This document shows positions 1-64,000 of a stretch of 64,000 nt of DNA, one piece after another. Every line of letters starts with the position of its first letter. Positions within the stretch are counted from its first letter, which is position 1. The stretch comes from Acidimicrobiales bacterium (GTDB taxonomy: Bacteria > Actinomycetota > Acidimicrobiia > Acidimicrobiales > GCA-2861595). A program made the translations under genes and the position numbers. The notes under the pieces are model-generated. The model was not told the origin of the DNA and searched no databases. It was given only the letters and a program-made list of their open reading frames with translations. The stretch spans positions 7,865-71,864 of the forward strand of contig DATLOM010000018.1 of assembly GCA_035536185.1 (NCBI GenBank), written 5' to 3'.

Positions 1-396
1 GAGCGGGGGTCCCTGCCCGAACGACAGCTCAACGGCGTGGCCATCGGGATCTGCCAGCATCGCCCAGTAGCCCAGGGGCGGCGGCTGATCTATTGGCCCC
101 ATGCTGAGAAGGCCCGCCTTCTGCGCCTCCTCGGCGCGACGGACGAGCTCTTCTTTGCTGGAGAACGCGATGCCGAGGTGGAAGTTCCCGGAGATCGGCT
201 GCACGTTGGCAGACTGGATTAGCGACAGCCGAAACCCACGGTCCTGGTCGGTCATCACACCGCTCTTGGTGCCCATGACGACCACCGGCTCGCCTACCAC
301 CTCCATCGATGCCCACCGCTTGTAGAACTCTATGCTGTTGTCCACGTTGCTGACCGGAAGGGCCATGTGGGTGAAACGAACCGACGCTCCGGCCAC
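1..396 (-). CDS. VOC (glyoxalase/bleomycin-resistance/dioxygenase) family protein; 3' end runs off the window
   Basis: Absent from the ORF track because there is no stop inside the window. My minus-strand translation from GTG at 396 reads VAGASVRFTHMALPVSNVDNSIEFYKRWASMEVV...FHLGIAFSSKEELVRRAEEAQKAGLL...WAMLADPDGHAVELSFGQ. An in-frame TAG lies just upstream. It is clearly paralogous to the CDS at 2998-3426. The track ORF 29-604(-) is the wrong frame. Confidence 0.7.
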   Translation of the reverse strand, partial: MAGASVRFTHMALPVSNVDNSIEFYKRWASMEVVGEPVVVMGTKSGVMTDQDRGFRLSLIQSANVQPISGNFHLGIAFSSKEELVRRAEEAQKAGLLSMGPIDQPPPLGYWAMLADPDGHAVELSFGQGPPL

Positions 397-438
397 GGCG
401 GGAACCCCTTTCGCTAGTAGGAAGGTCGACCGACCCTA

Positions 439-1449
439 ATGCAGAGCTTCGGTCCCTGTCAAAGTCGGTCGAAGCTGGTCCTTCTCGGAACTGCCGGGGG
501 GCCATGGCCGGCGAGGTCCCGGGCTGGCCCGGCGCAGGCCATGGTGGTGAACGAACGTGTCTACCTGGTCGACTGCGGCAGTGGCGTCGCCCGCCAGCTG
601 GCACGCTGCGGCCTGCTGCTGCGCCTCCACCAGGTGTTCGTCACCCACCTCCACTCGGACCACGCCTGTGACTTCTTCAACCTGTTCCTACTTTCCTGGC
701 CGTACCTGCAACACCGGGCGACGGCGGTCGAGGCTTGGGGACCTGGCCCCGCCGGCGGCCCGTCGGCCCTGCCGTCCGAGGACCCCGGTGACAGGCCGGT
801 GCCACTCGTCTCCCCGTCGAACCCGTGCCCGGGGCTCGTTAGCATGACCAACTCGCAGGTGGAGGCCCACGCCTACGACATCAACGTGCGGACCCGAGAG
901 GCGGGGCGGGCCGAGCTGTCAACGCTCATGGCGTTGCACGAGATCGCCATCCCAGACCACGTCGGCGCCAACCCGCCGGAGCAGGTAGCTCCTCCGATGG
1001 AGCCCTTCTTGGTGGCGGAGGACGACGCCGTGCGGGTGACCGCCATCTTGGTAGAACACCCCCCGGTGTTCCCAGCCTTCGCCTATCGCTTCGACACCGA
1101 GAGCGGGTCGGTGGTCATGTCAGGCGACACCGCGCCCTGCACCAACCTGCTCCGGCTGGCGCGCGGCGCCGACATCCTCGTCCACGAAGTCGTCGACGAC
1201 GACTTCATGCGCGAGCGTGCCGGGCCGTCGCCCCGGTCGCAGGCTTCCCTGCGACACGTGCTCCGCTCCCATACCTCGGTGCACGACGTTGGAACGGTGG
1301 CCGCGCAGGCAGGGGTGCGCACCCTCGTGCTGACCCACTTCATTCCGTCAGTCGATGGCATACCGGACGAGCACTGGTCGGCATGCGCCCGAGCAGGGTT
1401 CGATGGCAGGGTAGTCGTCGGCCGCGACCTCCTGGAGATCGAGTTGTGA
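439..1449 (+). CDS. MBL-fold metallo-hydrolase
   Basis: Has the HxHxDH metal motif (VFVTHLHSDHACDF). The N-terminus KLVLLGTAGGPWP and the segment VYLVDCGSGV are typical of the RNase Z/MBL fold. A late His occurs in LVLTHFIP. Confidence 0.85.
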   Translation: MQSFGPCQSRSKLVLLGTAGGPWPARSRAGPAQAMVVNERVYLVDCGSGVARQLARCGLLLRLHQVFVTHLHSDHACDFFNLFLLSWPYLQHRATAVEAWGPGPAGGPSALPSEDPGDRPVPLVSPSNPCPGLVSMTNSQVEAHAYDINVRTREAGRAELSTLMALHEIAIPDHVGANPPEQVAPPMEPFLVAEDDAVRVTAILVEHPPVFPAFAYRFDTESGSVVMSGDTAPCTNLLRLARGADILVHEVVDDDFMRERAGPSPRSQASLRHVLRSHTSVHDVGTVAAQAGVRTLVLTHFIPSVDGIPDEHWSACARAGFDGRVVVGRDLLEIEL

Positions 1450-1466
1450 GCCGGCGGGGCGCTCCC

Positions 1467-2960
1467 ATGGCACGCCCACCTGCCAACCTGGCGGCGGCCA
1501 TGGAGGCAACTGCGGAGGCCGCGGGATGGGGCGAGTCCGCCGCATTCGTTGCGGGCGGGCGGGTACTCACGCACGCCGAAGTACACGCTGGGGGGGCTCG
1601 GGCCGCGTCGCTGCTGGCCGATCTCGGGGTGGGCCAGGGCGATCGAGTCCTCCTCGCCCTGCTCGACGGCGTCGAGTTCGTCCTGGCCTTCCTCGGCGCC
1701 GTCCGCCTCGGGGCCATCGCCGTCCCTGTCAACCCCCGCCTCACCACCAACGACCACCACTACATGATTCAAGACTCCTCCGCTGCGCTGGCGGTGTGCG
1801 AGGCGCACCTCGCCGAGCGCTTCAGCCCCTCGGCGGCGGTGATCGCCGCCGAGGAGCTGGCGGCGGGGTTGGCCGGTTGCATGCCCCACCCGCCTGCCTC
1901 GGTGGACGCCTCCTCGCCCGCCTACGCGCAGTACACCTCGGGCACGACGGGCGCTCCCAAGGCAGCGGTGCACCGGCACAGCGATCCCCTCGTGTACTTC
2001 GACGCCTTCGCGGCGGGGGCCCTGGGTCTGGCTACCGACGACGTCATCCTGTCGATCTCGAAGCTGTACTTCGCCTACGGGCTGGGCAACTCGTTGTTCT
2101 TCCCGCTTTTGGGCGGGGCACGGGCGGTCCTCCACGCCGGCGTGGCCATGCCTGACGAGATCTCTCGACTCGTCGAGGCGCATGCGGTCAGCGTGCTGTT
2201 CAGCGTACCTACCCTTTACGCTCGCCTCGCCACGTCCGGTCGGCCCTCGAGCTTCGTCTCGCTGAGGGCGGCCGTCTCCGCAGGAGAGTCACTTACGGTT
2301 GCGCTAGCCCGCCGCGCCCAAGACTTCCTCGGATGCCCCGTCATAGACGGGCTCGGGTCGACTGAGGTCGGCCATACCTTCGTGAGCAACACGATCGAGC
2401 ACAGCCGAACGGGGAGCGTCGGTTTGCCTCTACCGCCCTATGAGGTGGCTGTGCGAGACAGCCGGGGCAGGAACCTGCCCGCCGAACGGGTGGGGACGCT
2501 GTGGGTACGCGGGCCGACGGTGCTGCTGGAGTATCTCGGCAGGCCAGAGGCCGCCTCCGAGATCCTCGCGCAGGGATGGTTGTGCACCGGAGACCTGGCG
2601 GCAACTGACAGCGACGGGTTCGTCCACCTTCACGGACGCGCCGACGACATCGAGATGGTGGCCGGCATCAGCGTCGCGCCGCGGGAGATCGAGGAGCTGC
2701 TCGCCGGCCACGATGCGGTTTCGGAGGTCGCGGTAGCGGCCGTCCGCAAGCCGGACGGCGCCTCCCGGCTCGAGGCCTTCGTCGTCGTTGCGCCAGGTGA
2801 ATCGCCGGGCGATTGGCTCGCTGCTCAACTGGTCAGCCTTGCTCGCGCCCACCTGGCGCCACACAAGGTGCCTCAGGCGATCCGCCTAGTGGGCGATCTG
2901 CCGAGGACTTCGACCGGCAAGCTCCGCCGCTTCGTCCTCCGCTCTGGCTGGAGGGGCTGA
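1467..2960 (+). CDS. Aryl-CoA ligase, benzoate/4-hydroxybenzoate-CoA ligase-like (AMP-forming)
   Basis: ANL-superfamily motifs are present: YTSGTTGAPKAAVHRH, GWLCTGDLAATDSDGFVHLHGRADDIEMVAGISVAPREIEE and PRTSTGKLRRF. The N-terminal block GDRVLLALLDGVEFVLAFLGAVRLGAIAVPVNPRL...YMIQDS is typical of the benzoate-CoA ligase subgroup. I chose the ATG at 1467 (MARPPANL) rather than the track start 1383, which overlaps the previous gene. Confidence 0.85.
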   Translation: MARPPANLAAAMEATAEAAGWGESAAFVAGGRVLTHAEVHAGGARAASLLADLGVGQGDRVLLALLDGVEFVLAFLGAVRLGAIAVPVNPRLTTNDHHYMIQDSSAALAVCEAHLAERFSPSAAVIAAEELAAGLAGCMPHPPASVDASSPAYAQYTSGTTGAPKAAVHRHSDPLVYFDAFAAGALGLATDDVILSISKLYFAYGLGNSLFFPLLGGARAVLHAGVAMPDEISRLVEAHAVSVLFSVPTLYARLATSGRPSSFVSLRAAVSAGESLTVALARRAQDFLGCPVIDGLGSTEVGHTFVSNTIEHSRTGSVGLPLPPYEVAVRDSRGRNLPAERVGTLWVRGPTVLLEYLGRPEAASEILAQGWLCTGDLAATDSDGFVHLHGRADDIEMVAGISVAPREIEELLAGHDAVSEVAVAAVRKPDGASRLEAFVVVAPGESPGDWLAAQLVSLARAHLAPHKVPQAIRLVGDLPRTSTGKLRRFVLRSGWRG

Positions 2961-2997
2961 AACGCTTGTTGCCGCGGCAAGCCTCGGTTTCGTCGTG

Positions 2998-3426
2998 CTA
3001 TCCGTGGTAGAACTCCACCTGGTGGCCGTCCGGATCCGAGATGAAGGCGGAGAGGCCAAGGGGGCCCGGTCGTGCCTCGGAGTCAAGCGTCCGAAAGCCC
3101 TCACTCGCCGCAGCTTCAGCCACGGTGGTGACCTGTTCGTCACTGTCCAGGCTCACGCCTATGTGCCCCGTCCCTGCCAGCGGCACCACGTCCCGGCTCT
3201 TGACGAGCATGAGTGCGAAAGAGCCGGATTTGTCCGTGAGCCTGACCATCGAGCCGTCCTCTACCGGGTGGCTCAGGCCCGGCTCGATCTCCAGCGAGGC
3301 CCAGCGCTGGTAGAACTCGGTGCTGCGCTTCAGGTCCGTGACCGGTAGCGCCAAATGCGTGATCCTGGAAGTGCCGCTGGCCACGGGAGAACCCTTTCGT
3401 CGCGTGATGAAGACGCCGGTTACCAT
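2998..3426 (-). CDS. VOC (glyoxalase/dioxygenase) family protein
   Basis: Reads SRITHLALPVTDLKRSTEFYQRWASLEIE...GHIGVSLDSDEQV...FISDPDGHQVEFYHG. Paralog of the partial CDS at 1-396. The start is taken at the internal ATG (MVTGVF); the track start 3498 is an upstream extension. Confidence 0.8.
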   Translation of the reverse strand: MVTGVFITRRKGSPVASGTSRITHLALPVTDLKRSTEFYQRWASLEIEPGLSHPVEDGSMVRLTDKSGSFALMLVKSRDVVPLAGTGHIGVSLDSDEQVTTVAEAAASEGFRTLDSEARPGPLGLSAFISDPDGHQVEFYHG

Positions 3427-3571
3427 AGGACCCACGCTCCGCGGTGTCAAGGCTGCCTCCCGCCCGGCGCCTGCTTGCGGGCAGTCAGCTTGATCCACCT
3501 AGGCGACGCGAAGGAGGTCCGAGTCACGTGCCCACGTCCGGGCACGTGAGCATCGTGGAGGGAGTGGTGAG

Positions 3572-4684
3572 GTGACCGGTGGAGCGCCGGCGGTCGTGTG
3601 GGTGCTTGGCATGCACCGGGGCGGCACCTCGATGGTGACGCGCCTTCTGAACTTGCTCGGCGTGCCGGTCTGCCGCCACGACGACCTGTTCAACCCCGCG
3701 GTTGATCCGTACAACCCAACGGGCCATTGGGAAAGCCGAACCATGCTGTTGCTGAACGAGCAACTGCTCGCCATGATGGGGGCGCACTGGGCATTCCCGC
3801 CTGTGCTCCCGTCGAACTGGGAGCACCGCCCCGACATGGCTCAAATGGCGCCGGAGGCGGCCGACGCCGTGCGCAAGGTCCACCCGACGACCACGTGGTT
3901 GTGCAAGGACCCGCGACTGTGCCTGACCTTGCCGTTCTGGCTCGCCGCCTTGGAACCGGCGCCCCTAGTGGTGCTGGTGAGCCGCCACCCGGTCGACGTG
4001 GCGCACTCGCTCGAGGCACGCGAGGGTTTCTCGCTCGAGCACGGCCTGGCGGCGTGGGAGCGCTACCTGCGCTCCGCTATCGCCGCGACTGCAGGCCTGC
4101 GTGTCCACGTCGTTCGCTACGAGGACGCGCTCACCGACCCGCTCTCCTGGTCTTGGCGGCTCCAGGTTTGGCTCGCCAAATACGGCGTGTCGGCACGGAT
4201 GCCTAGGAACGAGGATATCGAAGCCTTCGTCAACCCGCTCCTGTGCCACAGCAGCAGTGAGGACGCCGAGATGGCCGGCCATCCTGTCGTCTCGACCGAG
4301 CAGCGGGCGCTGCACCGCCTGATCGAGGCCAAGGCGGGCGGACATGACCATTTCACGGTGGCCGATACCGGCAGAGAGACACCCAACACTGACGCCGTCC
4401 TCGCTCGGGTGGCGCTCACGCCTCCCCAGCGCCTGCGTACCCCGCGAGGCATTCTTGACACTGGCGGCGTTGCGCGCCGCCTCGGCCTGGCCATGTCCCA
4501 AGTCAACGTCCTTCACGACGGAGGTGAGCTCCCTCGCGGGTACTCTCATCCCGCGCTTGGGTTTCCCGTATGGGATGAGCCGGTCATCGACCAGTGGGCG
4601 TCTCAGCATGCCGGTTTGCTCACCGAGTTGGTTGCCGACCACGGGCGCGGTGGCGCCCCTACGCCTCCGCTTTCGACCGGATGA
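3572..4684 (+). CDS. Sulfotransferase family protein (Stf0-like) with a C-terminal HTH-like extension
   Basis: Has the PAPS 5'-phosphosulfate-binding loop VVWVLGMHRGGTSMVTRLL and the downstream VVRYEDALTDP block. GTG start is preceded by GGAGGGAG. The C-terminal ~90 aa (ILDTGGVARRLGLAMSQVNVLHDGGELPRGY...PVWDEPVIDQWA) looks like an excisionase/MerR-type HTH. Confidence 0.75.
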   Translation: MTGGAPAVVWVLGMHRGGTSMVTRLLNLLGVPVCRHDDLFNPAVDPYNPTGHWESRTMLLLNEQLLAMMGAHWAFPPVLPSNWEHRPDMAQMAPEAADAVRKVHPTTTWLCKDPRLCLTLPFWLAALEPAPLVVLVSRHPVDVAHSLEAREGFSLEHGLAAWERYLRSAIAATAGLRVHVVRYEDALTDPLSWSWRLQVWLAKYGVSARMPRNEDIEAFVNPLLCHSSSEDAEMAGHPVVSTEQRALHRLIEAKAGGHDHFTVADTGRETPNTDAVLARVALTPPQRLRTPRGILDTGGVARRLGLAMSQVNVLHDGGELPRGYSHPALGFPVWDEPVIDQWASQHAGLLTELVADHGRGGAPTPPLSTG

Positions 4685-4910
4685 ACTGCGCCAGGCAGAA
4701 GATCGAGTTGAAGTGCTCGGCGGTGAGCTCCTCGTCGAGGATCTGCACTCCGAACTCTGTCTCCATGAAGCCAACGAGGTTCACGATGCCGAGCGAGTCG
4801 AGCACCTGACCGTCCAGGAGGGCGCGCCCGTCCGTCAGCTCTGCTGCTGACCAGCCGTCCCGCTCCATCTCTTCGGCGATGAACGCCCGCAGCTTTCCCT
4901 CGACCGTCAC
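4659..4910 (-). CDS. Acyl carrier protein (stand-alone)
   Basis: Has the phosphopantetheine-attachment motif LDGQVLDSLGIVNLVGFMETEFG. GTG start at 4910 (VTVEGKLRAFIAEEM). Only the last 83 codons of track ORF 4659-5270 are used. It lies directly downstream of the GT1 gene on the same strand. Confidence 0.8.
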   Translation of the reverse strand: MTVEGKLRAFIAEEMERDGWSAAELTDGRALLDGQVLDSLGIVNLVGFMETEFGVQILDEELTAEHFNSIFCLAQFIRSKAEA

Positions 4911-4951
4911 GCGCCTGCTCCTCGTGGCCTCAGATGCTCGCTCAACAACGG

Positions 4952-6187
4952 TCAAAACCTGGGAAAGGACATGGTAGATGTCACGGGCGCCCTTTCGCGT
5001 GCCAACCGCTCGAGGAGCCCTACGGCGGCATCGGGGCCCGGCATGGCTTCGATCTCGTCCTTCAGGCGAAGGGCATTGAGCCGGTAGACCGGATCGGACA
5101 ACAAGATGGCAGCCTCCTCGCGTACGGCTGACGCGGTTACTTGCGGCGGCGCGAGGAACCGTCCTGCGCCGATTGACCGCACCCGGAGCGCGTTGACGAA
5201 ATTGTCGGCCGCCTGGGGCAGCACGAGCATCGGAACACCGTGGCTCAGGGCCGCCATCATGCTGCCCCATCCGCCGTGGGTGACAAGCACGTCGCAGCCA
5301 GGTAGGACAACGTCAAAGGGTGCCCATGGAGCGAACCTCATGTCGGCAGACGGTGCCACATCGCCCGTAGTGCCGTTGCCAAGACCCACGACCAAGGAGC
5401 GGCCGACGCCTGAAAGGCCGTCCACAATGGCGCTAATGACGTCTGTTGCATCGTTGAAGACTGTTCCCAGGCTCACCAGGAGCCTCGGGCCGGGGCCTGC
5501 GAACCCGTCCTCCGAGAACGAGCCGCCGCCCAGAGCTGGAACACTGAAGTGCACCGGACGCAACGGATGGGCGGTGCCGAGGGGGTTCTGAGCCGCCAAC
5601 AAATGGAGGCTGGGTGGCACGAGATCCAGGTCCAGATAACGCAGCGCGGGAAATGCCTCTCCACGTGGGTCAAACGTCCTGAGCCCCAGCTCGCTACGAA
5701 AGGTGTTCAGCGCTGACCACTCCGGCTTCTCGGTGGAGCCTCCACCTCCCGGGGCATGGCTCCGTCCGAGCGCGGCTGGAATGAAGTTGCGAAGCAGGAC
5801 GTACGGAGTGTCAGTCATCTCCGCCGCAAGCAAACCCCCTAGCTCGAAGAGTGTGAAGAGGAGAAGGTCCGGGCGCCAAGACTCAATCAGGGTTAGCAGA
5901 TCCGGCACCATGGCGCGGGGCGCAACCTCGTTGAAAATCCGCATGAGTTCGGCCGCCCGTGCCCTCGGGCTGCCCATATCGACGCCCGGTGATACCAGCT
6001 CGGGGCGGCTCTCGACCCAGTCGAGCCCCGCCCGTTCCACACTGAGACCGGCGCGCTCCACAGTAGGGGCGAACGACGCGCTGGTGGCCACTCGGACCTC
6101 GTGGCCGGACTGGCCCAACGCACGGGCCAGCGGGACCACGGGGTGGAAATGGCCGTGCCCCGGTATCACCGTCATCAGCACCCGCAC
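4952..6187 (-). CDS. Glycosyltransferase family 1 (MGT/UDP-glycosyltransferase type)
   Basis: The N-terminus MRVLMTVIPGHGHFHPVVPLARALGQSGHEV and the C-terminal nucleotide-sugar motif VLVTHGGWGSMMAALSHGVPMLVLPQAADNF match this family. Confidence 0.85.
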   Translation of the reverse strand: MRVLMTVIPGHGHFHPVVPLARALGQSGHEVRVATSASFAPTVERAGLSVERAGLDWVESRPELVSPGVDMGSPRARAAELMRIFNEVAPRAMVPDLLTLIESWRPDLLLFTLFELGGLLAAEMTDTPYVLLRNFIPAALGRSHAPGGGGSTEKPEWSALNTFRSELGLRTFDPRGEAFPALRYLDLDLVPPSLHLLAAQNPLGTAHPLRPVHFSVPALGGGSFSEDGFAGPGPRLLVSLGTVFNDATDVISAIVDGLSGVGRSLVVGLGNGTTGDVAPSADMRFAPWAPFDVVLPGCDVLVTHGGWGSMMAALSHGVPMLVLPQAADNFVNALRVRSIGAGRFLAPPQVTASAVREEAAILLSDPVYRLNALRLKDEIEAMPGPDAAVGLLERLARERAPVTSTMSFPRF

Positions 6188-6247
6188 AGAGCAAGGTTAG
6201 ACGTCTCGGGTGCACAAGCGGTCGAGGCCGGGTAAGGTCAGCGCGGC

Positions 6248-7990
6248 GTGGCGATCCTGCCCGACCTCCTACGTATGCGGGCCGAGAGCACTCCTGCGAT
6301 GGCGGCGGTCGTGGTGGACGGCTCGAGCTCCCTCAGCTTCGAGCGGTGGGAGCGCCGTTCGAACGCCTTCGCCCGTGGCCTAGCGCGCCGAGGTGTCCGC
6401 CCCGGCGATCCGGTCCTCCTCGTTTTCGACAACTCACATTTGACTGACTACGCCGTTGCCTACGTCGGGGTGCACAAGGCAGCAGCGGTGGCAGTTCCGG
6501 TCAGCTCCCGTATCGCAGCGCCCGCTCTGGAGGGGATCCTTCGCCAGTGCGGCGCAGCAGCAGTCATCCGGCCGCTCGATCTCGGCCCCTGTTTGCAGGC
6601 CCCACCGCTTTGGGGGCGGGCGTGGCATGCAGATCCTGCAACCCTCGAAGCGGACCACAGCATCGAAGAGTTCCAGGTGCCACTCGCGCCCGGCGACCGA
6701 GCCGAGATCCTCTACACCTCCGGGACGGTCGGCACCCGCAAGGGGGTTTCGTGCTCGCACGAGGACATCACTCTCGACGCTCGTCCGCCTGTCGCAGAAC
6801 GCTGTCCGCGAGCGGCCACCTTGTTCCTTCACGCCTTCCCTCCCGGGACTAACGCGGCTCAAGAAGGTATCAGGCTGCCGTTGCGCCATGGCGACAAGTG
6901 CGGAGTGGTGCTCCCGAGCTTCGAGCCCGAGCGCTTCTGCCAGGTCATTTGTGAGCGGGGTATCTCACGCCTCCAGCTCGTACCCGCCCTCGCCCAAGTT
7001 ATCCTGGAATCGGGTGCGCCAGCTCGCTACGACGTCACCTCGATCGAGCGGGTCGTGCTGACTGGAGCCCCCGCCCCACCTGCGCTCCTGGCGAAGCTCG
7101 CTGATGCCTTTCCGCGTGCCGCGATCTGGAACTCCTACACCCTGACGGAGGCAGCCCAGGCGAGGACGATCATGCGCTACGACGGCACGCGGGCGGGCTC
7201 GGTGGGGCGGCCGGACGCCGGCACCGAGGTGCGCGTGGCCGACGCAGTCGGCGTGGATCTTCCGCCGGGGCAGACCGGTGAGATCTGGCTGCGGCGCGCG
7301 GGTGGGCCGCAGCGTCACTACCACGATGATCCCGAAGCCACTTCGGCTGCCTTCGTCGACGGCTGGCTCCGCACCGGTGACCTCGGCTACCTCGACACCG
7401 ACGGCTACCTCTACTTGGTGGACCGGAAAGACGACGTAATCGTGTCCGGCGGGTCCAAAATCTCTTGCATCGAGGTAGAAGCGGTGCTGGCCGAGCATCC
7501 AGCTGTGGTCGAGGCGGCAGTCTTCTCGCTTCCCCATGGCGTGCTCGGCCACGCGGTGGCGGCGGCGGCGGCCGTGCGCTCCCATGTCGAAGTTGCGTCG
7601 CTTCGGTCGTTCGTTCGCCGTCGCCTGGGCGACATCGAGGCACCGCAGCAGATCCTGCTCGTCGAACGCCTCCCGCGTAACCAGTCGGGCAAGGTGCTCA
7701 AGGACGACCTCCGCCGGGCCATGCTGAACGCGCCAGCGCCGGTCCCGATCGGGTTGGCCGAGGGAGCGACGCAGATCGCCATTCGCTCGATGTGGCAAGA
7801 GGTACTAGGCGTGGAGCAAGTGGGGCCGGACGACGACTTCTTCGACCAGGGCGGGCACTCTCTCGCTGCATCACGTGTGCTGTCGCGGATCGAGGAACAA
7901 CTGGGGGTGCGGCTGGCCGTAACGGCTATTTTCGACTGCCCGACTGTAGCGGCGCTCTCGGCGGCGGTGGACCGGGCTCGCCGTGGTTGA
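6248..7990 (+). CDS. Adenylation-carrier didomain protein (acyl/aryl-AMP ligase fused to a PCP/ArCP)
   Basis: Adenylation motifs LYTSGTVGTRKGV, GWLRTGDLGYLDTDGYLYLVDRKDDVIVSGGSKI and PRNQSGKVLK. The C-terminal carrier domain reads DDFFDQGGHSLAASRVLSRIEEQLG (GGHSL Ser). Same architecture as FadD22-type loaders. Confidence 0.85.
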   Translation: MAILPDLLRMRAESTPAMAAVVVDGSSSLSFERWERRSNAFARGLARRGVRPGDPVLLVFDNSHLTDYAVAYVGVHKAAAVAVPVSSRIAAPALEGILRQCGAAAVIRPLDLGPCLQAPPLWGRAWHADPATLEADHSIEEFQVPLAPGDRAEILYTSGTVGTRKGVSCSHEDITLDARPPVAERCPRAATLFLHAFPPGTNAAQEGIRLPLRHGDKCGVVLPSFEPERFCQVICERGISRLQLVPALAQVILESGAPARYDVTSIERVVLTGAPAPPALLAKLADAFPRAAIWNSYTLTEAAQARTIMRYDGTRAGSVGRPDAGTEVRVADAVGVDLPPGQTGEIWLRRAGGPQRHYHDDPEATSAAFVDGWLRTGDLGYLDTDGYLYLVDRKDDVIVSGGSKISCIEVEAVLAEHPAVVEAAVFSLPHGVLGHAVAAAAAVRSHVEVASLRSFVRRRLGDIEAPQQILLVERLPRNQSGKVLKDDLRRAMLNAPAPVPIGLAEGATQIAIRSMWQEVLGVEQVGPDDDFFDQGGHSLAASRVLSRIEEQLGVRLAVTAIFDCPTVAALSAAVDRARRG

Positions 7991-7991
7991 C

Positions 7992-8819
7992 CTACGCATC
8001 GCTACGGCCGAGGATGCCAGCGACCCAGTCAGCAGTCATGTGAAGGGGTGCCTGGCTCGCGCTCTCGGCGTCGCGGCGCCAGAGTTCACTCTGCAACCAC
8101 CACGAAACCTCGAGCGGAGCCACCGCCGCGGTCACGGCGACGCCATGGCTCGCGAGATGCTCGGTCACCTTTGTGTACTCATCCCTCAGATGCTCGCTCC
8201 CACCGAACTGCACCAGCAGCACGGGAGAGGTGCAGCGGCGCAGCTCGCTGGAAAGATCATGGCCTTCGAGGCTCTCGTAGAGCGAACGCTCGATCTGGTA
8301 GCCGAGAACGTCCACGCAACCTTGGGCGCGCATTTGCTCGTCGAAGGATTGGCTGCTGGCGCTACCGCTCCTGCCCCGTCGCAGGTCGCTGACGATCCGT
8401 GCTCGGTAGGCCTGGCGGACATAGGAACCGACATCTACGACGGGTTCCCATAGAGCAATTGCGGCTGTTTCAGCGTCGGCCGTTGCGGCCGCGGCCAACG
8501 CCCCAACGCGCGTGCCCAACAGCGCCACGCGGGTAATGCCCGCGGCATTCCTCAGCTGGTCGGCGGCCGCGCCCACGTCCTCGCACATCGTATCGAACGA
8601 AAGTTGCGCGCTTTCACCGTCGCTGTGGCCCGCCCCCCCGTAGTGGAATCGCTGGACCGCCAGACCTCGCCGGGCCAGCACGCGGGACATGAGCACCTCC
8701 CGGCGGTAGTTCTTGGGGAACTCCCCGTGGATCGGCGAGCACACCACCACCCCTGCAGAGGGGCGAGTGCTGGGCAGGAGCCTCGAACCGAACAGCCGGC
8801 GCCCGGCCATGCCGAACAT
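7992..8819 (-). CDS. Alpha/beta-hydrolase-fold protein, atypical nucleophile elbow
   Basis: Reads GVVVCSPIHGEFPKNYRREV...VQRFHYGGAGHSDGES...RVALLGTRVGALAAA...IALWEPVV. The position where G-x-S-x-G is expected reads G-T-R-V-G. Start taken at ATG 8819 (MFGMAGRRLFG); a GTG at 8879 is an alternative. Confidence 0.7.
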   Translation of the reverse strand: MFGMAGRRLFGSRLLPSTRPSAGVVVCSPIHGEFPKNYRREVLMSRVLARRGLAVQRFHYGGAGHSDGESAQLSFDTMCEDVGAAADQLRNAAGITRVALLGTRVGALAAAATADAETAAIALWEPVVDVGSYVRQAYRARIVSDLRRGRSGSASSQSFDEQMRAQGCVDVLGYQIERSLYESLEGHDLSSELRRCTSPVLLVQFGGSEHLRDEYTKVTEHLASHGVAVTAAVAPLEVSWWLQSELWRRDAESASQAPLHMTADWVAGILGRSDA

Positions 8820-8946
8820 CTCGACCTCCTGTCGCAGGCCGCCGCCGACCTCGATTCCACACACCGCCACCACTTCGACTCTACGCCGTGGCGCGCGGTT
8901 GGAGGAATTATCCTGCCCCGTGGCCGAGGACAAGGGCTGAGGCGGC

Positions 8947-10116
8947 GTGCGGGCCCTGTTCACCACACAGCCGGGGACGGGACACCTTCAAACCATCGTG
9001 CCCGTGGCCATCGCTTTGGCGAGCGCCGGTCACGATGTCGCCGTGTGCTCGTCGCCCACCCTCCGGCCAGAGGTCGAAGCCTTCGGGCTCTGCCACCTCG
9101 ACGCCGGAGTGAAGTGGCACATGTCCTGGCGTGCCGAGGACCGGCCATGGGCAGACCTGGTGCATGGCGGGGGAAGCCTGGGCGACGGGATGGCTCGCTT
9201 GTGGGTCTCCGTCGTGGCGCGGGCCTTTCTTCCCGACCTGCTCGCCGTCGCCAGGCACTGGGCCCCCGACGTCATCATACGGGAATCCACCGAGTACGCC
9301 GGTTGCGTTGCCGCGGAACGAATAGGCGTCCCGCACGTCTCCGTTCTCACCGACCTCTTCACGGCCGCGCAGCTCGCAAGCCCGCCCCTCCGCCGAGCTG
9401 TGAACGAGTTGCGTGCAGAAGTCGGCCTGTGCGCCGACGATGGCGCCATGGAGTATCGCTACCTACATCTGTGCCCCGTGCCCCCGCGGTTTCTCGACGA
9501 AAGCGAGCGGCACCGACCCAGCTCGCGGTTCGTTCAGCATATGCCCCGAGCACGGCCGAGCGACGAGCTGCCTGAATCCGTTCTCCGGCTTCCGGACCGT
9601 CCGACGGTGTTCGCCAGTTTGGGCACCACGACCTTCGCTACCGACGACCGCCGGTTGTGGAAGGCGCTCATGGACGGGTTGGCGGGCGAGGATCTCAACG
9701 TCGTGCTGGCTGTCGGCATCGGTGGCGACCCGTATTCGTTCGGACCTCCGCCACCAAACGTGGTCATCGAGCGATTCGTCCCTCAGGTACTGCTCCTGCC
9801 GAACTGCGGCGTGATGGTTACCTCCGGGGGCTTCACGAGCGTGCGAGATGCCTTGAGCTTCGGCATTCCCCTCGTGGTGGTCCCCGTCATGGGGCCCCAG
9901 TGGACTGTGGCGGGACGGTGCCAAGCGCTCGGACTGGGACGCTGCCTTGCTCCCGGTAATGCCACACCCACTGCCGTCCACGAAACGGTGAGAACGGTAT
10001 TGGACGATCCGAGCTACGCCCGCGAAGCGCGGAGTTTCGCACAAGAAATGTCTCGTCTGCTGAGTCCCGATGAAATGGTTGTCATCCTGGAGAATGTCGT
10101 GGCAGGAAGAATCTGA
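8947..10116 (+). CDS. Glycosyltransferase family 1 (MGT type)
   Basis: The N-terminus MRALFTTQPGTGHLQTIVPVAIALASAGHDV and the C-terminal VMVTSGGFTSVRDALSFGIPLVVVP match the family. Paralog of 4952-6187 and 12966-14237. Confidence 0.85.
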   Translation: MRALFTTQPGTGHLQTIVPVAIALASAGHDVAVCSSPTLRPEVEAFGLCHLDAGVKWHMSWRAEDRPWADLVHGGGSLGDGMARLWVSVVARAFLPDLLAVARHWAPDVIIRESTEYAGCVAAERIGVPHVSVLTDLFTAAQLASPPLRRAVNELRAEVGLCADDGAMEYRYLHLCPVPPRFLDESERHRPSSRFVQHMPRARPSDELPESVLRLPDRPTVFASLGTTTFATDDRRLWKALMDGLAGEDLNVVLAVGIGGDPYSFGPPPPNVVIERFVPQVLLLPNCGVMVTSGGFTSVRDALSFGIPLVVVPVMGPQWTVAGRCQALGLGRCLAPGNATPTAVHETVRTVLDDPSYAREARSFAQEMSRLLSPDEMVVILENVVAGRI

Positions 10117-10128
10117 CAATCGACGTAT

Positions 10129-11043
10129 TCAGCGTCCGGGGGCTAAGCGGGCAGAGCTCTCAACGAAGCCAAGTGCAGGTGTCGGCACGGAGCCCAAGTA
10201 CGTAGGGGTTTTGGCCGGCTTGTGAAACGGACGGCCCCGAATCCGCTCGTACTGGTCCCGGAACTCGGTCATCTCGAGCATCAAGTTGTGCGAGAGCGGG
10301 CGGTGAAACTGGTGGAAGGAGCCTTCACCCATGAGCACTATCAACTCGGTGCGCGGCAGGTCGCACACCCGCGCGTAGGTGTCGAGATTCAGAAACCCAC
10401 CTCTCGGCAGGTCGAACCGGACCTCGTAGCCACCCATCTCGTCGAATAGCCGGCGTGGGAGAAAGAGACATGGGCTTTCACTCAGCGGCGAGAACCAGCC
10501 TCCGGAGTTCGCTGGCGCTAAGGCGGCGATCTCGAAGAGCCGATAGCCGTCGGTTGGCCAGGCGATGGACTGCAGGAGGGTATCCTCGCTGCGCTGGTCG
10601 TACCCCTTGGCACTCGAACGTGACTGCACGTCAGGGCCGAGGTGCCATCCAAGGGTGGTCACGATGGGCCGCTCGTAGAGCCGCAGCGCCGAAAGAGCGT
10701 GAAGCACGACACCTGGGGTCACCATGCGGGCCCCGTCCAAGATGACACCGACATGCTCAGCAGCCGCGAGAGCGACGCCGAGGTTCACCGCTGCAGCGGG
10801 GGACGGGCTTGCCTCACTCACGTAGTGGTAGCGGATATTGGGCGCAATGGCTCTGATCTCTTCGGGATCGAGACGCTCGGACGAGCCATTGTCGACGACG
10901 ACCACCTCGTAGGCGTCTTCCTCCACACCTCGCTGGTATGCCGGCGACAGCGACACCAAGGTGCGAGGCAGCTCCCTTCGCATGTTGTAGGCCACAACCA
11001 CTATGGACAACGACGGGCGCACGGAGGGACCGTAGTCGGGCAT
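10129..11043 (-). CDS. Glycosyltransferase family 2
   Basis: Reads LSIVVVAYNMRRELPRTLVSLS...YEVVVVDNGSSE...GVILDGAR (GT-A fold, DxD-like). Start taken at ATG 11043 (MPDYGPSV). The longer track ORF would overlap the upstream small gene. Confidence 0.8.
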   Translation of the reverse strand: MPDYGPSVRPSLSIVVVAYNMRRELPRTLVSLSPAYQRGVEEDAYEVVVVDNGSSERLDPEEIRAIAPNIRYHYVSEASPSPAAAVNLGVALAAAEHVGVILDGARMVTPGVVLHALSALRLYERPIVTTLGWHLGPDVQSRSSAKGYDQRSEDTLLQSIAWPTDGYRLFEIAALAPANSGGWFSPLSESPCLFLPRRLFDEMGGYEVRFDLPRGGFLNLDTYARVCDLPRTELIVLMGEGSFHQFHRPLSHNLMLEMTEFRDQYERIRGRPFHKPAKTPTYLGSVPTPALGFVESSARLAPGR

Positions 11044-11108
11044 GGGCGGCGGCGAGGCAAGTCTCGGTACTCGAGACCGCTGCCGCGCAGAACTGTGCCG
11101 GTCTCGGT

Positions 11109-11363
11109 CTACGCCGGTGGGTGCTGCGGCTTCTTTCGACAGTCCGGCAACGAGAAGGTCGTCTCTGGGGCGACCATCCACCCAGGCAGAGACTTCACCA
11201 GCTCGAGCAACCGCCGCTCTTCGTACTCCACCAGCATCATCCGCGGAGACTCGCCGAGGAGGATCATTCCTGGTAGTTGGCGCACCCTTTCTGCATCAGC
11301 CGCGGGCTTGGCTCCCTCGCCCTCGTAGCGCAGCACGAGGCGCACCCTTGCCGATGATGCCAC
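11109..11363 (-). CDS. Small hypothetical protein (84 aa), possibly a propeptide/I9-like domain
   Basis: Abuts the stop of the S8 peptidase gene (11364) on the same strand. High GC3. The segment MILLGESPRMMLVEYEERRLLELVKSLPGWMVAPETTFSLP resembles the peptidase N-terminal segment RVVDSLGDDGAKLVEATPESALAIRAMQPGLQVVPLAYYS. Confidence 0.5.
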   Translation of the reverse strand: MASSARVRLVLRYEGEGAKPAADAERVRQLPGMILLGESPRMMLVEYEERRLLELVKSLPGWMVAPETTFSLPDCRKKPQHPPA

Positions 11364-12869
11364 CTATGCCGGCTGCGGCAGCCCGTGTCCCTCGAAGCCC
11401 GCACCGAGGCCACGCAGCTTCGCCGAGGCGTAGAGCGCCTTCAACAGCGCCTCGGAACGGGCGGCGTCACGTGGCGTCTTCAGGATTTCGGATGACGCGA
11501 GGACGTCGGCAGCGGCGCCGGTCACGGCCGGGCACGCCATCGACGTCCCACTGATCTCGGTATAGCTGCCGGGGACGGTCGAGATGATGGCCACGCCCGG
11601 CCCGGTGAGGTCGATCTGTGGGCCGATGTTGGAGAAGGCGCCGATGAACTCGGCCTTGTCCGTGGCAAAGGGCGGTGCCACATCCTCCGCCTCGGCGGTG
11701 CCCTTGGGGAACGTGCCCTTACGGCCCAGCGCGGAGACCGCAACTGCCGTGGGTTCGGATGCGGGGAAGCCCACCAGGCCTCTGTCGCCGTTGCCGGCGG
11801 CGATGATGCACAGACTTCCCTTCTTTCTGGCATCCTGCACTGCCGCCCTCAGTGTCGGGTCGGGCATGCCGGACAGCGCGCCGAGACTCATGTTGATGAG
11901 GTCGCAGCGGTCGGCCACGGCGAGGTCTATGGCCTTGGCAATGGCGAAGCTGTCGGCGGAGTTGCTCCCCTTTGCGAAGACCCGGTACGAGCGGAGCGTC
12001 ACTCCGGGGGCCACGCCCCTTATTCCCGTGGGGGGCGTTCCTCGTGCCGCCACGATGCCGGCCACGTGGGTGCCGTGGTGCTTGCCGTTGTCCCCGTAGT
12101 CTTCGGGGTCCTCGCCCGCCACCGTGTTCGCTCCGCCGGATACCGCAAGGTCGGGATGGTCGGCCACGCCAGAGTCGATCACGGCCACCGTCACACCGGC
12201 TCCCGCGTCGTCGGCCGGGTGCCCGTAGTAGTGACGGAGGGCGTCGGTGTAGGCGAGGTCGATCGGCTGCAACTCGATGGTAGTGCCTGTCTTCACCGGA
12301 GCCTTCAGCTTGCGCAGCGTCCAAAAGGCGTTGGTCGGGTACACGTACAACCTGTCCAGAGTGACGCTCGCTCGGCCCAGCGCCAGGCTCACCTCGCCCT
12401 TGGCGTCGGAAACTCCCTGGGCGCCCACCCCCGCGGCAAAGTCGGTGAAGGCAACCACTATGGCGCCATCCACGACGGTCTTGTCCTTCTTCGACACGAG
12501 GGTCAATGTCACGGTAGCTGCCGTCCCCGAGGCGCGGCGGGGCGTCATCGGCTCCCTTATCTCGTGGCGCACCATGGCGTAGGAGTAATAGGCGAGCGGG
12601 ACGACCTGAAGACCTGGCTGCATGGCCCGGATGGCAAGCGCGGACTCCGGTGTGGCTTCCACGAGCTTGGCCCCGTCATCGCCCAGGGAGTCCACCACCC
12701 GTAGCGGGACGCGGTGCCCCTGGGTCAAGGTCACCTGGCGTGATGTAGCCACCGGTGCCCCCAACTCCTGCAGGAACGCCTTGGCTCCCGCAGTGGCCGT
12801 CCGTCCCTTGACGCGCAACCCCTCCGGAGGCAGGACGACATACCGATCTGTGCCTGATGCTCGAGCCAT
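11364..12869 (-). CDS. S8 (subtilisin) family serine peptidase, no signal peptide
   Basis: Catalytic triad blocks VAVIDSGVADHPDL (Asp), HGTHVAGIVAARG (His) and SGTSMACPAVTGAAA (Ser). The N-terminus MARASGTDRYVVLPPEG has no hydrophobic signal sequence. Confidence 0.9.
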   Translation of the reverse strand: MARASGTDRYVVLPPEGLRVKGRTATAGAKAFLQELGAPVATSRQVTLTQGHRVPLRVVDSLGDDGAKLVEATPESALAIRAMQPGLQVVPLAYYSYAMVRHEIREPMTPRRASGTAATVTLTLVSKKDKTVVDGAIVVAFTDFAAGVGAQGVSDAKGEVSLALGRASVTLDRLYVYPTNAFWTLRKLKAPVKTGTTIELQPIDLAYTDALRHYYGHPADDAGAGVTVAVIDSGVADHPDLAVSGGANTVAGEDPEDYGDNGKHHGTHVAGIVAARGTPPTGIRGVAPGVTLRSYRVFAKGSNSADSFAIAKAIDLAVADRCDLINMSLGALSGMPDPTLRAAVQDARKKGSLCIIAAGNGDRGLVGFPASEPTAVAVSALGRKGTFPKGTAEAEDVAPPFATDKAEFIGAFSNIGPQIDLTGPGVAIISTVPGSYTEISGTSMACPAVTGAAADVLASSEILKTPRDAARSEALLKALYASAKLRGLGAGFEGHGLPQPA

Positions 12870-12965
12870 CGTGTCCCCTGTCTGTGCCTGTCAAGAATTC
12901 GAAGTTCGGATTCTCGCACGCGCTGGTCGCCAATGCCAGGAGCAACCTGATAGGCCGGAGCGCGC
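12870..12965. promoter_or_regulatory. Divergent promoter region between the S8 peptidase and GT1 genes
   Basis: This is the most AT-rich stretch of the cluster (TGTCAAGAATTCGAAGTTCGGATTCTCGCAC). It carries overlapping GAATTC/TTCGAA/GAAGTTC half-palindromes between two divergent starts. No -10/-35 assignment attempted. Confidence 0.3.
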
Positions 12966-14237
12966 ATGCGAGTCCTGTGCACCTGCCTTCCCGAGTTCGG
13001 CCACTTCCACCCGCTCGTGCCGGTGGCACAAGCGCTCGAGAACGCCGGCCACACCGTCGCCTTCGCCACGGCAGGCGAGTTCTGCGAGCGCATCGAACGC
13101 GCTGGCTTCGACGCCTTCCCCGCCGGTTTGTCCTTTCACCAGCAGATGGATGAGGCGCGGCGGTGCTACCCCCAGGAGGCGGCACTCCCACCAGGCCCGG
13201 ATCGCTTCGCCTCCTTCGTGCCGAGGATGCTCGCCGGCGTGGCGGCGCCCGCCCGGGCGAAGGACCTGTTGGCCATCGTCAGCGGGTTCCGTCCCGACGT
13301 CGTACTGCACGGCGAAGCAGAGTTCGGAGGTCCGCTCGTAGCCGAGCTGGCAGGTCTGCCATATGTTGGTCAGAGCCTGTCGGTCCTGCGACCTCTCGAG
13401 ATGGCACGTCTCGCCGGCGACACCCTCGCCCGTGCCTGTCGGGATCGTGGGTGGAACATCGACGTGGGCCCCTTTGGAGGACTCTACCGCTACCTCTACC
13501 TCGACGTCTGTCCTCCTGGTCTCCAGTCGGCGGAGATCAGCGCAGTGGCCGTAGCCCATCGAGCCGACGCGGAGGGCAAGCCTCTGGCGCAGCGCTCGGC
13601 ATCTTCGGGCGATACGAGGAAGTCTCGTGACCATCCTTACGACGGCACTGAGGGCGAGGCGCCTCCAGCCTGGGTGAAGGAGCTGGACGACCGCCCGACC
13701 ATCTATGTCACACTGGGCACGATCAATGACGACCCCGCCCTCTACCGAGTCATCCTCGACGGGCTGCGGGATGAGCCGGTGAACGTGGTGGTCACCGTCG
13801 GCGGCACAGGGGACCCGGCCAGCCTCGACCCAGGTTTGCCGAACGTCTACGTCGAGCGCTACATCCCCCAGTCGTTGCTCCTCCCCCACTGCAGCATCGT
13901 GGTCAACCATGCCGGTTCGATCCTGCCCCCGCTGGGCCACGCGCTGCCGATGCTGATGGTTCCCGGGAAGGGCAACGAGTTCCACAATGCAGAGGCGTGC
14001 ATGAGGGCGGGCATCGGACGCGTGGTGGCACGTCAGGAGGCGACGGCGGAGACCGTTCGTCGGGAAGTGCGGATCCTCCTGGAGGACGAGTCCTATCGGA
14101 ACCTGAGCAGGAACGTCGCTTCTGAGATCGCAGCCATGCCGGGCGCCGAACACGCGGCACGGCTAGTGGAGCGCCTCGCGGAAGACGGACGCCCGGCGGC
14201 CGGTGATCCGGCCGTCACCGGCTCCCCGACGTCATGA
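12966..14237 (+). CDS. Glycosyltransferase family 1 (MGT type)
   Basis: The N-terminus MRVLCTCLPEFGHFHPLVPVAQALENAGHTV and the C-terminal IVVNHAGSILPPLGHALPMLMVPGKGNEFHNA match the family. Its stop overlaps the next start (ATGA at 14234-14237). Confidence 0.85.
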   Translation: MRVLCTCLPEFGHFHPLVPVAQALENAGHTVAFATAGEFCERIERAGFDAFPAGLSFHQQMDEARRCYPQEAALPPGPDRFASFVPRMLAGVAAPARAKDLLAIVSGFRPDVVLHGEAEFGGPLVAELAGLPYVGQSLSVLRPLEMARLAGDTLARACRDRGWNIDVGPFGGLYRYLYLDVCPPGLQSAEISAVAVAHRADAEGKPLAQRSASSGDTRKSRDHPYDGTEGEAPPAWVKELDDRPTIYVTLGTINDDPALYRVILDGLRDEPVNVVVTVGGTGDPASLDPGLPNVYVERYIPQSLLLPHCSIVVNHAGSILPPLGHALPMLMVPGKGNEFHNAEACMRAGIGRVVARQEATAETVRREVRILLEDESYRNLSRNVASEIAAMPGAEHAARLVERLAEDGRPAAGDPAVTGSPTS

Positions 14238-15346
14238 GGGTGCCGCAGTTCAGGCCGTGGGTCGGCGAGGACGAGCACGACGCCACCCGGGCATGTTTCG
14301 AGACGGGATGGTTGGGCGAGGGGCCGTTCGCGGCACAGTTCCAGGCGGCGTTGTTGAACCTGATCACGGCTCGCTTCGGCGTGTTCGCTCCTAGCGGCAC
14401 CATGGCGCTCTACCTGGCGATGAGGGTCCTCGACATCGGGCCCGGGGACGAGGTCATCGTGCCGGACTTCACCTTCTTCTCGTCCGCCTCGTCGGTAGAG
14501 ATGACGGGTGCAGCACCCGTCTTCGTCGACGTCAACCGCCGTAACTTCCAAATCGACCTGTCACATGCAGACCGTCTGGTCAACGAACGGACCAAAGCCG
14601 TCATGCCCGTCCACGTCTACGGGACGGCGGCCGACATGGACGCCGTCATGGCCTTCGCCGGCCGCCACGGAATCTTGGTGATCGAGGACGCTGCCCAGGC
14701 TCTCGATGTGCGCTACCGCGGCCGCCACGCGGGCACGTTCGGCATCGCGGGCTGCTTCTCGTTCTTCCCGGACAAGACGATCACCACCGGCGAGGGCGGC
14801 TTCGTGGTGACCGACGACGAGGCCGTCTACGATCGCCTGGTCCAAGTGCGCAACCAGGGGCGTCGCTCCAGCGGCACCTACATTCACCCCGAGATCGGCT
14901 ACAACCTCCGGATAACCGACGTGCAGGCGGCGATCGGCCTCACGCAGCTGGCGAAGCTGGCGGAGATCAAACGCCGCAAGCTCCACGTGCTCGACCGCTA
15001 CAGGGAGCTGCTCGCGGGCACGGGCGTCACCTTCTTCAGCCCTGATGATCACGCCGAGTGGCTCCCGTTCCGGGTTGGGATCCTCCATCGCCTCGCCCAC
15101 GAGATGATCGAGTTCCTCTCGGACAAGGAGATCGAGGCTCGCACCTTTTTCTACCCGCTCCACCGCCAGCCGCCCTTCGCCCGCTTCGTCGGCTCAGGCG
15201 ACTTGGCGGAGGACTTCGCCAACTCGGACTACGGCTACGACAACGGTGTATGCCTACCGACGTTCCCCACCCTGACAAACATCCAGATCGAGTACGTGTG
15301 CGACGCCATCAGGGCATTCCTCGCCGGGCAAGACCAGGCGGTATGA
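14234..15346 (+). CDS. DegT/DnrJ/EryC1/StrS-family PLP-dependent sugar aminotransferase
   Basis: Reads FAPSGTMALYLAMRVLDIGPGDEVIVPDFTFFSS...AAPVFVDVN. The PLP-lysine block is FSFFPDKTITTGEGGFVVTDD. Confidence 0.9.
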   Translation: MRVPQFRPWVGEDEHDATRACFETGWLGEGPFAAQFQAALLNLITARFGVFAPSGTMALYLAMRVLDIGPGDEVIVPDFTFFSSASSVEMTGAAPVFVDVNRRNFQIDLSHADRLVNERTKAVMPVHVYGTAADMDAVMAFAGRHGILVIEDAAQALDVRYRGRHAGTFGIAGCFSFFPDKTITTGEGGFVVTDDEAVYDRLVQVRNQGRRSSGTYIHPEIGYNLRITDVQAAIGLTQLAKLAEIKRRKLHVLDRYRELLAGTGVTFFSPDDHAEWLPFRVGILHRLAHEMIEFLSDKEIEARTFFYPLHRQPPFARFVGSGDLAEDFANSDYGYDNGVCLPTFPTLTNIQIEYVCDAIRAFLAGQDQAV

Positions 15347-15362
15347 GGACCAACTGCGGTGC

Positions 15363-15929
15363 TTACGAGAAAATGGAGGTGGGGAACTTCTCCGTGACGA
15401 CCATGACGGGGCGCTGGCAGGAAACCACGCGGTAGGTCCTGACCAGCAGGCAGGCCGACGGGTCTATACCGAAGTAGTCGGCACAGCTCCCGGCGGGCTC
15501 CCGGCCCGATGCCAGCACCTCCTTCCACGTCTCCACCCTGGCGTCGGCGAGAAGCGGGCCGATGGCCTCATCCGTCTCCTGGAGGCCCTCCCTGACGGCT
15601 GGTGGGAGCCGGTCCCAGGCGACCAGCGCCTCGGCGTAGAGCCAGTTCGTGCCACTGCGCCTGCCTTGCAGGAGGATCGTTCTCCGTAGCAACGGCTGGT
15701 CATGACCGAGGTCGAGCTCTGGGCATCGACCGTGGCCCTGGTCCGACAGTTCGTGGACCAGCTTCACCACGCCGACGGGTTCGTCGGCATAGGCCTCGAT
15801 GATGCGGGTCACCGTTCCGTCCGTGGTCAGGAGCACCCTTGCCAAGGGCCCGGGATAAGCCTCGCGGCGTAGCTGGTCGTGGGCGCCCACGTAGCCGATG
15901 CTCGGGCACACGTCCTGGACCAGTGCCAT
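15363..15929 (-). CDS. Chorismate pyruvate-lyase-like protein (Chor_lyase/DUF98 family)
   Basis: Reads RVLLTTDGTVTRIIEAYADEPVGV...LLRRTILLQGRRSGTNWLYAEALVAWDRLPPAVREGLQETDEAIGPLL...ETWKE...RTYRVVSCQRPVMVVTEKFPTSIF. From memory this closely parallels the Rv2949c-type 4-hydroxybenzoate-forming enzyme. Not verified by alignment. Confidence 0.75.
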   Translation of the reverse strand: MALVQDVCPSIGYVGAHDQLRREAYPGPLARVLLTTDGTVTRIIEAYADEPVGVVKLVHELSDQGHGRCPELDLGHDQPLLRRTILLQGRRSGTNWLYAEALVAWDRLPPAVREGLQETDEAIGPLLADARVETWKEVLASGREPAGSCADYFGIDPSACLLVRTYRVVSCQRPVMVVTEKFPTSIFS

Positions 15930-15941
15930 GGTGCGCCGACG

Positions 15942-16655
15942 CTACCAGCCGGGACGACCCAGGACGGCAGCCGCAAGTTCCGGGCCCACCCACGCAGCGG
16001 TGAACACATGGCCGTCCGCTACGTCGAAGGCGCCCGGCAAAGTCGAGGCTGGGGAGCCGCCGCGTTTGACTGCATGGACGTCTGCGGCGAGTCTCGAGCC
16101 TCCGAGGTCCAAGTCGACCGCAATGTCGGTTAGCGCCACGAGCCGTCCTGTGGCGGAGAACAGGCACTTCACCATCGATTCCTTGGCGCTGAAGGAGATC
16201 TTGGTGGCGAAAGGGGTGAGGGGATGAGGGGTTCGCTCGACCTGGAGCTCGGCGGCAGTGTGAACCATCCGCTCGACTCCTTGCTCCAGGGGTGGCTCGA
16301 GTGGCTCGATGTCGACGCCGATGCCCGAGAAGTCCTCCGCTCGTGCCACGGCAGCAGCGGCCCAGGCGCCTCCGTGGGAGATGCTGCCTACAGATCCCGG
16401 CGGCCACAATGGCTCCCGGTTGGGGCCGATGGCGATTGGCCCTGAGTCGCATCCGAGGGCGCGCAGAGCCTCGTGCGCACACGCGCGGCCGGCGAGGAAC
16501 TCCCTCCGGCGCTTCGGGCCCGCGGTCGGAACCATGTCCCGCTCCTCGCTCCACAGGTGTGCCTCCTCCTGGCAACGCAGATCGCGCACGGCCACCACCA
16601 CGCCCGGAGGGAACAGCGCGTCGAGCACCTTGGCAACTTCTGCCGCGGTCGTCAT
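15942..16655 (-). CDS. 4'-phosphopantetheinyl transferase (EntD/Sfp superfamily)
   Basis: Reads FLAGRACAHEALRALG, GSISHGGAWAAAAVA, GIGVDIEPL and FSAKESMVKC. Start at ATG 16655 (MTTAAEVAKVL). The upstream 206 codons of track ORF 15942-17273 are antisense to the next gene and were rejected. Confidence 0.8.
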   Translation of the reverse strand: MTTAAEVAKVLDALFPPGVVVAVRDLRCQEEAHLWSEERDMVPTAGPKRRREFLAGRACAHEALRALGCDSGPIAIGPNREPLWPPGSVGSISHGGAWAAAAVARAEDFSGIGVDIEPLEPPLEQGVERMVHTAAELQVERTPHPLTPFATKISFSAKESMVKCLFSATGRLVALTDIAVDLDLGGSRLAADVHAVKRGGSPASTLPGAFDVADGHVFTAAWVGPELAAAVLGRPGW

Positions 16656-16713
16656 TGGCCGGCCCTGGGGCACGGCTCTTGGTCTGAGGCTTGCGCTGAG
16701 GTAGCCATGGTGC

Positions 16714-17265
16714 ATGACGCCGAACGGAGCCGTGCCGTTCAGCACTGCGACGATACGTCGTCGACTTGCTCTGACGTGGATCGGCATTGCGGGATCTGTC
16801 GGCGTCCTGTTCGTCGCGGCACTAAGTACTCGCAGCCCGCTGGACGACCGGGACCCAGCGCAGCAGCGCCCGGGGTTCCTCGACGCCGTAGGCCACGCGA
16901 GTTCAGCGCCCCGGATAGCTCCAGACCTTCCCCGGAACGGCCGGAAGGTGGTTGTGTTCTTCGTCCGTCCCGGCGTGGCCGGCTGGCTCTGCAGCTCTCT
17001 CAGCACCGACCAGCCGCTCCGACGACGAGCCGACGTGGCGGTGGTCGGTCCCGCGGCAACCTCGTCTTGCACGGGCGTGGCGACGGTCACGGATCCGGCG
17101 GGATCACTGGCGCGCGCCTTCGGGATGAGGCGCCCAAGGGATGGCGGACCGCCGGTCGGGTACGCCGTAGTGGACAGCCACGGGCTGATCCGGTACCGGA
17201 CCCTCGACCCGAGGGTGGCCTCAGCGTTGGACGAGGTGGAGACGATGGTGAGGGCGACGCCGTGA
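16714..17265 (+). CDS. Membrane-anchored thioredoxin-fold (TlpA/redoxin-like) protein, CxxC not conserved
   Basis: Has an N-terminal TM segment (LALTWIGIAGSVGVLFVAAL). The segments KVVVFFVRPGVAGWLCSSL and GYAVVDSHGLIRYRTLDP fit a redoxin fold, but only a single Cys sits where CxxC is expected. Confidence 0.5.
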   Translation: MTPNGAVPFSTATIRRRLALTWIGIAGSVGVLFVAALSTRSPLDDRDPAQQRPGFLDAVGHASSAPRIAPDLPRNGRKVVVFFVRPGVAGWLCSSLSTDQPLRRRADVAVVGPAATSSCTGVATVTDPAGSLARAFGMRRPRDGGPPVGYAVVDSHGLIRYRTLDPRVASALDEVETMVRATP

Positions 17266-17303
17266 GCCGGCAAGCGACGGCTTCAGCAAGGGTTGCTCCC
17301 CTG

Positions 17304-17705
17304 ATGGCCTCGGCATCTTGCGTAATGGCCGTGGCCGTCGAACTGCTCCTGTACCGCTCCTACAAAGGCCACGACGCCCGCTTCCACTGGTTCACGCACT
17401 TCTTCGTCGGAGCCGCGGTCGCGCTGCTAGCCATGGCGGTGGTCGCTTGGCGCACACGTCACCCGGTAGCCCTACCCATGCTTTGGCCCCTCCTGGGCCA
17501 CCTCGTGGCCATGGCGCCCGACATCCTGTTCAACTTCGGCATGGCCCACAGGCGGTGGATGGACGTATTCCTCGCCCACGTTTCCAGCCACTACGTCCCC
17601 GGCCGCAACGTCACGTGGTTCGGGGTGTTCCTAGCCTCCCTCGCAGTCTATCTGGTCGTTCTGGACCGCCGCGTTTCACCAGCGCCAGTGTGGGCCGGGA
17701 AGTAG
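17304..17705 (+). CDS. Hypothetical His-rich integral membrane protein
   Basis: This is the C-terminal 133 codons of track ORF 16473-17705, starting at ATG 17304. It has three or four hydrophobic segments (FFVGAAVALLAMAVVAW, LPMLWPLLGHLVAMAPDILF, WFGVFLASLAVYLVVL) with conserved-looking His residues. Confidence 0.6.
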   Translation: MASASCVMAVAVELLLYRSYKGHDARFHWFTHFFVGAAVALLAMAVVAWRTRHPVALPMLWPLLGHLVAMAPDILFNFGMAHRRWMDVFLAHVSSHYVPGRNVTWFGVFLASLAVYLVVLDRRVSPAPVWAGK

Positions 17706-17761
17706 GTTGACTTCGTGGTCGGCACTGGAGGACGCTCGTCCGGACCGCTGGGACGGGTCGC

Positions 17762-18466
17762 TTGGTCCTCAGGGGTCACCACGGTCCAATCGAGTTGGGT
17801 AAGAGCGCGGTGAACGAACCCACCTCGTGGGAGCCCGTCATCGTGCTGCTTTCCGCCGCCATGGCTCTGGCACTGATGGTGCTGCGCTGGTTCATCTGGT
17901 CGCCAGCCTCGACCCGTCCGGTTATGTCGAGCCGCCTCGGGCCGGCGAGTTGGCGGTTCAGCGAGAGCTGGGCCTCGACGCTCACGGCCGTAGGCGCGTT
18001 GCTCGGGGCCATCCTCGGCACCGGGGTCCTGCCGCCCAACGGCCGGTACCTGTCCAGTCGGGAGTTCGTCCTCCTGAGCCTGCTGTTCGGATTTCTCGTC
18101 TTCCTGGCCCCGTTCATCTACAAAGCCACCACCTCCCCTGCCGAAGCCCCTGACCCCGGGGAGAGTGTTCCTGCTGAACCGGTTTTCGAAGGGTGGGTCG
18201 CCACGTTCCTCCTGGCCACCGCGGTGACGCTCTGGGCCGCTCTGGGGGAGCTCGCCACCCTGGGATTCATGGCCGCCGAGCTCGCCCCCGGAGGCACCGT
18301 TTCGTACCTGTTCGCCGCCGTCCTGGTGCTCGTAGCCGCCTTGATGCTGCGCTACTCGTGGTGCAACATCCGCTGGGTGCTGGAGGTCCAGGCCAAGCAC
18401 CAGCAGACGGTTCGGGGGATGGCAGTGCAGAACCGGCCGCCTCCAAGGCCATGGAACATGCTGTAG
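17762..18466 (+). CDS. Hypothetical integral membrane protein
   Basis: Has about five hydrophobic segments (VIVLLSAAMALALMVLRWFIW, TLTAVGALLGAILGTGVL, FVLLSLLFGFLVFLAPFIY, WVATFLLATAVTLWAAL, YLFAAVLVLVAALML). No recognisable family. Confidence 0.6.
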   Translation: MVLRGHHGPIELGKSAVNEPTSWEPVIVLLSAAMALALMVLRWFIWSPASTRPVMSSRLGPASWRFSESWASTLTAVGALLGAILGTGVLPPNGRYLSSREFVLLSLLFGFLVFLAPFIYKATTSPAEAPDPGESVPAEPVFEGWVATFLLATAVTLWAALGELATLGFMAAELAPGGTVSYLFAAVLVLVAALMLRYSWCNIRWVLEVQAKHQQTVRGMAVQNRPPPRPWNML

Positions 18467-18597
18467 GCGGAGCCCCGGCCCATGGGCCCGGGAACGATGC
18501 GGTGCCGCCGGCCAGACGTTGTTGCCGGTGACCTTCGCCGGTCCGGTACGGCGTAGGAGCGAACGATCGGCTCCCCTTCCACTCGGCGATACTCACC

Positions 18598-20613
18598 GTG
18601 AGGCGGATCGAGCCTGTCGCGCAATGGGTCACTACGCTTCCTGATGGTGCTTCAGGGTGGCACCGATTTCCTCAGGATCGGCCGGTGCGAATGGGAGCAA
18701 CTCCGGAGACTGCGGACGGCACGCCCTCCGAACCGGCGGCAGTGGTTCTGTTCGATGTCACCCTCCTCGGGGCCGTTCGTCGTTCGCGCCATTCCAGTCG
18801 GTACGACCGAATCGACGTGTCGCCTGAGGTACGGGAGGTTGTGGAGCACCTTCATGGACGCGGGGTGCGGCTCGGGGTGGTGACCACCGGCGAGGACGAC
18901 GCCGTCGCCAACCACCTCGGGGCCAGCCCTGTGGCCTCTCTCCTCGATGTGGACCTCGTTCTGGCCGGCATCGCTTCCCCAGAAGCTCTCGGGGGGACCG
19001 CAATCACGACACCCGCGGGCGCGCCAACAGGGACGCCGCCGCCATCCGTCCTCGTCGCCACCGACAGGAACGATCGAAGCCGGGCGATACAGGCGGGGCT
19101 TCGGGCCTGCCCCCATCCTCGGCTGGCCTGGCCGGTGCTCAATGGCATGCGCCTCCGATATGTCCGGGTCACCGTCCCCGACGCCCACGCGGACGTGCAA
19201 TGGCGGCCGGTGCTGCTGGCGCTTCCCTTCGTGCCCATCCGCGTCGCTGGCGACGGAGGACGCACCGTCTATGCCATAACCACCAACGCCGCCGCGGCCC
19301 AGCTCGACGATCTCGGGTTCCTGGTCGATCGACTGGGGGCCGAGGACGGTCCCCTGGTCACCGACGTCTACCTGCTGCGTGACGACCAGCAGGTCCGGAG
19401 CGGGTTCCTCGCGGCAGAGGGGTCGTCGACCGGGCGATTCGGCGATGACGCCGACGCCGGCAACGTCCTGGCCTCCACTGCCGAAGGGCTGTACGTCGCC
19501 TTTCCCGCCGGCCGGTCCGTCGAGAGCTACCACTTCGACGGGGCACACCACGGTCACACCGAGAGCCTGCTGCCGGACGTGAGCCTCCTCCAGCCGGTGG
19601 CCGTGCCCGTTCGGGCCGGTCTCGCCGCCGGCGAGGAGGAGCCGGGTCTGGGCGATGACGCCAAGCGCATTCTCGCCGAGCTCACACCGGAGGTCATCGC
19701 CGCGGACCTCCCTCGGTACGCGGGGACCGCCACACTCGACGGCGCCGGCGCCCACACCATTCGCAGCCGCCACATCCTCCACCCGGACAACCCGATGGTG
19801 GTCGAAGGCTTGGCCAAGGATCTCGAGTCCATAGGCGATGGCGCCCTCGAGGTCCGTCTCCACCCGTTCCGCCACGAGAGCCGTCTCCTCCACAACATCG
19901 AGGCGACGCTGGCCGGTGAAACGGATGACCTGGTCCTGGTGACGGCCCACCTGGACTCGACAGCGGCTTACTCTCCCGGTTACAAAGCCGACCGGGACGA
20001 CGCCCCCGGTGCCGACGACGATGCCAGCGGGGTCGTGGCCGTGCTCAACGTGGCCCGCTTGCTGCACCGCCTCGCCCAGCTGGGGCGACCACGGTGCACC
20101 ATCCGCTTCGTGCTGTTCAACGCCGAGGAGCACGGCCTGGTCGGCAGCAAGGCCTACGCCAGCGAGCAGGCGGCGCGGCGCAGCCCCATCGTCGCCGTGT
20201 TCCAGCTGGACATGATCGGGTTCAACCGGCAAGCGCCTCGCAGCTACGAGATCCATGCCGGGTGCGCGAGATCGCCGGACGTACAAGAGCGATCGTTGGC
20301 CCTGGCCCAACGGATCGGCCGCATGGCCCAGGAGGTGTCGCCCGAGTTGGAAGCGCCTCAGGTCTGCCCGGGCGCCGCACCCGGGGAACGAGACCTGGCC
20401 GACGGGAGGAGCGACCACGCCAGCTTCCAGTCGGTCGGCTACGCCGCCTGCGCGTTGACCGAGGACTTCTTCGCCGGCCCTGGGCTCGATGCGCCGAAGG
20501 CCGAGCCGAACCCGAACTACCACATGACCTCCGACACCTTCGTCGACGAGGCCTACACCGCCGACATCGCCAGGGCGGTCGCCGCCGCGGCGTGGCTCAT
20601 GGCGACCATGTAA
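18598..20613 (+). CDS. M28-family metallopeptidase with a long N-terminal extension (HAD-like plus unknown domain)
   Basis: The C-terminal M28 metal-ligand blocks are VTAHLDS, GADDDASGVVAVL, FNAEEHGLVGSKAY, QLDMIG and RSDHASF. The N-terminus has VVLFDVTLLG...GVRLGVVTTG, resembling a degenerate HAD fold. The start is uncertain; an internal M at MGATPETA is possible. Confidence 0.8.
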   Translation: MRRIEPVAQWVTTLPDGASGWHRFPQDRPVRMGATPETADGTPSEPAAVVLFDVTLLGAVRRSRHSSRYDRIDVSPEVREVVEHLHGRGVRLGVVTTGEDDAVANHLGASPVASLLDVDLVLAGIASPEALGGTAITTPAGAPTGTPPPSVLVATDRNDRSRAIQAGLRACPHPRLAWPVLNGMRLRYVRVTVPDAHADVQWRPVLLALPFVPIRVAGDGGRTVYAITTNAAAAQLDDLGFLVDRLGAEDGPLVTDVYLLRDDQQVRSGFLAAEGSSTGRFGDDADAGNVLASTAEGLYVAFPAGRSVESYHFDGAHHGHTESLLPDVSLLQPVAVPVRAGLAAGEEEPGLGDDAKRILAELTPEVIAADLPRYAGTATLDGAGAHTIRSRHILHPDNPMVVEGLAKDLESIGDGALEVRLHPFRHESRLLHNIEATLAGETDDLVLVTAHLDSTAAYSPGYKADRDDAPGADDDASGVVAVLNVARLLHRLAQLGRPRCTIRFVLFNAEEHGLVGSKAYASEQAARRSPIVAVFQLDMIGFNRQAPRSYEIHAGCARSPDVQERSLALAQRIGRMAQEVSPELEAPQVCPGAAPGERDLADGRSDHASFQSVGYAACALTEDFFAGPGLDAPKAEPNPNYHMTSDTFVDEAYTADIARAVAAAAWLMATM

Positions 20614-20705
20614 CTGGAGCTGGCGGGGGAGGTCGAGGCACGCCTCCCAGGCGAAGCCGTGTAGGCCATGCTGTAGCCGCGACGACCACCGCCGAGGAGA
20701 CCCCG

Positions 20706-20909
20706 ATGGAACGCATGACCACGGCCAAGAACGGGCTTTACCTGCTGATCGTGGGGACGCTGGCCCTCTACTTCGTGATCGGCGGCATCACCTGGGCCGT
20801 TCTCGCCTACAACGGCATCGCCATGCCCGAGGGCCTGGCGACGACCGTCGCCACCGTCGGCGGTGGGCTGCTGGGAACGTTGAGCCCCGGGGTCAAGAAG
20901 GAGGAGTAG
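20706..20909 (+). CDS. Small two-TM membrane protein (67 aa)
   Basis: ATG is preceded by GAGGAG. Reads MERMTTAKNGLYLLIVGTLALYFVIGGITWAVLAY...TTVATVGGGLLGTL, with strong GC3 bias. This is the last 67 codons of track ORF 20094-20909. Confidence 0.6.
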   Translation: MERMTTAKNGLYLLIVGTLALYFVIGGITWAVLAYNGIAMPEGLATTVATVGGGLLGTLSPGVKKEE

Positions 20910-20937
20910 GGCGGCACCGGTCGATAATGTTCCCGCG

Positions 20938-21534
20938 GTGGCGAATGCTCGCGCTGCGGGAGCTGGCATATGCGGCGCCACGATCTGGTTGACGGGGCTC
21001 CCCGCCTCGGGCAAGTCCACCATCGCCTCGGAGGCGGAGCGCCGGCTCCTGGAACGGGGCGTGGCCACGATCGTGCTCGATGGCGACGACCTGCGCCACG
21101 GCCTCAACCGGGACCTGGGGTTCAGCCCGGGGGACCGGCGGGAGAACGTCCGGCGTATAACCGAGGTGGCCCGGCTGTTTGCCCGGGCCGGGATCGTCGC
21201 CCTCGTCCCGGTGATCAGCCCCTACGCCGCCGGGCGGGCACGCTCCCGAGCGGTCCACGACGACGCCGGGCTCGCGTTCGCCGAGGTGTTCGTCCGCACT
21301 CCCCTGGCTGAGTGCGAGCGCCGGGACCCCAAGGGCCTCTACGCCCGCGCCCGGCGGGGTGAGGTGGCTGACTTCACCGGGGTGCACGACCCCTACGAGG
21401 TGCCGGAGCGGCCCGACCTGGAGGTTGCCACCATGGAACTATCGGTGGGGGAGGCCGGGGAGCTGGTGGTCGAGTTGGTGGCCGACCTCACCGGCCGGCA
21501 GCTCACCGCCGCCGGGTGGGACGACCACTCATGA
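20938..21534 (+). CDS. cysC: Adenylylsulfate (APS) kinase
   Basis: Has the P-loop WLTGLPASGKSTIA, plus VLDGDDLRHGLNRDLGFSPGDRRENVRRITEVA, VPVISPY, RDPKGLYARARRGE and FTGVHDPYE. It is stand-alone, not fused to CysN. Confidence 0.92.
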   Translation: MANARAAGAGICGATIWLTGLPASGKSTIASEAERRLLERGVATIVLDGDDLRHGLNRDLGFSPGDRRENVRRITEVARLFARAGIVALVPVISPYAAGRARSRAVHDDAGLAFAEVFVRTPLAECERRDPKGLYARARRGEVADFTGVHDPYEVPERPDLEVATMELSVGEAGELVVELVADLTGRQLTAAGWDDHS

Positions 21535-23747
21535 GCTGCCCTGCAGGCCAACTCCCCCATCACGGGCAAGCCGGCGGGCACCTTCGGTCCGAGGCGGGCC
21601 TTCATGCACATCGACCCAGGGGGCGCTGGGTGCCGCGCCTCCGGCTGGCGGCAGCAGCTTGCGTCCTGCTGGCCGGGCTGGGCGGCGCGGCGCCGGCCGG
21701 TGCCGCGGGCGACCTGGAGCTCCAGTTCCTCGACACCCGGCCGATCGTCGTGGACCTGGACGCCCTCGAAGACGAGGAGGCCCGGTGGCGAGTGGGTGTC
21801 TTCAACGGCCAGCCCGGCGGCCCCCAGCGGCTCAGCATGCACGTGGTCTTTGACCCGGTCGACGTCATCGTGGTCGAGGACGAGCCGGACGATCCTGTGC
21901 CCACCGGAACGACGGCGTCGTTCGTCATCGCCCTCGACGAGGAGCTGGCCGGCTCGGGTGAGCTGGTCGTCACGAGCGACAGCGGCGCCGCCGCTCGACG
22001 CCCGATAAGCGTCAGAAGGTCCGGCGAGGACGGCATCCCTGTGGGCGCCCTCCGCTTCTCGGGCACCAGGAGCCATCCGTTCGGCGGCGGGATACGGGTG
22101 CCGGCGCTGGAGGTGCCCGGCGCCCCCGGCGGGTCGAGCGACAGCGTTTCCATAGGGAGCGTCGTCTCCGGCTCCGGCGATGTCGCCCATCTCGTCCGCA
22201 GGGACGACGTGTTCGAAGTGGACGGCGTCGCCGGCACGGGCGAGTACACCGGCACTGCGGACCTCACGCCCGGCGCCGACGGTGGCGAGGCCGAGGTCAG
22301 CCTCACCGTGCGGGATGCCGCCGGCTGGCCACTGGCCCTCCTGTTGCTCGGTCTGGGGGCGGTGCAGGGTCTCGAGCGCTACCAGAAGCGCGTGCGTCCC
22401 CGGCGGGAGCTGGCGCTGCGGCTGGCCCATCTGAAGGACCGTGCCCGCCTCGCGCAGAAGGGCGCGAGCGGCCCGCTGCTCATCTGCGGGGAAGCCGACG
22501 AGGCCGAGCTCGTGCTCGACGTGGAGGCTGCCCGTGCCCTCGAGGCCTGGGACCGGGCCCGGACAGAGGCGGAGAGGTCGGTGTGGGACTTCGGCGGCGC
22601 GTCCTTCGCCCGGCTGTCTGCGGCGGTCGAGGACTTCGCAAGGCTGACCCATGAGCACGCCGACCTCGAGTCCCGCCGCCAGCGCGTCATCGCCCGTTGC
22701 CTGGAGGGCGACCGCGAGGCTGCGGAGCGGGCCCTCGACGGTTCTCCGGTGGGCGAGGCGCTGCGGCCCCGCCGTTTCACCCACATCGCGCACATCGCCG
22801 CCGCGGCCGAAGAGCTAGAAGCCGCCGCGGCCCACCTCGACCGCTTCGCCGTGCTCTACGAGCAACTGGGCCAGCTCGCCCGGTTCGGGGACGACGGGGT
22901 GCAGATGGGCGCGGCGGTCCTCCGGAGCAAGCTGTTGACGCCGGGAGTCGACCTGGACCCCTTGGAGGAGGAGGTCGAGGAGCTGCTCAAGGCGTGGAGG
23001 CCGGCGCCGACCAGGGTGGAGCAGCCGGCCGCTGCTGCCCGGGGGATGTCGCTTCCTTCCCCGCCCCCGGTCTCGGCCCCGTCAGCCGCGCCGGCACCCA
23101 CCCCCATCGAAGCGGCCCGAGCGAGGCGGGAGGCACGTCAGCGGCGCCGCGCCCTACCTCTGGCAGCAGGGTCCTTCGCCGCTCTGCTGGCGATCCTGTT
23201 GGCGGTGTCGTTGATCGGTGAAGAGGCCCAGGGCCCCGATAGGGGCCCTCGTGGCGGTGACGGTCCCCCGAGCACCGTCTTCAGCCCCGCCCCCGGAGGA
23301 GGCGACGGCACGGCGGGACCGCCGGGCCAGCCGGACGAGCTGCCCGACGCCCCTGTGAGCGCGCCGGCCACGCCGCCGCGACCAGCCGCTCCCACCGGCG
23401 ACGACGGCACCGGCACCAACGTCGTGGTCCCGGGCTTCCTGGTGCCCCTCGCCCTCGTGGTCGCGGTGCTCGGGGGTGTGCTGCTCGTGCTGCGGGCGCT
23501 GCGCCGACGGCGGCGGGCGGAAGACCTGGACAGCGCCCGCCTCGACAGGCTCCTGGCCTCCGAGGACCGGCGCTTCGCCCTGGCCAGCGGCCTTTTCGTG
23601 GTCGCCACCGGGATGTCGTTGCTCTACGTCCCGAACCCCACCTTCGGCGGCCCCGGCGACTACCTCACCGTCGTCCTCTGGGGTGCCGGGGTGGGCGAGG
23701 GGATCCAGCTCGTGCGCCGCATCCTGCCCGGCGTGCCGGGGCGCTGA
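21531..23747 (+). CDS. Large hypothetical multi-domain membrane protein (Pro/Ala-rich linkers)
   Basis: Its ATG overlaps the cysC stop (ATGA). It has a signal-like segment LRLAAAACVLLAGLGGAAPAGAAG and TM segments (WPLALLLLGLGAV, LAAGSFAALLAILLAVSLI, FLVPLALVVAVLGGVLLVL, FALASGLFVVATGMSLLY). There is a helical Glu/Arg/Ala-rich central region. No family recognised. Confidence 0.6.
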   Translation: MSCPAGQLPHHGQAGGHLRSEAGLHAHRPRGRWVPRLRLAAAACVLLAGLGGAAPAGAAGDLELQFLDTRPIVVDLDALEDEEARWRVGVFNGQPGGPQRLSMHVVFDPVDVIVVEDEPDDPVPTGTTASFVIALDEELAGSGELVVTSDSGAAARRPISVRRSGEDGIPVGALRFSGTRSHPFGGGIRVPALEVPGAPGGSSDSVSIGSVVSGSGDVAHLVRRDDVFEVDGVAGTGEYTGTADLTPGADGGEAEVSLTVRDAAGWPLALLLLGLGAVQGLERYQKRVRPRRELALRLAHLKDRARLAQKGASGPLLICGEADEAELVLDVEAARALEAWDRARTEAERSVWDFGGASFARLSAAVEDFARLTHEHADLESRRQRVIARCLEGDREAAERALDGSPVGEALRPRRFTHIAHIAAAAEELEAAAAHLDRFAVLYEQLGQLARFGDDGVQMGAAVLRSKLLTPGVDLDPLEEEVEELLKAWRPAPTRVEQPAAAARGMSLPSPPPVSAPSAAPAPTPIEAARARREARQRRRALPLAAGSFAALLAILLAVSLIGEEAQGPDRGPRGGDGPPSTVFSPAPGGGDGTAGPPGQPDELPDAPVSAPATPPRPAAPTGDDGTGTNVVVPGFLVPLALVVAVLGGVLLVLRALRRRRRAEDLDSARLDRLLASEDRRFALASGLFVVATGMSLLYVPNPTFGGPGDYLTVVLWGAGVGEGIQLVRRILPGVPGR

Positions 23748-23765
23748 TGCGAGGGGCGAGGGCCC

Positions 23766-26258
23766 TTGACGGCCTGTGCCGGGCGCGGCCATGGTGACGG
23801 GGTGACGGGAAGAACGGGGGCCGCAAGGGCCACAGGAACCGACACCCACTTCGACGTCGTCGTGGTGGGCTCCGGGTTCGGTGGCTCGGTGACGGCCTAC
23901 CGGCTGGCCGAGGCCGGCCTTCGCGTGTGCGTGCTGGAGCGGGGAAAGGCCTACCCCCCGGGGTCGTTCCCCCGCAGCCCCCGGGAGATGAAGGACAACT
24001 TCTGGGACCCGAGCGAGGGCAGGCACGGGCTGTTCAACGCCTGGTCGTTCCGCGGCCTCGAGGCGCTGGTGTCCGCCGGCCTCGGCGGTGGTTCGCTCAT
24101 CTACGCCAACGTGCTGCTCCGCAAGGACGAGAAGTGGTTCGTCCAGCGAAACCCGCACGGGCCGGGTTACGAGGAGTGGCCCATCACCCGGGCCGACCTC
24201 GACCCCCACTACGACGTGGTGGAGCGGATGCTCGCCCCGCAGCGCTTCCCGCTGGGGGCTCCCGGGTTCGAGCTGGCCAAGACGCGGGCCATGCAGGAGG
24301 CGGCGCAACGGCTGGGCCTGGAGTGGCAGCTGCCGAACCTGGCCATCACCTTCGCCAACGAGGCCGCACCACCTGCGATCGGCCAGCACATACCGGACGG
24401 CGACTACCCGAACCTGCACGGCCAGAGCCGCGTCACGTGCCGGCTCACCGGCGAGTGCGACCTGGGATGCAACAACGGCAGCAAGAACACGCTCGACCAC
24501 AACTACCTCTCAGCGGCCAAGCATCACGGTGCCGACATCAGGACCCGCTGCGAGGTGCGCAGCTTCGAGCCCCGCAACGGCGGTGGTTACTCGGTGAGCT
24601 ATGTCGAGCACCGTCCTGAGAACGAGGGACGCAAGGGGAAGAGCGGCCAACTCTCCCCCGTCACCCTCACCGCCGGGCGCCTGGTGCTGTCCGCAGGGTC
24701 CCTCGGCAGCACCTTCCTCCTCCTGCGCAACCGCAGCGCCTTCCCCGGCATCAGCCCTGCTCTCGGCTCCCGCTTCTGCGGTAACGGCGACCTCCTCGCC
24801 TTCATGCTGCGCAGTCGCACCCGCGACACCAAGAGAGGGCCGAGGGTGCTGGACGGCAGCAGGGGGCCGGTCATCACCAGCACCATCCGGGTCCCCGACG
24901 AGGTCGATATGGACGGGGATGTGGACGGGAACGGGGGCGGCCGCGGCTACTACGTGCAGGACGCCGGCTTCCCCGGCTTCGTGGACTGGATGCTCGAAGG
25001 GACACAGGCGCCGAGCACGGTGCACCGCCTCGCCCGCTTCGCCCTGCGCCGGCTGTGGGCCATGGTGACTCACAACCCCAAGAGCGATCTGAGCGGTGAG
25101 CTGGCCGCCCTGGTGGGCGACGGCCAGCTCTCGTCGGGCTCCCTGCCGCTGCTCGGGATGGGCCGGGACGTGCCCGACGGGCGCATGTCCCTGCGCAAGG
25201 GCTACCTGGACCTGGACTGGACCATCGACACGTCCAAGGAGTACTTCGACCGGGTGGCCGACACCATGAGGGCCATCTCGGACGAACTGGGGGCCAGCTT
25301 TCACATCAACCCGCTGTGGCGGCTGAAGCGGGTCATCACCGTTCACCCGCTGGGCGGCTCCCCCATGGGCCGCCACCACGGCGACGGGGTGGTCGACACC
25401 TATGGCGAGGTCTTCGGCTACCCCGGTCTGCACGTGGCCGACGGGTCGGTGATGCCCGGCCCGGTGGGGCCCAACCCGGCGCTGACGATCGCCGCCTTCG
25501 CCAACCGCATGTCCGACGCCATCCTGGAGGGCCGAACCAGCTCGCCGCCGCCGTCGTCACCGTCACCATCACCATCGCCGGTCCCGGCGCCGGCGCCGGG
25601 ACCGCCGTCGGACCCTGAGAGCACCCCGCCGACGGCGATCGAGTTCACGGAGGAGATGAAGGGGTACGTCACCTTCGGGGAGGACGACTTCCACCGTGGC
25701 TTCGAACAGGGCCGCCGGAACGACAACTTCCTCATGTTCCACCTCACCATCGAGACCGACGACGTGGAGCGGTTCGTGGCCGACCCCGCCCACCTGGCCG
25801 ACGCACGGGGATGGGTGGAGTGCGAGGCACTGGGCGGACGGCTCCCGGTTGAGCGGGGTGTCTTCAACTTGTTCGTGGAGACGTCCGACCCCGATCGCAC
25901 CAACATGCTGTACCGCCTCTTCTTCGCCGACGGCGCCGGCCACCCGCTCACCTTCGTGGGCTTCAAGGACGTAAAAGACGACCGGGGCCTCGACCTCTGG
26001 CGGGACACCACCACGCTGTTCACCCGCGTCCTGCGCGGCCACGTGGAGCCCGGGCACGACGGGGACGCCGAGGTGGTCGCCTCCGGGATCATCACCATCC
26101 ACCTTCTCGACTTCCTGGAGCAGCTCACCACCTTCCGCGCCCACGGGCCGAGCACGTCGGCCCGGGCCGAAGCCTTGGGCGACTTCGGCCGGCTCTTCCT
26201 CGGCAAGCTGTGGGACACCTATGCCGGCGCCGTCCTCGACGCCGCCGGGGCCCGCTGA
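23766..26258 (+). CDS. GMC-family FAD oxidoreductase (cholesterol-oxidase-like) with an extra C-terminal ~200-aa domain
   Basis: Has the FAD fingerprint HFDVVVVGSGFGGSVTAYRLAEAGLRVCVLERG and the C-terminal GMC block HPLGGSPMG...GLHVADGSVMPGPVGPNPALTIAA. A Pro/Ser linker then leads to the domain AIEFTEEMKGY...LWRDTTTLFTRV. The track start is TTG; GTG at 23802 is an alternative. Confidence 0.85.
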   Translation: MTACAGRGHGDGVTGRTGAARATGTDTHFDVVVVGSGFGGSVTAYRLAEAGLRVCVLERGKAYPPGSFPRSPREMKDNFWDPSEGRHGLFNAWSFRGLEALVSAGLGGGSLIYANVLLRKDEKWFVQRNPHGPGYEEWPITRADLDPHYDVVERMLAPQRFPLGAPGFELAKTRAMQEAAQRLGLEWQLPNLAITFANEAAPPAIGQHIPDGDYPNLHGQSRVTCRLTGECDLGCNNGSKNTLDHNYLSAAKHHGADIRTRCEVRSFEPRNGGGYSVSYVEHRPENEGRKGKSGQLSPVTLTAGRLVLSAGSLGSTFLLLRNRSAFPGISPALGSRFCGNGDLLAFMLRSRTRDTKRGPRVLDGSRGPVITSTIRVPDEVDMDGDVDGNGGGRGYYVQDAGFPGFVDWMLEGTQAPSTVHRLARFALRRLWAMVTHNPKSDLSGELAALVGDGQLSSGSLPLLGMGRDVPDGRMSLRKGYLDLDWTIDTSKEYFDRVADTMRAISDELGASFHINPLWRLKRVITVHPLGGSPMGRHHGDGVVDTYGEVFGYPGLHVADGSVMPGPVGPNPALTIAAFANRMSDAILEGRTSSPPPSSPSPSPSPVPAPAPGPPSDPESTPPTAIEFTEEMKGYVTFGEDDFHRGFEQGRRNDNFLMFHLTIETDDVERFVADPAHLADARGWVECEALGGRLPVERGVFNLFVETSDPDRTNMLYRLFFADGAGHPLTFVGFKDVKDDRGLDLWRDTTTLFTRVLRGHVEPGHDGDAEVVASGIITIHLLDFLEQLTTFRAHGPSTSARAEALGDFGRLFLGKLWDTYAGAVLDAAGAR

Positions 26259-26262
26259 CCAC

Positions 26263-28005
26263 ATGACCGACCCCTCGCCGCGTCCGGAGAGCGACCAGCC
26301 CGATCAGGTCGGGTTCACCCCCCAGTCGATGGTCCGCTGGCTGTCGCCCACCGAGCTGGCCCGGGCCGCCGTCCGGGTCGGGCTCTCGGCCATCTTCGGG
26401 GCCTACTCCGACAAACGGGAGATCCAGGCCGCCCTGCGGGAGTGCGTCTGCTTCGACTACAGCGACCGGAGCGAGCTGTGGGTCGACTTCGTGGCCGACC
26501 TGGGCGACGGGTTCGACTCGACCTACACCGTGGCCAGCCTGCTCGCCGCCGAGAAGCTCGACCTCGGTCCATCCAGCGGCGCGACCACGCCCACTCCGCG
26601 GGGCAAGGTGCTCATCATGGGCGGCGACCAGGTGTACCCGACCGCGTCGCGGGAGGCGTACGAGGACCGCATGCAAGGCCCCTATCGAGCGGCCCTGCCG
26701 TACACCAGGGACGACCACCCCAACCTGTTCGCCATCCCGGGCAACCACGACTGGTACGACGGCCTCACCTCGTTCATCCGCGTCTTCTGCCAGCAGCACT
26801 GGTTGGGCGGATGGTGCACACGCCAGACACGCAGCTACTTCGCGCTGCAGCTCCCCCATCGGTGGTGGCTGCTGGGCATCGACATGCAGTTCGACGCCTA
26901 CATCGACGACCCCCAGCTCCGGTTCTTCACCGAGGAGGTTCGCCCGAACCTGCGGCCCGGTGACGCGGTGATCCTCTGCACGGGACAGCCGAACTGGGTG
27001 GCGGCGAATGTGAAGGACCCCGAGGCCTTCCGCAACCTCGACTACTTCGAGCGCAAGGTGATACCCGAGGGCGTGCAACTACGCGTCAGCCTCAGCGGCG
27101 ACACCCACCATTACGCCCACTACGCCAGCGAGGACGGCACCCGCCACGCTTTCACAGCCGGCGGCGGCGGCGCCTACCTGGCCGCCACCCACCGCCTGCC
27201 GACCCGCTTGGAGGTCCCGCCCAGGCACTCCAAGGACCCGGGGAGATCGTCGCCTCGCCAGTACGGCCTCGTCTCCACCTTCCCCGACCGCGCCCGCTCG
27301 CGCCGGCTGCGCTGGGGCGTCGTGCGGCTTCCCCTGCTCAACCCGGGCTTCTGGGCCCTGCTCGGCGCCGTACACGTTCTCTACGGCTGGATGGTCCATG
27401 GCGCGGTGCGGGTCCCCGGTCAGCCCTTCGACGCCGTCATGGCCGGCCTGTCGTTCAACGAGACGCTCGCCGGGGTGGGGCGCAGCCCGCTGGCCCTGCT
27501 CCTGAGCGTTCTGGTGGCAGCCGGCCTGGCCGGCTTCACCAAGGCCACCAGACCGGCCAAGAGGTGGCTCGTGGGCCTGACCCATGCCGCCGCCCACCTC
27601 CTACTCGTCGTCGCCGTGCTGAGGGCCTCCAGCGCCCTGCTGGGGCCTGTGCACGGAGAGGCTTTCGTCGTGGCCTTCGTCGCCGTGGTGGCCGTCGCCG
27701 GCGGCCTGCTGGCGAGCCTGCTCATGGCGGGTTACCTGATCGTGGCCGACGCCCTCGGCTGCAACACCAACGAACTGTTCGCGGCCCAGCGCATAGAGGA
27801 CTGGAAGAACTTCCTGCGCCTGCACGTGGACGAGTCCGGGACCCTCACCATCTACCCCGTCGGTGTCGAGAGGGCGGGCCGGGGGTGGAAGTTCCGCCGG
27901 GATGCCGGCGGTGAGGGCGCGTGGTTCCACGCCGATCCGCCACCCAAGGCGGCGCTCATCGAAGCGCCCGTGGTAGTGGGCACCGCCGGTTCCTGCCCAG
28001 CCTGA
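26263..28005 (+). CDS. Calcineurin-like metallophosphoesterase with a C-terminal multi-TM region
   Basis: Has the blocks LIMGGDQVYP, FAIPGNHDWYDGL and SGDTHHYAHY. C-terminal hydrophobic segments include FWALLGAVHVLYGWMV, LALLLSVLVAAGLAGF and HLLLVVAVL. ATG 26263 lies just after the previous stop. Confidence 0.8.
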   Translation: MTDPSPRPESDQPDQVGFTPQSMVRWLSPTELARAAVRVGLSAIFGAYSDKREIQAALRECVCFDYSDRSELWVDFVADLGDGFDSTYTVASLLAAEKLDLGPSSGATTPTPRGKVLIMGGDQVYPTASREAYEDRMQGPYRAALPYTRDDHPNLFAIPGNHDWYDGLTSFIRVFCQQHWLGGWCTRQTRSYFALQLPHRWWLLGIDMQFDAYIDDPQLRFFTEEVRPNLRPGDAVILCTGQPNWVAANVKDPEAFRNLDYFERKVIPEGVQLRVSLSGDTHHYAHYASEDGTRHAFTAGGGGAYLAATHRLPTRLEVPPRHSKDPGRSSPRQYGLVSTFPDRARSRRLRWGVVRLPLLNPGFWALLGAVHVLYGWMVHGAVRVPGQPFDAVMAGLSFNETLAGVGRSPLALLLSVLVAAGLAGFTKATRPAKRWLVGLTHAAAHLLLVVAVLRASSALLGPVHGEAFVVAFVAVVAVAGGLLASLLMAGYLIVADALGCNTNELFAAQRIEDWKNFLRLHVDESGTLTIYPVGVERAGRGWKFRRDAGGEGAWFHADPPPKAALIEAPVVVGTAGSCPA

Positions 28006-28018
28006 ACGGCGAGAGGCC

Positions 28019-29437
28019 TCAGCGGTCCCGGAGAAAACCCACCATGAGGTTCGCCGCCCGCGCCCGGTCGCGCAGGTCGTGGGCGCCCGATGGTTCGAAG
28101 GCCACAACGGCGCGAATGGCGTCCCGGCACCCGATCCTCCCGGAACCGTGCTCGCCCACGGGAGCCCCGCGCGACGGCCGCACGGCGAGTGACACCCGAG
28201 ACGCGTCCCGCCACCGCCCGCGGCCACGCCGGAGGGACCAGCCCAGCTCGAACACCGGTTCATCCTCTTCGACCCGCACCGCGGCCGAGACGGAGAACCG
28301 CTTCACGCCGTCGCCATCGTTGCCGACGCGGAGAGTCGCGTCGACGAAAGGCCGGTAGCCCCACCTCGGGTGGTCGATGCCTCCCACCACTGAAGCCGTG
28401 GCCACCGGGTCGTGGGCGAAGCGGCCGATGTCGGTGACCTCCACCACGAATGACACCGTCACAGCCTCGGGTGGAAGGTCCTGGTCCAGTGGCACCTTCC
28501 CCTGCATCCGGAGCACGACGCGCGCGCCGAGGGGCGGCACCGCCATCCTGGTGGCCGTTCCGTCCAGTGCGGTCCCTTCCTCGGTGCGGGCCCGGACGTA
28601 GCGCCAGGCGTCGCGGTAGCCCATGGCCACGAGGGTCTCGGCGGTGATGCGGCCGGTCACGAAGTCAGGGTCCAGGGGGAGGGGCAGATCGGGCTTGACG
28701 ACGTGCACGACGGCCTCTTCGGTGGAGCCGAACACCGCCTCCCCGCGCCGGCGCCGTTCGTTGATGTCGGCAATCTGCTCGAGCTCGCCGATCAGCGCAG
28801 AGTTGGCGCTCAGTTCGATCATGTGGACGTATTGCTCGAGCGGCCCGTTGCCCCAGTAGGGCGTGTTGCCGATGCACCACAGCAACCAGAGCTCGTTGCA
28901 CCCGCGTCGTACGGCCTCCATCAGGTTGGCGTCCTTGATCCACACCGCATCGGTCCAGGTGCGACCGCGAGCCGGTACGGCCGGCAGGAAGATCGGGAGC
29001 GACACGCCGGCCACCAGGCGGTCGATGTCGATGTCGTCGTTCGGGATGGCCACGCAGGTCTTGGCGTCGAAGTCGGCCACGTTGAAGGTCCCCGTCATGG
29101 CGGTCGCCGACCGGATCCTGTCCACTTCGATGCCGAGGTGAGGCAGCACGTGGTCGGTGATCCCCGAGGCGCTGCCGAAGGCAGGCCAGCTCGTCGGGAG
29201 CCGTAGGTACTGGCGCAGAGGCAGGAACGACACGAACCGGCGGACCGGCAGGCTGCGCCACCTGTCGCCGAGCGCCGCCGGCTCTACCCCGGACAGCAGC
29301 ATCCCGAGGGTGAAGATGCCACCCGACGTCCCGTCGCCGTGGTCGAACCGCAGCCCGGCCTCGTCCAGGGCCTGGACTGCCCCCGCCTGCCAGGCCACCC
29401 GGATCCCGCCGCCGGCCAGGATCAGCGCCCGCTTCAC
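28019..29437 (-). CDS. Patatin-like phospholipase with a C-terminal ~180-aa domain
   Basis: Has the oxyanion loop ILAGGGIRVAWQAG, the nucleophile GTSGG and a catalytic Asp region WTDAVW. The C-terminal domain reads VSFVVEVTDIGRFAHDP...RWRDASRVSLAV. Confidence 0.85.
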   Translation of the reverse strand: MKRALILAGGGIRVAWQAGAVQALDEAGLRFDHGDGTSGGIFTLGMLLSGVEPAALGDRWRSLPVRRFVSFLPLRQYLRLPTSWPAFGSASGITDHVLPHLGIEVDRIRSATAMTGTFNVADFDAKTCVAIPNDDIDIDRLVAGVSLPIFLPAVPARGRTWTDAVWIKDANLMEAVRRGCNELWLLWCIGNTPYWGNGPLEQYVHMIELSANSALIGELEQIADINERRRRGEAVFGSTEEAVVHVVKPDLPLPLDPDFVTGRITAETLVAMGYRDAWRYVRARTEEGTALDGTATRMAVPPLGARVVLRMQGKVPLDQDLPPEAVTVSFVVEVTDIGRFAHDPVATASVVGGIDHPRWGYRPFVDATLRVGNDGDGVKRFSVSAAVRVEEDEPVFELGWSLRRGRGRWRDASRVSLAVRPSRGAPVGEHGSGRIGCRDAIRAVVAFEPSGAHDLRDRARAANLMVGFLRDR

Positions 29438-29468
29438 GAGAGCTCCCGCCCCTGCGACGACTTCCGGC

Positions 29469-29897
29469 TCAACGGCGGCGCATGATGCGCAGGAGCAGGG
29501 CGGCGGAGGCCGCGTCGACCGCGGCGACGGCCCACGCCTGCTTCCCCAGCCGCCGGGAGAGGATGCCGCCGCTCAGCATGGCCGCAGCACCCGTCTTCGC
29601 CGCCAGCGCCCACCGCAAGCCGACCGCCGGCGGCTCGGGAGCCCGGCACACCTCGACCATCTGGCCACCGGAGACGGCCATGAACATGCCGATGACCCGG
29701 AAGAAGAACGGAGCCGGGTCGGTGCGGCCGGCGCCGAGAAGGCGTAGGGCGAGACGGGGCATGACCATCAAGGCCAGGCCCGACGCCGCCGTCCCCGCGC
29801 CCACGGCAACGGCCAGCCCGAACGTGCGGCCTCCACCGGATGGTTCAACCGGCCCGGCACCGCCACCGGCACCGGCGCCGGCGGCCGACGCCGTCAT
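29469..29897 (-). CDS. Small hypothetical membrane protein
   Basis: Its ATG at 29897 overlaps the stop of the upstream ADC-family gene (ATGA). Hydrophobic segments are FGLAVAVGAGTAASGLALMVM, FFFRVIGMFMAVSGG and WAVAAVDAASAALLL. Confidence 0.55.
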   Translation of the reverse strand: MTASAAGAGAGGGAGPVEPSGGGRTFGLAVAVGAGTAASGLALMVMPRLALRLLGAGRTDPAPFFFRVIGMFMAVSGGQMVEVCRAPEPPAVGLRWALAAKTGAAAMLSGGILSRRLGKQAWAVAAVDAASAALLLRIMRRR

Positions 29898-30838
29898 CGG
29901 TCCCCTCCCGGGACGCGGCCTGAGCTGGTGGGCGGGGGGAGCCATTCCTCCGAGCGAGGAAGCCCGATGACGCTCTCCAGCCCTTCGGGCGGGTTGTCCG
30001 GGTCCGGCGGGTCCTCCGAGGTGATGAACCACGCTTCCAAGTGGTCGTCGAGCACCCCGGCGGAGTGCGGGAGGCAAGCGGTGAAGAGCGGCCTGGTCCC
30101 GATCCCGAGTGTGCGCAGGGGGTCCATCCGCGGGTGGTCGCCGAGGAGGATCTCGGCCTTGGCGAACGGGGCCACAGCGCCCTGGACCTTGTCGGAGACG
30201 TAGATCGACGACTTCATCAGCATCCCTCTGAAGGCGCACCAGTTGACGGCGCCCACGTGCTTCAGCGGGACCTTGGGGCCCCTCGGCCGCTGGACCGTGA
30301 CCCGCATGCAGAGCCGACCGTCGAGGTCGTACTGGCTCGACATCGAACGGTCGTCGACCTGGAAGTCGAGACTGGCCTGGTGCTTGGGCATCCCCCAGAT
30401 CCCCTTACCGCCCTTGACCGACACCAGCGAGCTGACCGGGAGGTCCCAGACGTACTGCCCCGTGCCGTTGCTACGCATACGCACCAGCGCCGAGAGCAAC
30501 GAGGCAGGCCGCGGCCCGTGGGTGCACGCGAGGGCGATGCTGTACTCGATGTACCGGCCGATGTCGGTGGTGCGGTAGTCGATGACGGTGACGACGAGCA
30601 GGCCCCGCCGGTTCGGGAGCCGTATGGCGTGAACCTCGTTGCCGGGCAGCAACGCCTGAGCGGCGTCCCCGTCGACGGTGAAGGCGGTCATGAGGGCCGG
30701 CGAATCCTCGGAGTTGACCGGCAGCGAGAAGGGGATCCCGTCGACCAGCGCATGGCGGCCCCATTGGCGTTCCTGGCGGCGAGGAAGGCTCACGATTCGG
30801 GACGATACTCTCGCGGCCGCGGATGTGGGAGGGTGCAC
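29894..30838 (-). CDS. Acetoacetate decarboxylase (ADC)-family protein
   Basis: Reads LLVVTVIDYRTTDIGRYIEYSIALA...QYVWDLPVSSLVSVKGGKGIWGMPKH, which resembles the ADC beta-cone family. The start is uncertain; the N-terminal ~20 codons may be an extension. Confidence 0.65.
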   Translation of the reverse strand: MHPPTSAAARVSSRIVSLPRRQERQWGRHALVDGIPFSLPVNSEDSPALMTAFTVDGDAAQALLPGNEVHAIRLPNRRGLLVVTVIDYRTTDIGRYIEYSIALACTHGPRPASLLSALVRMRSNGTGQYVWDLPVSSLVSVKGGKGIWGMPKHQASLDFQVDDRSMSSQYDLDGRLCMRVTVQRPRGPKVPLKHVGAVNWCAFRGMLMKSSIYVSDKVQGAVAPFAKAEILLGDHPRMDPLRTLGIGTRPLFTACLPHSAGVLDDHLEAWFITSEDPPDPDNPPEGLESVIGLPRSEEWLPPPTSSGRVPGGDR

Positions 30839-30870
30839 GCGTCGAAGCGTTGACGACGAAGGAGAGCGGC

Positions 30871-31350
30871 ATGAGGCAGACCCTTTTGACCATCAACCAC
30901 GTCTGGTACTTCGCCGGCGCCACCTTCTACGTAGGGGTCCTCACCACGCTCCGGCTCTTCCTGTACCCGAGTTGGAACGCCATCCGGCCCGACACGACCC
31001 GCGACCACTTCACAGCTCCCACCGAGGCCGCCACCAAGGTGTTCCTCGTAGCCATTCCGACCTGGATGTTCACCGGCATCGTCATGATCGCCACGGAGTG
31101 GGGCGAGCCGTTGTTGTGGACGGCGGTGCTCGCCTTCCTCGGCCTGCTGACCACCACGTGTGTCGGCTGGTTCGGCATCCAGCCGATCAACCGGGAGATC
31201 AAAGCCGGCGTGCGCGACGGGGCCCGGCTGACCGAGCTGCTGGTCAGGTGGATGAAGATAAACGACCTGAGGTTGGCCGCCGTCCTCGTCATGTGGGGAG
31301 CGTTGTGCTGGTACTTCGTCGCCAAGGGCGACCTGCCTGCCGCGCTCTGA
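30871..31350 (+). CDS. DUF1772 (anthrone-oxygenase-like) membrane protein
   Basis: ATG is preceded by AAGGAGAG. It has four hydrophobic segments and the block GWFGIQPINREI...WMKINDLRLAAVLVMWGALCWYF, typical of DUF1772. Confidence 0.65.
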   Translation: MRQTLLTINHVWYFAGATFYVGVLTTLRLFLYPSWNAIRPDTTRDHFTAPTEAATKVFLVAIPTWMFTGIVMIATEWGEPLLWTAVLAFLGLLTTTCVGWFGIQPINREIKAGVRDGARLTELLVRWMKINDLRLAAVLVMWGALCWYFVAKGDLPAAL

Positions 31351-32390
31351 TGGCGACGCCTCGTCACCAGGAAGAGACCTTCTCTTTCGCCACAGCAGAC
31401 GGCCGAACGGCCAACGTGGTCCACGTCGTCGGTGAACGTCCGGCCGTCAAGGGGCCGGTGCTGCTCGTCCACGGAGCGGGCGTGCGATCCAACATCTTCC
31501 GGGCGCCGGTGACGACCAACCTCGTCGACGACCTCATCGACCACGGGTGGGACGTCTGGCTGGAGAACTGGCGGGCCAGCACCGACTTCGAGCCTTCGGA
31601 GTGGACCCTCGACCAGGCCGCCGTCCACGACCATCCGGGGGCGGTCGACACCGTCGTCGAGCAGACGGGCGCCGACACGGTGAAGGCGGTGATCCACTGC
31701 CAGGGCTCGACCAGCTTCATGATGGCGTCCGTCGCGGGGCTGCTCCCCAGGGTGGACACCGTCGTGTCCAACGCCGTCGCCCTCCACCCGGTCGTGCCCC
31801 CCCTCGCCAACTGGAAGCTCCGGCTCAGCACGCCGGTCGTGCGTCGGCTCACCCGCTACCTCGATCCCCGCTGGGACGTCGACGACGCGCCGGCGTTGGT
31901 GGGCCGCCTCATCGCGCTGTGGGTGCGCCTGGTCCATCACGAATGCGACAACCAGGTCTGCAAGATGGTCAGCTTCACCTACGGAGCCGGCAGCCCGACG
32001 CTGTGGTCCCACGCCAACCTCAACGACGAGACCCACGAGTGGTTGCGGGGTGAGTTCGGCCACGTCCCACTGTCGTTCTTCCGCCAGATCGCCCGCTCTG
32101 TCCGTGCGGGTCACCTGGTGTCGGTGGAGGGAATGCGTGAGCTACCCGAGAGCTTTGTCGCCCAACCACCACAGACCGATGCCCGCTTCGCGTTCCTCTC
32201 GGGAGCGCGGAACGTCTGCTTCACGCCCGAAGGGCAACAGCGGACGTTCGAGTTCTTCGAAGAGCACGACCCCGGGCGCCACAGCATCCGCATCCTGCCG
32301 GGCTACGGCCACCTCGACGTCTTCATGGGCCACCGGGCGGCCCGAGACGTCTTCCCGCTCATCCGCGAGGAGCTCGACCGGGCTGGTTGA
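31350..32390 (+). CDS. Alpha/beta hydrolase
   Basis: Its start overlaps the previous stop (TGATG). Reads GPVLLVHGAGVRSNIF, has the nucleophile region VIHCQGSTSFMMA, and a late GYGHLDVFMG (His). Only the part of track ORF 30678-32390 from 31350 onward is coding. Confidence 0.75.
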   Translation: MATPRHQEETFSFATADGRTANVVHVVGERPAVKGPVLLVHGAGVRSNIFRAPVTTNLVDDLIDHGWDVWLENWRASTDFEPSEWTLDQAAVHDHPGAVDTVVEQTGADTVKAVIHCQGSTSFMMASVAGLLPRVDTVVSNAVALHPVVPPLANWKLRLSTPVVRRLTRYLDPRWDVDDAPALVGRLIALWVRLVHHECDNQVCKMVSFTYGAGSPTLWSHANLNDETHEWLRGEFGHVPLSFFRQIARSVRAGHLVSVEGMRELPESFVAQPPQTDARFAFLSGARNVCFTPEGQQRTFEFFEEHDPGRHSIRILPGYGHLDVFMGHRAARDVFPLIREELDRAG

Positions 32391-32418
32391 AAGCCCGCTG
32401 GGCCTGGTCCGGCGGGCG

Positions 32419-32676
32419 TCAGTGCCCGCCGCCGAAAGCGAGGGCCGCTACGACGTCCATGGGTTCGAGCTCGCGCAACGGCCGCTCGATGTGGAAGGCG
32501 AACGGCTCCTCCCCCGGCGTGGTGACGAGCACGGCGGTGACGACCGGCGAGCAGCGGGGGTCGGTGCCGGGCTTCTCGCCGATCTCCACCGTGGCGTCGT
32601 CGCCGAGGTGAAGCTCGTCGCGGACCCACGCCTCCAGCTCGGATGCGCTCGTACCGTCCTGTTCGCCTACCGCCAT
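32419..32676 (-). CDS. Small hypothetical protein (85 aa)
   Basis: Reads MAVGEQDGTSASELEAWVRDELHLGDDATVEIGEKPGTDPRCSPVVTAVLVTTPGEEPFAFHIERPLRELEPMDVVAALAFGGGH. Good GC3. No family recognised. Confidence 0.45.
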   Translation of the reverse strand: MAVGEQDGTSASELEAWVRDELHLGDDATVEIGEKPGTDPRCSPVVTAVLVTTPGEEPFAFHIERPLRELEPMDVVAALAFGGGH

Positions 32677-32837
32677 GGCGCTTCCTCCTGGCCGCCACAG
32701 TACCGGCCACTGGCGAACGGCCAGGCCGTGCGCACTGGGCGAAGCGTCGAGTCCGAGTCGTGGGGTGGGCCCGCAGTGCCAGCCGCGGGTGCCAGGCCGG
32801 CCAGCGCCACCGGCCGGCCCTCCACCCAACAGGGCCT

Positions 32838-33261
32838 CTACGGCCGAGCTTCGAACACCCGGTTGAAAGGAGTCTCAGTGGCCCGCCGGAACCGGCTGAA
32901 GCCCGCTTCGGCAAGGAGCTCGCGCCAAGTGGATTCGGGCACCAGGGGGCCGAGGACGTAGCGCCCACCCTCGGACTTGGCGTGGGGCACGCACAGGAAG
33001 GTGCCGCCCGCGTAGAAGAGCTTGCCCACCAGGTTGACGTTGTCCGTCACCGACTCGTGCACCACTCGCGCAGGTAGCGGGCGTCGTACGGGTCCGGGTG
33101 GCCAGCTCCTCGGCCGTGGCGGGGCCGTCGGCCAGAGCCTTGTACAACCCCAGCTTGTCGCCCAGGACCACGGTGGCGGCGTGGAAGGTGGTGGCGGCAT
33201 CCCCCGCCACCTGCCCCAGGAACTGCTCGACGGTCTGCTGATCGTTCTCGGTGATGGTCAT
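32838..33261 (-). pseudogene. Remnant of an Rv2258c-type wHTH-plus-class-I SAM methyltransferase (internal deletion and frameshifts)
   Basis: The N-terminal wHTH part MTITENDQQTVEQFLGQVAGDAATTFHAATVVLGDKLGLYKALADGPATAEELATRT is in one frame. DARYLREW is in a second frame. The extreme C-terminus NLVGKLFYAGGTFLCVPHAKS...AGFSRFRRATETPFNRVFEARP is in a third frame. The whole SAM-binding core (about 200 aa in full-length relatives) is missing, since only ~420 bp remain. Confidence 0.7.
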
Positions 33262-33320
33262 GGCTCTCTCCTTTGGTAGGTGGATCGGCCAGCAGTGTCT
33301 GCCTGCCGCCCTGCAGATCC

Positions 33321-33370
33321 CCTGCAGTCGGCAGAGCCACGGCTTGCAGTGCTTCTGCAGGGCAGATGTC
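33321..33370. promoter_or_regulatory. Phased (C/T)TGCAG motif array in an intergenic region
   Basis: CTGCAG occurs at 33321, 33332 and 33365, and TTGCAG at 33354. Spacings are 11, 22 and 11 bp. The outer pair forms an imperfect inverted repeat (GCCCTGCAG ... CTGCAGGGC). It lies between the methyltransferase remnant and the kinase gene. Confidence 0.25.
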
Positions 33371-33460
33371 GCAAACTGGTCACATGCATCGTCCAGGACC
33401 GGTTCTTCTGCGGCGGGCGCTGGAACGCCACCCGCCTAGCGGCCATGGCAAAGGCGGGCA

Positions 33461-34576
33461 ATGCTGGCTGAGGTGAACAATCCCCTCGCCACCCGGGTTG
33501 AACGTGCAGAGGGTGGCCGGCGTTGGGGCGGGGGAGGGTCACGTTCCGGAGGAGCCACGACGGCGGCCACCCGAGAGGTCCGGCAGGTGGCCGAGTCGGT
33601 AGGGGAGCTGCTTGCCGGCGCTGAACGTAGGGAGCCGTTCACGCCGCTGGAGACCCGGTCGGGTGTCGCATTCGAAAAGGTGTGGATCGACCGGCAGCCG
33701 TTCGTCGTGAAGTACGTCCACCTCGACGACGACTTCACCATGAGGGCGTCCGGCGACCTGGCCTGCCGCCCGCTGCGGGCATGGGCGGCCGGACTGTTCG
33801 ACGTCGCCCCCCACGCCATCGATCACGCCGTGGTGGGTGCGGCCGGCGGTGTCGGCAGGAAGGGCTCGGGTTGCGCCTTCCTGATGCGGGACGTCTCGCC
33901 GTACCTGGTGCCTCCGGGTGACGACCCGTTCCCCGAGGATCAACACGAAAGGTTCCTCGACCACCTCGCGGCGATGTGCGCCTCCAGGTGGGGCTGGCGG
34001 GACGACGTCGGGATGATGCCCTACGGGGCCCGGTGGGGGTTCTTCGGTGCAGCCGCCATCGAAGGGGAGCGCCAGCTGGGCTGGCCGGAACCCGTTCCCC
34101 GTATCGCCTCGGGTGGCTGGCAGCGCTTCGGCGCCCTCGCGCCGAAAGCGGTGACCGCCGGCGTGCGGGAGTTGCTCCACGACGTGACACCACTCTCGGG
34201 CGCCCTCCGCAGCACCCCGTCGTGCTTCCTGCACGGCGACTGGAAGGCATCGAACCTCGGCACCGGTCCCGACGGCCGAACCGTGCTCATCGACTGGGTG
34301 TACCTGGGCGAGGGGCCGGCCTGCCACGAGATCGGCTGGTACCTGGCCCTCAACCGGTCGAAGCTCCCGCCTGGCCACACCAAGGAGCGGGCCATCGAGG
34401 ACTTCCGCGCCGCCCTGGAGCGCCATGGCGTCCCCACTTACGGATGGTGGGACCGCCAGCTCCATCTGGCCCTGCTCGGCACCCTCGTCCAGTTCGGCTG
34501 GGAGAAGGCGCTGGGCGACGAGCAGGAGCTGGCCTGGTGGTGCGACGCCGCGGCCCAGGGCCTGGAGCTCCTGTGA
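33461..34576 (+). CDS. Phosphotransferase-family kinase (APH/choline-kinase-like fold)
   Basis: The catalytic loop is FLHGDWKASNLGTGPDGRTVLIDWVY (HGD...N...D). The start is uncertain because the N-terminal ~35 codons are Arg/Gly-rich. Confidence 0.75.
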   Translation: MLAEVNNPLATRVERAEGGRRWGGGGSRSGGATTAATREVRQVAESVGELLAGAERREPFTPLETRSGVAFEKVWIDRQPFVVKYVHLDDDFTMRASGDLACRPLRAWAAGLFDVAPHAIDHAVVGAAGGVGRKGSGCAFLMRDVSPYLVPPGDDPFPEDQHERFLDHLAAMCASRWGWRDDVGMMPYGARWGFFGAAAIEGERQLGWPEPVPRIASGGWQRFGALAPKAVTAGVRELLHDVTPLSGALRSTPSCFLHGDWKASNLGTGPDGRTVLIDWVYLGEGPACHEIGWYLALNRSKLPPGHTKERAIEDFRAALERHGVPTYGWWDRQLHLALLGTLVQFGWEKALGDEQELAWWCDAAAQGLELL

Positions 34577-35363
34577 CGTCGGCCGTCGCCGCCGCCTACG
34601 ACCGGACCGGAGCGGTCTGGCAGGCAGGGCCCGGGCTCATCTACGACAGGCTCGCCGAGGTGACGCTCGATCGCGGCGCCGTCGACCTTGCCGGTAGCCG
34701 CGTTCTCGACCTTGGCGCCGGCACCGGGGCCGGAGGCCGTGCCGCACAGGCCCGAGGCGCCGAGGTGTTCTCGCTCGATGCCGCCTTCGGGATGCTGGCG
34801 GCCGGCGCCTCCCACCGGCCCCCCGCCGTCGTGGGTGACGCCCTGGGGCTGCCGTTCCGAGCGGGGCCTTCGATGCGGTGGTCGCGGCCTTCTCGCTCAA
34901 CCATGTCGACCATCCGGTGGCCGCCCTGCGGGAGGCTGTTCGCGTTCTGCGACCGGGGGGGACGGTCCTGGCCACCACCTACGCCAGCGACGATTGCCAT
35001 CCGGTGAGGGATGTCGTCGAGGCCGCCGTAACTGCCGGCGGGTGGGAGCCGGAGCCGTGGTTCGACCGGGTGCGAAACGTCACCGCCACCCGCCTGGCCA
35101 CCGTGGAGCGGGCTTCAGACGCGGCGGCGGCGGCCGGGCTCGCGGGGGCCCACGTCGAGCACCTGAACGTCCCGTTCCCCGACCTAAGTCCGGAGCAGCT
35201 CGTCGCCTGGCGCATGGGCATGGCCCAGTACGCGACCTTTCTCGCCCGCCTCTCCCCCGGCGCACGCGCCGCACTGACCGCCGATGCCCTGGTCCACCTC
35301 GGGTCGGACCCGCCGCCGTTGGTGCGCTCGATCATCTTGTTGACCGCCCGCGCTCCGGAGTAG
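34573..35363 (+). pseudogene. Class I SAM-dependent methyltransferase interrupted by a 1-nt frameshift
   Basis: The GTG start overlaps the kinase stop (GTGA). In frame 1: VLDLGAGTGAGG ... VVGDALGLPFRAG. The sequence continues in another frame as AFDAVVAAFSLNHVDHPVAALREAVRVLRPGGTVLATTY. The shift sits at the G-run 34863-34866 (GCGGGGCC). It could be a sequencing error. Confidence 0.7.
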
Positions 35364-35372
35364 CCGTCCGGT

Positions 35373-36019
35373 TCAGCCGATGATCCGCTGGACGAGTGCG
35401 CCGGCGGCGTCCCTGTCGGGCGCTGAACCAACCACCGCGGCGGCCTGCCGGCGCGCTTCCGCACGCCACTCGTCCACTCCGTACTTCTCAGCCAGAGCGG
35501 CGACCGTGGGCCACCGCTGCGCAGAGCGGCTTCGGCGGCAGTGCGGTGGGCCGCGGCCACGAGCGCGGCGGCCAAGGTCCGTTCGGCCTCCACCCACTCG
35601 CCCTCCTCTTCGGGCAGCAGGTCGCCGCGGGCCAGGGCGATCGCCGCTTGGGCCGCCGTACGGGCCGCGGCCAGCCGCCCTTCTTTCAACGCACCGGCGG
35701 CTTGTTCGGTCCGAGCGGTCAGCTCGTCGAGATCGAGCCAGTCGGCCCTCAGCGCGTAGCCGGCGTCGGTTCGCGGAAGGCGGTCCTGGCCGAGCACGCC
35801 CCGGAGCCGGGATACGAGAACTCCGAGCTGCTCGGCCGGCCTCGCTGGTTGCTCGCCAGCCCAGACGATCTCGGCCAGCCGGTCGACCGGGACCGGCCGA
35901 CCCCTGCCCAACGCCAGCGCCTTCAGCACGGTTCGACCCTTGCGGCTCCCCAGCTCTCGCTCGTCGAACCCCTCGACCACGAGGCCCCCGAGCAAGCGCA
36001 CGCGCAGTGGGTCTCCCAC
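35373..36019 (-). pseudogene. SARP/AfsR-type regulator (OmpR-like wHTH plus BTAD) with an apparent 1-nt frameshift
   Basis: The N-terminus reads LRVRLLGGLVVEGFDERELGSRKGRTVLKALALGRGRPVPVDRLAEIVW...GYALRADWLDLDEL, then the BTAD helices. After ...AAEAALRSG (about 35508-35520) the sensible continuation WPTVAALAEKYGVDEWRAEARRQAAAVVGSAPDRDAAGALVQRIIG-stop is in another frame and ends at 35373. The original frame would run 385 bp antisense into the methyltransferase gene. Confidence 0.6.
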
Positions 36020-36048
36020 CGGCCAAAGCTACGACTGAGGCGCTCCTG

Positions 36049-36330
36049 TCAGCGGACCACCTCCAGCTGTGGGCGGACGGTGGCGCCGGCGCTGCGACCG
36101 ACCTCCGGCAGGGATGCCGGGGGCACGACCGGCTCGCGTCGCCAGCTCCAGGTCCGCGTGCCGGCGAACATCGCCGTCGCCCAGCCATCGGCCTCCTCGG
36201 CCGAGGCGAAGGGGCCCACCATCCCCTGATATGCGCCGGCCTTGGTCAGCACCAGGACCCATTCGGCGGCAACCGGCTGCTCGCCCACCATGCCGTTCGT
36301 GCTCGTCGCCATGCCCGGAAGGTACGCCAC
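36049..36330 (-). CDS. Small hypothetical protein
   Basis: Reads ...MATSTNGMVGEQPVAAEWVLVLTKAGAYQGMVGPFASAEEADGWATAMFAGTRTWSWRREPVVPP. Decent GC3. Divergent from the addB-like gene. No family recognised. Confidence 0.4.
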   Translation of the reverse strand: MAYLPGMATSTNGMVGEQPVAAEWVLVLTKAGAYQGMVGPFASAEEADGWATAMFAGTRTWSWRREPVVPPASLPEVGRSAGATVRPQLEVVR

Positions 36331-36391
36331 CGCTGTGACAGAAACGGGGATTCCGCCTTCCTGTCACAGCCCTCCTGTACAACTGCCTGTG

Positions 36392-39300
36392 ATGCCTTTG
36401 GTCACAAGCGCCCCCGCTGGGCCCGCCGCCCGCACCGCTCTCCGCGAGCGGATCGGCGCAGCCAAGGCCGGCGACCCCTTGGCACCGGTCACCGTCGCCG
36501 TTCCCTCGCCCTACGCCGGCCTGTCCCTGCGCCGCCATCTTGGCTCGCAGCCCGGGGGCCTGGTGAACGTCGCCTTCATCCCACTGGCCCGGGTCGCCGA
36601 GCTGCTGGGCGCCCCCTCACTGGCCGCCGCCCGCCGTCGCCCGCTCGCCGCCGCCGTCCGGCGGGAGGCCCTTCGGGTCCTGCTCGGCGAGAGCGCCGGC
36701 TTGTTCGGCCCGATCGCCGGCCATGCCACCACCATCCGGGCCCTCGACCGCACGCTGGTAGAGCTCCGGGCCTGTTCAGCGGAGTCCCTGGAGCGCCTCG
36801 CGCAAGCCGGCCCCCGCGCCGCTGAGGTCGTCGACCTCCACCGCTCACTGCGGGCCCGGCTCGAAGCCGGCTGGTACGACGAGCACGATCTCGCGGCCGC
36901 CGCCGCCCGCGCCATCCGCGACGGCAGCCCGGTCCTCGCCGATCTCGGCCATGTCATCGTCTTCTGCCCCCGCCGCCTCGCTCCGTCCGCCACCGGCCTC
37001 CTCGATGCCCTCGGCGACTCCGCTACCGTCATCGAGGCCGGCCACGAAGCCGCGCCGCCGGTCGGCAGCGCCATCGTGGGCTGCGCCGATCCCGACGAGG
37101 AGGTGCGGGCCGCAGTGCGTGGGGTGGCGGACCGCCTCGCCCGGCCCGAGCCCACGCCCCTTCACCGCATGGCGATCCTCTACCCGTCCGGTGGCCCATA
37201 CGCCACCATCGCCCACCAGCAGCTGGCCGCCGCCGGCATCCCCCACAACGGGCCGGCCGGCCGCACCCTCGCCCTCACCGTCGCCGGCCGGGCCCTTCTC
37301 GGGCTGCTCGACCTCGGTGCCGGCGAAGTCGGCCGGAACGAACTCGCCACGTGGTTGGCGTCGGCGCCCATCCTCGAGCGAGCCGATGGCCCAGAGCTGG
37401 CGCCCGGCGCGCGCTGGGACACCCTTTCCCGGCGCGCTGGTGTGGTAGCCGGCGCGGGCCACTGGAAGGAGCGGCTCGACAGCCTGGTGGCCGACCTTCA
37501 CCAGCAAGCCGACCTCTCGCACCGCCTCGAGGCGGAAAGCGGCGAAGACGATCCCAAGGCCGAGCAACGGCGGCAGCGCCTCGAGCGGGACATCGCATCG
37601 GTGGAACGGCTCCACCTGTTCGTGGAGGAGCTCCACGCCGCCATCGACCCTGGCCGGCGCACCACCTGGGCCGCCATGTCGACCTGGGCCGCGGGCCTGC
37701 TCGACCGCTATCTCGGCGGCCCGCTCCATCATCGTCACTGGCCGGAGGAGGAGCAGGAGGCGTGGCAAGACGTCCACCTGGTACTCGACAGCCTCGCCAA
37801 TCTCGACGCCATGGGAGGCGCCGTCGATCTGGCGGCCTTCCGCCACGCGGTGGCGTTGGAGCTGGAGGTGCAGGCAGAACGCGAAGGCACCTTCGGTGAC
37901 GGGGTCTTCGTGGGACCGGTGGGTGCCGCCTGGGCCACAGACTTCGACACTGTCTTCCTCCTCGGTCTCGCCGAAGGCAGCCTCCCCCGGCTGGGCCGCC
38001 AGGACGCCCTCCTGCCCGACGCCGAGCGGGCCATGGCCGGCGAGCTGGCCCGGCGGGCCGAGCGCCAGAGCGACGAGCACGCTGAGTACCTCGCGGCGCT
38101 GGCCAGTGCGCCCGAACGGCTCCTTCTCTGGCCGAGAACCGATCTGCGGGACGGGCGGCAGCGCCTGCCTTCGCGCTGGCTGCTCCACACGGCTTCTCAC
38201 CTGGCCGGGTGGCCCATCTTCAGCAGTGACCTGGCCGCCCTCGCCGGGGGTGGTGGCGGCGGGGGTGGCGAGGCCGTGCACGACGTGGCGTCGTTCGAGG
38301 CCGGCATGGGCCACGGCCGCGAGCCGGGCTCCCTGCTGGACCACGACCTGGCCAGCCTGCTCGAGTGGAGAGCGGCCGGCGGCGAGGCCACGCGCCACCA
38401 TCTCGTCGCTGCCAACCCGGCACTGGCCGCCGGTATGGCCGCCACGGCCGGGCGCGAAAGCGCCGAGCTCACCCGCTTCGACGGCAATGTGCCCGCCGGC
38501 GCCACCGACGCCCTCGCTGCCGGCGCAGTGCTGTCGGCCACCAGCCTGCAGACCTACGCCCAGTGCCCACTGAGGTACTTCCTCACCAAGCAACTGGGCC
38601 TGGCCGCGGAGGAGAAGCCCGAGGACCTGGTGACCATCGGGGCAATGCAGAGAGGCACCCTGGTGCACGCCATCCTCGAGGACTACGTGGTGTCGCTGCT
38701 GGAGGGCCAGCCCCGGTCGCTGGATCGCCTGCTGGAGATGGCCGAGTCCCGCTTCGCCGAGGCCGAGTCCCGGGGGCTCACCGGCCGGCCGGTTCTGTGG
38801 CGCTACGAGCGCCAGAAGATGGTGCGCGAGCTCGAGCGCATCCATGTGCTCGATGTGGACATGACGCCGCTGGCGGCAGAGCTCCCCTTCGGTGACCACG
38901 GCCACGAGCCGGTCACCCTCACCCTCCCCGACGGCCGCACGATCGGCTTCCGGGGCAGGGCCGACCGCGTCGACCGGGACAAGACCGGCGCCCTGGTGGT
39001 CACCGACTACAAGACCGGGGGCTCGGAGGGGTACAAGGCCATGGAGACAGATCCCGTCGACCGGGGCACGAAGCTCCAGTTGCCGCTCTACGCCATGGCC
39101 GCCCGTCAGCGGTTCCCCGAGGTGGGCGCGGGCCAGCCCCTGCGCTCCCGCTACTGGATCATCTCAGAGAAGGGCGGCTTCAAGGAGTTCCCCATCGAGC
39201 TGACCGACAGGGTGACGGAGCGTTTCCGCCAGGTGCTCGGGGTGATCGTCGACGGCATCACCGCCGGCAACTTCCCCGCCCGCCCCGGAAAGCCGGGGTG

Positions 39301-39460
39301 GAAGACGCCCGAGAACTGCCGGTGGTGCGACATGGGTTCGCTCTGCCAGCAGGACCGGGAGAGGCAGTGGGAGCGCAAGAAGAACCAGCCCGGCCTTGCC
39401 GCCTACGTGGAGATGGCCGAGGGAGAAACGGCGAGCGGAGGAGACGCGGCCGGTGGCTGA
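36392..39460 (+). CDS. AddB-like helicase-nuclease subunit (PD-(D/E)XK nuclease with Fe-S Cys motif, no Walker A)
   Basis: The C-terminal nuclease block is GRADRVDRDKTGALVVTDYKTGG...LQLPLYAMAA. Cysteines are arranged YAQCPLRYF ... CRWCDMGSLC (1+3 pattern). No GxGKT motif is seen in the N-terminal region. Start at ATG 36392 (MPLVTSAP). Confidence 0.8.
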   Translation: MPLVTSAPAGPAARTALRERIGAAKAGDPLAPVTVAVPSPYAGLSLRRHLGSQPGGLVNVAFIPLARVAELLGAPSLAAARRRPLAAAVRREALRVLLGESAGLFGPIAGHATTIRALDRTLVELRACSAESLERLAQAGPRAAEVVDLHRSLRARLEAGWYDEHDLAAAAARAIRDGSPVLADLGHVIVFCPRRLAPSATGLLDALGDSATVIEAGHEAAPPVGSAIVGCADPDEEVRAAVRGVADRLARPEPTPLHRMAILYPSGGPYATIAHQQLAAAGIPHNGPAGRTLALTVAGRALLGLLDLGAGEVGRNELATWLASAPILERADGPELAPGARWDTLSRRAGVVAGAGHWKERLDSLVADLHQQADLSHRLEAESGEDDPKAEQRRQRLERDIASVERLHLFVEELHAAIDPGRRTTWAAMSTWAAGLLDRYLGGPLHHRHWPEEEQEAWQDVHLVLDSLANLDAMGGAVDLAAFRHAVALELEVQAEREGTFGDGVFVGPVGAAWATDFDTVFLLGLAEGSLPRLGRQDALLPDAERAMAGELARRAERQSDEHAEYLAALASAPERLLLWPRTDLRDGRQRLPSRWLLHTASHLAGWPIFSSDLAALAGGGGGGGGEAVHDVASFEAGMGHGREPGSLLDHDLASLLEWRAAGGEATRHHLVAANPALAAGMAATAGRESAELTRFDGNVPAGATDALAAGAVLSATSLQTYAQCPLRYFLTKQLGLAAEEKPEDLVTIGAMQRGTLVHAILEDYVVSLLEGQPRSLDRLLEMAESRFAEAESRGLTGRPVLWRYERQKMVRELERIHVLDVDMTPLAAELPFGDHGHEPVTLTLPDGRTIGFRGRADRVDRDKTGALVVTDYKTGGSEGYKAMETDPVDRGTKLQLPLYAMAARQRFPEVGAGQPLRSRYWIISEKGGFKEFPIELTDRVTERFRQVLGVIVDGITAGNFPARPGKPGWKTPENCRWCDMGSLCQQDRERQWERKKNQPGLAAYVEMAEGETASGGDAAGG

Positions 39461-42400
39461 CGAGGCGGTACGGGAAGCCGTCCTGGAGCGCCTCGGCGAG
39501 ACCCTCTTCGTGGAGGCGGGGGCGGGCACGGGCAAGACCACGGCACTGGTGGGCCGGATCGTGGAGCTGGCCCGACGGAACCCGTCGGTCATGCCCCATG
39601 TCGCGGCCATCACCTTCACCGAGGCTGCCGCGGCCGAGCTGCGTGACCGTATCCGGGCCCGGCTGGAGGCGGCGGCGACCACCGAGCCGGCGCTCAGGAA
39701 GGCGGTCGACGAGCTCGACGAGGCGGCCATCTGCACCCTGCACGCCTTCGCCCTGCGCATACTGACCGAACACCCGGTGGAGGCGGGGCTGCCTCCGGGC
39801 GTCGAGGTTCTCGACGAGACCCGCTCGGCTTTGGCCTTCGAGGAACGTTGGCGTCGCCTGCTCGACCAGCTGCTCGACCACCCCGAGTGCAGCGAGATCG
39901 TTCTGCGGGGGCTGGCCGCCGGCCTCAACCTCGACTCGGTAAAGGAGATGGCCCGGATCTTCCATCAGCACTGGGACCGGCTGGAGGCCGCTCCCGTCGA
40001 TCCGCCGGCGCTGGTTGCCGTCGATCCCACTCCCGTCATCGTCGCCGTCCGCGCCGCCTGTGGGTGGCTGGGCGGCGGCCGCTGCACCGACGAGACGGAC
40101 GGCCTCTGGGGCTGGCTCTCCGGCCTGCCGGCCTGGGCCGAGGCGCTGCAGCGCAGCGAGAGTGAGCTCGGCACTCTCCATCTCCTGGCCAATCCACCGG
40201 ATCCCCTCAAAGCCCCCAAGGGCGCCAACCCGGCATGGAACGGCGGGATCGAAGCGGTCCGAGAGGCGGCGGCGGCGGTTTCGGCCGCCCGCACCGGGTT
40301 GCTGGTGGCGGTACGGGAGAACGTGCTCCTCCACCTGGTAGCCGCCGTGCAGCGCTTCACCCTGGATGAGGTGCAGCGCAGGCAGGCTGACGGGCGCCTC
40401 GACTTCCACGACCTGCTGGTGCTCGCCCGCGACGTCGTGCGGGATCAGCCCTCGGTGCGGGCATCGCTGCGCGACCGCTTCTCCCACGTGCTCATCGACG
40501 AGTTCCAGGACACCGACCCGCTTCAGGTGGAGCTGGCCACGCTGCTGGGTGCCGGCGGGGGCGCCGGCGACCGACTGGAGGACGGCCGGCTGTTCTTCGT
40601 GGGCGACGCCATGCAGTCGATCTACCGCTTCCGCCGGGCCGACATCAGGCTCTTCGCCCAGGTCCGTGAGCTGGTGGAGAACCCCCTGTCCCTCACCGAC
40701 AACTGGCGGTCGGTACCGGGGATCCTCGAGTGGGTCAACACGCTCTTCTTCGAGAAGGTCGGCACCGGCATTCCCGACGTGCAGCCCGCCTACCAGGCGC
40801 TGGTCGCCTCCCGCCCGGCGCTCACGGACGAGCTACCGGTGGTGGTGCTGGGCCAAGGCCACGATGCTCCCGTGGGCGCGGTCCGGGAGGTCGAGGCGGC
40901 AGAGGTGGCCGCCACCATCACCAGGATCCGAGCCGAAGGCTGGGCCATCGGCTCCGGCACCGGGCAGGCTCGGCTCCGGGACATCGCCGTGCTGCTCCCC
41001 ACCCGCACGTCGCTGCCCCACCTGGAGACGGCCCTCGACGAGGCCGGCGTCCCCTACCGGATCGACAGCGCGTCGCTGGTCTGGGGCACCCAGGCCGTGC
41101 GCGACCTGCTGAACGCGCTGCGGGCCATCGACGATCCCACCGACGAGATCGCCCTCGTGGCCGCCCTGCGCTCGCCGCTGTTCGGCTGTGGCGACGACGA
41201 CCTGCTGGCCTACCACCAGGCCGGAGGAGCCTGGGACCTGCGCCACCCAGGCGATTCGCCCGGGCTCACCGACCTCGGCGCCGGCCACCCGGTGCTCGCC
41301 GGTCTCGACGAGCTGCGCCGGCTCCACGACCAGCGGTGGTGGGTGGGCGTATCGGCCATGGTCGAGCAGGTGATGCGCGAGCTGCGGTGCTTCGAGCTGG
41401 CCTTCGCCCACAAGCGCCCACGCGACCACTGGCGGCGCCTGCGCTGGGTGCTCGAGCAGGCCAGGGCGTTCGAAGCGGGCGAGGGTGGCACGCTGCGGAA
41501 CTTCGTCGACTGGGCCGCTCTGCAGGGAGAGGACGAGATCAGGGTGCGCGAGGCGGCGCTGCCGGAGTCGGACGACGACGCCGTGCGCATCCTCACGGTC
41601 CACGGTGCCAAGGGCCTCGAGTTCCCCGTGGTGGTGCTGAGCGGGCTCAACGCCCAGATCCAGTACGGCCTGAAGCGACCGGCCCAGGCCCTCTGGGACG
41701 AGAACGGGCGGGTGGAGGTCCGCACCTGGAACGACTTCCGGACCTCCGGGTACGCCGCTCTCGAACAGGTGGAGCGGGAGCTGGACGAACAGGAGCGTTT
41801 GCGACTCCTCTATGTCGCCGCCACCCGGGCCGAGGACCACCTGGTCGTCAGCGTCCACCACCCCGACAAGGGCGCCGACACCCAGGCCAGGCAGCTCTTC
41901 GCCTTCTGCGAGGCCCACCCCCACCTGTGGCGCCGGCTGGAGGAAGCCGCTCCCCCGGCGGCGGACCTGGCCCCGCCGGCGCCGCCCGCCGATCCCGAGG
42001 CAGGGCGGCGCCGAGCCGCCTGGCTGACGGCGCGCCAAGCGCGCATCGACCGCCATCGCCGTGCCCCGGTGCGGGCGGCTACCTCCATCGCCGAGACGGG
42101 CCACAGCCACGGGGCGGTCCACGGCGGCGTTGGCAGAGGCGGCTCCGGCCTCCTTGCCGGCCGCCCAGGCGAGGCCGTCGACGAAGGTGTTGTCATCGGC
42201 GACACCGTCGATACGAGGCTCGTGGCGGCCAGTACTCGGCGGGGCCGCCCCGATGGCACCTCCATCGGCCGCGCCGTGCACGCCACCCTCCAGTCGGTCG
42301 ACCTCGCCACCGGTGCGGGGCTGTCCGACATAGCCGCGGCCCAGGCCGCGGCCGAAGGAGTGGCCTCCGCCGCCGCCGGCATCGCGGCCATGGCCCGAGC

Positions 42401-42776
42401 CGCTCTCGAAAGCAGCACCGTGCAGGAAGCGGCCGCCCACCGGAACTGGCGGGAGCTGTACGTCGCCGCACCAATCGGATCGATCACCCTCGAGGGCTTC
42501 GTCGACCTGCTCTACGAGACCTCCGACGGGCTGGTGGTGGTCGACTACAAGACCGACGCCGTCACCACCGAAGCGGAGATGGCCGGCGCCGTCGCCCGCC
42601 ACCGCCTCCAGGGAGCGGCCTACGCGGTGGCGCTCGAGGAAGCGCTGGGCCGACCGGTCAAGGCGTGCCGCTTCGTGTTCGTGTGCGGTGGCGTGGCCCG
42701 GGAGCGGGAGATCGAAGACCTGCTGGCGGCCATGGCCGAGGTCCGCGCCATCCTCGCCGCCGAGCAGGTGGCCTAG
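39453..42776 (+). CDS. UvrD/AddA-type ATP-dependent helicase with a C-terminal RecB-family nuclease
   Basis: Has Walker A VEAGAGTGKTTALVGRI, plus ITFTEAAAAELRDRI, VLIDEFQDTDPLQ, VGDAMQSIYRFRRAD and TVHGAKGLEFPVVVL. The nuclease block is GFVDLLYETSDGLVVVDYKTD. The GTG start overlaps the upstream stop. Confidence 0.88.
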   Translation: MADEAVREAVLERLGETLFVEAGAGTGKTTALVGRIVELARRNPSVMPHVAAITFTEAAAAELRDRIRARLEAAATTEPALRKAVDELDEAAICTLHAFALRILTEHPVEAGLPPGVEVLDETRSALAFEERWRRLLDQLLDHPECSEIVLRGLAAGLNLDSVKEMARIFHQHWDRLEAAPVDPPALVAVDPTPVIVAVRAACGWLGGGRCTDETDGLWGWLSGLPAWAEALQRSESELGTLHLLANPPDPLKAPKGANPAWNGGIEAVREAAAAVSAARTGLLVAVRENVLLHLVAAVQRFTLDEVQRRQADGRLDFHDLLVLARDVVRDQPSVRASLRDRFSHVLIDEFQDTDPLQVELATLLGAGGGAGDRLEDGRLFFVGDAMQSIYRFRRADIRLFAQVRELVENPLSLTDNWRSVPGILEWVNTLFFEKVGTGIPDVQPAYQALVASRPALTDELPVVVLGQGHDAPVGAVREVEAAEVAATITRIRAEGWAIGSGTGQARLRDIAVLLPTRTSLPHLETALDEAGVPYRIDSASLVWGTQAVRDLLNALRAIDDPTDEIALVAALRSPLFGCGDDDLLAYHQAGGAWDLRHPGDSPGLTDLGAGHPVLAGLDELRRLHDQRWWVGVSAMVEQVMRELRCFELAFAHKRPRDHWRRLRWVLEQARAFEAGEGGTLRNFVDWAALQGEDEIRVREAALPESDDDAVRILTVHGAKGLEFPVVVLSGLNAQIQYGLKRPAQALWDENGRVEVRTWNDFRTSGYAALEQVERELDEQERLRLLYVAATRAEDHLVVSVHHPDKGADTQARQLFAFCEAHPHLWRRLEEAAPPAADLAPPAPPADPEAGRRRAAWLTARQARIDRHRRAPVRAATSIAETGHSHGAVHGGVGRGGSGLLAGRPGEAVDEGVVIGDTVDTRLVAASTRRGRPDGTSIGRAVHATLQSVDLATGAGLSDIAAAQAAAEGVASAAAGIAAMARAALESSTVQEAAAHRNWRELYVAAPIGSITLEGFVDLLYETSDGLVVVDYKTDAVTTEAEMAGAVARHRLQGAAYAVALEEALGRPVKACRFVFVCGGVAREREIEDLLAAMAEVRAILAAEQVA

Positions 42777-43924
42777 TGCACCGTCGCCGCCGCGTCCGCC
42801 ACCGCATCCGCCGGACGGTCACCCCCGTATCTCTTGGCCGCCGCAGTCACGTTCACGGCCACGGCGGTCACCGGCACGGCCATGAAGCTGCCGGGCAGGC
42901 CGAACAGCGCGCCGCCGGTCATGATCGCCAGCAGGACCACCACGGGATGGAGGTTGAGGGCCCGGCCGTAGACGACGGGCGCCAGCAGGTCGTTGTCGAA
43001 CTGCTGGAGCAGCACGGCCACGATCAGGATCACGACGGCGCCGTCGAACCCGGCGGTGGCGAGAGCCACGAGCACGGCGATGCCGCCAGCCACGATGGCC
43101 CCCACGAAGGGCACGAAGGCGGCCAGGAACGTCAGCAGGGCGACGGGCAGCGCCAGCTTCGCCCCCACCACCGTCAGGGCCACGCCGATGGCGATGCCCT
43201 CCACCAGGCCCAGCAGGGCCGCCCCCCGCAGGTAGCCGCCGAGCGTCGTCCACGCCTGCCGGGCGAGGACATCGGCCATCTCCCGCCGCGGGGCCGGCAC
43301 CAGGCCGCGCGCCCAACCGAGGAACCGGTCGCCGTCCTTCAGGGCGAAGAAGGTGACGATGATCCCCAGGAACACGCCGATGATGGCCTCCACCACGAGG
43401 ATGGCTCCCGACACCACGGCGCCGCCCGACGACTCCAGCGCTGTGCGGGCCCTGTCACCGAGGTCCTCCCGTATTCGAGCTATGTCGGCGCGGTTGACGT
43501 CGAAGGGGCTGTCCTCCACCAACCACCGCTCGACGTCGTCGACGGCCTTTCCGAGCGTCGGTCCCAGGTCCTGCAGCTCGTCGGCCATCGAGGAGCCGAT
43601 GGCGGCGAAGGCGGCAACCATGACGGCGAGGAAGCCCAGCAGGGCCGTGCCCGCGGCCAGGCTCTTCGGCCACCGCCGTAGGCGCAGCCACGAAACCGGC
43701 ACCGTCAGGACGCGGGAGAAGAGCAGCGCCACGACGAGCGGGATGAGGACGATGCGGACCCGCCCCAGGAGCGAGAGCAGGGCCAAGGCCGCGGCCCCGA
43801 CGACCAGCAGGCGCCAGCTGTAGGCGGCCAGTCGCTCCAGCACCGGATGTACGCCGCCACCGACGGGTGCGGTCGACCCGGCTGCCACCTCCTGCTCGCC
43901 GGCCGCGGGTGGGCTCACGGTCAA
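42773..43924 (-). CDS. AI-2E family transporter (PerM/UPF0118)
   Basis: About eight TM segments. The conserved block is LLTFLAAFVPFVGAIVAGGIAVLVALA...LLQQFDNDLLAPVVYGRALNLHPVVVLLAI. Confidence 0.85.
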   Translation of the reverse strand: MTVSPPAAGEQEVAAGSTAPVGGGVHPVLERLAAYSWRLLVVGAAALALLSLLGRVRIVLIPLVVALLFSRVLTVPVSWLRLRRWPKSLAAGTALLGFLAVMVAAFAAIGSSMADELQDLGPTLGKAVDDVERWLVEDSPFDVNRADIARIREDLGDRARTALESSGGAVVSGAILVVEAIIGVFLGIIVTFFALKDGDRFLGWARGLVPAPRREMADVLARQAWTTLGGYLRGAALLGLVEGIAIGVALTVVGAKLALPVALLTFLAAFVPFVGAIVAGGIAVLVALATAGFDGAVVILIVAVLLQQFDNDLLAPVVYGRALNLHPVVVLLAIMTGGALFGLPGSFMAVPVTAVAVNVTAAAKRYGGDRPADAVADAAATVH

Positions 43925-44003
43925 CGGATCAGGCAGTCACAGTGCGCCACATTGCCGTTCTTCCCGCCAGCCGGCGAACGATGCCAGACCGGATGGCTTG
44001 ATC

Positions 44004-44846
44004 TCAGGGGCGCCGGGCGGTGATCAGCCAGGCCGAGGAACCCAGGAGGACCCCCTCGTCGCTCTGGTGGGCCACCAGTGCCTGGTGCAACTGCTCCAAT
44101 GCAATGGCCTTCGGCTGGTCGTCGAGATCCTGGGTCAGGCCCTCGACTATCCCCTGGGTCGCGAAGAAGGCGAATGCGTCGTCACCATCGGTTCCGAACT
44201 TCAGCGGTTCCTCCACGGCCTGAAGGTTGATCTGGTCGAAGCCGGCCTCGTCGAGGACACGACGCACATGAGCAGGATCAGCCAGGCCGAACGGCCCCGG
44301 TGCCGAAGGCGGCGGCTGGGGCAGCGTCCGGCCGGCTGCCAGCGCGGCCCGGACGACGTTCAGCCACTCGTTGTTCGCCATCTCCTGCCACGCCAGCATC
44401 GCCAGCCGGCCACCGGGCTTCAGGGCCCGGCCGATGTTGGCGAAGGCGGCAAAGGGGTCGGCGAAGAACATCCCACCGAAGCTGCTGATGGCGACGTCGA
44501 AGGCGGCTTCCTCGAAAGGATGGACCTGGGCGTCGGTCTGCTCGAAGCGGACGTTGGTGAGGCCCTCCTCCTCGCTGCGCCGGCGGGCGTACTCGAGCAT
44601 CCTCGACGACAGGTCCACCCCCAGCACCTGTCCCGGCGCCGCCAGCCGGGCGGCCTGCCTCGTCGACTGACCCGTGCCGCAACCGATGTCGAGGACCGAA
44701 TCGCCAGACTTGATCGGCCGGCGCTCGAGGAACACGTCCCACAACCGCTGCCCGGCTGACTCGTAGCGCTCGGCATGCTCGGTCCACACGTCGCCGTCGT
44801 GGCCGTCCCATGCCGCCGCCATCTCCTGGTTGGCGATGGTCATCAT
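44004..44846 (-). CDS. Class I SAM-dependent methyltransferase
   Basis: ATG is preceded by AAGGAGAG. Reads SVLDIGCGTGQSTRQAA, VLGVDLSSRMLEYAR, FDVAISSFGGMFF and LKPGGRLAMLAW. The upstream 63 codons of the track ORF were rejected. Confidence 0.85.
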   Translation of the reverse strand: MMTIANQEMAAAWDGHDGDVWTEHAERYESAGQRLWDVFLERRPIKSGDSVLDIGCGTGQSTRQAARLAAPGQVLGVDLSSRMLEYARRRSEEEGLTNVRFEQTDAQVHPFEEAAFDVAISSFGGMFFADPFAAFANIGRALKPGGRLAMLAWQEMANNEWLNVVRAALAAGRTLPQPPPSAPGPFGLADPAHVRRVLDEAGFDQINLQAVEEPLKFGTDGDDAFAFFATQGIVEGLTQDLDDQPKAIALEQLHQALVAHQSDEGVLLGSSAWLITARRP

Positions 44847-45054
44847 GCTCTCCTTGCTCAGCGCATCCCCTGGCTCATCCTGACCGGCCAGTTCTAGACG
44901 ACGACGTGGGCGGGCCGAGTGGGCGGAGGCGGTGGTGGAGCAATGGCCCGACGAGTGCGACGCGTACCTCAGAGGCGCAGCGGAGAGGCGCCGCCGGACC
45001 ACGAGCAGCTCACTACCTTCGGACGGAGCCGGCACCGGGTTCTAGGCTCCGGGT

Positions 45055-45252
45055 GTGCCGGGCCAGATCATCGACGGCGAACGCTGGATCGCCGAGCGCC
45101 TCCGCTTCCTCCGGGCACGCCTGGACGAGGAGCTCTCGGAGGACGAGCGTCGCGCCGTCGAGGAAGAGGTGAACCTCCTGGCCCAGGAGCGAGGATTGCG
45201 GGCCGATGGCCGGCGCGGCTCGAGGATCCTGCGGAGACTGCGGCGGAGGTAA
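45055..45252 (+). CDS. Small hypothetical helical protein (65 aa)
   Basis: Reads MPGQIIDGERWIAERLRFLRARLDEELSEDERRAVEEEVNLLAQERGL... High GC3. No family recognised. Confidence 0.4.
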   Translation: MPGQIIDGERWIAERLRFLRARLDEELSEDERRAVEEEVNLLAQERGLRADGRRGSRILRRLRRR

Positions 45253-45406
45253 GCCGCCTTGGAGCCGGAGCCGGCAGGAGAACCGGCCCAGCGGACGCCC
45301 GACTGCTCGACGAGGGAGAGCTCTTGGGTATCGCTCGGTTGAAGCCGGACATGGCCGGCCGTCTGGTGCGCCTGTCTGTCGGAGCCATGTACGACGCCCG
45401 CCCGTC

Positions 45407-46147
45407 TTGACCGTCGTCGATCTGGCCGCGCCCGCCGTCGCCGTCGCCATGGCCGCCGTCTTCACCGGCGCTGTCGCCCAAGCGGTGACCGGCTTCGGCT
45501 TCTCCCTCGTGAGCGCCCCGTTCCTCGTGCTGCTGCTGGGCCCGCTGCACGCCGTGCGCCTGGTCAACCTCCTCGCCCTCTTCTTCAACGTCGTCATGCT
45601 GGTCCGCGAGCACAAGGGCGTCGATCTCGGGAACGTGGCCCGGCTCCTGGCTCCCGCACTGGTCGTGGCACCCGTGGCGGCCTACGTGGTCCACAGCACC
45701 GACCCGGCGCTGCTGTCGATCGTCGTCGGGCTCACGGTGCTGGCCTGTGCACTGCTGCTCGCATCCGGACGGCGCGCCGAGCGGCTCCGCGGTCCGGGGG
45801 GCATGGTGGCCGCCGGGGCGGCCAGCGCGGCCATGAACACGACCAGCGGCGTGGGAGGGCCCACTGTCGCCATGTACGCCCTCAATGCGGGATGGCCCAC
45901 GGAGATGAGCCGCCCGACCTTCCAGGCGTACTTCCTCGGCCTCAACCTGCTCAGCTTCGTCTCCCTCGGGCCGGTGTCGCTCCAGCCCGTTCCCGCCGCC
46001 CTCCTCGCTGCCGCCATCGTCGGCGGTTACGTGGCCGGGGTGACCGCCCTGCACCGGCTAGACGCCGTCACCGTGGGCAAGGCCGTCATCGCCCTGGCCA
46101 TGGCCGGCGGGGTCGCAGCCGTCGTCCGTGGCATCGTCGACATGTGA
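45407..46147 (+). CDS. TauE/SafE-family sulfite/anion exporter
   Basis: Reads AVFTGAVAQAVTGFGFSLVSAPFLVLLLG...AMNTTSGVGGPTVAMYAL, with about seven TM segments. The TTG start at 45407 is tentative. Confidence 0.8.
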   Translation: MTVVDLAAPAVAVAMAAVFTGAVAQAVTGFGFSLVSAPFLVLLLGPLHAVRLVNLLALFFNVVMLVREHKGVDLGNVARLLAPALVVAPVAAYVVHSTDPALLSIVVGLTVLACALLLASGRRAERLRGPGGMVAAGAASAAMNTTSGVGGPTVAMYALNAGWPTEMSRPTFQAYFLGLNLLSFVSLGPVSLQPVPAALLAAAIVGGYVAGVTALHRLDAVTVGKAVIALAMAGGVAAVVRGIVDM

Positions 46148-46207
46148 GGCTGGAGACGGGAGGCTCCATCGCCTGATCGCCGGTACACCGGCGCCTACCG
46201 TGAGCAG

Positions 46208-47563
46208 GTGAGGGTGGCACGGACGCGTAGGTCCATTCCCGGCTTCCGTCACCCGGCGCAGTACATCGTCACCGCCTTTGTGGTCGCCAGCTTTCTCGGC
46301 GCCCTGCTGCTCGCCATCCCTTCTGCATCCCACGGCCCTGGTGGCGTGCCCTTCCTGACGGCGCTGTTCACCGCCACTTCTGCCATCTGTGTCACCGGCC
46401 TGGTCGTCGTCGACACGGCCAAGCAGTGGACGACTCTGGGTGAATGGATCATCCTCGGCCTCATCCAGATCGGTGGGTTCGGGATCATGACCCTGTCGTC
46501 GCTCATCGTGGTCGTGGTCGCCCACCGGCTGGGCTTGCGCCACCGTCTCATCGCCGCGGCCGAGACGGGATCGCTGAACCTCGGTGACGTCCGCCAGCTT
46601 CTGATCGGCGTGGCCCGGCTGAGCTTCGCAGTGGAGGCCACCGTGGCCGTCGCCTTGGGCCTGCGGTTCTGGATCAGCCACGACGAACAGCTGCGCCATG
46701 CTGCCTATCTCGGCATCTTCCACTCCGTTTCCGCTTTCAACAACGCCGGTTTCTCCCTCTTCAGCGACAACCTGATCGGGTTCAACCGGGACCCCTTCGT
46801 CCTGCTGGTCGTCGCCGCCGCCGTCGTCATCGGTGGTCTTGGGTTCCCGGTCTGGGTCCAGATCGCCCGGCACCGGCGTGAGCTCCGGCGCTGGAACCTC
46901 CACGCCAAGATCACAGTGGCCACCACCGCGGTGCTGGTGGTTGCCGGCGCGGCATTGTTCGCCTGGTTCGAATGGACGAACCCCAACACCCTCGGGCCCA
47001 TGTCCGTGACCGACGGGTTCATGAACTCGCTGTTCCACAGCGTGATGCCGCGGACCGCCGGGTTCAACTCGATCGACATCGCCGGCATGCGGGAGCCGAC
47101 ACGCCTGCTCACCGAGATACTGATGTTCATCGGAGGTGGGAGCGCCTCGACGGCGGGCGGGATCAAGGTGACCACCTTCGCCCTCCTGGGCTGGGTCATG
47201 TGGGCCGAGGTACGGGGCGATCCCGACGTGGTGGCCTTCGACCGCAGGATCCCGAATGAAGCCCAACGCCAGGCCGTGACGGTCGCTCTCCTGGGCATCG
47301 GCACCCTCATGGTCGCCACCATGGCGTTGCTGGCCACCACCGATCTTTCGAGATCCGATCTCCTCTTCGAAGCCGTGTCCGCCCTCGGCACGGTGGGGCT
47401 CTCGGCCGGCGTCACGGGCCTGCTGTCGACCACGTCACAATTGATAGTCATCGTGCTGATGATCCTCGGGCGGGTCGGGCCTCCGACGTTGTTCGCCGCA
47501 CTGGTCCTGCGAGAGCGGCGCCGCCTCTACCAGAACCCATACGAAAGGCCGATCATTGGTTGA
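46208..47563 (+). CDS. trkH: TrkH/KtrB-family potassium uptake protein
   Basis: Pore-loop glycine motifs are CVTGLVV, NNAGFSLF, RTAGFNSID and GGGSASTAGGIKVTTFALL. Confidence 0.9.
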   Translation: MRVARTRRSIPGFRHPAQYIVTAFVVASFLGALLLAIPSASHGPGGVPFLTALFTATSAICVTGLVVVDTAKQWTTLGEWIILGLIQIGGFGIMTLSSLIVVVVAHRLGLRHRLIAAAETGSLNLGDVRQLLIGVARLSFAVEATVAVALGLRFWISHDEQLRHAAYLGIFHSVSAFNNAGFSLFSDNLIGFNRDPFVLLVVAAAVVIGGLGFPVWVQIARHRRELRRWNLHAKITVATTAVLVVAGAALFAWFEWTNPNTLGPMSVTDGFMNSLFHSVMPRTAGFNSIDIAGMREPTRLLTEILMFIGGGSASTAGGIKVTTFALLGWVMWAEVRGDPDVVAFDRRIPNEAQRQAVTVALLGIGTLMVATMALLATTDLSRSDLLFEAVSALGTVGLSAGVTGLLSTTSQLIVIVLMILGRVGPPTLFAALVLRERRRLYQNPYERPIIG

Positions 47564-48257
47564 CCGAACCAGAGGAGCTCGCAAGCGCCACGCCCCTGCG
47601 GCCGAGGCCGGCGACCAGGTCGTGGTGATCGGTCTGGGACGGTTCGGCGGCGCGGTGGCCGCCGAGCTGTGCCGGCTCCAGTTCGAGGTCCTCGGCATCG
47701 ACGGCGACGGAGACCGCATCCAGCACTACTCCGAGATGCTCACCCACGTCGTACAGGCCGACTCCACCAACCAGGCCGCCCTGCAGCAGCTCGGAGTGGC
47801 CGACTTCAGTCATGCCGTCGTGGGCATAGGTACCGACATCGAAGCAAGCATCCTGACCGTCGCCGCTCTCGAGGATCTCGGGGTCTCCAACATCTGGGCC
47901 AAGGCCGTGACGAAAGAGCACGGGCGAATTCTGGAGAGGGTCGGTGCCCATCACGTGGTGTACCCAGAGCACGACATGGGTCACAGGGTCGCCCATCTCG
48001 TAGGAGGGCGGATCATCGACTGGTTCCAGCTCGACGAGGACTTCGCCATGGTCGAGACCGCGGTGCCGGATGAGCTGGCCGGACGGTCCCTCGGCGAGAT
48101 GGGCATCCGGGCCCGCTACGGGGTGACCGTCGTCTGCGTGAAGCCCGCGGGCCAGAGCTTCACCTACGCCACCCCCGACACGGTGCTGGAGAAGGGAACG
48201 ATCCTCGTCGTCGCCGGCCCCGGAAAGAGCGCCGCCGCCTTCGCGGCCCTCGACTGA
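47556..48257 (+). CDS. trkA: TrkA/KtrA potassium transporter NAD-binding subunit
   Basis: Has the Rossmann motif VVVIGLGRFGGAVAAEL and a C-terminal TrkA-C segment (GRSLGEMGIRARYGVTVVCVK). It overlaps the trkH end by 8 nt. Confidence 0.9.
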   Translation: MVDRTRGARKRHAPAAEAGDQVVVIGLGRFGGAVAAELCRLQFEVLGIDGDGDRIQHYSEMLTHVVQADSTNQAALQQLGVADFSHAVVGIGTDIEASILTVAALEDLGVSNIWAKAVTKEHGRILERVGAHHVVYPEHDMGHRVAHLVGGRIIDWFQLDEDFAMVETAVPDELAGRSLGEMGIRARYGVTVVCVKPAGQSFTYATPDTVLEKGTILVVAGPGKSAAAFAALD

Positions 48258-48278
48258 CGCTCGCAAAAGGCGTAGAAA

Positions 48279-48719
48279 TTGGGCATGACCGATACCCCCC
48301 GCGCCCGCCTGCACCACATCGCCATCACCGTCACCGACGTCGACGCCAGCGTTCGCTGGTACGAGAGCGTCTTCGGCGTCAAGTTCTTGATGGAGGCCCC
48401 TCACGAAGGTGGCACCGGCATGCTCCTGGCCGACGAGAAATTTGAGTTGGCCATCGTGCTGCACCGCCACGATGCCAACGACGGGGAGCTGTTCAAGGAG
48501 ACGGTGACGGGTCTCGATCACCTCGGTTTGGGTGTCGCCACCCGTGCCGACCTCGAAGCCTGGGTGACCCATCTCGAGAGCCACGGTGTGGTCAGGTCAG
48601 AGGCCGCCGACAGGCCGCTGACGCAATCGCCCATCGCCGAGACCCCCTACGGCTCGATCCTCGTCTTCCGCGACCCCGACAACATCCAGCTCGAGCTCTT
48701 TGCTCCTCCAGGCACCTGA
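48279..48719 (+). CDS. VOC (glyoxalase/dioxygenase) family protein
   Basis: Reads RLHHIAITVTDVDASVRWYESVFG...LDHLGLGV...VFRDPDNIQLELF. Confidence 0.8.
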   Translation: MGMTDTPRARLHHIAITVTDVDASVRWYESVFGVKFLMEAPHEGGTGMLLADEKFELAIVLHRHDANDGELFKETVTGLDHLGLGVATRADLEAWVTHLESHGVVRSEAADRPLTQSPIAETPYGSILVFRDPDNIQLELFAPPGT

Positions 48720-48975
48720 GAGATCGCGGTGACGTCGACCGGGAGCTGAAAGCCAGATCGAGACCGAGGTCGCCGTTCGCCGCCCTTCGCCCTGGAGGCG
48801 TTCACCGACCTGGGCGCCAACGTCTGCGAGTCCACCCGACGCAGCGAGGCCAGCCCGCTCATCCCCCACCGGGACAAGGTCCGAGGAGGCTTCATTTTTT
48901 GCCGTGACAAAGAGACGCGGCGAGGTGCTGTAGAGCCGGGTCGTGGCGCCACTCTTGCGACCAGAGATTGGTTGT

Positions 48976-49404
48976 TCAGACGAAGCGGAGATCCTCGCCA
49001 TCGGCCTCGTCGACTGTGCGCTCGCAGGTAGGGCACCACCAACGCGCTTCCATGGCGCTTCCGCAGGCTTCGTGGTGGACGCCGTCGCCGTCGCCGCTAC
49101 GTGTCGCCCCCCACTGGGCCAGCAGGCGCAGCGCGCCGGCCAGTTCCCGGCCGGCGGCGGTGAGGTCGTAGACGAAGCGCGGGGGCCGGCTGGAGTAAGG
49201 CTCGGCCACGACGATCCCACTCTGCTCGAGGCTCTTGAGGCGCCGGCTCAGGATGTTGGGGGCGATGCCGGGAACTGCTTCGGAGAGCTCCCCGAAGCGT
49301 TTCGCTCCGTCCAGGAGCCCATGGACGACCAGAAGGCTCCAGCGGTCGCCGACCTGGGCCAGCGCCCACTCGAGCGGTGACTCCTGGTCCTGATGGCTGG
49401 CCAT
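48976..49404 (-). CDS. HxlR-family transcriptional regulator with a Cys/His-rich C-terminal tail
   Basis: Reads VGDRWSLLVVHGLLDGAKRFGELSEAVPGIAPNILSRRLKSLEQSGIVVAEPYSSRPPRFVYDLTAAG. The tail reads HHEACGSAMEARWWCPTCERTV. Start at the internal ATG 49404. Confidence 0.8.
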   Translation of the reverse strand: MASHQDQESPLEWALAQVGDRWSLLVVHGLLDGAKRFGELSEAVPGIAPNILSRRLKSLEQSGIVVAEPYSSRPPRFVYDLTAAGRELAGALRLLAQWGATRSGDGDGVHHEACGSAMEARWWCPTCERTVDEADGEDLRFV

Positions 49405-49486
49405 GGCCTCATCCTGCCCCGGAACAACGCTCAATGGTGTATCGTTGTGACTTGCAAGGAGCAAGTGACTACGGAGGGACTAAACC

Positions 49487-50386
49487 ATGGGCATCCTGGA
49501 TGAGCTGCAGCAGGCGGTGACGACCGTCTCGGAGAGAGTCGGGCCGGCGGTGGTGCGCATCGGCCGGGGGCCGGGGCGCGGTGCCGGGGTCGTCATCGCC
49601 CCGGGCACGGTGGTGACCAACGCCCACAACCTCCGGGGCGAGGAGGCCACCATCGGCTTCACCGACGGCCGGAGCGAGACCGGGCGCCTGGCCGGCGTCG
49701 ACGTGGACGGTGACCTAGCCGTCCTCACGGTTCCGACGGCGGAGATCGAACCGGTGGAGTGGGGCGAGGAGGTGGGCACCGGCTCGCCCGTCTTCGCCCT
49801 CACCTCCAGCCGGGACGGTGGAGTGCGGGTGACGTTCGGCCTCGTGTCCAACGTAGGCCAGTCCTTCCGTGGCCCCCGGGGCCGGCACATCGCCGGCAGC
49901 TTCGAGCACACCGCTCCGATGCGACGGGGCTCCTCGGGCGGCCCGGTCGTGGACGGCTCCGGACGGGTGGTCGGGATCAACACCAACCGCCTGGGAGACG
50001 GCTTCTACCTTGCCCTTCCGGCCGACGAGGCCCTCAGGCGGCGCCTCGATGCCTTGGCCAAGGGCGAGTCGCCCCGGCGGGTGCACCTCGGCGTGGCCCT
50101 CGCCCCGGCCGCCGCCGCCCGCCACCTCCGCCGTGCCGTCGGCCTGCCCGAGCGCGACGGCCTCCTCGTGCGCGGGGTCCAGGACGACAGCCCCGCCGGC
50201 CACGCCGGCCTGCGCCAGGGTGACCTGATCGTCGGCGCCGGTGACCACGTGGTGACGAGGCTCGAAGACCTTCACGCCGCCCTGGACGAGGCCGCCGGCG
50301 GAGGCTCGATCACCCTTCACGTCGTGCGAGCCACCGAAGAGTTCGACGTGGTAGTCGAGCTCCAGGCCGGCGCCGAACCCGAGTAA
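49487..50386 (+). CDS. S1C (HtrA/DegP-like) trypsin-family serine protease with PDZ domain
   Basis: Triad blocks are VVTNAHNL (His), GDLAVLTV (Asp) and RRGSSGGPVVDGSGRVVGINT (Ser). The PDZ segment is LLVRGVQDDSPAGHAGLRQGDLIV. No obvious signal peptide or TM segment. Confidence 0.85.
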   Translation: MGILDELQQAVTTVSERVGPAVVRIGRGPGRGAGVVIAPGTVVTNAHNLRGEEATIGFTDGRSETGRLAGVDVDGDLAVLTVPTAEIEPVEWGEEVGTGSPVFALTSSRDGGVRVTFGLVSNVGQSFRGPRGRHIAGSFEHTAPMRRGSSGGPVVDGSGRVVGINTNRLGDGFYLALPADEALRRRLDALAKGESPRRVHLGVALAPAAAARHLRRAVGLPERDGLLVRGVQDDSPAGHAGLRQGDLIVGAGDHVVTRLEDLHAALDEAAGGGSITLHVVRATEEFDVVVELQAGAEPE

Positions 50387-50397
50387 AAAGCGGCGCG

Positions 50398-50457
50398 ATG
50401 TGCACGAAGCGTCGTGATCTGGCGCCGAGGGGGCCGATCACAGCGCTGGATGCACAT
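50398..50457. repeat. Palindromic intergenic element, copy 1 (60 bp)
   Basis: ATGTGCACGAAGCGTCGTGATC-[16 nt]-GATCACAGCGCTGGATGCACAT. The arms are imperfect inverted repeats (17 of 22 positions by my count). It is nearly identical to copy 2. Confidence 0.8.
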
Positions 50458-50535
50458 CTCGGCGGCGTCGGCGAGGACGTCCGGCCTGAGCCAGACGTAG
50501 GCGAACGCCGGCGGAGCCGCGCCGGTCTCGGTCCG

Positions 50536-50596
50536 ATGTGCACGGAGCGTCGTGATCTGCCGCCGACGGGCGTCGATCACAGCGCTGGATGCACAT
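50536..50596. repeat. Palindromic intergenic element, copy 2 (61 bp)
   Basis: ATGTGCACGGAGCGTCGTGATC-[17 nt]-GATCACAGCGCTGGATGCACAT. The right arm is identical to copy 1 and the left arm differs at one position. The loops differ. Confidence 0.8.
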
Positions 50597-50750
50597 TGGG
50601 CGGCGCAGGCGAACCGGTGTGACGCCAGACGTTGGGGCAGCGCCGGCGGGCCCGCGCCGCGGCAGCGAGGCCCGCGACCTGCGCCTTCTCGGCGCCGACG
50701 GCCACGGCCAGGCGCTGCTCGATGCCCGCCGCCGCCTCCGGCCTGCTGGC

Positions 50751-51182
50751 TCAGCTCCGGACGAAAGTGACCTTCTTGGTACCGCTGACGCACTCGTAGT
50801 AGGCCCGAGGGAGGGGGTCCTGCTCCGTCCGGGTGCGCTCACAGTGGAAGCCCTCTACGTCCAGCTCCGCCGGTCCCCCGGAGCTGGTCCGCTGCCCGGC
50901 GACGCGGACGAACGCCTCGGCCTCGTCGCACGCGAGGCCCGTCGCTTCGATGTCGCTGGCGAGGTCCTCGCTGTTCGGAGTGAACGGCACGGACCGGCAC
51001 TTCGCGGTCGCCGGCGCCGGGCTCATGCTGGTGGTCGAAGGCGCCGTGGTCGAGGTGGTCACCGCCGAAGAGGTGGTGGCCGTCGCGCCGTCGTCGGGAT
51101 CGTCGTCGTCGCCACACCCGGCCAGGAGCAGCATCCCGGCCGCCATCGCCGCCCGCAACAGCGAGGTTCGTGGGTTCAGCAC
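50751..51182 (-). CDS. Putative lipoprotein
   Basis: Has the lipobox MLLLAGCGDDDD after a basic N-region, then a Thr/Ser/Ala-rich linker, then a Cys-containing domain (KCRSVPF...GLACDEAEAF...FHCERT...YYECVSG). The GTG start at 51182 is tentative. Confidence 0.65.
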   Translation of the reverse strand: MLNPRTSLLRAAMAAGMLLLAGCGDDDDPDDGATATTSSAVTTSTTAPSTTSMSPAPATAKCRSVPFTPNSEDLASDIEATGLACDEAEAFVRVAGQRTSSGGPAELDVEGFHCERTRTEQDPLPRAYYECVSGTKKVTFVRS

Positions 51183-51224
51183 GGCCCGATGGTACCCAGC
51201 CCCGACGGGTGCTCGAACCAACAC

Positions 51225-51587
51225 TCAGCGGTTGCGCAAGCGATCGAGCCGGCGCCGGTCCCGCTTGGTAGGACGACCCGTCGCCGGGTCCCTGACGAAA
51301 CCGGAGGGCAGAGTTTCCCGGGGCGGCGCCGGCGGGCTGTGGTCGATCATGCACTCAGCCGCCACGGCCGGGCTCACCCGCGTCTCGATCACCCGCGCCA
51401 CCTCCAGCAGGCGGTCGCGGTCCTGAGCCCGCGCCGCCACCCGGTCACCCACTCTCACGGGTGTGGAAGCCTTCACGGCCGACCCGTTCACCCGAACATG
51501 CCCGCCCCGGCACGCCGCGCTGGCCTGCGACCGGGTCTTGTAGACCCGCACCGCCCACAGCCAGCGGTCGACCCGGGTCACCTCCAC
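51225..51587 (-). CDS. RNA-binding S4 domain protein (Hsp15-like)
   Basis: Reads RVDRWLWAVRVYKTRSQASAACRGGHVRVNGSAVKASTPVRVGDRV, followed by a basic C-terminal tail. GTG start 51587 or 51581. Confidence 0.8.
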   Translation of the reverse strand: MEVTRVDRWLWAVRVYKTRSQASAACRGGHVRVNGSAVKASTPVRVGDRVAARAQDRDRLLEVARVIETRVSPAVAAECMIDHSPPAPPRETLPSGFVRDPATGRPTKRDRRRLDRLRNR

Positions 51588-51616
51588 CCGGGCATGGTGG
51601 CACGTGAGGCCGACGG

Positions 51617-52000
51617 CGGACTTGGTCACCGCGGCGCCGTCGCCAAACACCAGGTTCCCCCGCCCAGGGACTTGGTGCCCGAAGCGGGCCAGGGCCGCCA
51701 GCGCACCAGGGGGTCCCCCCCCCCAGCGAACTTGGTGACCGAAGCGAACCAGGTGCCGTCAAACGCACCAGGTTCCCCCGCCCAGCGAACCTGGTGCCCG
51801 AAGCGTGCCAGGCGCCGCCCAAACGCATCGGGCCCCGCCCGGCAAACTTGGTGCCCGAAGCGGTGCCAGGCGCTGCTCAAACCCATCAGGGTCCCCCCCA
51901 GCGAACTTGGTGACCGAAGCGGGCCAGGCCGCCCAACGCACCAGGTTCCCCCGCCTAGGGACTTGGTGCCCGAAGGCGGCGCCAGGGTGCCGCCACGCAC
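51617..52000. repeat. Tandem array of 6-7 copies of a 56-60 bp unit, each with an internal hairpin
   Basis: The anchor A(C/A)CTTGGTG / ACCTGGTG recurs at 51620, 51670, 51730, 51789, 51846, 51905 and 51961. The unit consensus is roughly CACCAGGTTCCCCCGCCCAGCGAACTTGGTGCCCGAAGCGGGCCAGGCGCCGCCCAAACG. CACCAGGTTC and GAACCTGGTG are reverse complements (perfect in the third unit). Confidence 0.85.
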
Positions 52001-52098
52001 ACCAGCTTCGCAAGCGGGGCCTCGGGCGCGAGCGTTGCCCCTGTTGCGCGACCTGGCCGGCGGTCCACCGGCGAGAGGCGCGGGGGCTGGCATGATCG

Positions 52099-53742
52099 AT
52101 GGCCGCCATGTCCCGCACCGTCACCCTCCGCCCCTGGCAGAAGGCCGCTCTCGAGCGGCTCGCCGCCGGCACGTCACCAGACTTCCTCGCCGTGGCCACG
52201 CCCGGCGCCGGCAAGACCACCTTCGCCCTCACCGCGGCGCGACAGGCGCTGGCCGCCCACCCCGGTCGCCGGCTCCTGGTGGTCGTGCCGACGGCGCACC
52301 TCAAAGGGCAGTGGGCCCGGGCGGCGGCGAGCTTCGACCTGCACCTCGACCCCTGCTGGACCGCGGTCGACGGTGCTCTGCCGGCCGATATGCACGGGAT
52401 CGTCACCACCTACCAGCAGGTGGCGAGCTGCGCCGGCGTGCTGAGGGCGTTGGCCGGCGACGCCATGGTGATCTTCGACGAGCTCCATCACGCGGCCGAG
52501 GAGCGGGCCTGGGGCGACGGCCTGCGGACGGCTTTCGAGACGGCGCCGAGGCGTCTGGCCCTCTCCGGCACCCCTTTCCGCTCCGACACCCACGCCATCC
52601 CCTTCGTCTCCTACGCGGCCGACGAGGCGGTGCCCGACTACGAGTACGGCTACGGGGACGCGCTGGCCGACGGCGGCGTGGTGCGACCCGTCTACTTCCC
52701 CCGCATCGACGGGATGATGGAGTGGAGCGGCCCCGACGGCACCCTCCACGCCCACAGCTTCGACGATCCGCTCGACGCCGCCCGGGCCGGCCAGCGCCTG
52801 CGCACTGCGTACTCGCTGGGGGGCGAGTGGCTCCCCCACGTGCTCCGCCAGGCCCACGAGCAGCTGACGGCCATCCGGAAGCGCCAGCCTGATGCCGGCG
52901 GCCTGGTCATCGCCACCGACCAGGACCACGCCAGGGGCATCGCCCGCCTGCTGAGAGACCGGCTGCGGGTCAAGGCGGCGGTGGCCACATCCGACGACCC
53001 CGGCGCCTCCGACGTCATCTCCGGCTTCGCCGCCGGCAGGGACGAGTGGATCGTCGCCGTGCGCATGGTGGCCGAAGGCGTCGACATCCCCCGGCTGCGG
53101 GTGGGCGTCTTCGCCACCACCATCACCACCGAGCTGTTCTTCCGCCAGGCTGTCGGCCGCCTCGTGCGGTGGACCCGCGGCACCTCAGGGCAGAAGTCGT
53201 TCCTCTACATCCCCGACGAGCCCCGGCTCCGAGCCCGCGCCTTCGCCATCGCCGAGCAGCGCCGCCACTCGCTCCGCCACCAGGACCGGGAGGTGACGGC
53301 GGGCCAGCCGAGGGAGGAGATCGTGGCCGAGGACCTCTTCTCCATGTTCGAGCCGATCTCCGCCGTTCCCCTCGGCCACGGTGACGAGCCGGACTGGGTC
53401 ATCGACGGCGACGGCTTCCCGGAGCCGGCCGACGACGCCAGCCTCACCATCCCCCTGCCGCCGCTGCCCCTCGGCGGGCCGGGCATGGCGGGCGTAGATG
53501 GCGCGGGCTCCGGCGGCCGCACCCGGCGCGAGCACAAGGAGCACCTGCGCAAGGCCAACGCCGACAAGGCCCGGCTCATCGCCCGCCACACCGGCATGAC
53601 CCACGCCAGCGTGAACGCCGAGCTGAACCGCGTCAGCGGGGTCAAGAAGATCAGCGACGCCACGGTCGAGCAGCTCGACCGCCGGCTGGACAAGGCCGAG
53701 CAATGGCTGCGTCAGGCCTCCGCCCGCCGCGTCGTCGGCTGA
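52099..53742 (+). CDS. Superfamily-2 DEAD/DEAH-box helicase (type III restriction res-subunit-like fold)
   Basis: Reads LRPWQKAAL, Walker A VATPGAGKTTFAL, DExH as VIFDELHHAAE, SGTPFRSD, and motif VI FFRQAVGRLVRW. The start may be the ATG at 52108. Confidence 0.85.
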   Translation: MAAMSRTVTLRPWQKAALERLAAGTSPDFLAVATPGAGKTTFALTAARQALAAHPGRRLLVVVPTAHLKGQWARAAASFDLHLDPCWTAVDGALPADMHGIVTTYQQVASCAGVLRALAGDAMVIFDELHHAAEERAWGDGLRTAFETAPRRLALSGTPFRSDTHAIPFVSYAADEAVPDYEYGYGDALADGGVVRPVYFPRIDGMMEWSGPDGTLHAHSFDDPLDAARAGQRLRTAYSLGGEWLPHVLRQAHEQLTAIRKRQPDAGGLVIATDQDHARGIARLLRDRLRVKAAVATSDDPGASDVISGFAAGRDEWIVAVRMVAEGVDIPRLRVGVFATTITTELFFRQAVGRLVRWTRGTSGQKSFLYIPDEPRLRARAFAIAEQRRHSLRHQDREVTAGQPREEIVAEDLFSMFEPISAVPLGHGDEPDWVIDGDGFPEPADDASLTIPLPPLPLGGPGMAGVDGAGSGGRTRREHKEHLRKANADKARLIARHTGMTHASVNAELNRVSGVKKISDATVEQLDRRLDKAEQWLRQASARRVVG

Positions 53743-53806
53743 CGCCTCCGCGCCAGTTGATCGGAAGCGGGCTACGGCGCCCGCCGGGGCGACCTCACCC
53801 GGCTCC

Positions 53807-55087
53807 GTGCACCATGTTCACATGGCCTGCCGGCATGTCCCGACTCCTAGAGTCGGCGCGGTGTCGAACCCGGGGGTTGGGGTGCTGCACCGGTTGGCGC
53901 CGGCCGATCGGGCGCGGACGCCGGAGGAGGTGGCCCGTTCACTCGTCGCTCTGCACTCGACCGACCCGGCCTCGGTGCACCTCGCCGTAGCGGCCCGTAC
54001 CGCCGGCGCCGGCGCCTCGGTCGCCGACATCGACCGTGCCCTGCACGACGACCGCACCATCGTCCGGGTCATGGGCATGCGTCGCACGCTGTGGGCGGTG
54101 CCGGCCGAGCTCATGCCCGTGATCGCCGGGGCATGTGGGCGGGCCATCGCCGCCGACGAGCGGCGCAAGCTGGTCAAGGCCGTGGAGGACCAGGGCGTAG
54201 CCAACGACGCGCCGCGCTTCATCTGCGATCTCGAGGACCAGGCGCTGGCCGCACTGGCCGCCAGGGGCGAAGCCCTGACCCGTGAGCTGACCGGCGACGT
54301 TCCGGGCCTCAGGAAGACCGTCCGCTTCGGCGGGACATCCAAGTGGGCGGCCGATGTCGGCCTGTCCAGCAGGATCGTCCTCCTCCTGGCCTGCGACGGG
54401 CGCATCGTCCGCACCCGCCCGCGGGGCACGTGGACCTCGACCCAGCACCGCTACGCCATCGCCCCGCGGGCCGGTGATCCGATGGACACCGCCGATGCCC
54501 AGCTGGAGCTCGCACGCCTTTGGCTCCGCACGTTCGGCCCGATGTCCACGGACCTGGTCGCCGACCTCAAGTGGTGGGCCGGTTGGACCGTGGCCGATAC
54601 CAAAAGGGCGCTGGCCGGTGCCGGCGGTGGCGATGGGGGCCGGCGTGCGGGGCAGCCCTCGGGCGCCCGTACCGTTCCCGCCGGTCCCGCCGGTGCCGCC
54701 CGTAGGGGTGCTGGTACCGATCGAGGCGATCCTCCCTCGCCGACCAAACGATCCGATCCGGGCCAATGGGCCGCCCTCGTGCCATCACTCGACCCGACGA
54801 CGATGGGGTGGAAGCAGCGGTCGTGGTACCTGGGGGACCTCGGGCCAATGCTGTTCGACAGCAACGGGAACGCCGGCCCGGCCATCTGGTTCGCCGGCCG
54901 GATCGTCGGCGGCTGGGCCCAGCGGACCACCGGCGAGGTCGTCACCCGCCTCCTGGTCGATATCGGCCACGATGGCGTTGCCGCCGTCGATGCCGAGGCG
55001 GTGCGGCTGCAGTCGTGGCTCGACTCCAGCGGCTCCATCGTCAAGCCGCGCTTCCCCACGCCGCTCCAGAAGGAGCTGGCCGGCTGA
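53807..55087 (+). CDS. Winged-helix DNA-binding domain protein (HTH_42, AlkZ/YcaQ superfamily)
   Basis: Reads EEVARSLVALHSTDPASVHLAVAAR, DRTIVRVMGMRRTLWAVPAELMPV, ALVPSLDPTTMGWKQRSWYLG and GNAGPAIWFAGRIVGGWAQ. The start is uncertain. It contains a Gly/Arg/Pro-rich segment of about 50 aa encoded around 54620-54770. Confidence 0.75.
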   Translation: MHHVHMACRHVPTPRVGAVSNPGVGVLHRLAPADRARTPEEVARSLVALHSTDPASVHLAVAARTAGAGASVADIDRALHDDRTIVRVMGMRRTLWAVPAELMPVIAGACGRAIAADERRKLVKAVEDQGVANDAPRFICDLEDQALAALAARGEALTRELTGDVPGLRKTVRFGGTSKWAADVGLSSRIVLLLACDGRIVRTRPRGTWTSTQHRYAIAPRAGDPMDTADAQLELARLWLRTFGPMSTDLVADLKWWAGWTVADTKRALAGAGGGDGGRRAGQPSGARTVPAGPAGAARRGAGTDRGDPPSPTKRSDPGQWAALVPSLDPTTMGWKQRSWYLGDLGPMLFDSNGNAGPAIWFAGRIVGGWAQRTTGEVVTRLLVDIGHDGVAAVDAEAVRLQSWLDSSGSIVKPRFPTPLQKELAG

Positions 55088-55186
55088 TAGCCCGGCGCAG
55101 AACCAGTTGGGCGAGACACATACGAACCCGCGGGAGGAGGGTCACTGCAATGCGTAACTGGCTCTGCGTCGGCCTCCGACCGGTGC

Positions 55187-55450
55187 CTACATCTCGACGA
55201 CCGGCTCGTCCCCGCTCTCCGGCTCGGTCGCCTCCACTGACCACTTCAGCTGGAGCTCGACCTCCTCCTCGTCCTCATCGCGTTCGTGCTCGACGCTGAA
55301 CCGCGCCCTGACGGGCACGTAGATCCGCTCGCCGGCGACCTGGACCCGGAAGGGTTGGCCGGTCTCCAGGGCGTCGGCCAGGCGGCGCAGCTTGGCCACC
55401 ACATCCGCGGTTGGGTACTCGCGTTCGACGTCACGGGATGCATCAGTCAT
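55187..55450 (-). CDS. Amphi-Trp domain-containing small acidic protein
   Basis: Reads VVAKLRRLADALETGQPFRVQVAGERIYVPVRARFSVEHERDEDEEEVELQLKWS, which matches my recollection of the amphi-Trp family layout. Confidence 0.65.
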   Translation of the reverse strand: MTDASRDVEREYPTADVVAKLRRLADALETGQPFRVQVAGERIYVPVRARFSVEHERDEDEEEVELQLKWSVEATEPESGDEPVVEM

Positions 55451-55581
55451 GCCGGGAACATACCGTCGGAGTCGGCAGCCGGCGCACCCGTGCCCCCGTT
55501 GCCGATGATGCCGCTAGCGGGACGGCACGGCCGCGGAAGGCCACACGGGGAGCGTCGGCCGCGGAGGGGCCTGCAGGATTG

Positions 55582-55603
55582 CCGAGTACGAGCTCGTACT
55601 CGG
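55582..55603. promoter_or_regulatory. Perfect 22-bp palindrome CCGAGTACGAGCTCGTACTCGG
   Basis: I read it directly and it is self-complementary over all 22 nt. It lies in the 209-bp spacer between the AAA ATPase stop (55660) and the amphi-Trp gene start (55450), both on the minus strand. It could be a terminator hairpin or a dimeric-regulator operator. Confidence 0.5.
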
Positions 55604-55659
55604 AACGGAGAGATCCACATGACCGTCACCCGCGAAAGTCGAGCTGGCGTTGGAGGAGC

Positions 55660-57063
55660 TCAGCGTGAGCGGTAGGCCGCGCCGCTCTCGACCACCTGCT
55701 TGTTGAGGCGCTTCGACAGATGGAGCCCCTCCAGGACGAACTCCGTGGCACTGGCCACGGCGCCGGGCGTCTCACTGCCGGCCAGCGCCAGCACCGGCTC
55801 CCGCAGCGCCGGCAGCTCGCTCAGCAACGTGCCGTACGCCGGGGAGGCCACGTCGTCGCCCACGTGCACGGCCTCCTGGCGCTCGTCGAAGGACTGGATG
55901 ACGCCGGCCAGCGCCGGCAGGGAACAGCGCTGCTTGAAGACGGTGAGCACGGCAGCGCTGACGAGCCGCTCGACGATGGCCTCCTCCTGACCCTCCTCCA
56001 GGGTGTCGATCTCCACCTTGCCGGCGGTCGATGCGGCCAGCGCCGGCAGGTCGCTGACCCGGGGCACCACCTCCTTCTCGCCGAGCCGCAGCGCCCGGCG
56101 GGCGGCGTTGGCCACCAGGGTCTCGGAGTTGGCGATGGTGAGGCGCACCGACACGCCCGAACGCTGGTTGATCTGGGAGCTGGCCCTGGCCAGGTGGGTG
56201 AGCGTCGCCAGCACCTCGGCCATGAAATCGGGCATTTGGACCCGGAGGCCGTCCACGGTGAACGGTGCCGCTTCCTGTTCCACCACGGCCCGCTCGGTCT
56301 CGGTGTCGAGCGGGTAGTGGGTCCGGATCTGGGCCCCGAAGCGGTCCTTCAGGGGGGTGATGATGCGGCCGCGGTTGGTGTAGTCCTCGGGGTTGGCCGA
56401 CGCCACCAGCATGACGTCGAGGGGCAGTCGCACCTTGTAGCCGCGGATCTGCACGTCACCCTCCTCGAGCACGTTGAGCAGGCCGACCTGGATGCGCTCG
56501 GCCAGGTCGGGCAGCTCGTTGATGGCGAAGATGCCCCGGTTCGTGCGGGGGACGAGGCCGTAGTGCAGCGTCAGCTCATCAGACAGGTAGCGACCCTCGG
56601 CCACCTTGATGGGGTCGACCTCGCCGATCAGGTCGGCGATGGAAGTGTCGGGTGTGGCCAGCTTCTCGCCGAAGCGCCGGTCCCGGTGCAGCCACTCCAC
56701 CGGCGTGTCGTCGCCCTTCTCCGCCACCAGGTCACGGGCGTGGCGGGACACCGGGTGGTACGGGTCGTCGTTGATCTCGCTGCCGGCGACCACGGGCAGC
56801 CACTCGTCGAGCAGTGCCGTCATCGACCGGATCAGCCGGGTCTTGGCCTGCCCCCGCTCTCCCAGGAAGACGATGTCATGGCCAGCGAGAAGGGCGTTCT
56901 CCAGCTGGGGAAGGACCGTGTCCTCGTAGCCCATCACCCCCTCGACCAGGGGTCGGCCGGCGGCGATGCAAGCGGCGGCGTTGCGCCGCACCTCCTCCTT
57001 CACGGGCACCGACTGCCAGCCCGACTCCCGTAGCTGGCCGAGGGTCGCCGGTCGGGAAGTCAC
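55660..57063 (-). CDS. AAA+ ATPase, Mg-chelatase ChlI/BchI-like
   Basis: Has Walker [18 protein letters not shown] and Walker B region [11 protein letters not shown]. Other segments are [18 protein letters not shown] and [17 protein letters not shown]. The N-terminus is [10 protein letters not shown]. Confidence 0.85.
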
Positions 57064-57175
57064 GGCCGGAAGCCTACGTCTGGCCGCCGCCGGCTCCCCC
57101 GCGGCCTCCTACGGCGAGGTGATCCAGGGCTCAGCGGGGGCCGGTCCGGCACCAGTGCGTCGCCGCCGTGGAACT

Positions 57176-58924
57176 ATGGCCGGCATGGACGTCCAGCACC
57201 ACACCTTCGACGCGGTCATCGTGGGCGCCGGCGGCGCCGGGCTCCGGGCCGCCATCGAGGCCGCCGGCAACTGCCGGACGGCAGTGATCACCAAGCTCTA
57301 CCCCACCCGCTCCCACACCGGCGCCGCCCAGGGGGGCATGTGCGCCGCCCTGGCCAACGTGGAGGAGGACTCGTGGGAGTGGCACCTCTTCGACACCATC
57401 AAGGGCGGCGACTACCTGGTGGACCAGCCCGCGGCCGAGGTCATGTGCCGGGAGGCCATCGACGCCGTCATCGAGCTGGAGCACTTCGGCCTCCCCTTCA
57501 ACCGCACTCCCGACGGGCGCATCGACCAGCGCCGCTTCGGCGGCCACACCCGCAACCACGGCGAGGCCCCCGTACGCCGGGCCTGCTACTCCTCGGACCG
57601 CACCGGCCACATGATCCTCCAGACCCTCTACCAGCAGTGCGTGGCCCGGGACGTCGTCTTCTTCAACGAGTACCAGGTGCTCGACGTGGCCATGGTCGAT
57701 GGCCGCGTGGGCGCCGTCATCGCCTACGAGATGGCCACCGGTGGCCTCCACGTGTTCCACACCAAGGCGGCCCTGTTCGCCACCGGCGGCTTCGGCAAGA
57801 TGTTCAAGGTCTCCTCCAACGCCCACACCCTCACCGGCGACGGGCCCGGCCTCCTCTACCGCCGGGGCATCCCCATGCAGGACATGGAGTTCTTCCAGTT
57901 CCACCCGACGGGCATCTACAAGCTGGGCATCCTTCTCTCCGAGGCGGCCCGGGGGGAGGGCGGCATCCTGCGCAACTCCGACGGCGAGCGGTTCATGGAG
58001 CGCTACGCACCCACGGTGAAGGACCTGGCGCCCCGGGACATGGTCTCCCGGGCCATCCAGACCGAGATCCTCGAGGGCCGGGGCATCGGGCCGGAGGAGG
58101 ACGGGGTCCACCTGGACCTCACCCACCTCCCCCCCGAGCAGATCGACGAGAAGCTGCCCGACATCACCGAGTTCGTGCGGACCTACCTGGGCATCGAGCC
58201 CAAGACGGCGCCCATCCCCATCCAGCCCACGGCGCACTATGCCATGGGCGGCATCCCCACGAACATCGACGCCGAGGTGGTGGTGGATGCCGCCGGCACC
58301 GTCGTCCCCGGCCTCTACGCCGCCGGCGAGTGCGCCTGCGTGAGCGTGCATGGGGCCAACCGCCTCGGCACCAACTCGCTGCTCGACATCGTGGTCTTCG
58401 GGCGCCGGGGCGGGCGGGCCATGGTGGACTTCGTGGCCGGCGTGGACCGGCCCGAGGTGCCCGCCGGCGTGGAGGACGACGTCCGCACCCGCATCGAGGC
58501 CATGCTGACCCGAGCCGGGGGGGAGAAGGTCGGCGCCGTGCGGGCCGACCTGCAGGCGGCCATGACCGAGAAGGCCTTCGTCTACCGAACCGACGAGACC
58601 CTGGCCGCCATGAGCGCCGCCTTCGCCGGCCTCCGGGCCCGGTACGACGAGGTGGCCATCGACGACAAGGGCCCCACCTTCAACTACGACCTCACCGAGG
58701 CCCTCGAGCTGGGCTACCTGATCGACCTGGCCGAGGCCCTCGTCGTCAGCGCCCAGGCCCGCACCGAGAGCCGCGGCGCCCACTTCCGGGACGACCACCC
58801 CTTACGGGACGACGCCCACTGGATGCGCCACACCCTCGCCGCCCGCCGCCCCGACGGCACCCTCGAGGTGTCCTACAAGCCCGTCGTGGCCGGCAACTAC
58901 CTCCCCATGGAGCGCAAGTACTGA
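57176..58924 (+). CDS. sdhA: Succinate dehydrogenase/fumarate reductase flavoprotein subunit
   Basis: Reads [16 protein letters not shown], the covalent-FAD His block [46 protein letters not shown] and [14 protein letters not shown]. Confidence 0.92.
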
Positions 58925-58953
58925 CCTCGCCCAACCCCTCCTCTCTCCGTTGC

Positions 58954-58990
58954 GAGTACATAGGGGGCGGAAACGGCCCGCTATGTACTC
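58954..58990. other. Stem-loop in the sdhA-sdhB spacer
   Basis: GAGTACATAG-[17 nt]-CTATGTACTC forms a perfect 10-bp stem. It sits 30 bp after the sdhA stop inside a 182-bp spacer. Confidence 0.6.
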
Positions 58991-59106
58991 CCAACGGGCG
59001 TGGGACCAGCTGCGGCCGGCACCTGTGGGCGCGGCAGCTGGCCTGTGGCAGCAACCGGCCAGTGCCCGGCACCGCCTCGGCGACCAGGTTGCGTAGCGTG
59101 CGGCAG

Positions 59107-59835
59107 ATGACGGGGGTCGACGTCGAGCTGAGGATCAAGCGGTTCAACCCCGACCAGGACAACAAGCCGTACTGGCAGAACTTCCGGCTACAGGCCGACC
59201 CGACCGACCGGGTGCTCGACGCCCTGCACACGGTGAAGTGGGAGCAGGACGGCACCCTGAGCTTCCGCCGCTCCTGCGCCCACGGCGTGTGCGGCTCCGA
59301 CGCCGTGATCATCAACGGGGCCAACGCCCTGGCCTGCGTCGAGCTGGTGCGTGACGCCGCCGGCGCCGGCGACGGCAAGGGCGGCACCATCACCATCGAG
59401 CCGATCCGGGGCCTGCCCGTGATCAAGGACCTGGTGGTGGACATGGAGCCCTTCTTCGCCCAGTACCGCTCGGTGATCCCCCACCTCGTGGCCACCGACG
59501 ACCCCGGCGACCGGGAACGGCTCCAGTCGCCCGAGGAGCGGGCCCGCTACGACGACACCACCAAGTGCATCCTGTGCGCCGCCTGCACCACCTCGTGCCC
59601 GATCTACTGGGGCAACTCGGGCTACGTGGGCCCGGCGGCCATCGTCAACGCCCACCGCTTCATCTTCGACAGCCGGGACGACGCCGCCGAGGAGCGCCTC
59701 GACATCCTCAACCAGCGCTCGGGGGTGTGGCGCTGCCGCACCGCCTTCAACTGCTCCGAGGCCTGCCCCCGCGGTATCAAGGTCACCCAGGCCATCGAAG
59801 AGGTCAAGCGGGCCATCGTCTACGACCGCATCTGA
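59107..59835 (+). CDS. sdhB: Succinate dehydrogenase/fumarate reductase iron-sulfur subunit
   Basis: The [2Fe-2S] block is SFRRSCAHGVCGSDAVIINGANALAC. The [4Fe-4S]/[3Fe-4S] blocks are CILCAACTTSCP and CRTAFNCSEACPRGI. Only the last 243 codons of track ORF 57340-59835 are coding. Confidence 0.92.
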   Translation: MTGVDVELRIKRFNPDQDNKPYWQNFRLQADPTDRVLDALHTVKWEQDGTLSFRRSCAHGVCGSDAVIINGANALACVELVRDAAGAGDGKGGTITIEPIRGLPVIKDLVVDMEPFFAQYRSVIPHLVATDDPGDRERLQSPEERARYDDTTKCILCAACTTSCPIYWGNSGYVGPAAIVNAHRFIFDSRDDAAEERLDILNQRSGVWRCRTAFNCSEACPRGIKVTQAIEEVKRAIVYDRI

Positions 59836-59841
59836 GGGGCG

Positions 59842-59881
59842 CCCCGCACCGGCGGGGCACCGCCGTTTTCGGCCGAAACGG
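59842..59881 (+). terminator. Candidate intrinsic terminator after sdhB
   Basis: CCCCGC-ACCG-GCGGGG (6-bp GC stem) is followed by CACCGCCGTTTTCGG. A second near-palindrome is CCGTTTTCGG/CCGAAACGG. It has a short T-run only, as is usual in high-GC genomes. Confidence 0.45.
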
Positions 59882-60050
59882 ACGAAGCCCGATTCCGTAC
59901 CCGCGATCTGACGAAATAATCCGAGGCAGAGCCAGGAAACTTCCTTCCGGCTGTCGAAGAAGAGGCCAAGCCAAGGGGGTGGGACGGCAGATCCGTCCAG
60001 TGACCGGATGCTGGCACAAGGCGAGCACCGATCGGCCCAGGACGGACGGA

Positions 60051-61502
60051 ATGACGGCGCGACGGATCTTCACTGATTGGGCTCCATGGGTCGAGCGGAT
60101 GGCCATCCGCGCACCCGGCCCTTTCCCCATCTTCTTCCAGGCCCAGCTCGGCTTCGACGACTGGGTGGCCGAAGTCGTCGAGCCCCGGATCCGGCTCATC
60201 AGCGCCCGCGGCCCGAGTGGCCCCGAGCGGGTTCTGGCCATCCAACGGCTCCTGCGCCTCGCCGTGGTGGTCACCCTGCTCGGGGTCCTGGCCGGCGCCA
60301 AGGTGCAGATGACACCGGTGGCGCCCGTCGCCGCGGTGGCCGGCCAGCCGGCCCCCCTGGGTTCAGCTAGCGGCGGAGAGGTCCTCGCCTCCGGCAGCCA
60401 GACGCCACTCGAGGGCGACACCGCCGTGGCGGTGCCCCAGGTGCCGGTCGCCGCGCCCGCACCGGAGCCCGTCCCTGCGCCACCAGTGGAGCGCACCGTC
60501 CCTGCCCGCCGGGGCGCCCTGCCTGTCGGCAAGGGCATGTGGATCTGGTTGGCCGACCAGGCCGAGGGCGGCGATCCCCACGCCATCGTCAAGCGGGCAA
60601 AGGACGTCGGCCTCACCCACCTCTACGTCCGCACCGGTTCCCTGAAAGAGGGTTTCTACGCAGCCGACTTCCTCAACCGGCTGCTCCCCGTGGCCCACGC
60701 CGCCAAGCTGCGTGTCTACGCCTGGGACTTCCCGTACCTGGACAACGTCGACAACGACCTCAACCGGGCACTGGCCGCCATCCGCCACCTGACGCCCGAC
60801 GGTCACCGCGTCGACGGTTACTCGGCTGACATCGAACTGAAGTCGATGGGCGTCAACGTGACGCCGGCCACCGCCGGCCACTTCGGCAAGGCCCTCCGCG
60901 ACGCCGTAGGCCCCGACTACCCGCTGATCGCGACGGTGCCCCGGCCGGACCCGCGGATCTCCGGTTACCCCTTCGCCGAGGTGGTCGCCTCCTTCGACGC
61001 CATCGCCCCGATGGTGTACTGGCTCCACCGTGATCCCGCCAACGACATGGCCGGCGCTATCCGTGACCTGGGCCGCTTCGGCAAGCCCATCATCCCGGCC
61101 GGCCAGGCCTACGACTCCTCCGGCGAGGGTGGGCCTCCGGGAGTGCCTCCCCGCCCCCAGCTCATCCGGTTCATGCAGACGGGCGACCAGCTCGGTGCGG
61201 CCGGGGTGTCCTGGTGGTCGTGGCAGCACGCCAGCCAGGAGGCATGGGACGCCGTGCGGGACGCGGCCGAGTTCCGCCTCCCGGTCGGCGATTCCGCCAC
61301 CTACACCGCCGGCCAGGTGCGGGCCTACCAGACCCTGCTCAGCAGCCTCGGCTTCCCCACCCCCATCGACGGGGCGTGGGGCCCGGGCACCGACGCCGCC
61401 GTGCGCTCCTACCAGGAGGCCGCCCACCTGCCCGTCACCGGCGTGATCGACCAGGCCACCCAGGACGTCCTGCTCACGCCCTTTGCGCCGCCGCTGAAGT
61501 AA
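60051..61502 (+). CDS. Membrane-anchored protein with a TIM-barrel glycoside-hydrolase-like domain and a C-terminal peptidoglycan-binding (PG_binding_1) domain
   Basis: Has a TM segment LLRLAVVVTLLGVLAG and a central KGMWIWLADQAEGG...THLYVRTG...RVYAWDFPY. The C-terminal GQVRAYQTLLSSLGFPTPIDGAWGPGTDAAVRSYQEAAHLPVTGVIDQAT is a PG-binding repeat. Start at ATG 60051. Confidence 0.75.
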   Translation: MTARRIFTDWAPWVERMAIRAPGPFPIFFQAQLGFDDWVAEVVEPRIRLISARGPSGPERVLAIQRLLRLAVVVTLLGVLAGAKVQMTPVAPVAAVAGQPAPLGSASGGEVLASGSQTPLEGDTAVAVPQVPVAAPAPEPVPAPPVERTVPARRGALPVGKGMWIWLADQAEGGDPHAIVKRAKDVGLTHLYVRTGSLKEGFYAADFLNRLLPVAHAAKLRVYAWDFPYLDNVDNDLNRALAAIRHLTPDGHRVDGYSADIELKSMGVNVTPATAGHFGKALRDAVGPDYPLIATVPRPDPRISGYPFAEVVASFDAIAPMVYWLHRDPANDMAGAIRDLGRFGKPIIPAGQAYDSSGEGGPPGVPPRPQLIRFMQTGDQLGAAGVSWWSWQHASQEAWDAVRDAAEFRLPVGDSATYTAGQVRAYQTLLSSLGFPTPIDGAWGPGTDAAVRSYQEAAHLPVTGVIDQATQDVLLTPFAPPLK

Positions 61503-61590
61503 TCGCCTCGCAACCGGAGGTTGCTCGGCGAGCTTCCACAATCGTGCCTTCGGCCGACCGGCAGAGCCCGATCGGCCTTCGGCTCCTCTC

Positions 61591-61870
61591 TTTCTGGCCG
61601 GCATCCATGGGGGCGGCTTCGCCGCTGGGGTGGCCGCCGGCGTGGTGCTGGCCGACGTCACCGTAGAGGCCGGCCTACGCGCCCTCGACTCCCGCTACGA
61701 CCAGGCGGCGGCGACGCTCGGTGCGGGTCGCTGGACCGCCTTTCGCACCATCACCCTTCCGCTCGCTGCCCCGGCGCTGGCCGCCGGCGCCGCCCTCGCA
61801 TGTCCCCAGGGCCATCTTCGAGTTCGGCGCCACCATCACCGTCGCCGGCAACCTCCCTGGCCGCACCCAG
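61591..61870 (+). pseudogene. Remnant of a molybdate/sulfate-type ABC permease (ModB-like C-terminus, frameshifted)
   Basis: In one frame: ...LDSRYDQAAATLGAGRWTAFRTITLPLAAPALAAGAALA. The permease signature continues as PRAIFEFGATITVAGNLPGRTQ in another frame, with the shift near 61799-61803. Everything N-terminal of the last ~90 aa of a normal permease is absent. Confidence 0.7.
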
Positions 61871-62472
61871 CGCTCCTGCTCGCCCTCGCCGGGTTGTTGC
61901 GCCTCGAGAGGGGACGGGTGGAGGTCTCCGGTCAGATGATGGCTGATGCCGGTACGGGTGTCTGCGTTCCTCCGGGGCGGCGCCCCATCGACGTCGTCTT
62001 CCAGGGCCTTCTCCTCTTCCCGCACCTCAGCGTGCTGGAGAACGTGGCCTACGGGCTCCGCCGGCGGGGCGGCCTGCGGAAGCAGGAGGTCCACCAGCGG
62101 GCCGAACCCTGGCTGGACCGCCTCCACTTGGCGGGCGTGGCGCACCGCCGGCCGGTTCAGCTGTCGGGCGGCGAGGCCCAGCGGGTGGCGCTGGCCCGAG
62201 CCCTCGCCACCAAGCCGAAGCTGCTGCTGCTCGACGAGCCCCTGTCCGCCCTCGACGCCGAGGCCCGCCCCGCCGCCCTCCAGTTGCTCGGCCACCACCT
62301 GGCCGAGACCACCGGCACCCGGATCCTGGTCACCCACGACGCCGCCGAGGCCACCGCCCTGGCCCAGCGGATCATCGTGCTCGAGGCCGGCCGCGTCGTC
62401 CAGCAGGGCACCCCAGCCGAACTGGCTGCCGATCCTCGCTCCCCCTACGTGGCCGCCCCCTTCACCAGCTGA
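61871..62472 (+). pseudogene. N-terminally truncated ABC ATPase (ModC-like) lacking Walker A
   Basis: Homology starts at ALLLALAGLLRLERGRVEVSG (normally just after the Walker A loop). Then come the Q-loop VVFQGLLLFPHLSV, signature LSGGEAQRVALARAL, Walker B LLLLDEPLSALD and H-loop ILVTHD. No GxxGxGKS/T is encoded upstream. It is joined directly to the permease remnant. Confidence 0.7.
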
Positions 62473-62532
62473 GCTCCGCGGCTACGGAACTAGGGGACAC
62501 CGGCCCCCACGGGTCGTCGGACTCGCGCTGGC

Positions 62533-63339
62533 TCAGCTCACGCGCTCGTGCCAGCCCATCCCGGTTCCGGCGCCGGCCACGCTGAACCGGCAGAAGGAGC
62601 GTTCCAGCACCCGCCCCCCGTCGAGCCGGAGCGGCGCCCGGAACAACACCTCGCGAGCGCCCTCGGCCGGGACCTCGGCGGCCCCGCCGGCGGCGCCGGC
62701 CATGAACGGTGTGCCGTCGTCGAGGCGGCCCGAGAGCCGCTCCCCCGCCGGCACCACCCCCGCCGGCCCCCCGCCCCCCAGCACCACGGCCGCCGTCCCG
62801 CCCCCGCACCTGTGCCAGCGCCAGCCGTACCCGTCGAAGGTGATCTCCTCGACGACCGAGCCGACCCCCACGAGGATCTGGCCGGACACGTCGCAGGCCT
62901 GTCCGTAGTCGCCCTCGTCCCCGACGACGCCGCCGGCCACCGCCTCCCACTCCAGGTCGAGCCCTAGGCCGATGCGGTCGCCCCGCTCGTCGCCCAGGGC
63001 CTCGTCGGGATCGTCCATCGACACGCCGAACGCCTCCAGGCCCATCGACCAGTGCTCCAGGGGGGTCTCGCAGTTGATGTCGGCCCAGAGCCCGTCGGCC
63101 CGCACCTCCCGGGAACCCGGCCGCCGGGGCGCCTCGATCTCCAGGTCCCTCACGAGCAGGTATGGGCGTCCCTCGCCGACCAGCGCCGCCCAGTACCACG
63201 CCCGCGGCCTTGGCGCCGGGAAGAGGGTGAGCCCGACGAAGCCGGCGACCCTGGCGTCCGGAGCGAAGAAGTCGAACGACCACGACTCGAGCCGGGAGGG
63301 GTGCCGGCGCTCCCACGACGGATCGGGCGCCGGCGTCAT
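62533..63339 (-). CDS. Hypothetical protein
   Basis: A 268-aa ORF with good GC3. Reads LESWSFDFFAPDARVAGFVGLTLFP...AWYWAALVGEGRPYLLVRDLEIEAP...GLWADINCETPLEHWSMGLEAFG. No family recognised with confidence. Confidence 0.55.
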   Translation of the reverse strand: MTPAPDPSWERRHPSRLESWSFDFFAPDARVAGFVGLTLFPAPRPRAWYWAALVGEGRPYLLVRDLEIEAPRRPGSREVRADGLWADINCETPLEHWSMGLEAFGVSMDDPDEALGDERGDRIGLGLDLEWEAVAGGVVGDEGDYGQACDVSGQILVGVGSVVEEITFDGYGWRWHRCGGGTAAVVLGGGGPAGVVPAGERLSGRLDDGTPFMAGAAGGAAEVPAEGAREVLFRAPLRLDGGRVLERSFCRFSVAGAGTGMGWHERVS

Positions 63340-63365
63340 CCGGACCGCATGGTAGATACTGCGCC

Positions 63366-63968
63366 GTGGCCCGCACCTACGACGCCGTCGACGATCGCCT
63401 GGCCACGTTCCTGCGGGCCCAGCACGTGTTCTTCGTGGCCACGGCCCCGAGCGGCAGCGACGGCCACGTCAACCTGTCACCCAAGGGCCTCGACGGCACC
63501 TTCGCCGTCCTCGATCCGCACACCGTCGCCTACCTCGACCTCACCGGCAGCGGCGTGGAGACCATCGCCCATCTACGGGAGAACGGGCGCATCGTCGTCA
63601 TGTTCTGCGCCTTCGAGGGCCCGCCCCGCATCGTGCGCCTCCATGGCCAGGGCGAGGCGGTGGCCGCCGGCGACCCCCGTTTCGACGATCTGGCCGGCCA
63701 CTTCCCCGCCCGGCCTGGCATCCGCTCGGTCATCGTCATAGCCGTCGAGCGCATCTCGGACTCGTGTGGCTACGGAGTACCCCTGATGCGGTACGAGGCC
63801 GACCGTGACCGACTCGATCGCTGGGCCGAGCGCAAAGGACCGGAGGGGATCGCCGAGTACCAGGCCGAGAAGAACGCCGAGAGCATCGATGGCCTGCCCG
63901 GCCTCTCCGGTACCGTGGCGGCGAGTGGCGCGGTACCTGAGCCGGGAGTGGTTCGACGAGGTGAATGA
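63366..63968 (+). CDS. Pyridoxamine 5'-phosphate oxidase-family (FMN-binding split-barrel) protein
   Basis: Reads LATFLRAQHVFFVATAPSGSDGHVNLSPKG...LDLTGSGVETIAHLRENGRIVVMFCAFEGPPRIVRLHG. Confidence 0.85.
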   Translation: MARTYDAVDDRLATFLRAQHVFFVATAPSGSDGHVNLSPKGLDGTFAVLDPHTVAYLDLTGSGVETIAHLRENGRIVVMFCAFEGPPRIVRLHGQGEAVAAGDPRFDDLAGHFPARPGIRSVIVIAVERISDSCGYGVPLMRYEADRDRLDRWAERKGPEGIAEYQAEKNAESIDGLPGLSGTVAASGAVPEPGVVRRGE

Positions 63969-64000
63969 GGCGGCCAGGACCAGTAGCGCTGTGCGAGGGG
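63925..64000 (+). CDS. Start of a further CDS (possibly an SCP2-like protein), truncated by the window
   Basis: GTG at 63925 gives VARYLSREWFDEVNEAARTSSAVRG, an N-terminus reminiscent of SCP2 sterol-binding-domain proteins. It overlaps the previous gene by 44 nt. Only 25 codons are visible. Confidence 0.3.
   Translation, partial: MARYLSREWFDEVNEAARTSSAVRG

Follow-up and report, generated by a model that had tools for sequence, protein, structure and literature searches.

A predicted PKS-free route to a sulfated hydroxybenzoate oligoglycoside in an uncultured Acidimicrobiales bacterium

Chorismate-lyase-fed loaders of 4-hydroxybenzoate (4-HBA) occur in the closthioamide, ambigol and bromophenol pathways, and AsbC/AsbD of the petrobactin pathway form a system of stand-alone aryl-acid ligase and aryl carrier protein. 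The p-HBAD and phenolic glycolipid pathway of M. tuberculosis makes glycosylated p-hydroxybenzoate (PMC10949201, PMC8957993), and CalG1, the calicheamicin 3-O-methyl-rhamnosyltransferase, completes the aryltetrasaccharide (PMC4760980). A 16.6-kb region from an Acidimicrobiales MAG (an uncultured bacterium) was compared with these systems. It was read as an orphan specialised-metabolite cluster in which a carrier-tethered hydroxybenzoate is predicted to become a sulfated oligoglycoside without a PKS, a reading held with about even confidence.

The region opens a window of 64 kb (the whole stretch of DNA analysed). Every gene listed for it in an earlier note, made from the letters of the DNA, was present at the same position or within a few codons of it, and the tight packing was verified: 96.8% of the region was coding, gaps between genes ranged from 0 to 127 nt, and the strand switched 11 times over 17 genes. 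G+C was 0.645-0.688 from position 1 to approximately 20 kb, compared with mostly 0.69-0.74 over most of the remaining window, and GC3 in this block was also below most of the rest, which suggests an acquired island. The earlier note had proposed a pathway joining 4-HBA formation, loading, glycosylation, an amino-sugar step and sulfation. Its lyase, loader, GT1 and sulfation logic held, while the FadD22 assignment, the Stf0 assignment and the amino-sugar did not, and the unity of a single pathway is less certain. As the note had supposed, no characterised equivalent of the cluster was found. Across the 64 kb there was no PKS-sized gene and no PKS domain, and the visible cluster lacked both an O-methyltransferase and a methyl-ester step. 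The cluster begins at base 1 of the window and its left end is missing, so the claim that it has neither methyltransferase nor PKS stands for the visible part and not for the cluster as a whole.

The gene at 15363-15929 (minus strand) encodes an Rv2949c-like protein of the chorismate pyruvate-lyase family (PF01947, 53.9 bits, cut-off 22), and "chorismate pyruvate-lyase family protein" is also its NCBI (PGAP) name. The predicted model (pLDDT 73) was closest in fold to the DUF98 structure 2NWI (TM 0.81) and matched UbiC with a TM of about 0.5. With the roles of UbiC residues taken from PMC7879144, the Arg equivalent to UbiC Arg76 was invariant across the family alignment, and the Glu aligned to UbiC Glu155 was shifted by one column, leaving its equivalence ambiguous. 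The profile match, the fold and the invariant Arg bear out the proposal that this DUF98 protein belongs to Chor_lyase. Identity as a GntR/UTRA regulator was rejected on the PF01947 match above cut-off, the DUF98 fold and the lack of any GntR DNA-binding or wHTH domain in the protein; the grouping with UTRA/GntR effectors that the earlier note had named as a counter-case does not apply.

The phosphopantetheinyl transferase (PPTase) gene (15942-16655, minus strand) is co-directional with the lyase gene and lies 12 nt upstream of it. Its product is of the Sfp/EntD/PptT type (PF17837, 80.9 bits, plus PF01648; NCBIfam scores: PptT 88, Npt 87 and EntD 71 bits), in agreement with the EntD-type enzyme listed beside the lyase. 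This pairing bears on whether the lyase could instead belong to primary metabolism, as a source of 4-HBA for a prenylquinone amid tailoring genes that are neighbours by coincidence. UbiC-type chorismate lyases do feed ubiquinone synthesis in proteobacteria, and a UbiE/COQ5-type methyltransferase is encoded at 44004-45035. However, Actinobacteria generally use menaquinone, the window has no UbiA prenyltransferase near the lyase, and the neighbours of the lyase are the PPTase gene here and, in sister loci, GT1c and loaders of carrier proteins, making a quinone role very improbable.

Two adenylating enzymes and a free carrier protein were found. The stand-alone aryl-acid adenylating ligase (1467-2960, plus strand) matched NCBIfam FadD22 with 396.7 bits over profile positions 4-488. 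It scored 363.6 bits against the benzoate-CoA ligase family, under the cut-off of 375, and its PDB matches included the benzoate-CoA ligases 2V7B/4EAT (E 1e-79 to 1e-81). By sequence it is a homolog of the FadD22 A-domain and of benzoate-CoA ligases, and it is probably paired with the free ACP. That acyl/aryl carrier protein (4659-4910, minus strand; NCBIfam ACP families, E 4e-11 to 1e-6) is encoded downstream of GT1a, and its translation carries an LDSLG motif with the Ser and a DSL motif. The adenylation-PCP didomain (6248-7990, plus strand) consists of AMP-binding, AMP-binding_C and PP-binding domains, the last a canonical PCP with a GGHSL motif. Its A4 region, FLHAFPPGTNA, is without the amino-acid-binding Asp, and the predicted substrate is a non-amino-acid carboxylate. 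The didomain had been taken for the FadD22-like loader; that place goes by sequence to the stand-alone ligase, while the nearest families of the didomain are fatty-acyl/feruloyl-CoA-ligase-like enzymes.

These matches leave some room for a glycoside cluster built on an aromatic unit other than 4-HBA, either another chorismate-derived hydroxy- or aminobenzoate, or benzoate, cinnamate-type or fatty acids loaded by the ligases. The identity of the lyase to solved relatives was only about 18-25%, it had no curated equivalog match, and the Glu155 position is ambiguous as above. The ligase fell just under the benzoate-CoA ligase cut-off, anthranilate-CoA ligase was also a good match for it, and the didomain resembles fatty-acyl/feruloyl ligases. 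Such a substrate is nevertheless improbable: the PF01947 match is well over threshold and the ligase is matched best by FadD22, a p-hydroxybenzoate-AMP ligase. To our knowledge, few PF01947 members have been biochemically tested, and those few (Rv2949c and a cyanobacterial enzyme) are chorismate pyruvate-lyases.

The three GT1 paralogs and the GT2 that had been listed were all confirmed. All three GT1s belong to natural-product subfamilies (macrolide/aryl type), share 32-33% pairwise identity and have CalG1 as best PDB match: GT1a (4952-6187, minus strand; PF06722/PF00201/PF21036) with 131.6 bits, GT1b (8947-10116, plus strand; PF06722/PF21036/PF00201) with 106 bits, and GT1c (12966-14237, plus strand) with 153.8 bits over the full length (E 6.7e-44; next-best PDB match about 1e-23). 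GT1c is a candidate phenol O-glycosyltransferase. The GT2 (10129-11043, minus strand; PF00535, 35.1 bits) is soluble, is the last gene of the co-oriented run S8-small ORF-GT2, and was called as an ORF of 304 aa on a Logan contig.

The DegT/DnrJ/EryC1-type PLP aminotransferase (14234-15346, plus strand; PF01041, 344 bits) is encoded directly after GT1c, and the ATGA overlap behind its presumed translational coupling was verified. All scores against generic sugar-aminotransferase NCBIfam models were under their cut-offs. The amino-sugar step previously proposed had only this gene behind it and was not upheld, as no NDP-sugar dehydratase was found in the window and a class-III aminotransferase occupies the post-GT1c position in sister loci.

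Sulfation genes were present as claimed, although the family named for the sulfotransferase, Stf0, was wrong. The protein (3572-4684, plus strand) is a PAPS-type Sulfotransfer_3 enzyme (PF13469, 43.1 bits) with the motifs GMHRGGTS and RHPVDVAHS; it had no Stf0 Pfam match and no PDB match at E<=1. Its homologs are often fused to GT2/GT8/GT4 domains in glycan loci, which points to a sugar as its probable target. A stand-alone APS kinase, CysC (20938-21534, plus strand; PF01583, 207.6 bits), is the probable supply of PAPS. Its membership in the cluster is uncertain because the gene lies outside the low-GC3 block; in sister locus L028, a CysC ortholog (55%) is encoded directly upstream of a Sulfotransfer_3 gene, an independent instance of the pair.

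The accessory genes previously listed were likewise all present, although two of them changed in character. The two VOC/glyoxalase-fold proteins (1-435, minus strand, 3' end past the window start, PF00903 38.8 bits; and 2998-3498, minus strand, PF00903 41.9 bits, with weak NCBIfam matches only) are 41% identical to each other. The MBL-fold hydrolase (439-1449, plus strand; PF12706/PF00753) is RNase Z/AtsA-arylsulfatase-like, carries an HLHSDH motif and has the "arylsulfatase" 8GYG as best PDB match (E 1.9e-25); its RNase Z-type NCBIfam scores were under cut-offs. It is a candidate release hydrolase or aryl-sulfate esterase. The supposed α/β hydrolase (7992-8966, likely start 8819, minus strand; PF12146, 34.5 bits) lacks a Ser nucleophile: its elbow reads G-T-R-V-G, with Ser replaced by Arg in 17 of 17 homologs. 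The S8 subtilisin-family peptidase (11364-12869, minus strand; PF00082, 147 bits) has an intact D/H/S triad (DSG/HGTH/SGTSMA) and an extra N-terminal 220 aa. No signal peptide was seen in it by inspection, the peptidase is cytoplasmic, and its orthologs are 59-67% identical. The adjoining 84-aa ORF (11109-11363, minus strand) resembles a pro-like N-terminal region of the S8 protein, had no Pfam or NCBIfam match, was conserved along its entire length in four loci and was paired with the peptidase in all six metagenome loci. The two genes are an independent module, also found away from lyase genes in unrelated contexts.

Because of these contexts, and of the α/β-fold relatives in EPS-type loci, the 16.6 kb may be a mosaic instead of a single pathway. 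The region would then be a mosaic or cell-envelope glycan locus that places acyl or 4-hydroxybenzoyl groups and sulfate on a surface polysaccharide or glycolipid, with the S8 module inserted and with the GT2, sulfotransferase, CysC, Ser-less α/β-fold protein and A-PCP/ACP as decorators, as in exosortase-A-type EPS cassettes. The best NCBIfam match of the α/β-fold protein is TIGR03101 (exosortase-A-associated hydrolase 2), and the EPS-type loci that hold its homologs also carry genes for Wzz, Wzy_C, sortase, APS kinase, Sulfotransfer_3, AMP-ligases and ACPs. The nearest sulfotransferase relatives, with their glycosyltransferase fusions, lie in polysaccharide-type loci with ABC-2 exporters, and the frequent strand switches fit a patchwork. 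On the other hand, the window contained neither Wzx/Wzy/Wzz nor an ABC-2 exporter or a priming glycosyl-phosphate transferase, and no exporter for the product was obvious in it either; the GT1s are of natural-product type; and GT1c, a loader (ligase or didomain), MBL and VOC co-vary with the lyase and not with EPS genes. An envelope locus is therefore considered rather unlikely, though it is the strongest of the alternatives.

This covariation was seen in lyase loci of other Acidimicrobiia MAGs. Didomain orthologs (49-53% identical) adjoined the lyase in L006, L010 and L063, and in three sister loci the didomain was the only loader beside it. Ligase orthologs (57-60%) were found in L012 and L028, GT1c orthologs (41-50%) in L006, L011, L012, L028 and L063, MBL orthologs (55-57%) in L011, L021 and L063, VOC orthologs in L006, L011, L012, L021 and L029, and a PPTase ortholog (47%) in L006. 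The S8 gene and small ORF were also among the genes recurring beside the closest lyase homologs. The non-actinobacterial lyase loci examined held no ortholog of GT1c, of either loader, of MBL or VOC, or of the S8 pair. The lyase clade also adjoins unrelated genes, namely Opp-like transporters, haem peroxidases and a PKS/NRPS cluster. The association of the lyase with GT1c, a loader, MBL and VOC is beyond chance, and this recurrent neighbourhood speaks for a 4-HBA glycoside pathway that uses carrier proteins and no PKS.

In the proposed 4-HBA pathway, the lyase would convert chorismate to 4-HBA and pyruvate, as family membership and the conserved Arg suggest, and the PPTase would prime both carriers, the free ACP and the didomain's PCP. 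The FadD22-A/benzoate-CoA-ligase-like enzyme would adenylate 4-HBA and transfer it either to the free ACP, as a "split FadD22", or to CoA, and the didomain would load 4-HBA or a second aryl or acyl acid. GT1c would glycosylate the phenolic OH, and GT1a, GT1b and GT2 would extend the glycan, to which DegT might conceivably supply or create an amino group. The Sulfotransfer_3 enzyme, judged from the fusions and glycan contexts of its relatives, would sulfate a sugar using PAPS from the nearby CysC. Speculatively, the MBL-fold hydrolase could free the product from its carrier.

Among known systems, the exosortase-A-associated ligase/ACP/hydrolase-1/hydrolase-2 cassette (TIGR03098-03101) resembles the locus in that the α/β-fold protein matches hydrolase 2 with 87 bits and, in EPS-type loci, its homologs have ACPs, AMP-ligases and a second hydrolase as neighbours. 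The score is, however, under the cut-off of 202.75, Arg replaces the nucleophile Ser throughout the subfamily, and the window is without a hydrolase-1 partner, exosortase or EPS export genes. The ligase and aryl carrier systems share chorismate-derived 4-HBA or benzoate, a free-standing ligase and a small ACP, and the window ACP has a weak NCBIfam match to AsbD; their products are amides, thioamides and halogenated phenols rather than glycosides or sulfates, and no condensation, halogenase or thioamide genes occur in the window. For all three GT1s, and most of all for GT1c, the closest relative of solved structure is CalG1. Its acceptor, from the calicheamicin structure, is an aromatic thioester-linked unit, the same kind as proposed here, but its relatedness to GT1c is moderate and the window is without enediyne or orsellinate genes. 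The M. tuberculosis p-HBAD locus (Rv2949c, FadD22, Rv2962c, Rv2958c, Rv2957, O-methyltransferases and Pks15/1) likewise has a PF01947 chorismate pyruvate-lyase family protein, FadD22 (the best match of the aryl-acid adenylating enzyme here) and, by gene content, a carrier protein, several GT1s and one GT2. It differs in its A-ArCP FadD22, split here into ligase and free ACP beside a second, unrelated A-PCP didomain, and in having Pks15/1, O-methyltransferases and a methyl-ester step; the Acidimicrobiia locus adds a sulfotransferase, DegT, MBL, VOCs, the S8 module and the Ser-less α/β-fold protein. The p-hydroxybenzoate glycoside logic of mycobacteria would recur here in another lineage and with another set of genes.

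Pfam and NCBIfam scans confirmed every gene, with its coordinates, that the earlier note had listed in the block at window positions 1-16655. The block contained two VOC proteins (1-435 and 2998-3498, both on the minus strand), an MBL-fold protein (439-1449, plus strand), a stand-alone aryl-acid ligase (1467-2960, plus), a Sulfotransfer_3 protein (3572-4684, plus), a free ACP (4659-4910, minus), three GT1 glycosyltransferases, namely GT1a (4952-6187, minus), GT1b (8947-10116, plus) and GT1c (12966-14237, plus), an A-PCP didomain (6248-7990, plus), an α/β-fold protein (7992-8966, minus), a GT2 (10129-11043, minus), an 84-aa ORF, an S8 peptidase (11364-12869, minus), a DegT aminotransferase (14234-15346, plus), a PF01947 protein (15363-15929, minus; hereafter the lyase), and a PPTase (15942-16655, minus). 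An APS kinase (CysC, 20938-21534, plus) was located 4.3 kb beyond the PPTase. The coding share of the block was 96.8%: the GT1c and DegT genes overlap at an ATGA, the small ORF adjoins the S8 peptidase gene at 0 nt, and the PPTase and lyase genes are 12 nt apart. Window base 1 falls inside a gene, so the cluster is incomplete at its left end. The same DNA recurred in short (7-10 kb) Logan contigs of SRR8544467, with exact matches to the hydrolase and the lyase.

No PKS-sized gene or PKS domain was present among the ORFs scanned across the 64-kb window and no methyltransferase was present in 1-28 kb, as the earlier note had claimed for PKS genes and for intact cluster methyltransferases. Farther right, a truncated methyltransferase fragment (34878-35363) and a UbiE-like gene (44004-45035) were found. 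The window is rich in G+C. From window position 1 to approximately 20000 the G+C content was 0.645-0.688, versus mostly 0.69-0.74 over the remaining window, and GC3 was 0.70-0.88, versus 0.85-0.95 over most of the remaining window. This block of low G+C and GC3 suggests an acquired island and fits horizontal acquisition. The window contained no tRNA and no integrase, and Rfam revealed no RNA families in 1-30 kb.

Further genes lie to the right. A membrane-anchored 183-aa protein without a family match (16714-17265, plus) adjoins the PPTase; another Acidimicrobiales MAG has an ortholog (51%) of it, located 2 kb away from the lyase (L014, 7426-7968). Two kb beyond the PPTase lies the gene for an M28 peptidase (18598-20613, plus), whose N-terminal region is weakly HAD-like. 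CysC shares an ATGA overlap (ATG at 21531; both genes 20938-23747, plus) with the gene for a 738-743-aa protein without a family match. At its N-terminus this protein has a signal-like segment, and it also contains several hydrophobic stretches and linkers rich in Pro and Ala; next downstream are the genes for a GMC-type oxidoreductase (830 aa) and a metallophosphoesterase. Farther right, an AddAB/AdnAB-like helicase-nuclease pair with PD-(D/E)XK and UvrD domains (36242-42776, plus) signals an ordinary chromosomal setting beyond the cluster.

The 188-aa lyase matched PF01947 with 53.9 bits (cut-off 22) over profile positions 1-144 of 149 and no other family, which bears out its earlier assignment to Chor_lyase. 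PF01947 was also found in all 36 of its homologs, and the DUF98 structure 2NWI was its sole sequence match in the PDB. An AlphaFold (AF2) model (pLDDT 73) placed 2NWI first in Foldseek (TM 0.81). Next in the ranking, as a single shared fold would lead one to expect, were the UTRA effector domains found in GntR regulators (TM 0.5-0.65) and UbiC of E. coli (TM about 0.5). A GntR/UTRA regulator was considered and rejected: there was no UTRA match in Pfam, residues 1-34 of the model were disordered, no wHTH domain was present, and the best fold was DUF98. Grouping with UTRA/GntR, which the earlier note had named as speaking against its assignment, was therefore not seen in this protein without a DNA-binding domain. 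In an alignment with UbiC (reference sequence identical to 1G1B), the Arg76 column contained Arg in 21 of 21 family members, while the family-invariant Glu of the TEKFP motif fell one column off UbiC Glu155, a position that is ambiguous at approximately 20% identity. Arg76 and Glu155 of UbiC bind 4-hydroxybenzoate (PMC7879144). Membership of PF01947 is thus solid, and conversion of chorismate to 4-hydroxybenzoate (4-HBA) and pyruvate is the predicted activity.

The comparative context is the strongest evidence. Searching GTDB, with a single genome for each species, by means of a narrow lyase alignment yielded 53 loci, to which context look-ups added more. These sister loci were compared with all window proteins by tblastn and their other ORFs were examined by Pfam. 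A recurrent set of partners surrounded the lyase only in Acidimicrobiia/Actinomycetota MAGs: a GT1c ortholog (41-50%; L006, L011, L012, L028, L063), the A-PCP didomain (49-53%; L006, L010, L063), the FadD22-like ligase (57-60%; L012, L028), the MBL protein (55-57%; L011, L021, L063), a VOC protein (35-40% where aligned, in L011, L021 and L029; by Pfam only in L006 and L012), the PPTase (47%; L006), and the S8 peptidase and small ORF (58-65% and 43-47%, respectively; L010, L015, L021). More distant lyase homologs were found in other settings, e.g., a PKS/NRPS cluster or beside Opp-type transporters. The recurrent partners therefore place the window as one variant of a lyase-centred cluster family. 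GT1a, GT1b, GT2, DegT, the free ACP and a sulfotransferase of the window type occurred in no sister locus, and by gene content the window is an unusually glycosyltransferase-rich variant. Frequent extras of the sister loci that are absent from the window were a class II aaRS paralog, condensation domains, a class-III aminotransferase immediately behind GT1c, β-helix proteins and haem-peroxidase-like proteins. Animal-haem-peroxidase-like proteins adjoin the lyase in three Acidimicrobiia loci (L014, 8437-10038; L021, 8369-9835; L028, 10592-12262), which hints at oxidative phenol chemistry in the sister clusters.

Two enzymes could load 4-HBA. The best NCBIfam score of the ligase was to p-hydroxybenzoate-AMP ligase FadD22 (396.7 bits; equivalog cut-off 1228), a match spanning positions 4-488 of 705, i.e., the A domain without the ArCP. 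Its score to the benzoate-CoA ligase family TIGR02262 (363.6 bits) was narrowly below the cut-off of 375.25, and its best PDB relatives were benzoate- and anthranilate-CoA ligases. The free ACP (83 aa, DSL motif) is encoded 1.7 kb from the ligase, and together the two look like a split FadD22 that could functionally replace the fused enzyme. The didomain was 28% identical to the ligase, was nearest to fatty-acyl and feruloyl-CoA ligase families, and carried a canonical PCP motif (GGHSL) without the Asp with which amino-acid-activating domains bind the α-amino group. The label "FadD22-like loader" of the earlier note fits the architecture of the didomain, but by sequence the FadD22 homolog is the free ligase. 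Either the ligase or the didomain may be the 4-HBA loader.

The three GT1 paralogs were 32-33% identical to one another and fell in macrolide/natural-product GT subfamilies of NCBIfam with scores below cut-offs. CalG1 was the best solved relative of all three, and its match to GT1c was the strongest by far (E 6.7e-44, full length; next match about 1e-23). CalG1 attaches rhamnose to the phenolic OH of an aryl thioester, a lead that by analogy makes GT1c a good candidate phenol O-glycosyltransferase. In calicheamicin biosynthesis CalG1 completes the aryltetrasaccharide (PMC4760980). DegT was assigned by Pfam and NCBIfam as a generic sugar aminotransferase. No NDP-sugar dehydratase was found in the window and the sister loci carry the class-III enzyme in place of DegT, and an amino sugar in the product is therefore weakly supported.

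The sole Pfam match of the sulfotransferase was PF13469 Sulfotransfer_3 (43.1 bits; cut-off 27), and both PAPS-binding motifs were recognised by inspection (5'-PSB, GMHRGGTS; 3'-PB, RHPVDVAHS). The label "Stf0-like" had to be dropped: Stf0 (PF09037; PDB 1TEX) was not matched, and no PDB sequence matched at E<=1. Sulfation genes as such were upheld, as a PAPS-type Sulfotransfer_3 and an APS kinase are both present. Among 246 homologs many were fused to GT2, GT8 or GT4-type domains, and six fusions of approximately 600 aa (P0075, P0077, P0084, P0100, P0113, P0114) had GT2 as the C-terminal domain and, at the N-terminus, a Sulfotransfer_3 domain with 42% identity to the window protein. The window GT2 was unrelated to the GT2 half of these fusions. 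The nearest homologs on long contigs were found in glycan loci with more sulfotransferases, GTs, methyltransferases and an ABC-2 exporter. From these associations, the sulfotransferase most likely acts on a sugar. In L028 a CysC ortholog immediately precedes a Sulfotransfer_3 gene, which shares only the 3'-PB region with the window gene; a common origin was rejected, and sulfation was therefore recruited twice.

The remaining genes bear on an alternative that is sustained, in which part of the region is a surface-glycan decoration system or a mosaic. The MBL protein (HLHSDH motif) had the arylsulfatase 8GYG as its best PDB match (E 1.9e-25, two blocks) and also matched RNase Z families; by sequence it is classed as RNase Z/AtsA-like. 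AtsA-type MBL-fold arylsulfatases make up family S4, which is characterised by an HxHxDH motif (PMC5066984). The gene of the MBL protein was directly upstream of an adenylate-forming enzyme throughout: the ligase in the window, and a Pfam-confirmed class II (Asp/Asn/Lys-type) aaRS paralog of approximately 425 aa in L021 (2006-4272; genes overlapping by 4 nt) and L063 (7306-9868). L011 (1338-3931) has the same arrangement with an ORF of approximately 425 aa, the Pfam confirmation covering L021 and L063. The aaRS paralog also occurred in L006 and L012; amino-acid activation or self-resistance is a possible role.

The α/β-fold family comprised 35 proteins from metagenomes only, whose genes were always near AMP-ligase and ACP genes and, with a second hydrolase, belonged to EPS-type loci, a setting that favours surface-glycan decoration. 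The best family was exosortase-A-associated hydrolase 2 (TIGR03101; 87.2 bits, below the cut-off of 202.75). The window protein and 17 of 17 aligned homologs had a nucleophile elbow with Arg for Ser (G-T-R-[LVM]-G), and the alignment of these 17 homologs contained no invariant His.

A mosaic is favoured by the S8 peptidase and its small-ORF partner. The S8 peptidase has an intact triad and no signal peptide. It was conserved at 59-67%, and a protein of approximately 81-84 aa directly followed it in the window (11109-12869, minus) and in L010, L015, L021 and L064-L069. The pair was kept in six of six further metagenome loci, there beside unrelated genes, and its genomes ranged from 52 to 72% G+C with β-helix proteins, CtaA/NAD kinase/UbiA or an M28 peptidase as neighbours. 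The pair is probably an autonomous module. The 84-aa ORF resembles the N-terminal pro-like region of S8 and is conserved along its whole length, which argued against a RiPP system of S8 protease, GT2 and 84-aa precursor, as did the occurrence of the pair elsewhere without GTs. In L068 (3387-5741) an M28/PA/TFR-type peptidase lies approximately 1.5 kb downstream of the pair. A more distant S8 relative (45%; L070) lies near a phage-sheath-like gene, and no small ORF was detected there. Against this alternative as a whole, genes for polymerising or exporting polysaccharides were absent from the window, and its GT1s are of small-molecule type.

Overall, the cluster family is coherent, conserved, uncharacterised and from an uncultured lineage, and its product is predicted only. 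We give an even chance to an orphan, PKS-free, carrier-protein-dependent 4-HBA glycoside pathway with sugar sulfation. The earlier prediction of a sulfated, amino-sugar-bearing 4-HBA glycoconjugate is thereby partly supported, with its FadD22 assignment, Stf0 identity and amino sugar corrected. More tentatively, and with the odds against it, the window may be the most elaborate member, yielding a sulfated, possibly aminated oligoglycoside, of an undescribed Acidimicrobiia family of such PKS-free pathways, whose core would combine the PF01947 lyase with an aryl loader and a GT resembling CalG1, plus the MBL and VOC proteins. Non-canonical transfer or processing might then be the role of the Ser-less α/β-fold protein and of the pair formed by the cytoplasmic S8 and its pro-peptide-like partner.

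MAGs contain a great many orphan clusters, of which this is one, and it gives no sign of a new biochemical principle. If the glycoside prediction holds, it would be a first defined specialised-metabolite pathway from the almost never cultured Acidimicrobiia, and it would offer testable substrates for the poorly understood GT-associated Sulfotransfer_3 subfamily, the ligase/ACP-linked Ser-less α/β-fold family and the RNase Z/AtsA-like MBL directly upstream of an adenylate-forming enzyme. Full-text literature searches revealed no equivalent cluster, in Acidimicrobiia or elsewhere, consistent with the earlier claim of an unrecognised pathway.

Among described systems, the p-HBAD/PGL locus of M. 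tuberculosis comes nearest in logic; there, 4-HBA is loaded on FadD22 and glycosylated by Rv2962c/Rv2958c, the p-HBAD products being p-hydroxybenzoate methyl-ester glycosides (PMC10949201, PMC8957993). Both have a lyase of the same family, an A domain like that of FadD22, carrier-protein chemistry and several GTs, the last matching at family level (three GT1 and one GT2 in the window). Mycobacterial FadD22 unites a benzoate-ligase-type A domain and an aryl carrier domain in one protein, whereas the FadD22-like A domain of the window has no ArCP and the didomain is another type of ligase. Pks15/1, which performs elongation in the PGL branch, had no counterpart among the ORFs scanned across the window, the left end of which is cut, and the O-methyltransferases and methyl ester had none in 1-28 kb. 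The window adds sulfation and other genes. The p-HBAD-like logic proposed earlier therefore stands for the lyase, A domain and GTs, but not for a fused FadD22, Pks15/1 or methyltransferases, so the window would work like the p-HBAD/PGL locus and is not a member of it. If the glycoside prediction holds, the chorismate-lyase/aryl-carrier/glycosyltransferase logic of the immunomodulatory p-HBADs would recur in other gene dress in environmental actinobacteria; were the wider Acidimicrobiia family also real, it would be an environmental counterpart to the mycobacterial p-HBADs.

Follow-up and report, generated by a model that had tools for sequence, protein, structure and literature searches.

A flavin oxidoreductase and a patatin carry the same beta-barrel domain in a conserved seven-gene bacterial cluster

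Class I (GMC-type) cholesterol oxidases, such as ChoA/ChoB, are FAD-binding flavoenzymes with solved structures (1B4V and 1COY). Bacterial patatin-like enzymes, including PlpD, ExoU, VipD, and CapV/CapE, occur with extra modules, among them a POTRA and outer membrane barrel unit, a helical membrane-localization domain, and a Rab-binding domain. In the acid lipases, the elbow of the alpha/beta-hydrolase fold reads H-S-Q-G, and in the polyhydroxyalkanoate (PHA) synthase PhaC the nucleophile is a cysteine. Clostridial acetoacetate decarboxylase (ADC) carries its Schiff-base lysine, Lys115, in the motif G-R-E-x-x-x-x-P-K-K. Relatives of these enzymes are encoded together in the cluster analyzed here, of which we found no published description.

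The cluster lies at positions 23766 to 32390 of a 64,000-nucleotide stretch (the window) of an Acidimicrobiales contig, DATLOM010000018.1. Third-position GC and Pfam matches confirm the gene calls of a preliminary description of this DNA, with the total being seven genes rather than the eight it counted (Table 1). The GMC gene could start at TTG 23766 or GTG 23802, and the metallophosphoesterase ATG lies 4 nt past its stop. GTG 30793 is the likely start of the ADC-family gene; for the DUF1772-like gene, GAAGGAG precedes ATG 30871, with ATG 30823 as an alternative. The ATGA coupling described for the minus strand holds where the ADC stop meets the start of the small membrane protein gene. It does not hold at the next junction, since 31 nt separate the stop of that gene from the patatin GTG start. 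The stop of the DUF1772-like gene overlaps the hydrolase start in a TGATG, as originally noted.

Table 1. Genes and domains of the cluster, in window coordinates
Feature	Coordinates	Strand	Basis
GMC oxidoreductase, whole gene	23766..26258	+	third-position GC and Pfam
GMC flavin oxidoreductase catalytic part, cholesterol-oxidase-like	23766..25560	+	Pfam
Pro/Ser-rich linker between GMC part and barrel domain	25530..25607	+	read off translation, SSPPPSSPSPSPSPVPAPAPGPPSDPES
Barrel domain, G-type copy	25608..26258	+	family HMM, AlphaFold, homologues
Metallophosphoesterase with TM helices	26263..28005	+	Pfam Metallophos
Patatin, whole gene	28019..29437	-	third-position GC and Pfam
Barrel domain, P-type copy, patatin C terminus	28019..28555	-	HHalign to G-type profile
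Patatin-like acyl hydrolase catalytic domain, GTG start 29437	28556..29437	-	Pfam Patatin
Small TM protein, 142 aa	29469..29897	-	hydropathy, synteny
ADC-family protein (acetoacetate decarboxylase)	29894..30793	-	Pfam ADC
DUF1772-like polytopic membrane protein	30871 (or 30823)..31350	+	sub-threshold Pfam Anthrone_oxy, hydropathy
Alpha/beta-hydrolase-fold enzyme	31350..32390	+	Pfam Abhydrolase_1

The C termini of the GMC protein and the patatin had been aligned by eye. Taken by themselves, the two window sequences show a marginal similarity that is not convincing: BLASTP gave an E value of 0.17, exactly at the first block paired by eye, and Smith-Waterman alignment gave a z score of 2.5, with the observed score reached in 55 of 2,000 shuffles. 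Profiles of the GMC C-terminal domain with 120 homologues and of the C-terminal regions of 118 patatin homologues confirmed the relationship (HHalign probability 99.2%, E 6.4e-20, 169 aligned columns), and all three pairings made by eye lie within this register. Both profiles compared with seven other cluster families as controls gave HHalign E values of 0.05 to 0.85. A plain HMM of the patatin C termini matches the window GMC C terminus end to end at 75 bits, and intermediate single-copy sequences match both profiles at 100 to 170 bits. Independent AlphaFold models of the GMC copy and the patatin agree in how their strands and helices are ordered, differing in an extra GMC-copy helix that falls inside an alignment gap and in one extra C-terminal helix. 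We conclude that the flavin oxidase and the patatin really bear the same, so far unnamed, beta-barrel domain of about 200 residues. That similarity and gene neighborhood are both due to chance has next to no probability: the weak direct comparison is what speaks for it, and it is refuted by the profile match with its clean controls, by the intermediate sequences, and by synteny across 80 loci in four phyla.

The domain has no match in Pfam, NCBIfam, or the PDB, and a DUF3376-type domain, suggested earlier as a candidate, was not detected. Its predicted fold is an up-and-down beta-barrel of roughly 10 strands followed by a helical hairpin (AlphaFold pLDDT 90 and pTM 0.86 for the copy on the GMC protein, here called G-type; 93.5 and 0.94 for the two-domain patatin model, in which the P-type barrel packs rigidly against the patatin domain). 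Hydropathy analysis found no hydrophobic or amphipathic membrane segment in it. Foldseek weakly matched the barrel to lipocalin/nitrobindin-type barrels, with best E values of 0.007 to 0.012 and TM-scores of at most 0.35; because these matches are not significant, "calycin-like ligand binder" describes a resemblance only. The weak matches also include catalytic barrels, namely, those of the PloI4 cyclase and MppR. The domain is fused once to an SRPBCC lipid-binding domain.

The G-type copy scores 383 bits against the family HMM and has 1,486 homologues, of which many stand alone and are about 210 aa long. The FTEEMKG, FNLF, and DT motifs are missing from the P-type copy, which shows a motif of its own, SFEPSGAH..DR.RA. 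Over one and the same set of genome pairs, mean identity is 0.53 for the GMC copy versus 0.40 for the patatin copy, against 0.63 to 0.67 for true enzymes; the patatin domain attached to the P-type copy reaches 0.66. Judged by these motifs and identities, the GMC copy is the one that keeps the consensus and the patatin copy a degenerate, motif-poor, fast-evolving paralogue. G-type and single-copy domains have conserved polar positions in common, namely, the E of FxExMxG, which sits on an otherwise hydrophobic strand face, the N of FNLF, the Y of M.Y.L.F, G.K, and D..W.DT.

Conservation of the gene neighborhood, proposed earlier as a test, is borne out across at least four phyla. The 80 loci recovered by the patatin profile span Actinomycetota, Myxococcota, Acidobacteriota, and Proteobacteria, with the cluster genes mostly on one strand; in the majority of the loci the seven genes occur together. 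ADC-family and hydrolase genes each recur in 76 of these loci and the GMC gene in 73, followed by the metallophosphoesterase (64), the DUF1772-like gene (62), and the small TM gene (61); the last three are absent from 16 to 19 loci, some of which are contig-end truncations. No other conserved neighbor was found among the 80 loci, and the genes flanking the cluster in the window do not recur. The seven genes make up a single, self-contained system that is widely conserved.

Two domain copies are present in 45 of the 80 loci and a single copy in 29, where it sits on the patatin (Myxococcota, Proteobacteria, Acidobacteriota, and some Actinomycetota MAGs). Each of these 74 loci, in which a copy is full-length, has one consensus-type copy; the remaining 6 are contig-end fragments or have only the divergent copy in view. 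Among the best 150 of 2,191 representatives (BLASTP), the domain stands alone in 99, some possibly fragments, and is found as patatin-domain (19), GMC-domain (16), domain-hydrolase (15), and a GMC-domain-hydrolase triple fusion (1); fusions were checked with Pfam, and counts by HMM differ by one to four. The domain lies at the N terminus of the hydrolase and, in the triple fusion, between GMC and hydrolase. Further arrangements include a patatin with two tandem barrel domains, patatin-domain-GMC fusions (loci L047 and L076), and GMC/domain genes split at the linker in about 10 related loci. All four domain-hydrolase fusions examined directly follow a GMC gene without the domain, and no patatin or ADC gene lies near these four. 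Thus, a minimal module of two genes exists, GMC and then a domain-hydrolase fusion, without patatin. The barrel domain is shown to be a mobile component of the system, attachable to different subunits. Because the copies are unequal and 29 loci have just one, it behaves as one attachable component and not as a targeting tag that every enzyme requires.

The catalytic families are recognizable to different degrees. The GMC part exceeds the Pfam cut-offs (GMC_oxred_C, 59.7 bits; GMC_oxred_N, 32.5 bits), and its nearest solved structures are the cholesterol oxidases 1COY/1B4V (E 1e-24), to whose catalytic residues the His of HPLGG and the Asn of G-x-NP align. Its best curated match is the NCBIfam cholesterol-oxidase equivalog, at 191.9 against a cut-off of 850. 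No signal peptide, Tat or Sec, was found in the protein. The patatin (Pfam Patatin, 63.6 bits) has a GGGxR motif, Ser38 (GTSGG), and Asp163, all invariant in 55 homologues; Foldseek matched its catalytic domain (E 1e-11 to 1e-7) to PlpD, CapV, CapE, and patatin, and an Acidimicrobiales MAG encodes a patatin-like protein 100% identical to it. In the hydrolase (Pfam Abhydrolase_1, 29.8 bits), HCQGS aligns with GHSQG of gastric and lysosomal acid lipase; the Cys in place of the nucleophile Ser is invariant in 76 of 76 homologues, and HC-x-G is present in all domain-hydrolase fusions. Similarity to NCBIfam PHA synthases is weak (23 bits versus a cut-off of 365). The ADC-family protein matches half of the Pfam ADC model (57.5 bits, cut-off 29.8), and its motif SVKGGKGIWGMPKH is invariant in 76 to 77 of 77 homologues, with PKH in all 77.

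The metallophosphoesterase (Pfam Metallophos, 27.0 bits, cut-off 21.5) has GD, GGDxVYP, and PGNHDWYDG motifs that are invariant in its homologues, followed by three to four C-terminal TM helices (hydropathy peaks at residues 403 to 488) and a short soluble tail. The DUF1772-like protein has three hydropathy peaks and matches Anthrone_oxy below threshold (19.6 bits, cut-off 27.3), as do 2 of 5 other members scanned. The small TM protein has no Pfam family. By hydropathy, TM helices are confined to these three subunits. The small TM protein is fused to the patatin N terminus in ten Myxococcota loci, Myxococcaceae among them, and ADC-DUF1772 fusions are found in two Polyangium loci.

The homologous C termini and the cross-phylum synteny lend good support to the earlier proposal of functionally linked enzymes in a multistep lipid-type system. 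Nothing favors its polyketide-like part, the anthrone-oxygenase match falling short of the Pfam threshold. The accessory domain stands as a shared module, and a membrane-targeting role for it is not favored because it lacks a hydrophobic segment and the TM helices are on other subunits. Like the preliminary description, we could assign the cluster to no known pathway. We read its core as the cholesterol-oxidase-like GMC flavoenzyme, the Cys-nucleophile hydrolase, and the barrel domain. An explanation with about an even chance of being right is that the cluster encodes a membrane-associated multienzyme complex acting on a lipid-like substrate and that the barrel is its hub, for substrate holding or for docking. 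We infer the lipid by family-level analogy to the patatin, acid-lipase-like, and cholesterol-oxidase-like enzymes. The patatin, with its Ser/Asp dyad, and the Cys hydrolase would act as ester hydrolases or transacylases, freeing or moving an acyl group and exposing a hydroxyl that the GMC enzyme would oxidize to a carbonyl. The ADC-family enzyme could then act on that carbonyl by beta-keto acid decarboxylation or retro-aldol/elimination chemistry, and the membrane-anchored metallophosphoesterase would remove a phosphate-linked head group. The barrel domain may hold the common hydrophobic substrate or intermediate, dock the soluble enzymes together, or both. The DUF1772-like protein, the small TM protein, and the TM helices of the phosphoesterase would tether the complex to the membrane, as supported by the small-TM-patatin and ADC-DUF1772 fusions.

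The barrel domain might itself be an enzyme that acts on what the GMC enzyme produces, for example, as an isomerase, hydratase, or cyclase; it would be needed once per system and fused wherever convenient. The conserved polar residues, including the FxExMxG Glu, would also fit a catalytic role, as would a single consensus-type copy per locus, the loss of motifs from second copies (expected if one active copy suffices), and the weak matches to PloI4 and MppR. However, the domain matches no catalytic family, is less conserved than the true enzymes of the same genomes, and has three different fusion partners, as would be just as typical of a carrier or adaptor domain; we regard this reading as possible but not probable. 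Pure docking, assembly, or peripheral membrane binding by a module without a ligand pocket, joining GMC, hydrolase, and patatin, would account for the variety of fusions and split genes, for the fixed interface implied by the patatin model, and for the retention of the divergent patatin copy, which suggests a structural role. It seems unlikely given that 10-strand barrels of this size usually enclose a cavity, that the domain has no membrane segment, and that cross-phylum motif conservation exceeds what a simple adaptor usually needs.

The pathway can also be read in other ways. Turnover of esterified 3-hydroxyacyl lipids or polyesters (ornithine lipids, lipid-A-type acyl chains, or PHAs) would proceed by ester cleavage, oxidation of the 3-hydroxyl to a beta-keto acid by the GMC enzyme, and decarboxylation by the ADC-family enzyme. 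This chemistry is coherent, drawing on established ADC and GMC mechanisms, and it suits both the retention of the ADC-family enzyme beside an alcohol oxidase and the hydrolase Cys with its PHA-synthase similarity. The phosphoesterase, though, would have no role, ADC and patatin are missing from the minimal module, and the PHA-synthase matches are far under the cut-off, making the scheme quite improbable. Use of sterols or steryl esters, with a true cholesterol oxidase and with hydrolase and patatin as steryl esterases, is more doubtful still. Cholesterol oxidases are the nearest relatives of the GMC part among solved and curated proteins, the hydrolase N terminus aligns with lysosomal acid lipase/cholesteryl ester hydrolase, and the JGI label for the family is "cholesterol oxidase." That label is also carried by stand-alone barrel proteins without an oxidase domain, however; the equivalog score is far below its cut-off, there is no secretion signal, no steroid-ring degradation genes lie nearby, and the ADC-family enzyme and phosphoesterase are left unexplained.

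Like the calycin barrels (lipocalins, nitrophorin, and nitrobindin/Rv2717c), the barrel domain is predicted to form an up-and-down barrel followed by helices, but it has an extra helical hairpin and no sequence similarity to them, and with Foldseek E at about 7e-3 for the domain in the patatin model, the tie to calycins is one of resemblance. The GMC part has the FAD-binding fold and aligned His/Asn of ChoA/ChoB, yet its similarity amounts to only about 90 bits, far short of the equivalog cut-off; unlike those enzymes, it lacks a Tat or Sec signal, has the barrel domain attached or next to it, and is encoded within a seven-gene cluster. With PlpD, ExoU, VipD, and CapV/CapE, the patatin has in common the fold, the Gly-rich oxyanion loop, the GxSxG Ser, and the Asp of the dyad (E 1e-11 to 1e-6 by Foldseek against bacterial patatin-like phospholipases with C-terminal modules), but their extra modules are unrelated to the barrel domain, and the window patatin has no secretion or defense context around it. 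The hydrolase resembles the acid lipases in fold and in its H-C-Q-G elbow and the PHA synthases in its Cys nucleophile; it differs from the former in the Cys and in a similarity confined to the N-terminal half (25 bits), and from both in having its own Cys/His-rich insert, H.EC.N.VC. For the ADC-family protein, no sequence similarity to a solved superfamily member (ADC, Sbi00515, MppR) could be detected, although its invariant G-K-G-x-x-x-x-P-K-H resembles the clostridial lysine motif; unlike them, it is associated with a membrane protein, to which it is fused in some cases.

Third-position GC picked out seven genes between positions 23766 and 32390 of the window, which has a high G+C content (~70%). 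The preliminary description counted eight genes here, although its own list held seven, and seven is correct. It had also read the minus-strand genes as ATGA coupled throughout; this overlap joins the ADC-family stop to the start of the small membrane protein, whereas the small membrane protein and patatin genes are separated by a 31-nt spacer. The TGATG overlap between the DUF1772-like stop and the hydrolase start is real. Hydropathy analysis of the cluster proteins placed hydrophobic segments only in the phosphoesterase (3-4 TM helices), the DUF1772-like protein and the small protein. A protein with 100% identity to the patatin is encoded in an Acidimicrobiales metagenome-assembled genome (MAG).

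Genes of the cluster in the window, with the number of related loci carrying each partner (tblastn with the window proteins, best 80 of 195 loci) and mean pairwise identities computed across the same genome pairs
Feature	Position	Strand	Length and Pfam result	Loci with partner	Mean pairwise identity
GMC oxidoreductase	23766..26258	+	830 aa; GMC_oxred_N 32.5 bits and GMC_oxred_C 59.7 bits, both above cut-off	73/80 (catalytic part)	0.63 (catalytic part)
Metallophosphoesterase	26263..28005	+	Metallophos (PF00149) above cut-off, 27.0 bits vs 21.5	64/80
Patatin	28019..29437	-	472 aa; Patatin (PF01734) above cut-off, 63.6 bits vs gathering score 27.7		0.66 (catalytic domain)
Small membrane protein	29469..29897	-	142 aa	61/80
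ADC-family protein	29894..30793	-	ADC (PF06314) above cut-off, 57.5 bits vs 29.8, with coverage limited to model positions 20-140 of 238	76/80	0.64
DUF1772-like membrane protein	30871 (or 30823)..31350	+	Anthrone_oxy/DUF1772 (PF08592) below cut-off, 19.6 bits vs gathering score 27.3	62/80
Alpha/beta hydrolase	31350..32390	+	346 aa; Abhydrolase_1 (PF00561) above cut-off, 29.8 bits vs 25.8	76/80	0.67
Barrel domain				74/80 (GMC-type query)	0.53 (G-type); 0.40 (P-type)

We searched one-genome-per-species contigs with a patatin-family profile, which gave 195 confirmed loci, and examined the best 80 with 10-kb flanks. These 80 represent Actinomycetota (Acidimicrobiia, Nocardioides, Streptomyces, Kitasatospora, Arthrobacter, Cellulomonas, and Solirubrobacterales), Myxococcota (Corallococcus, Pyxidicoccus, Hyalangium, and Polyangium), Acidobacteriota (Geothrix and Holophagales), and Proteobacteria (Rhodocyclales, Woeseia, and Uliginosibacterium). 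The neighborhood first noticed in the window is syntenic across these four phyla, with each partner present in 61 to 76 of the 80 loci and missing partners mostly at contig ends. Most genomes carry all cluster genes on one strand, usually in the order GMC-domain, phosphoesterase, hydrolase, ADC, DUF1772-like, small TM, patatin-domain, or in the order hydrolase, ADC, DUF1772-like, small TM, patatin-domain, GMC, phosphoesterase. The window cluster is a rearranged, three-unit version of these orders. Its flanks are unrelated housekeeping genes (APS kinase, M28 peptidase, methyltransferase, and an AdnAB-like helicase-nuclease) with no conservation in the 80 loci, and clustering of the leftover open reading frames (ORFs) for regulators and transporters gave no further family shared beyond close relatives. 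The cluster is a conserved, self-contained system.

Several further features, in the window and in related loci, were recorded separately. Directly upstream of the cluster, on the plus strand at 21516-23747, lies a gene for a 743-aa protein with four hydropathy peaks, no Pfam family, a weak sub-threshold SLATT match in NCBIfam (E 0.006), and no recurrence beside the cluster in the 80 loci. Two large overlapping plus-strand genes at 36230-42776 encode a 1076-aa PD-(D/E)XK nuclease protein and a 1176-aa UvrD-helicase/PD-(D/E)XK protein; the pair looks like an AdnA/AdnB-type helicase-nuclease and bears no relation to the cluster. At one locus (L087, 9564-11843 and flanks; GCA_035540335.1, DATLHE010000414.1), the cluster directly adjoins a yceD-rpmF-fabH-fabG-accC fatty-acid synthesis locus, a single case that may be coincidence. 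In four loci from long-read MFD MAGs (L001, L005, L019, and L057), the genes for GMC, hydrolase, or phosphoesterase are fragmented into several ORFs that lie in different frames. Assembly frameshift errors, rather than real splits, are the probable cause, and these cases were therefore not counted as evidence for split genes.

The GMC oxidoreductase and the patatin share a C-terminal domain, as had been proposed from a by-eye pairing. The two window sequences by themselves make a weak case for it: BLASTP of the full proteins gave E 0.17, exactly at the first block paired by eye, and a Smith-Waterman comparison of the C-terminal regions gave z 2.5, a score reached in 55 of 2000 shuffles. The domain was confirmed because profiles built from homologues match where the pairwise comparison is weak. 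Database relatives of the GMC C terminus (216 aa) number 1486, with identities of 57-73%, and the patatin has many full-length relatives, whose C termini are only 25-40% identical to the window protein versus 60-76% for the catalytic domains. HHalign matched the two C-terminal profiles with a probability of 99.2% and an E value of 6.4e-20 over 169 columns, and this alignment contains all three by-eye pairings (FLMFHLTIETDDVERFVADP with VSFVVEVTDIGRFAHDP, LWRDTTTLFTRV with RWRDASRVSLAV, and ASGIITIHLLDFLEQLTTF with GSGRIGCRDAIRAVVAF). A plain HMM of patatin C termini also matched the window GMC C terminus over its full length with 75 bits. Structures predicted from separate alignments, of the GMC domain alone (pLDDT 90, pTM 0.86) and of the whole patatin (pLDDT 93.5, pTM 0.94), have the same order of strands and helices, and the extra helix of the GMC copy coincides exactly with the HHalign gap. 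As controls, both profiles were compared with each of seven other cluster families; with E values of 0.05-0.85 in all seven, we rejected the idea that the domain is a diverged copy of the neighboring ADC-fold protein or of another cluster protein. Chance is excluded as the source of the similarity and of the neighborhood.

Structure prediction gives this domain of ~200 residues a barrel whose roughly ten strands mostly follow one another in sequence, accompanied by short helices and, at the C terminus, a helical hairpin. Pfam yielded no match to it at E ≤0.01 in the full-length window proteins, NCBIfam likewise yielded none, and no sequence relative was present in the PDB, profile search included. 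The DUF3376-type domain suggested by the preliminary description was found neither on the two window C termini at this threshold nor in 40 consensus-type members scanned at E ≤10. Of those 40, 39 matched no Pfam family, and the remaining one had a sub-threshold match to GAP1-N2 that we took as chance. Foldseek searches of the PDB gave nothing significant, either for the isolated domain (best E 0.012, TM-scores ≤0.3; GFP, PloI4, and designed barrels) or for the domain within the patatin model (nitrophorin, nitrobindin Rv2717c, and other small ligand-binding barrels, E ~7e-3). Calycin (lipocalin/nitrobindin) barrels reached at best E values of 7e-3 to 3e-2, with TM-scores ≤0.35 to the barrel models. 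Based on these models, we describe the domain as a new family that is calycin-like in appearance, without placing it among the calycins. HMMER, run exhaustively against 1.84 billion representatives, returned 2191 members; as these are representative clusters at 50% identity, this is an undescribed domain family of thousands of members lacking a Pfam, NCBIfam, or solved-structure relative. JGI applies the name "cholesterol oxidase" to many ~210-aa proteins that consist of the barrel and lack an oxidase domain (P0003, P0010, P0012, and others), and one patatin homologue (P0221) bears the name "phage tail tube protein FII"; both names look like annotation carry-over errors.

The barrel copies fall into three types. 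The G-type, found in 45 loci on the GMC oxidoreductase or as a separate gene straight after it, keeps the consensus motifs FTEeMkG, G.FNLF, MlYRL, G.KdV.dDpG.DvW.DTstL, and Fg.lFlg.Lw.vY. The S-type is the sole copy of its locus and sits on the patatin in 29 loci (Myxococcota, Proteobacteria, Acidobacteriota, and some Actinomycetota MAGs); it has the G-type motifs and is matched directly by the window GMC domain at 29-40% identity. The P-type is the second copy, on the patatin, in 45 two-copy loci including the window; it has lost the G-type motifs and carries its own, SFEPSGAH..DR.RA. The second copy is degenerate in Actinomycetota, including the window. One consensus-type copy is present in every locus with a full-length copy.

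The barrel is a component of the system that can be attached to the GMC oxidoreductase, the patatin, or the hydrolase. Among the best 150 of the 2191 members, assigned by BLASTP and checked with Pfam (HMM-based counts differ by 1-4 per class), 99 have the domain alone, some of which may be fragments, 19 are patatin-domain, 16 GMC-domain, and 15 domain-hydrolase proteins with the same hydrolase family as the cluster, and one is a GMC-domain-hydrolase triple fusion of 1189 aa. The "domain alone" class includes one domain-SRPBCC fusion and one domain-TM protein, and the domain-hydrolase class includes one TM-domain-hydrolase protein. At L087, the patatin is followed by two tandem barrel domains, and the GMC gene of the same genome lacks the domain. 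Stop-free fusions among the 80 loci join small TM, patatin, and domain in ten Myxococcota loci, ADC and DUF1772 in two Polyangium loci (L028 and L035), and patatin, domain, and GMC in L047 and L076. The small TM protein is fused to the patatin N terminus at L028, L033, L035, L060, L065, L069, and L071-L073 (Myxococcota) and at L047. As read from these sequences, the ADC-DUF1772 and small-TM-patatin fusions suggest that the membrane proteins anchor specific soluble subunits.

We looked up four domain-hydrolase fusions, and each directly follows a GMC gene of the same family that lacks the domain; no patatin, ADC, or DUF1772-like gene is close to any of the four. Thus, GMC, domain, and hydrolase form a minimal module, of which the seven-gene cluster is the extended form. 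Around the minimal module at one such locus (L082, 2415-9689) are an FAD_binding_4 flavoprotein, a 458-aa metallophosphoesterase marginally related to that of the cluster, and a short-chain dehydrogenase, perhaps accessory enzymes of an alternative set.

Known or, in the ADC-family protein, presumed catalytic residues are intact in all cluster enzymes. The patatin has a GGGIR oxyanion loop, Ser38 of GTSGG, and D163, invariant in 55 homologues, and its predicted model matches the folds of PlpD and patatin. In the phosphoesterase, the metal motifs D79-G81-D82-G83, G120-G121-D122-V124-Y125, and G160-N161-H162-D163 are invariant; neither single-sequence nor profile search found a solved relative. 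The closest solved relatives of the GMC oxidoreductase are cholesterol oxidases, whose catalytic His and Asn align with it (HPLGG and GPNP to 1COY). The NCBIfam cholesterol-oxidase equivalog NF058674 scored 191.9 bits, far short of its cut-off of 850. The protein has no signal peptide. ChoD of Streptomyces lavendulae, described in the literature, is a 547-aa enzyme of the classical kind that is secreted by the Tat route and belongs to another operon.

In the ADC-family protein, SVKGGKGIWGMPKH is invariant in homologues, with K116 (PKH motif) in 77 of 77 and E62 throughout a 14-sequence alignment (A3). We take this stretch to resemble the G-R-E-x-x-x-x-P-K-K that carries the Schiff-base Lys115 of clostridial ADC, making K116 and E62 presumed candidates for Lys115 and Glu76. 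Single-sequence and profile searches found no alignable solved relative, and a clostridial ADC query gave no alignment to the family HMM. PF08592 scored 18-19 bits in two of five other DUF1772-like members and had no match in three. The nucleophile elbow of the hydrolase, HCQGS, corresponds in alignment to GHSQG in gastric and lysosomal acid lipases and has Cys in place of Ser in all 76 cluster homologues. YGHLD is conserved, and HC-x-G occurs in every domain-hydrolase fusion. A Cys nucleophile presumably indicates chemistry by thioester or transacylation, of the kind seen with PHA synthases and dienelactone hydrolases. The PHA synthase models gave weak matches, below their cut-offs (TIGR01836, 23.3 bits vs 365; TIGR01838, 17.0 vs 623). 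The 76-homologue alignment also contains a strongly conserved Cys/His-rich insert, tH.EC.N.VC...SFtYG.G.P.LW.H.NL...TH.W, a possible metal site or redox-active lid.

The picture that we propose, and hold to be about evenly balanced between right and wrong, is a membrane-tethered complex acting on a lipid or another hydrophobic ester. Tethering is suggested because of the fusions, and the substrate because of analogy at the family level. The barrel would hold this substrate or dock the enzymes. The patatin and the Cys hydrolase would remove or transfer an acyl group, the GMC oxidoreductase would oxidize the exposed alcohol, the ADC-family enzyme would decarboxylate or cleave the resulting carbonyl through a Schiff base, and the phosphoesterase would remove the head-group phosphate. 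A fuller version is put forward tentatively: the barrel, as a new family, may be the substrate carrier or catalytic center of an undescribed lipid pathway, with a core of GMC alcohol oxidase and Cys-nucleophile alpha/beta-fold acyltransferase to which the seven-gene form adds the patatin, the ADC-fold Schiff-base enzyme, and the membrane phosphoesterase. In soil Actinomycetota, Myxococcota, Acidobacteriota, and Proteobacteria, this pathway might make or dismantle a membrane lipid, with, e.g., a 2-oxo or beta-keto compound as intermediate.

Other readings differ in the role of the barrel or in the pathway. That the barrel is an enzyme in its own right is unlikely, and a purely docking role seems slightly less likely still. 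Physical association is a ready hypothesis in view of the joining of the barrel to membrane segments and to three enzymes that belong to a single conserved cluster. For the pathway as a whole, turnover of a 3-hydroxyacyl lipid or polyester and use of sterol esters are possible, weakly supported readings. An anti-phage defense reading was rejected, as PADLOC models gave just one 16.8-bit FAD-motif match among the cluster proteins.

The seven-gene system occurs in Streptomyces, Nocardioides, Arthrobacter, Corallococcus, Geothrix, and others, which makes its function directly testable. Should its substrate be a membrane lipid, a route of remodeling or catabolism not seen before could come to light, along with a new role for the ADC fold and for alpha/beta hydrolases of the Cys type. 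A full-text literature search for patatin with the other cluster enzyme families, and for Myxococcus patatin lipases, found no description of the cluster. Three things appear undescribed, namely the barrel family, the hydrolase subfamily of the Cys type, and the cluster taken as a unit: the barrel matches no curated family, no cluster protein matches a PADLOC defense model, and the library searched contains no paper that brings patatin together with acetoacetate decarboxylase in this kind of setting. Since each of its catalytic domains falls within an established superfamily, the system is not new in category. The finding is a solid, testable lead that overturns nothing, and compared with known systems we rate the cluster as an operon of lipid-type enzymes whose new element is a shared module.
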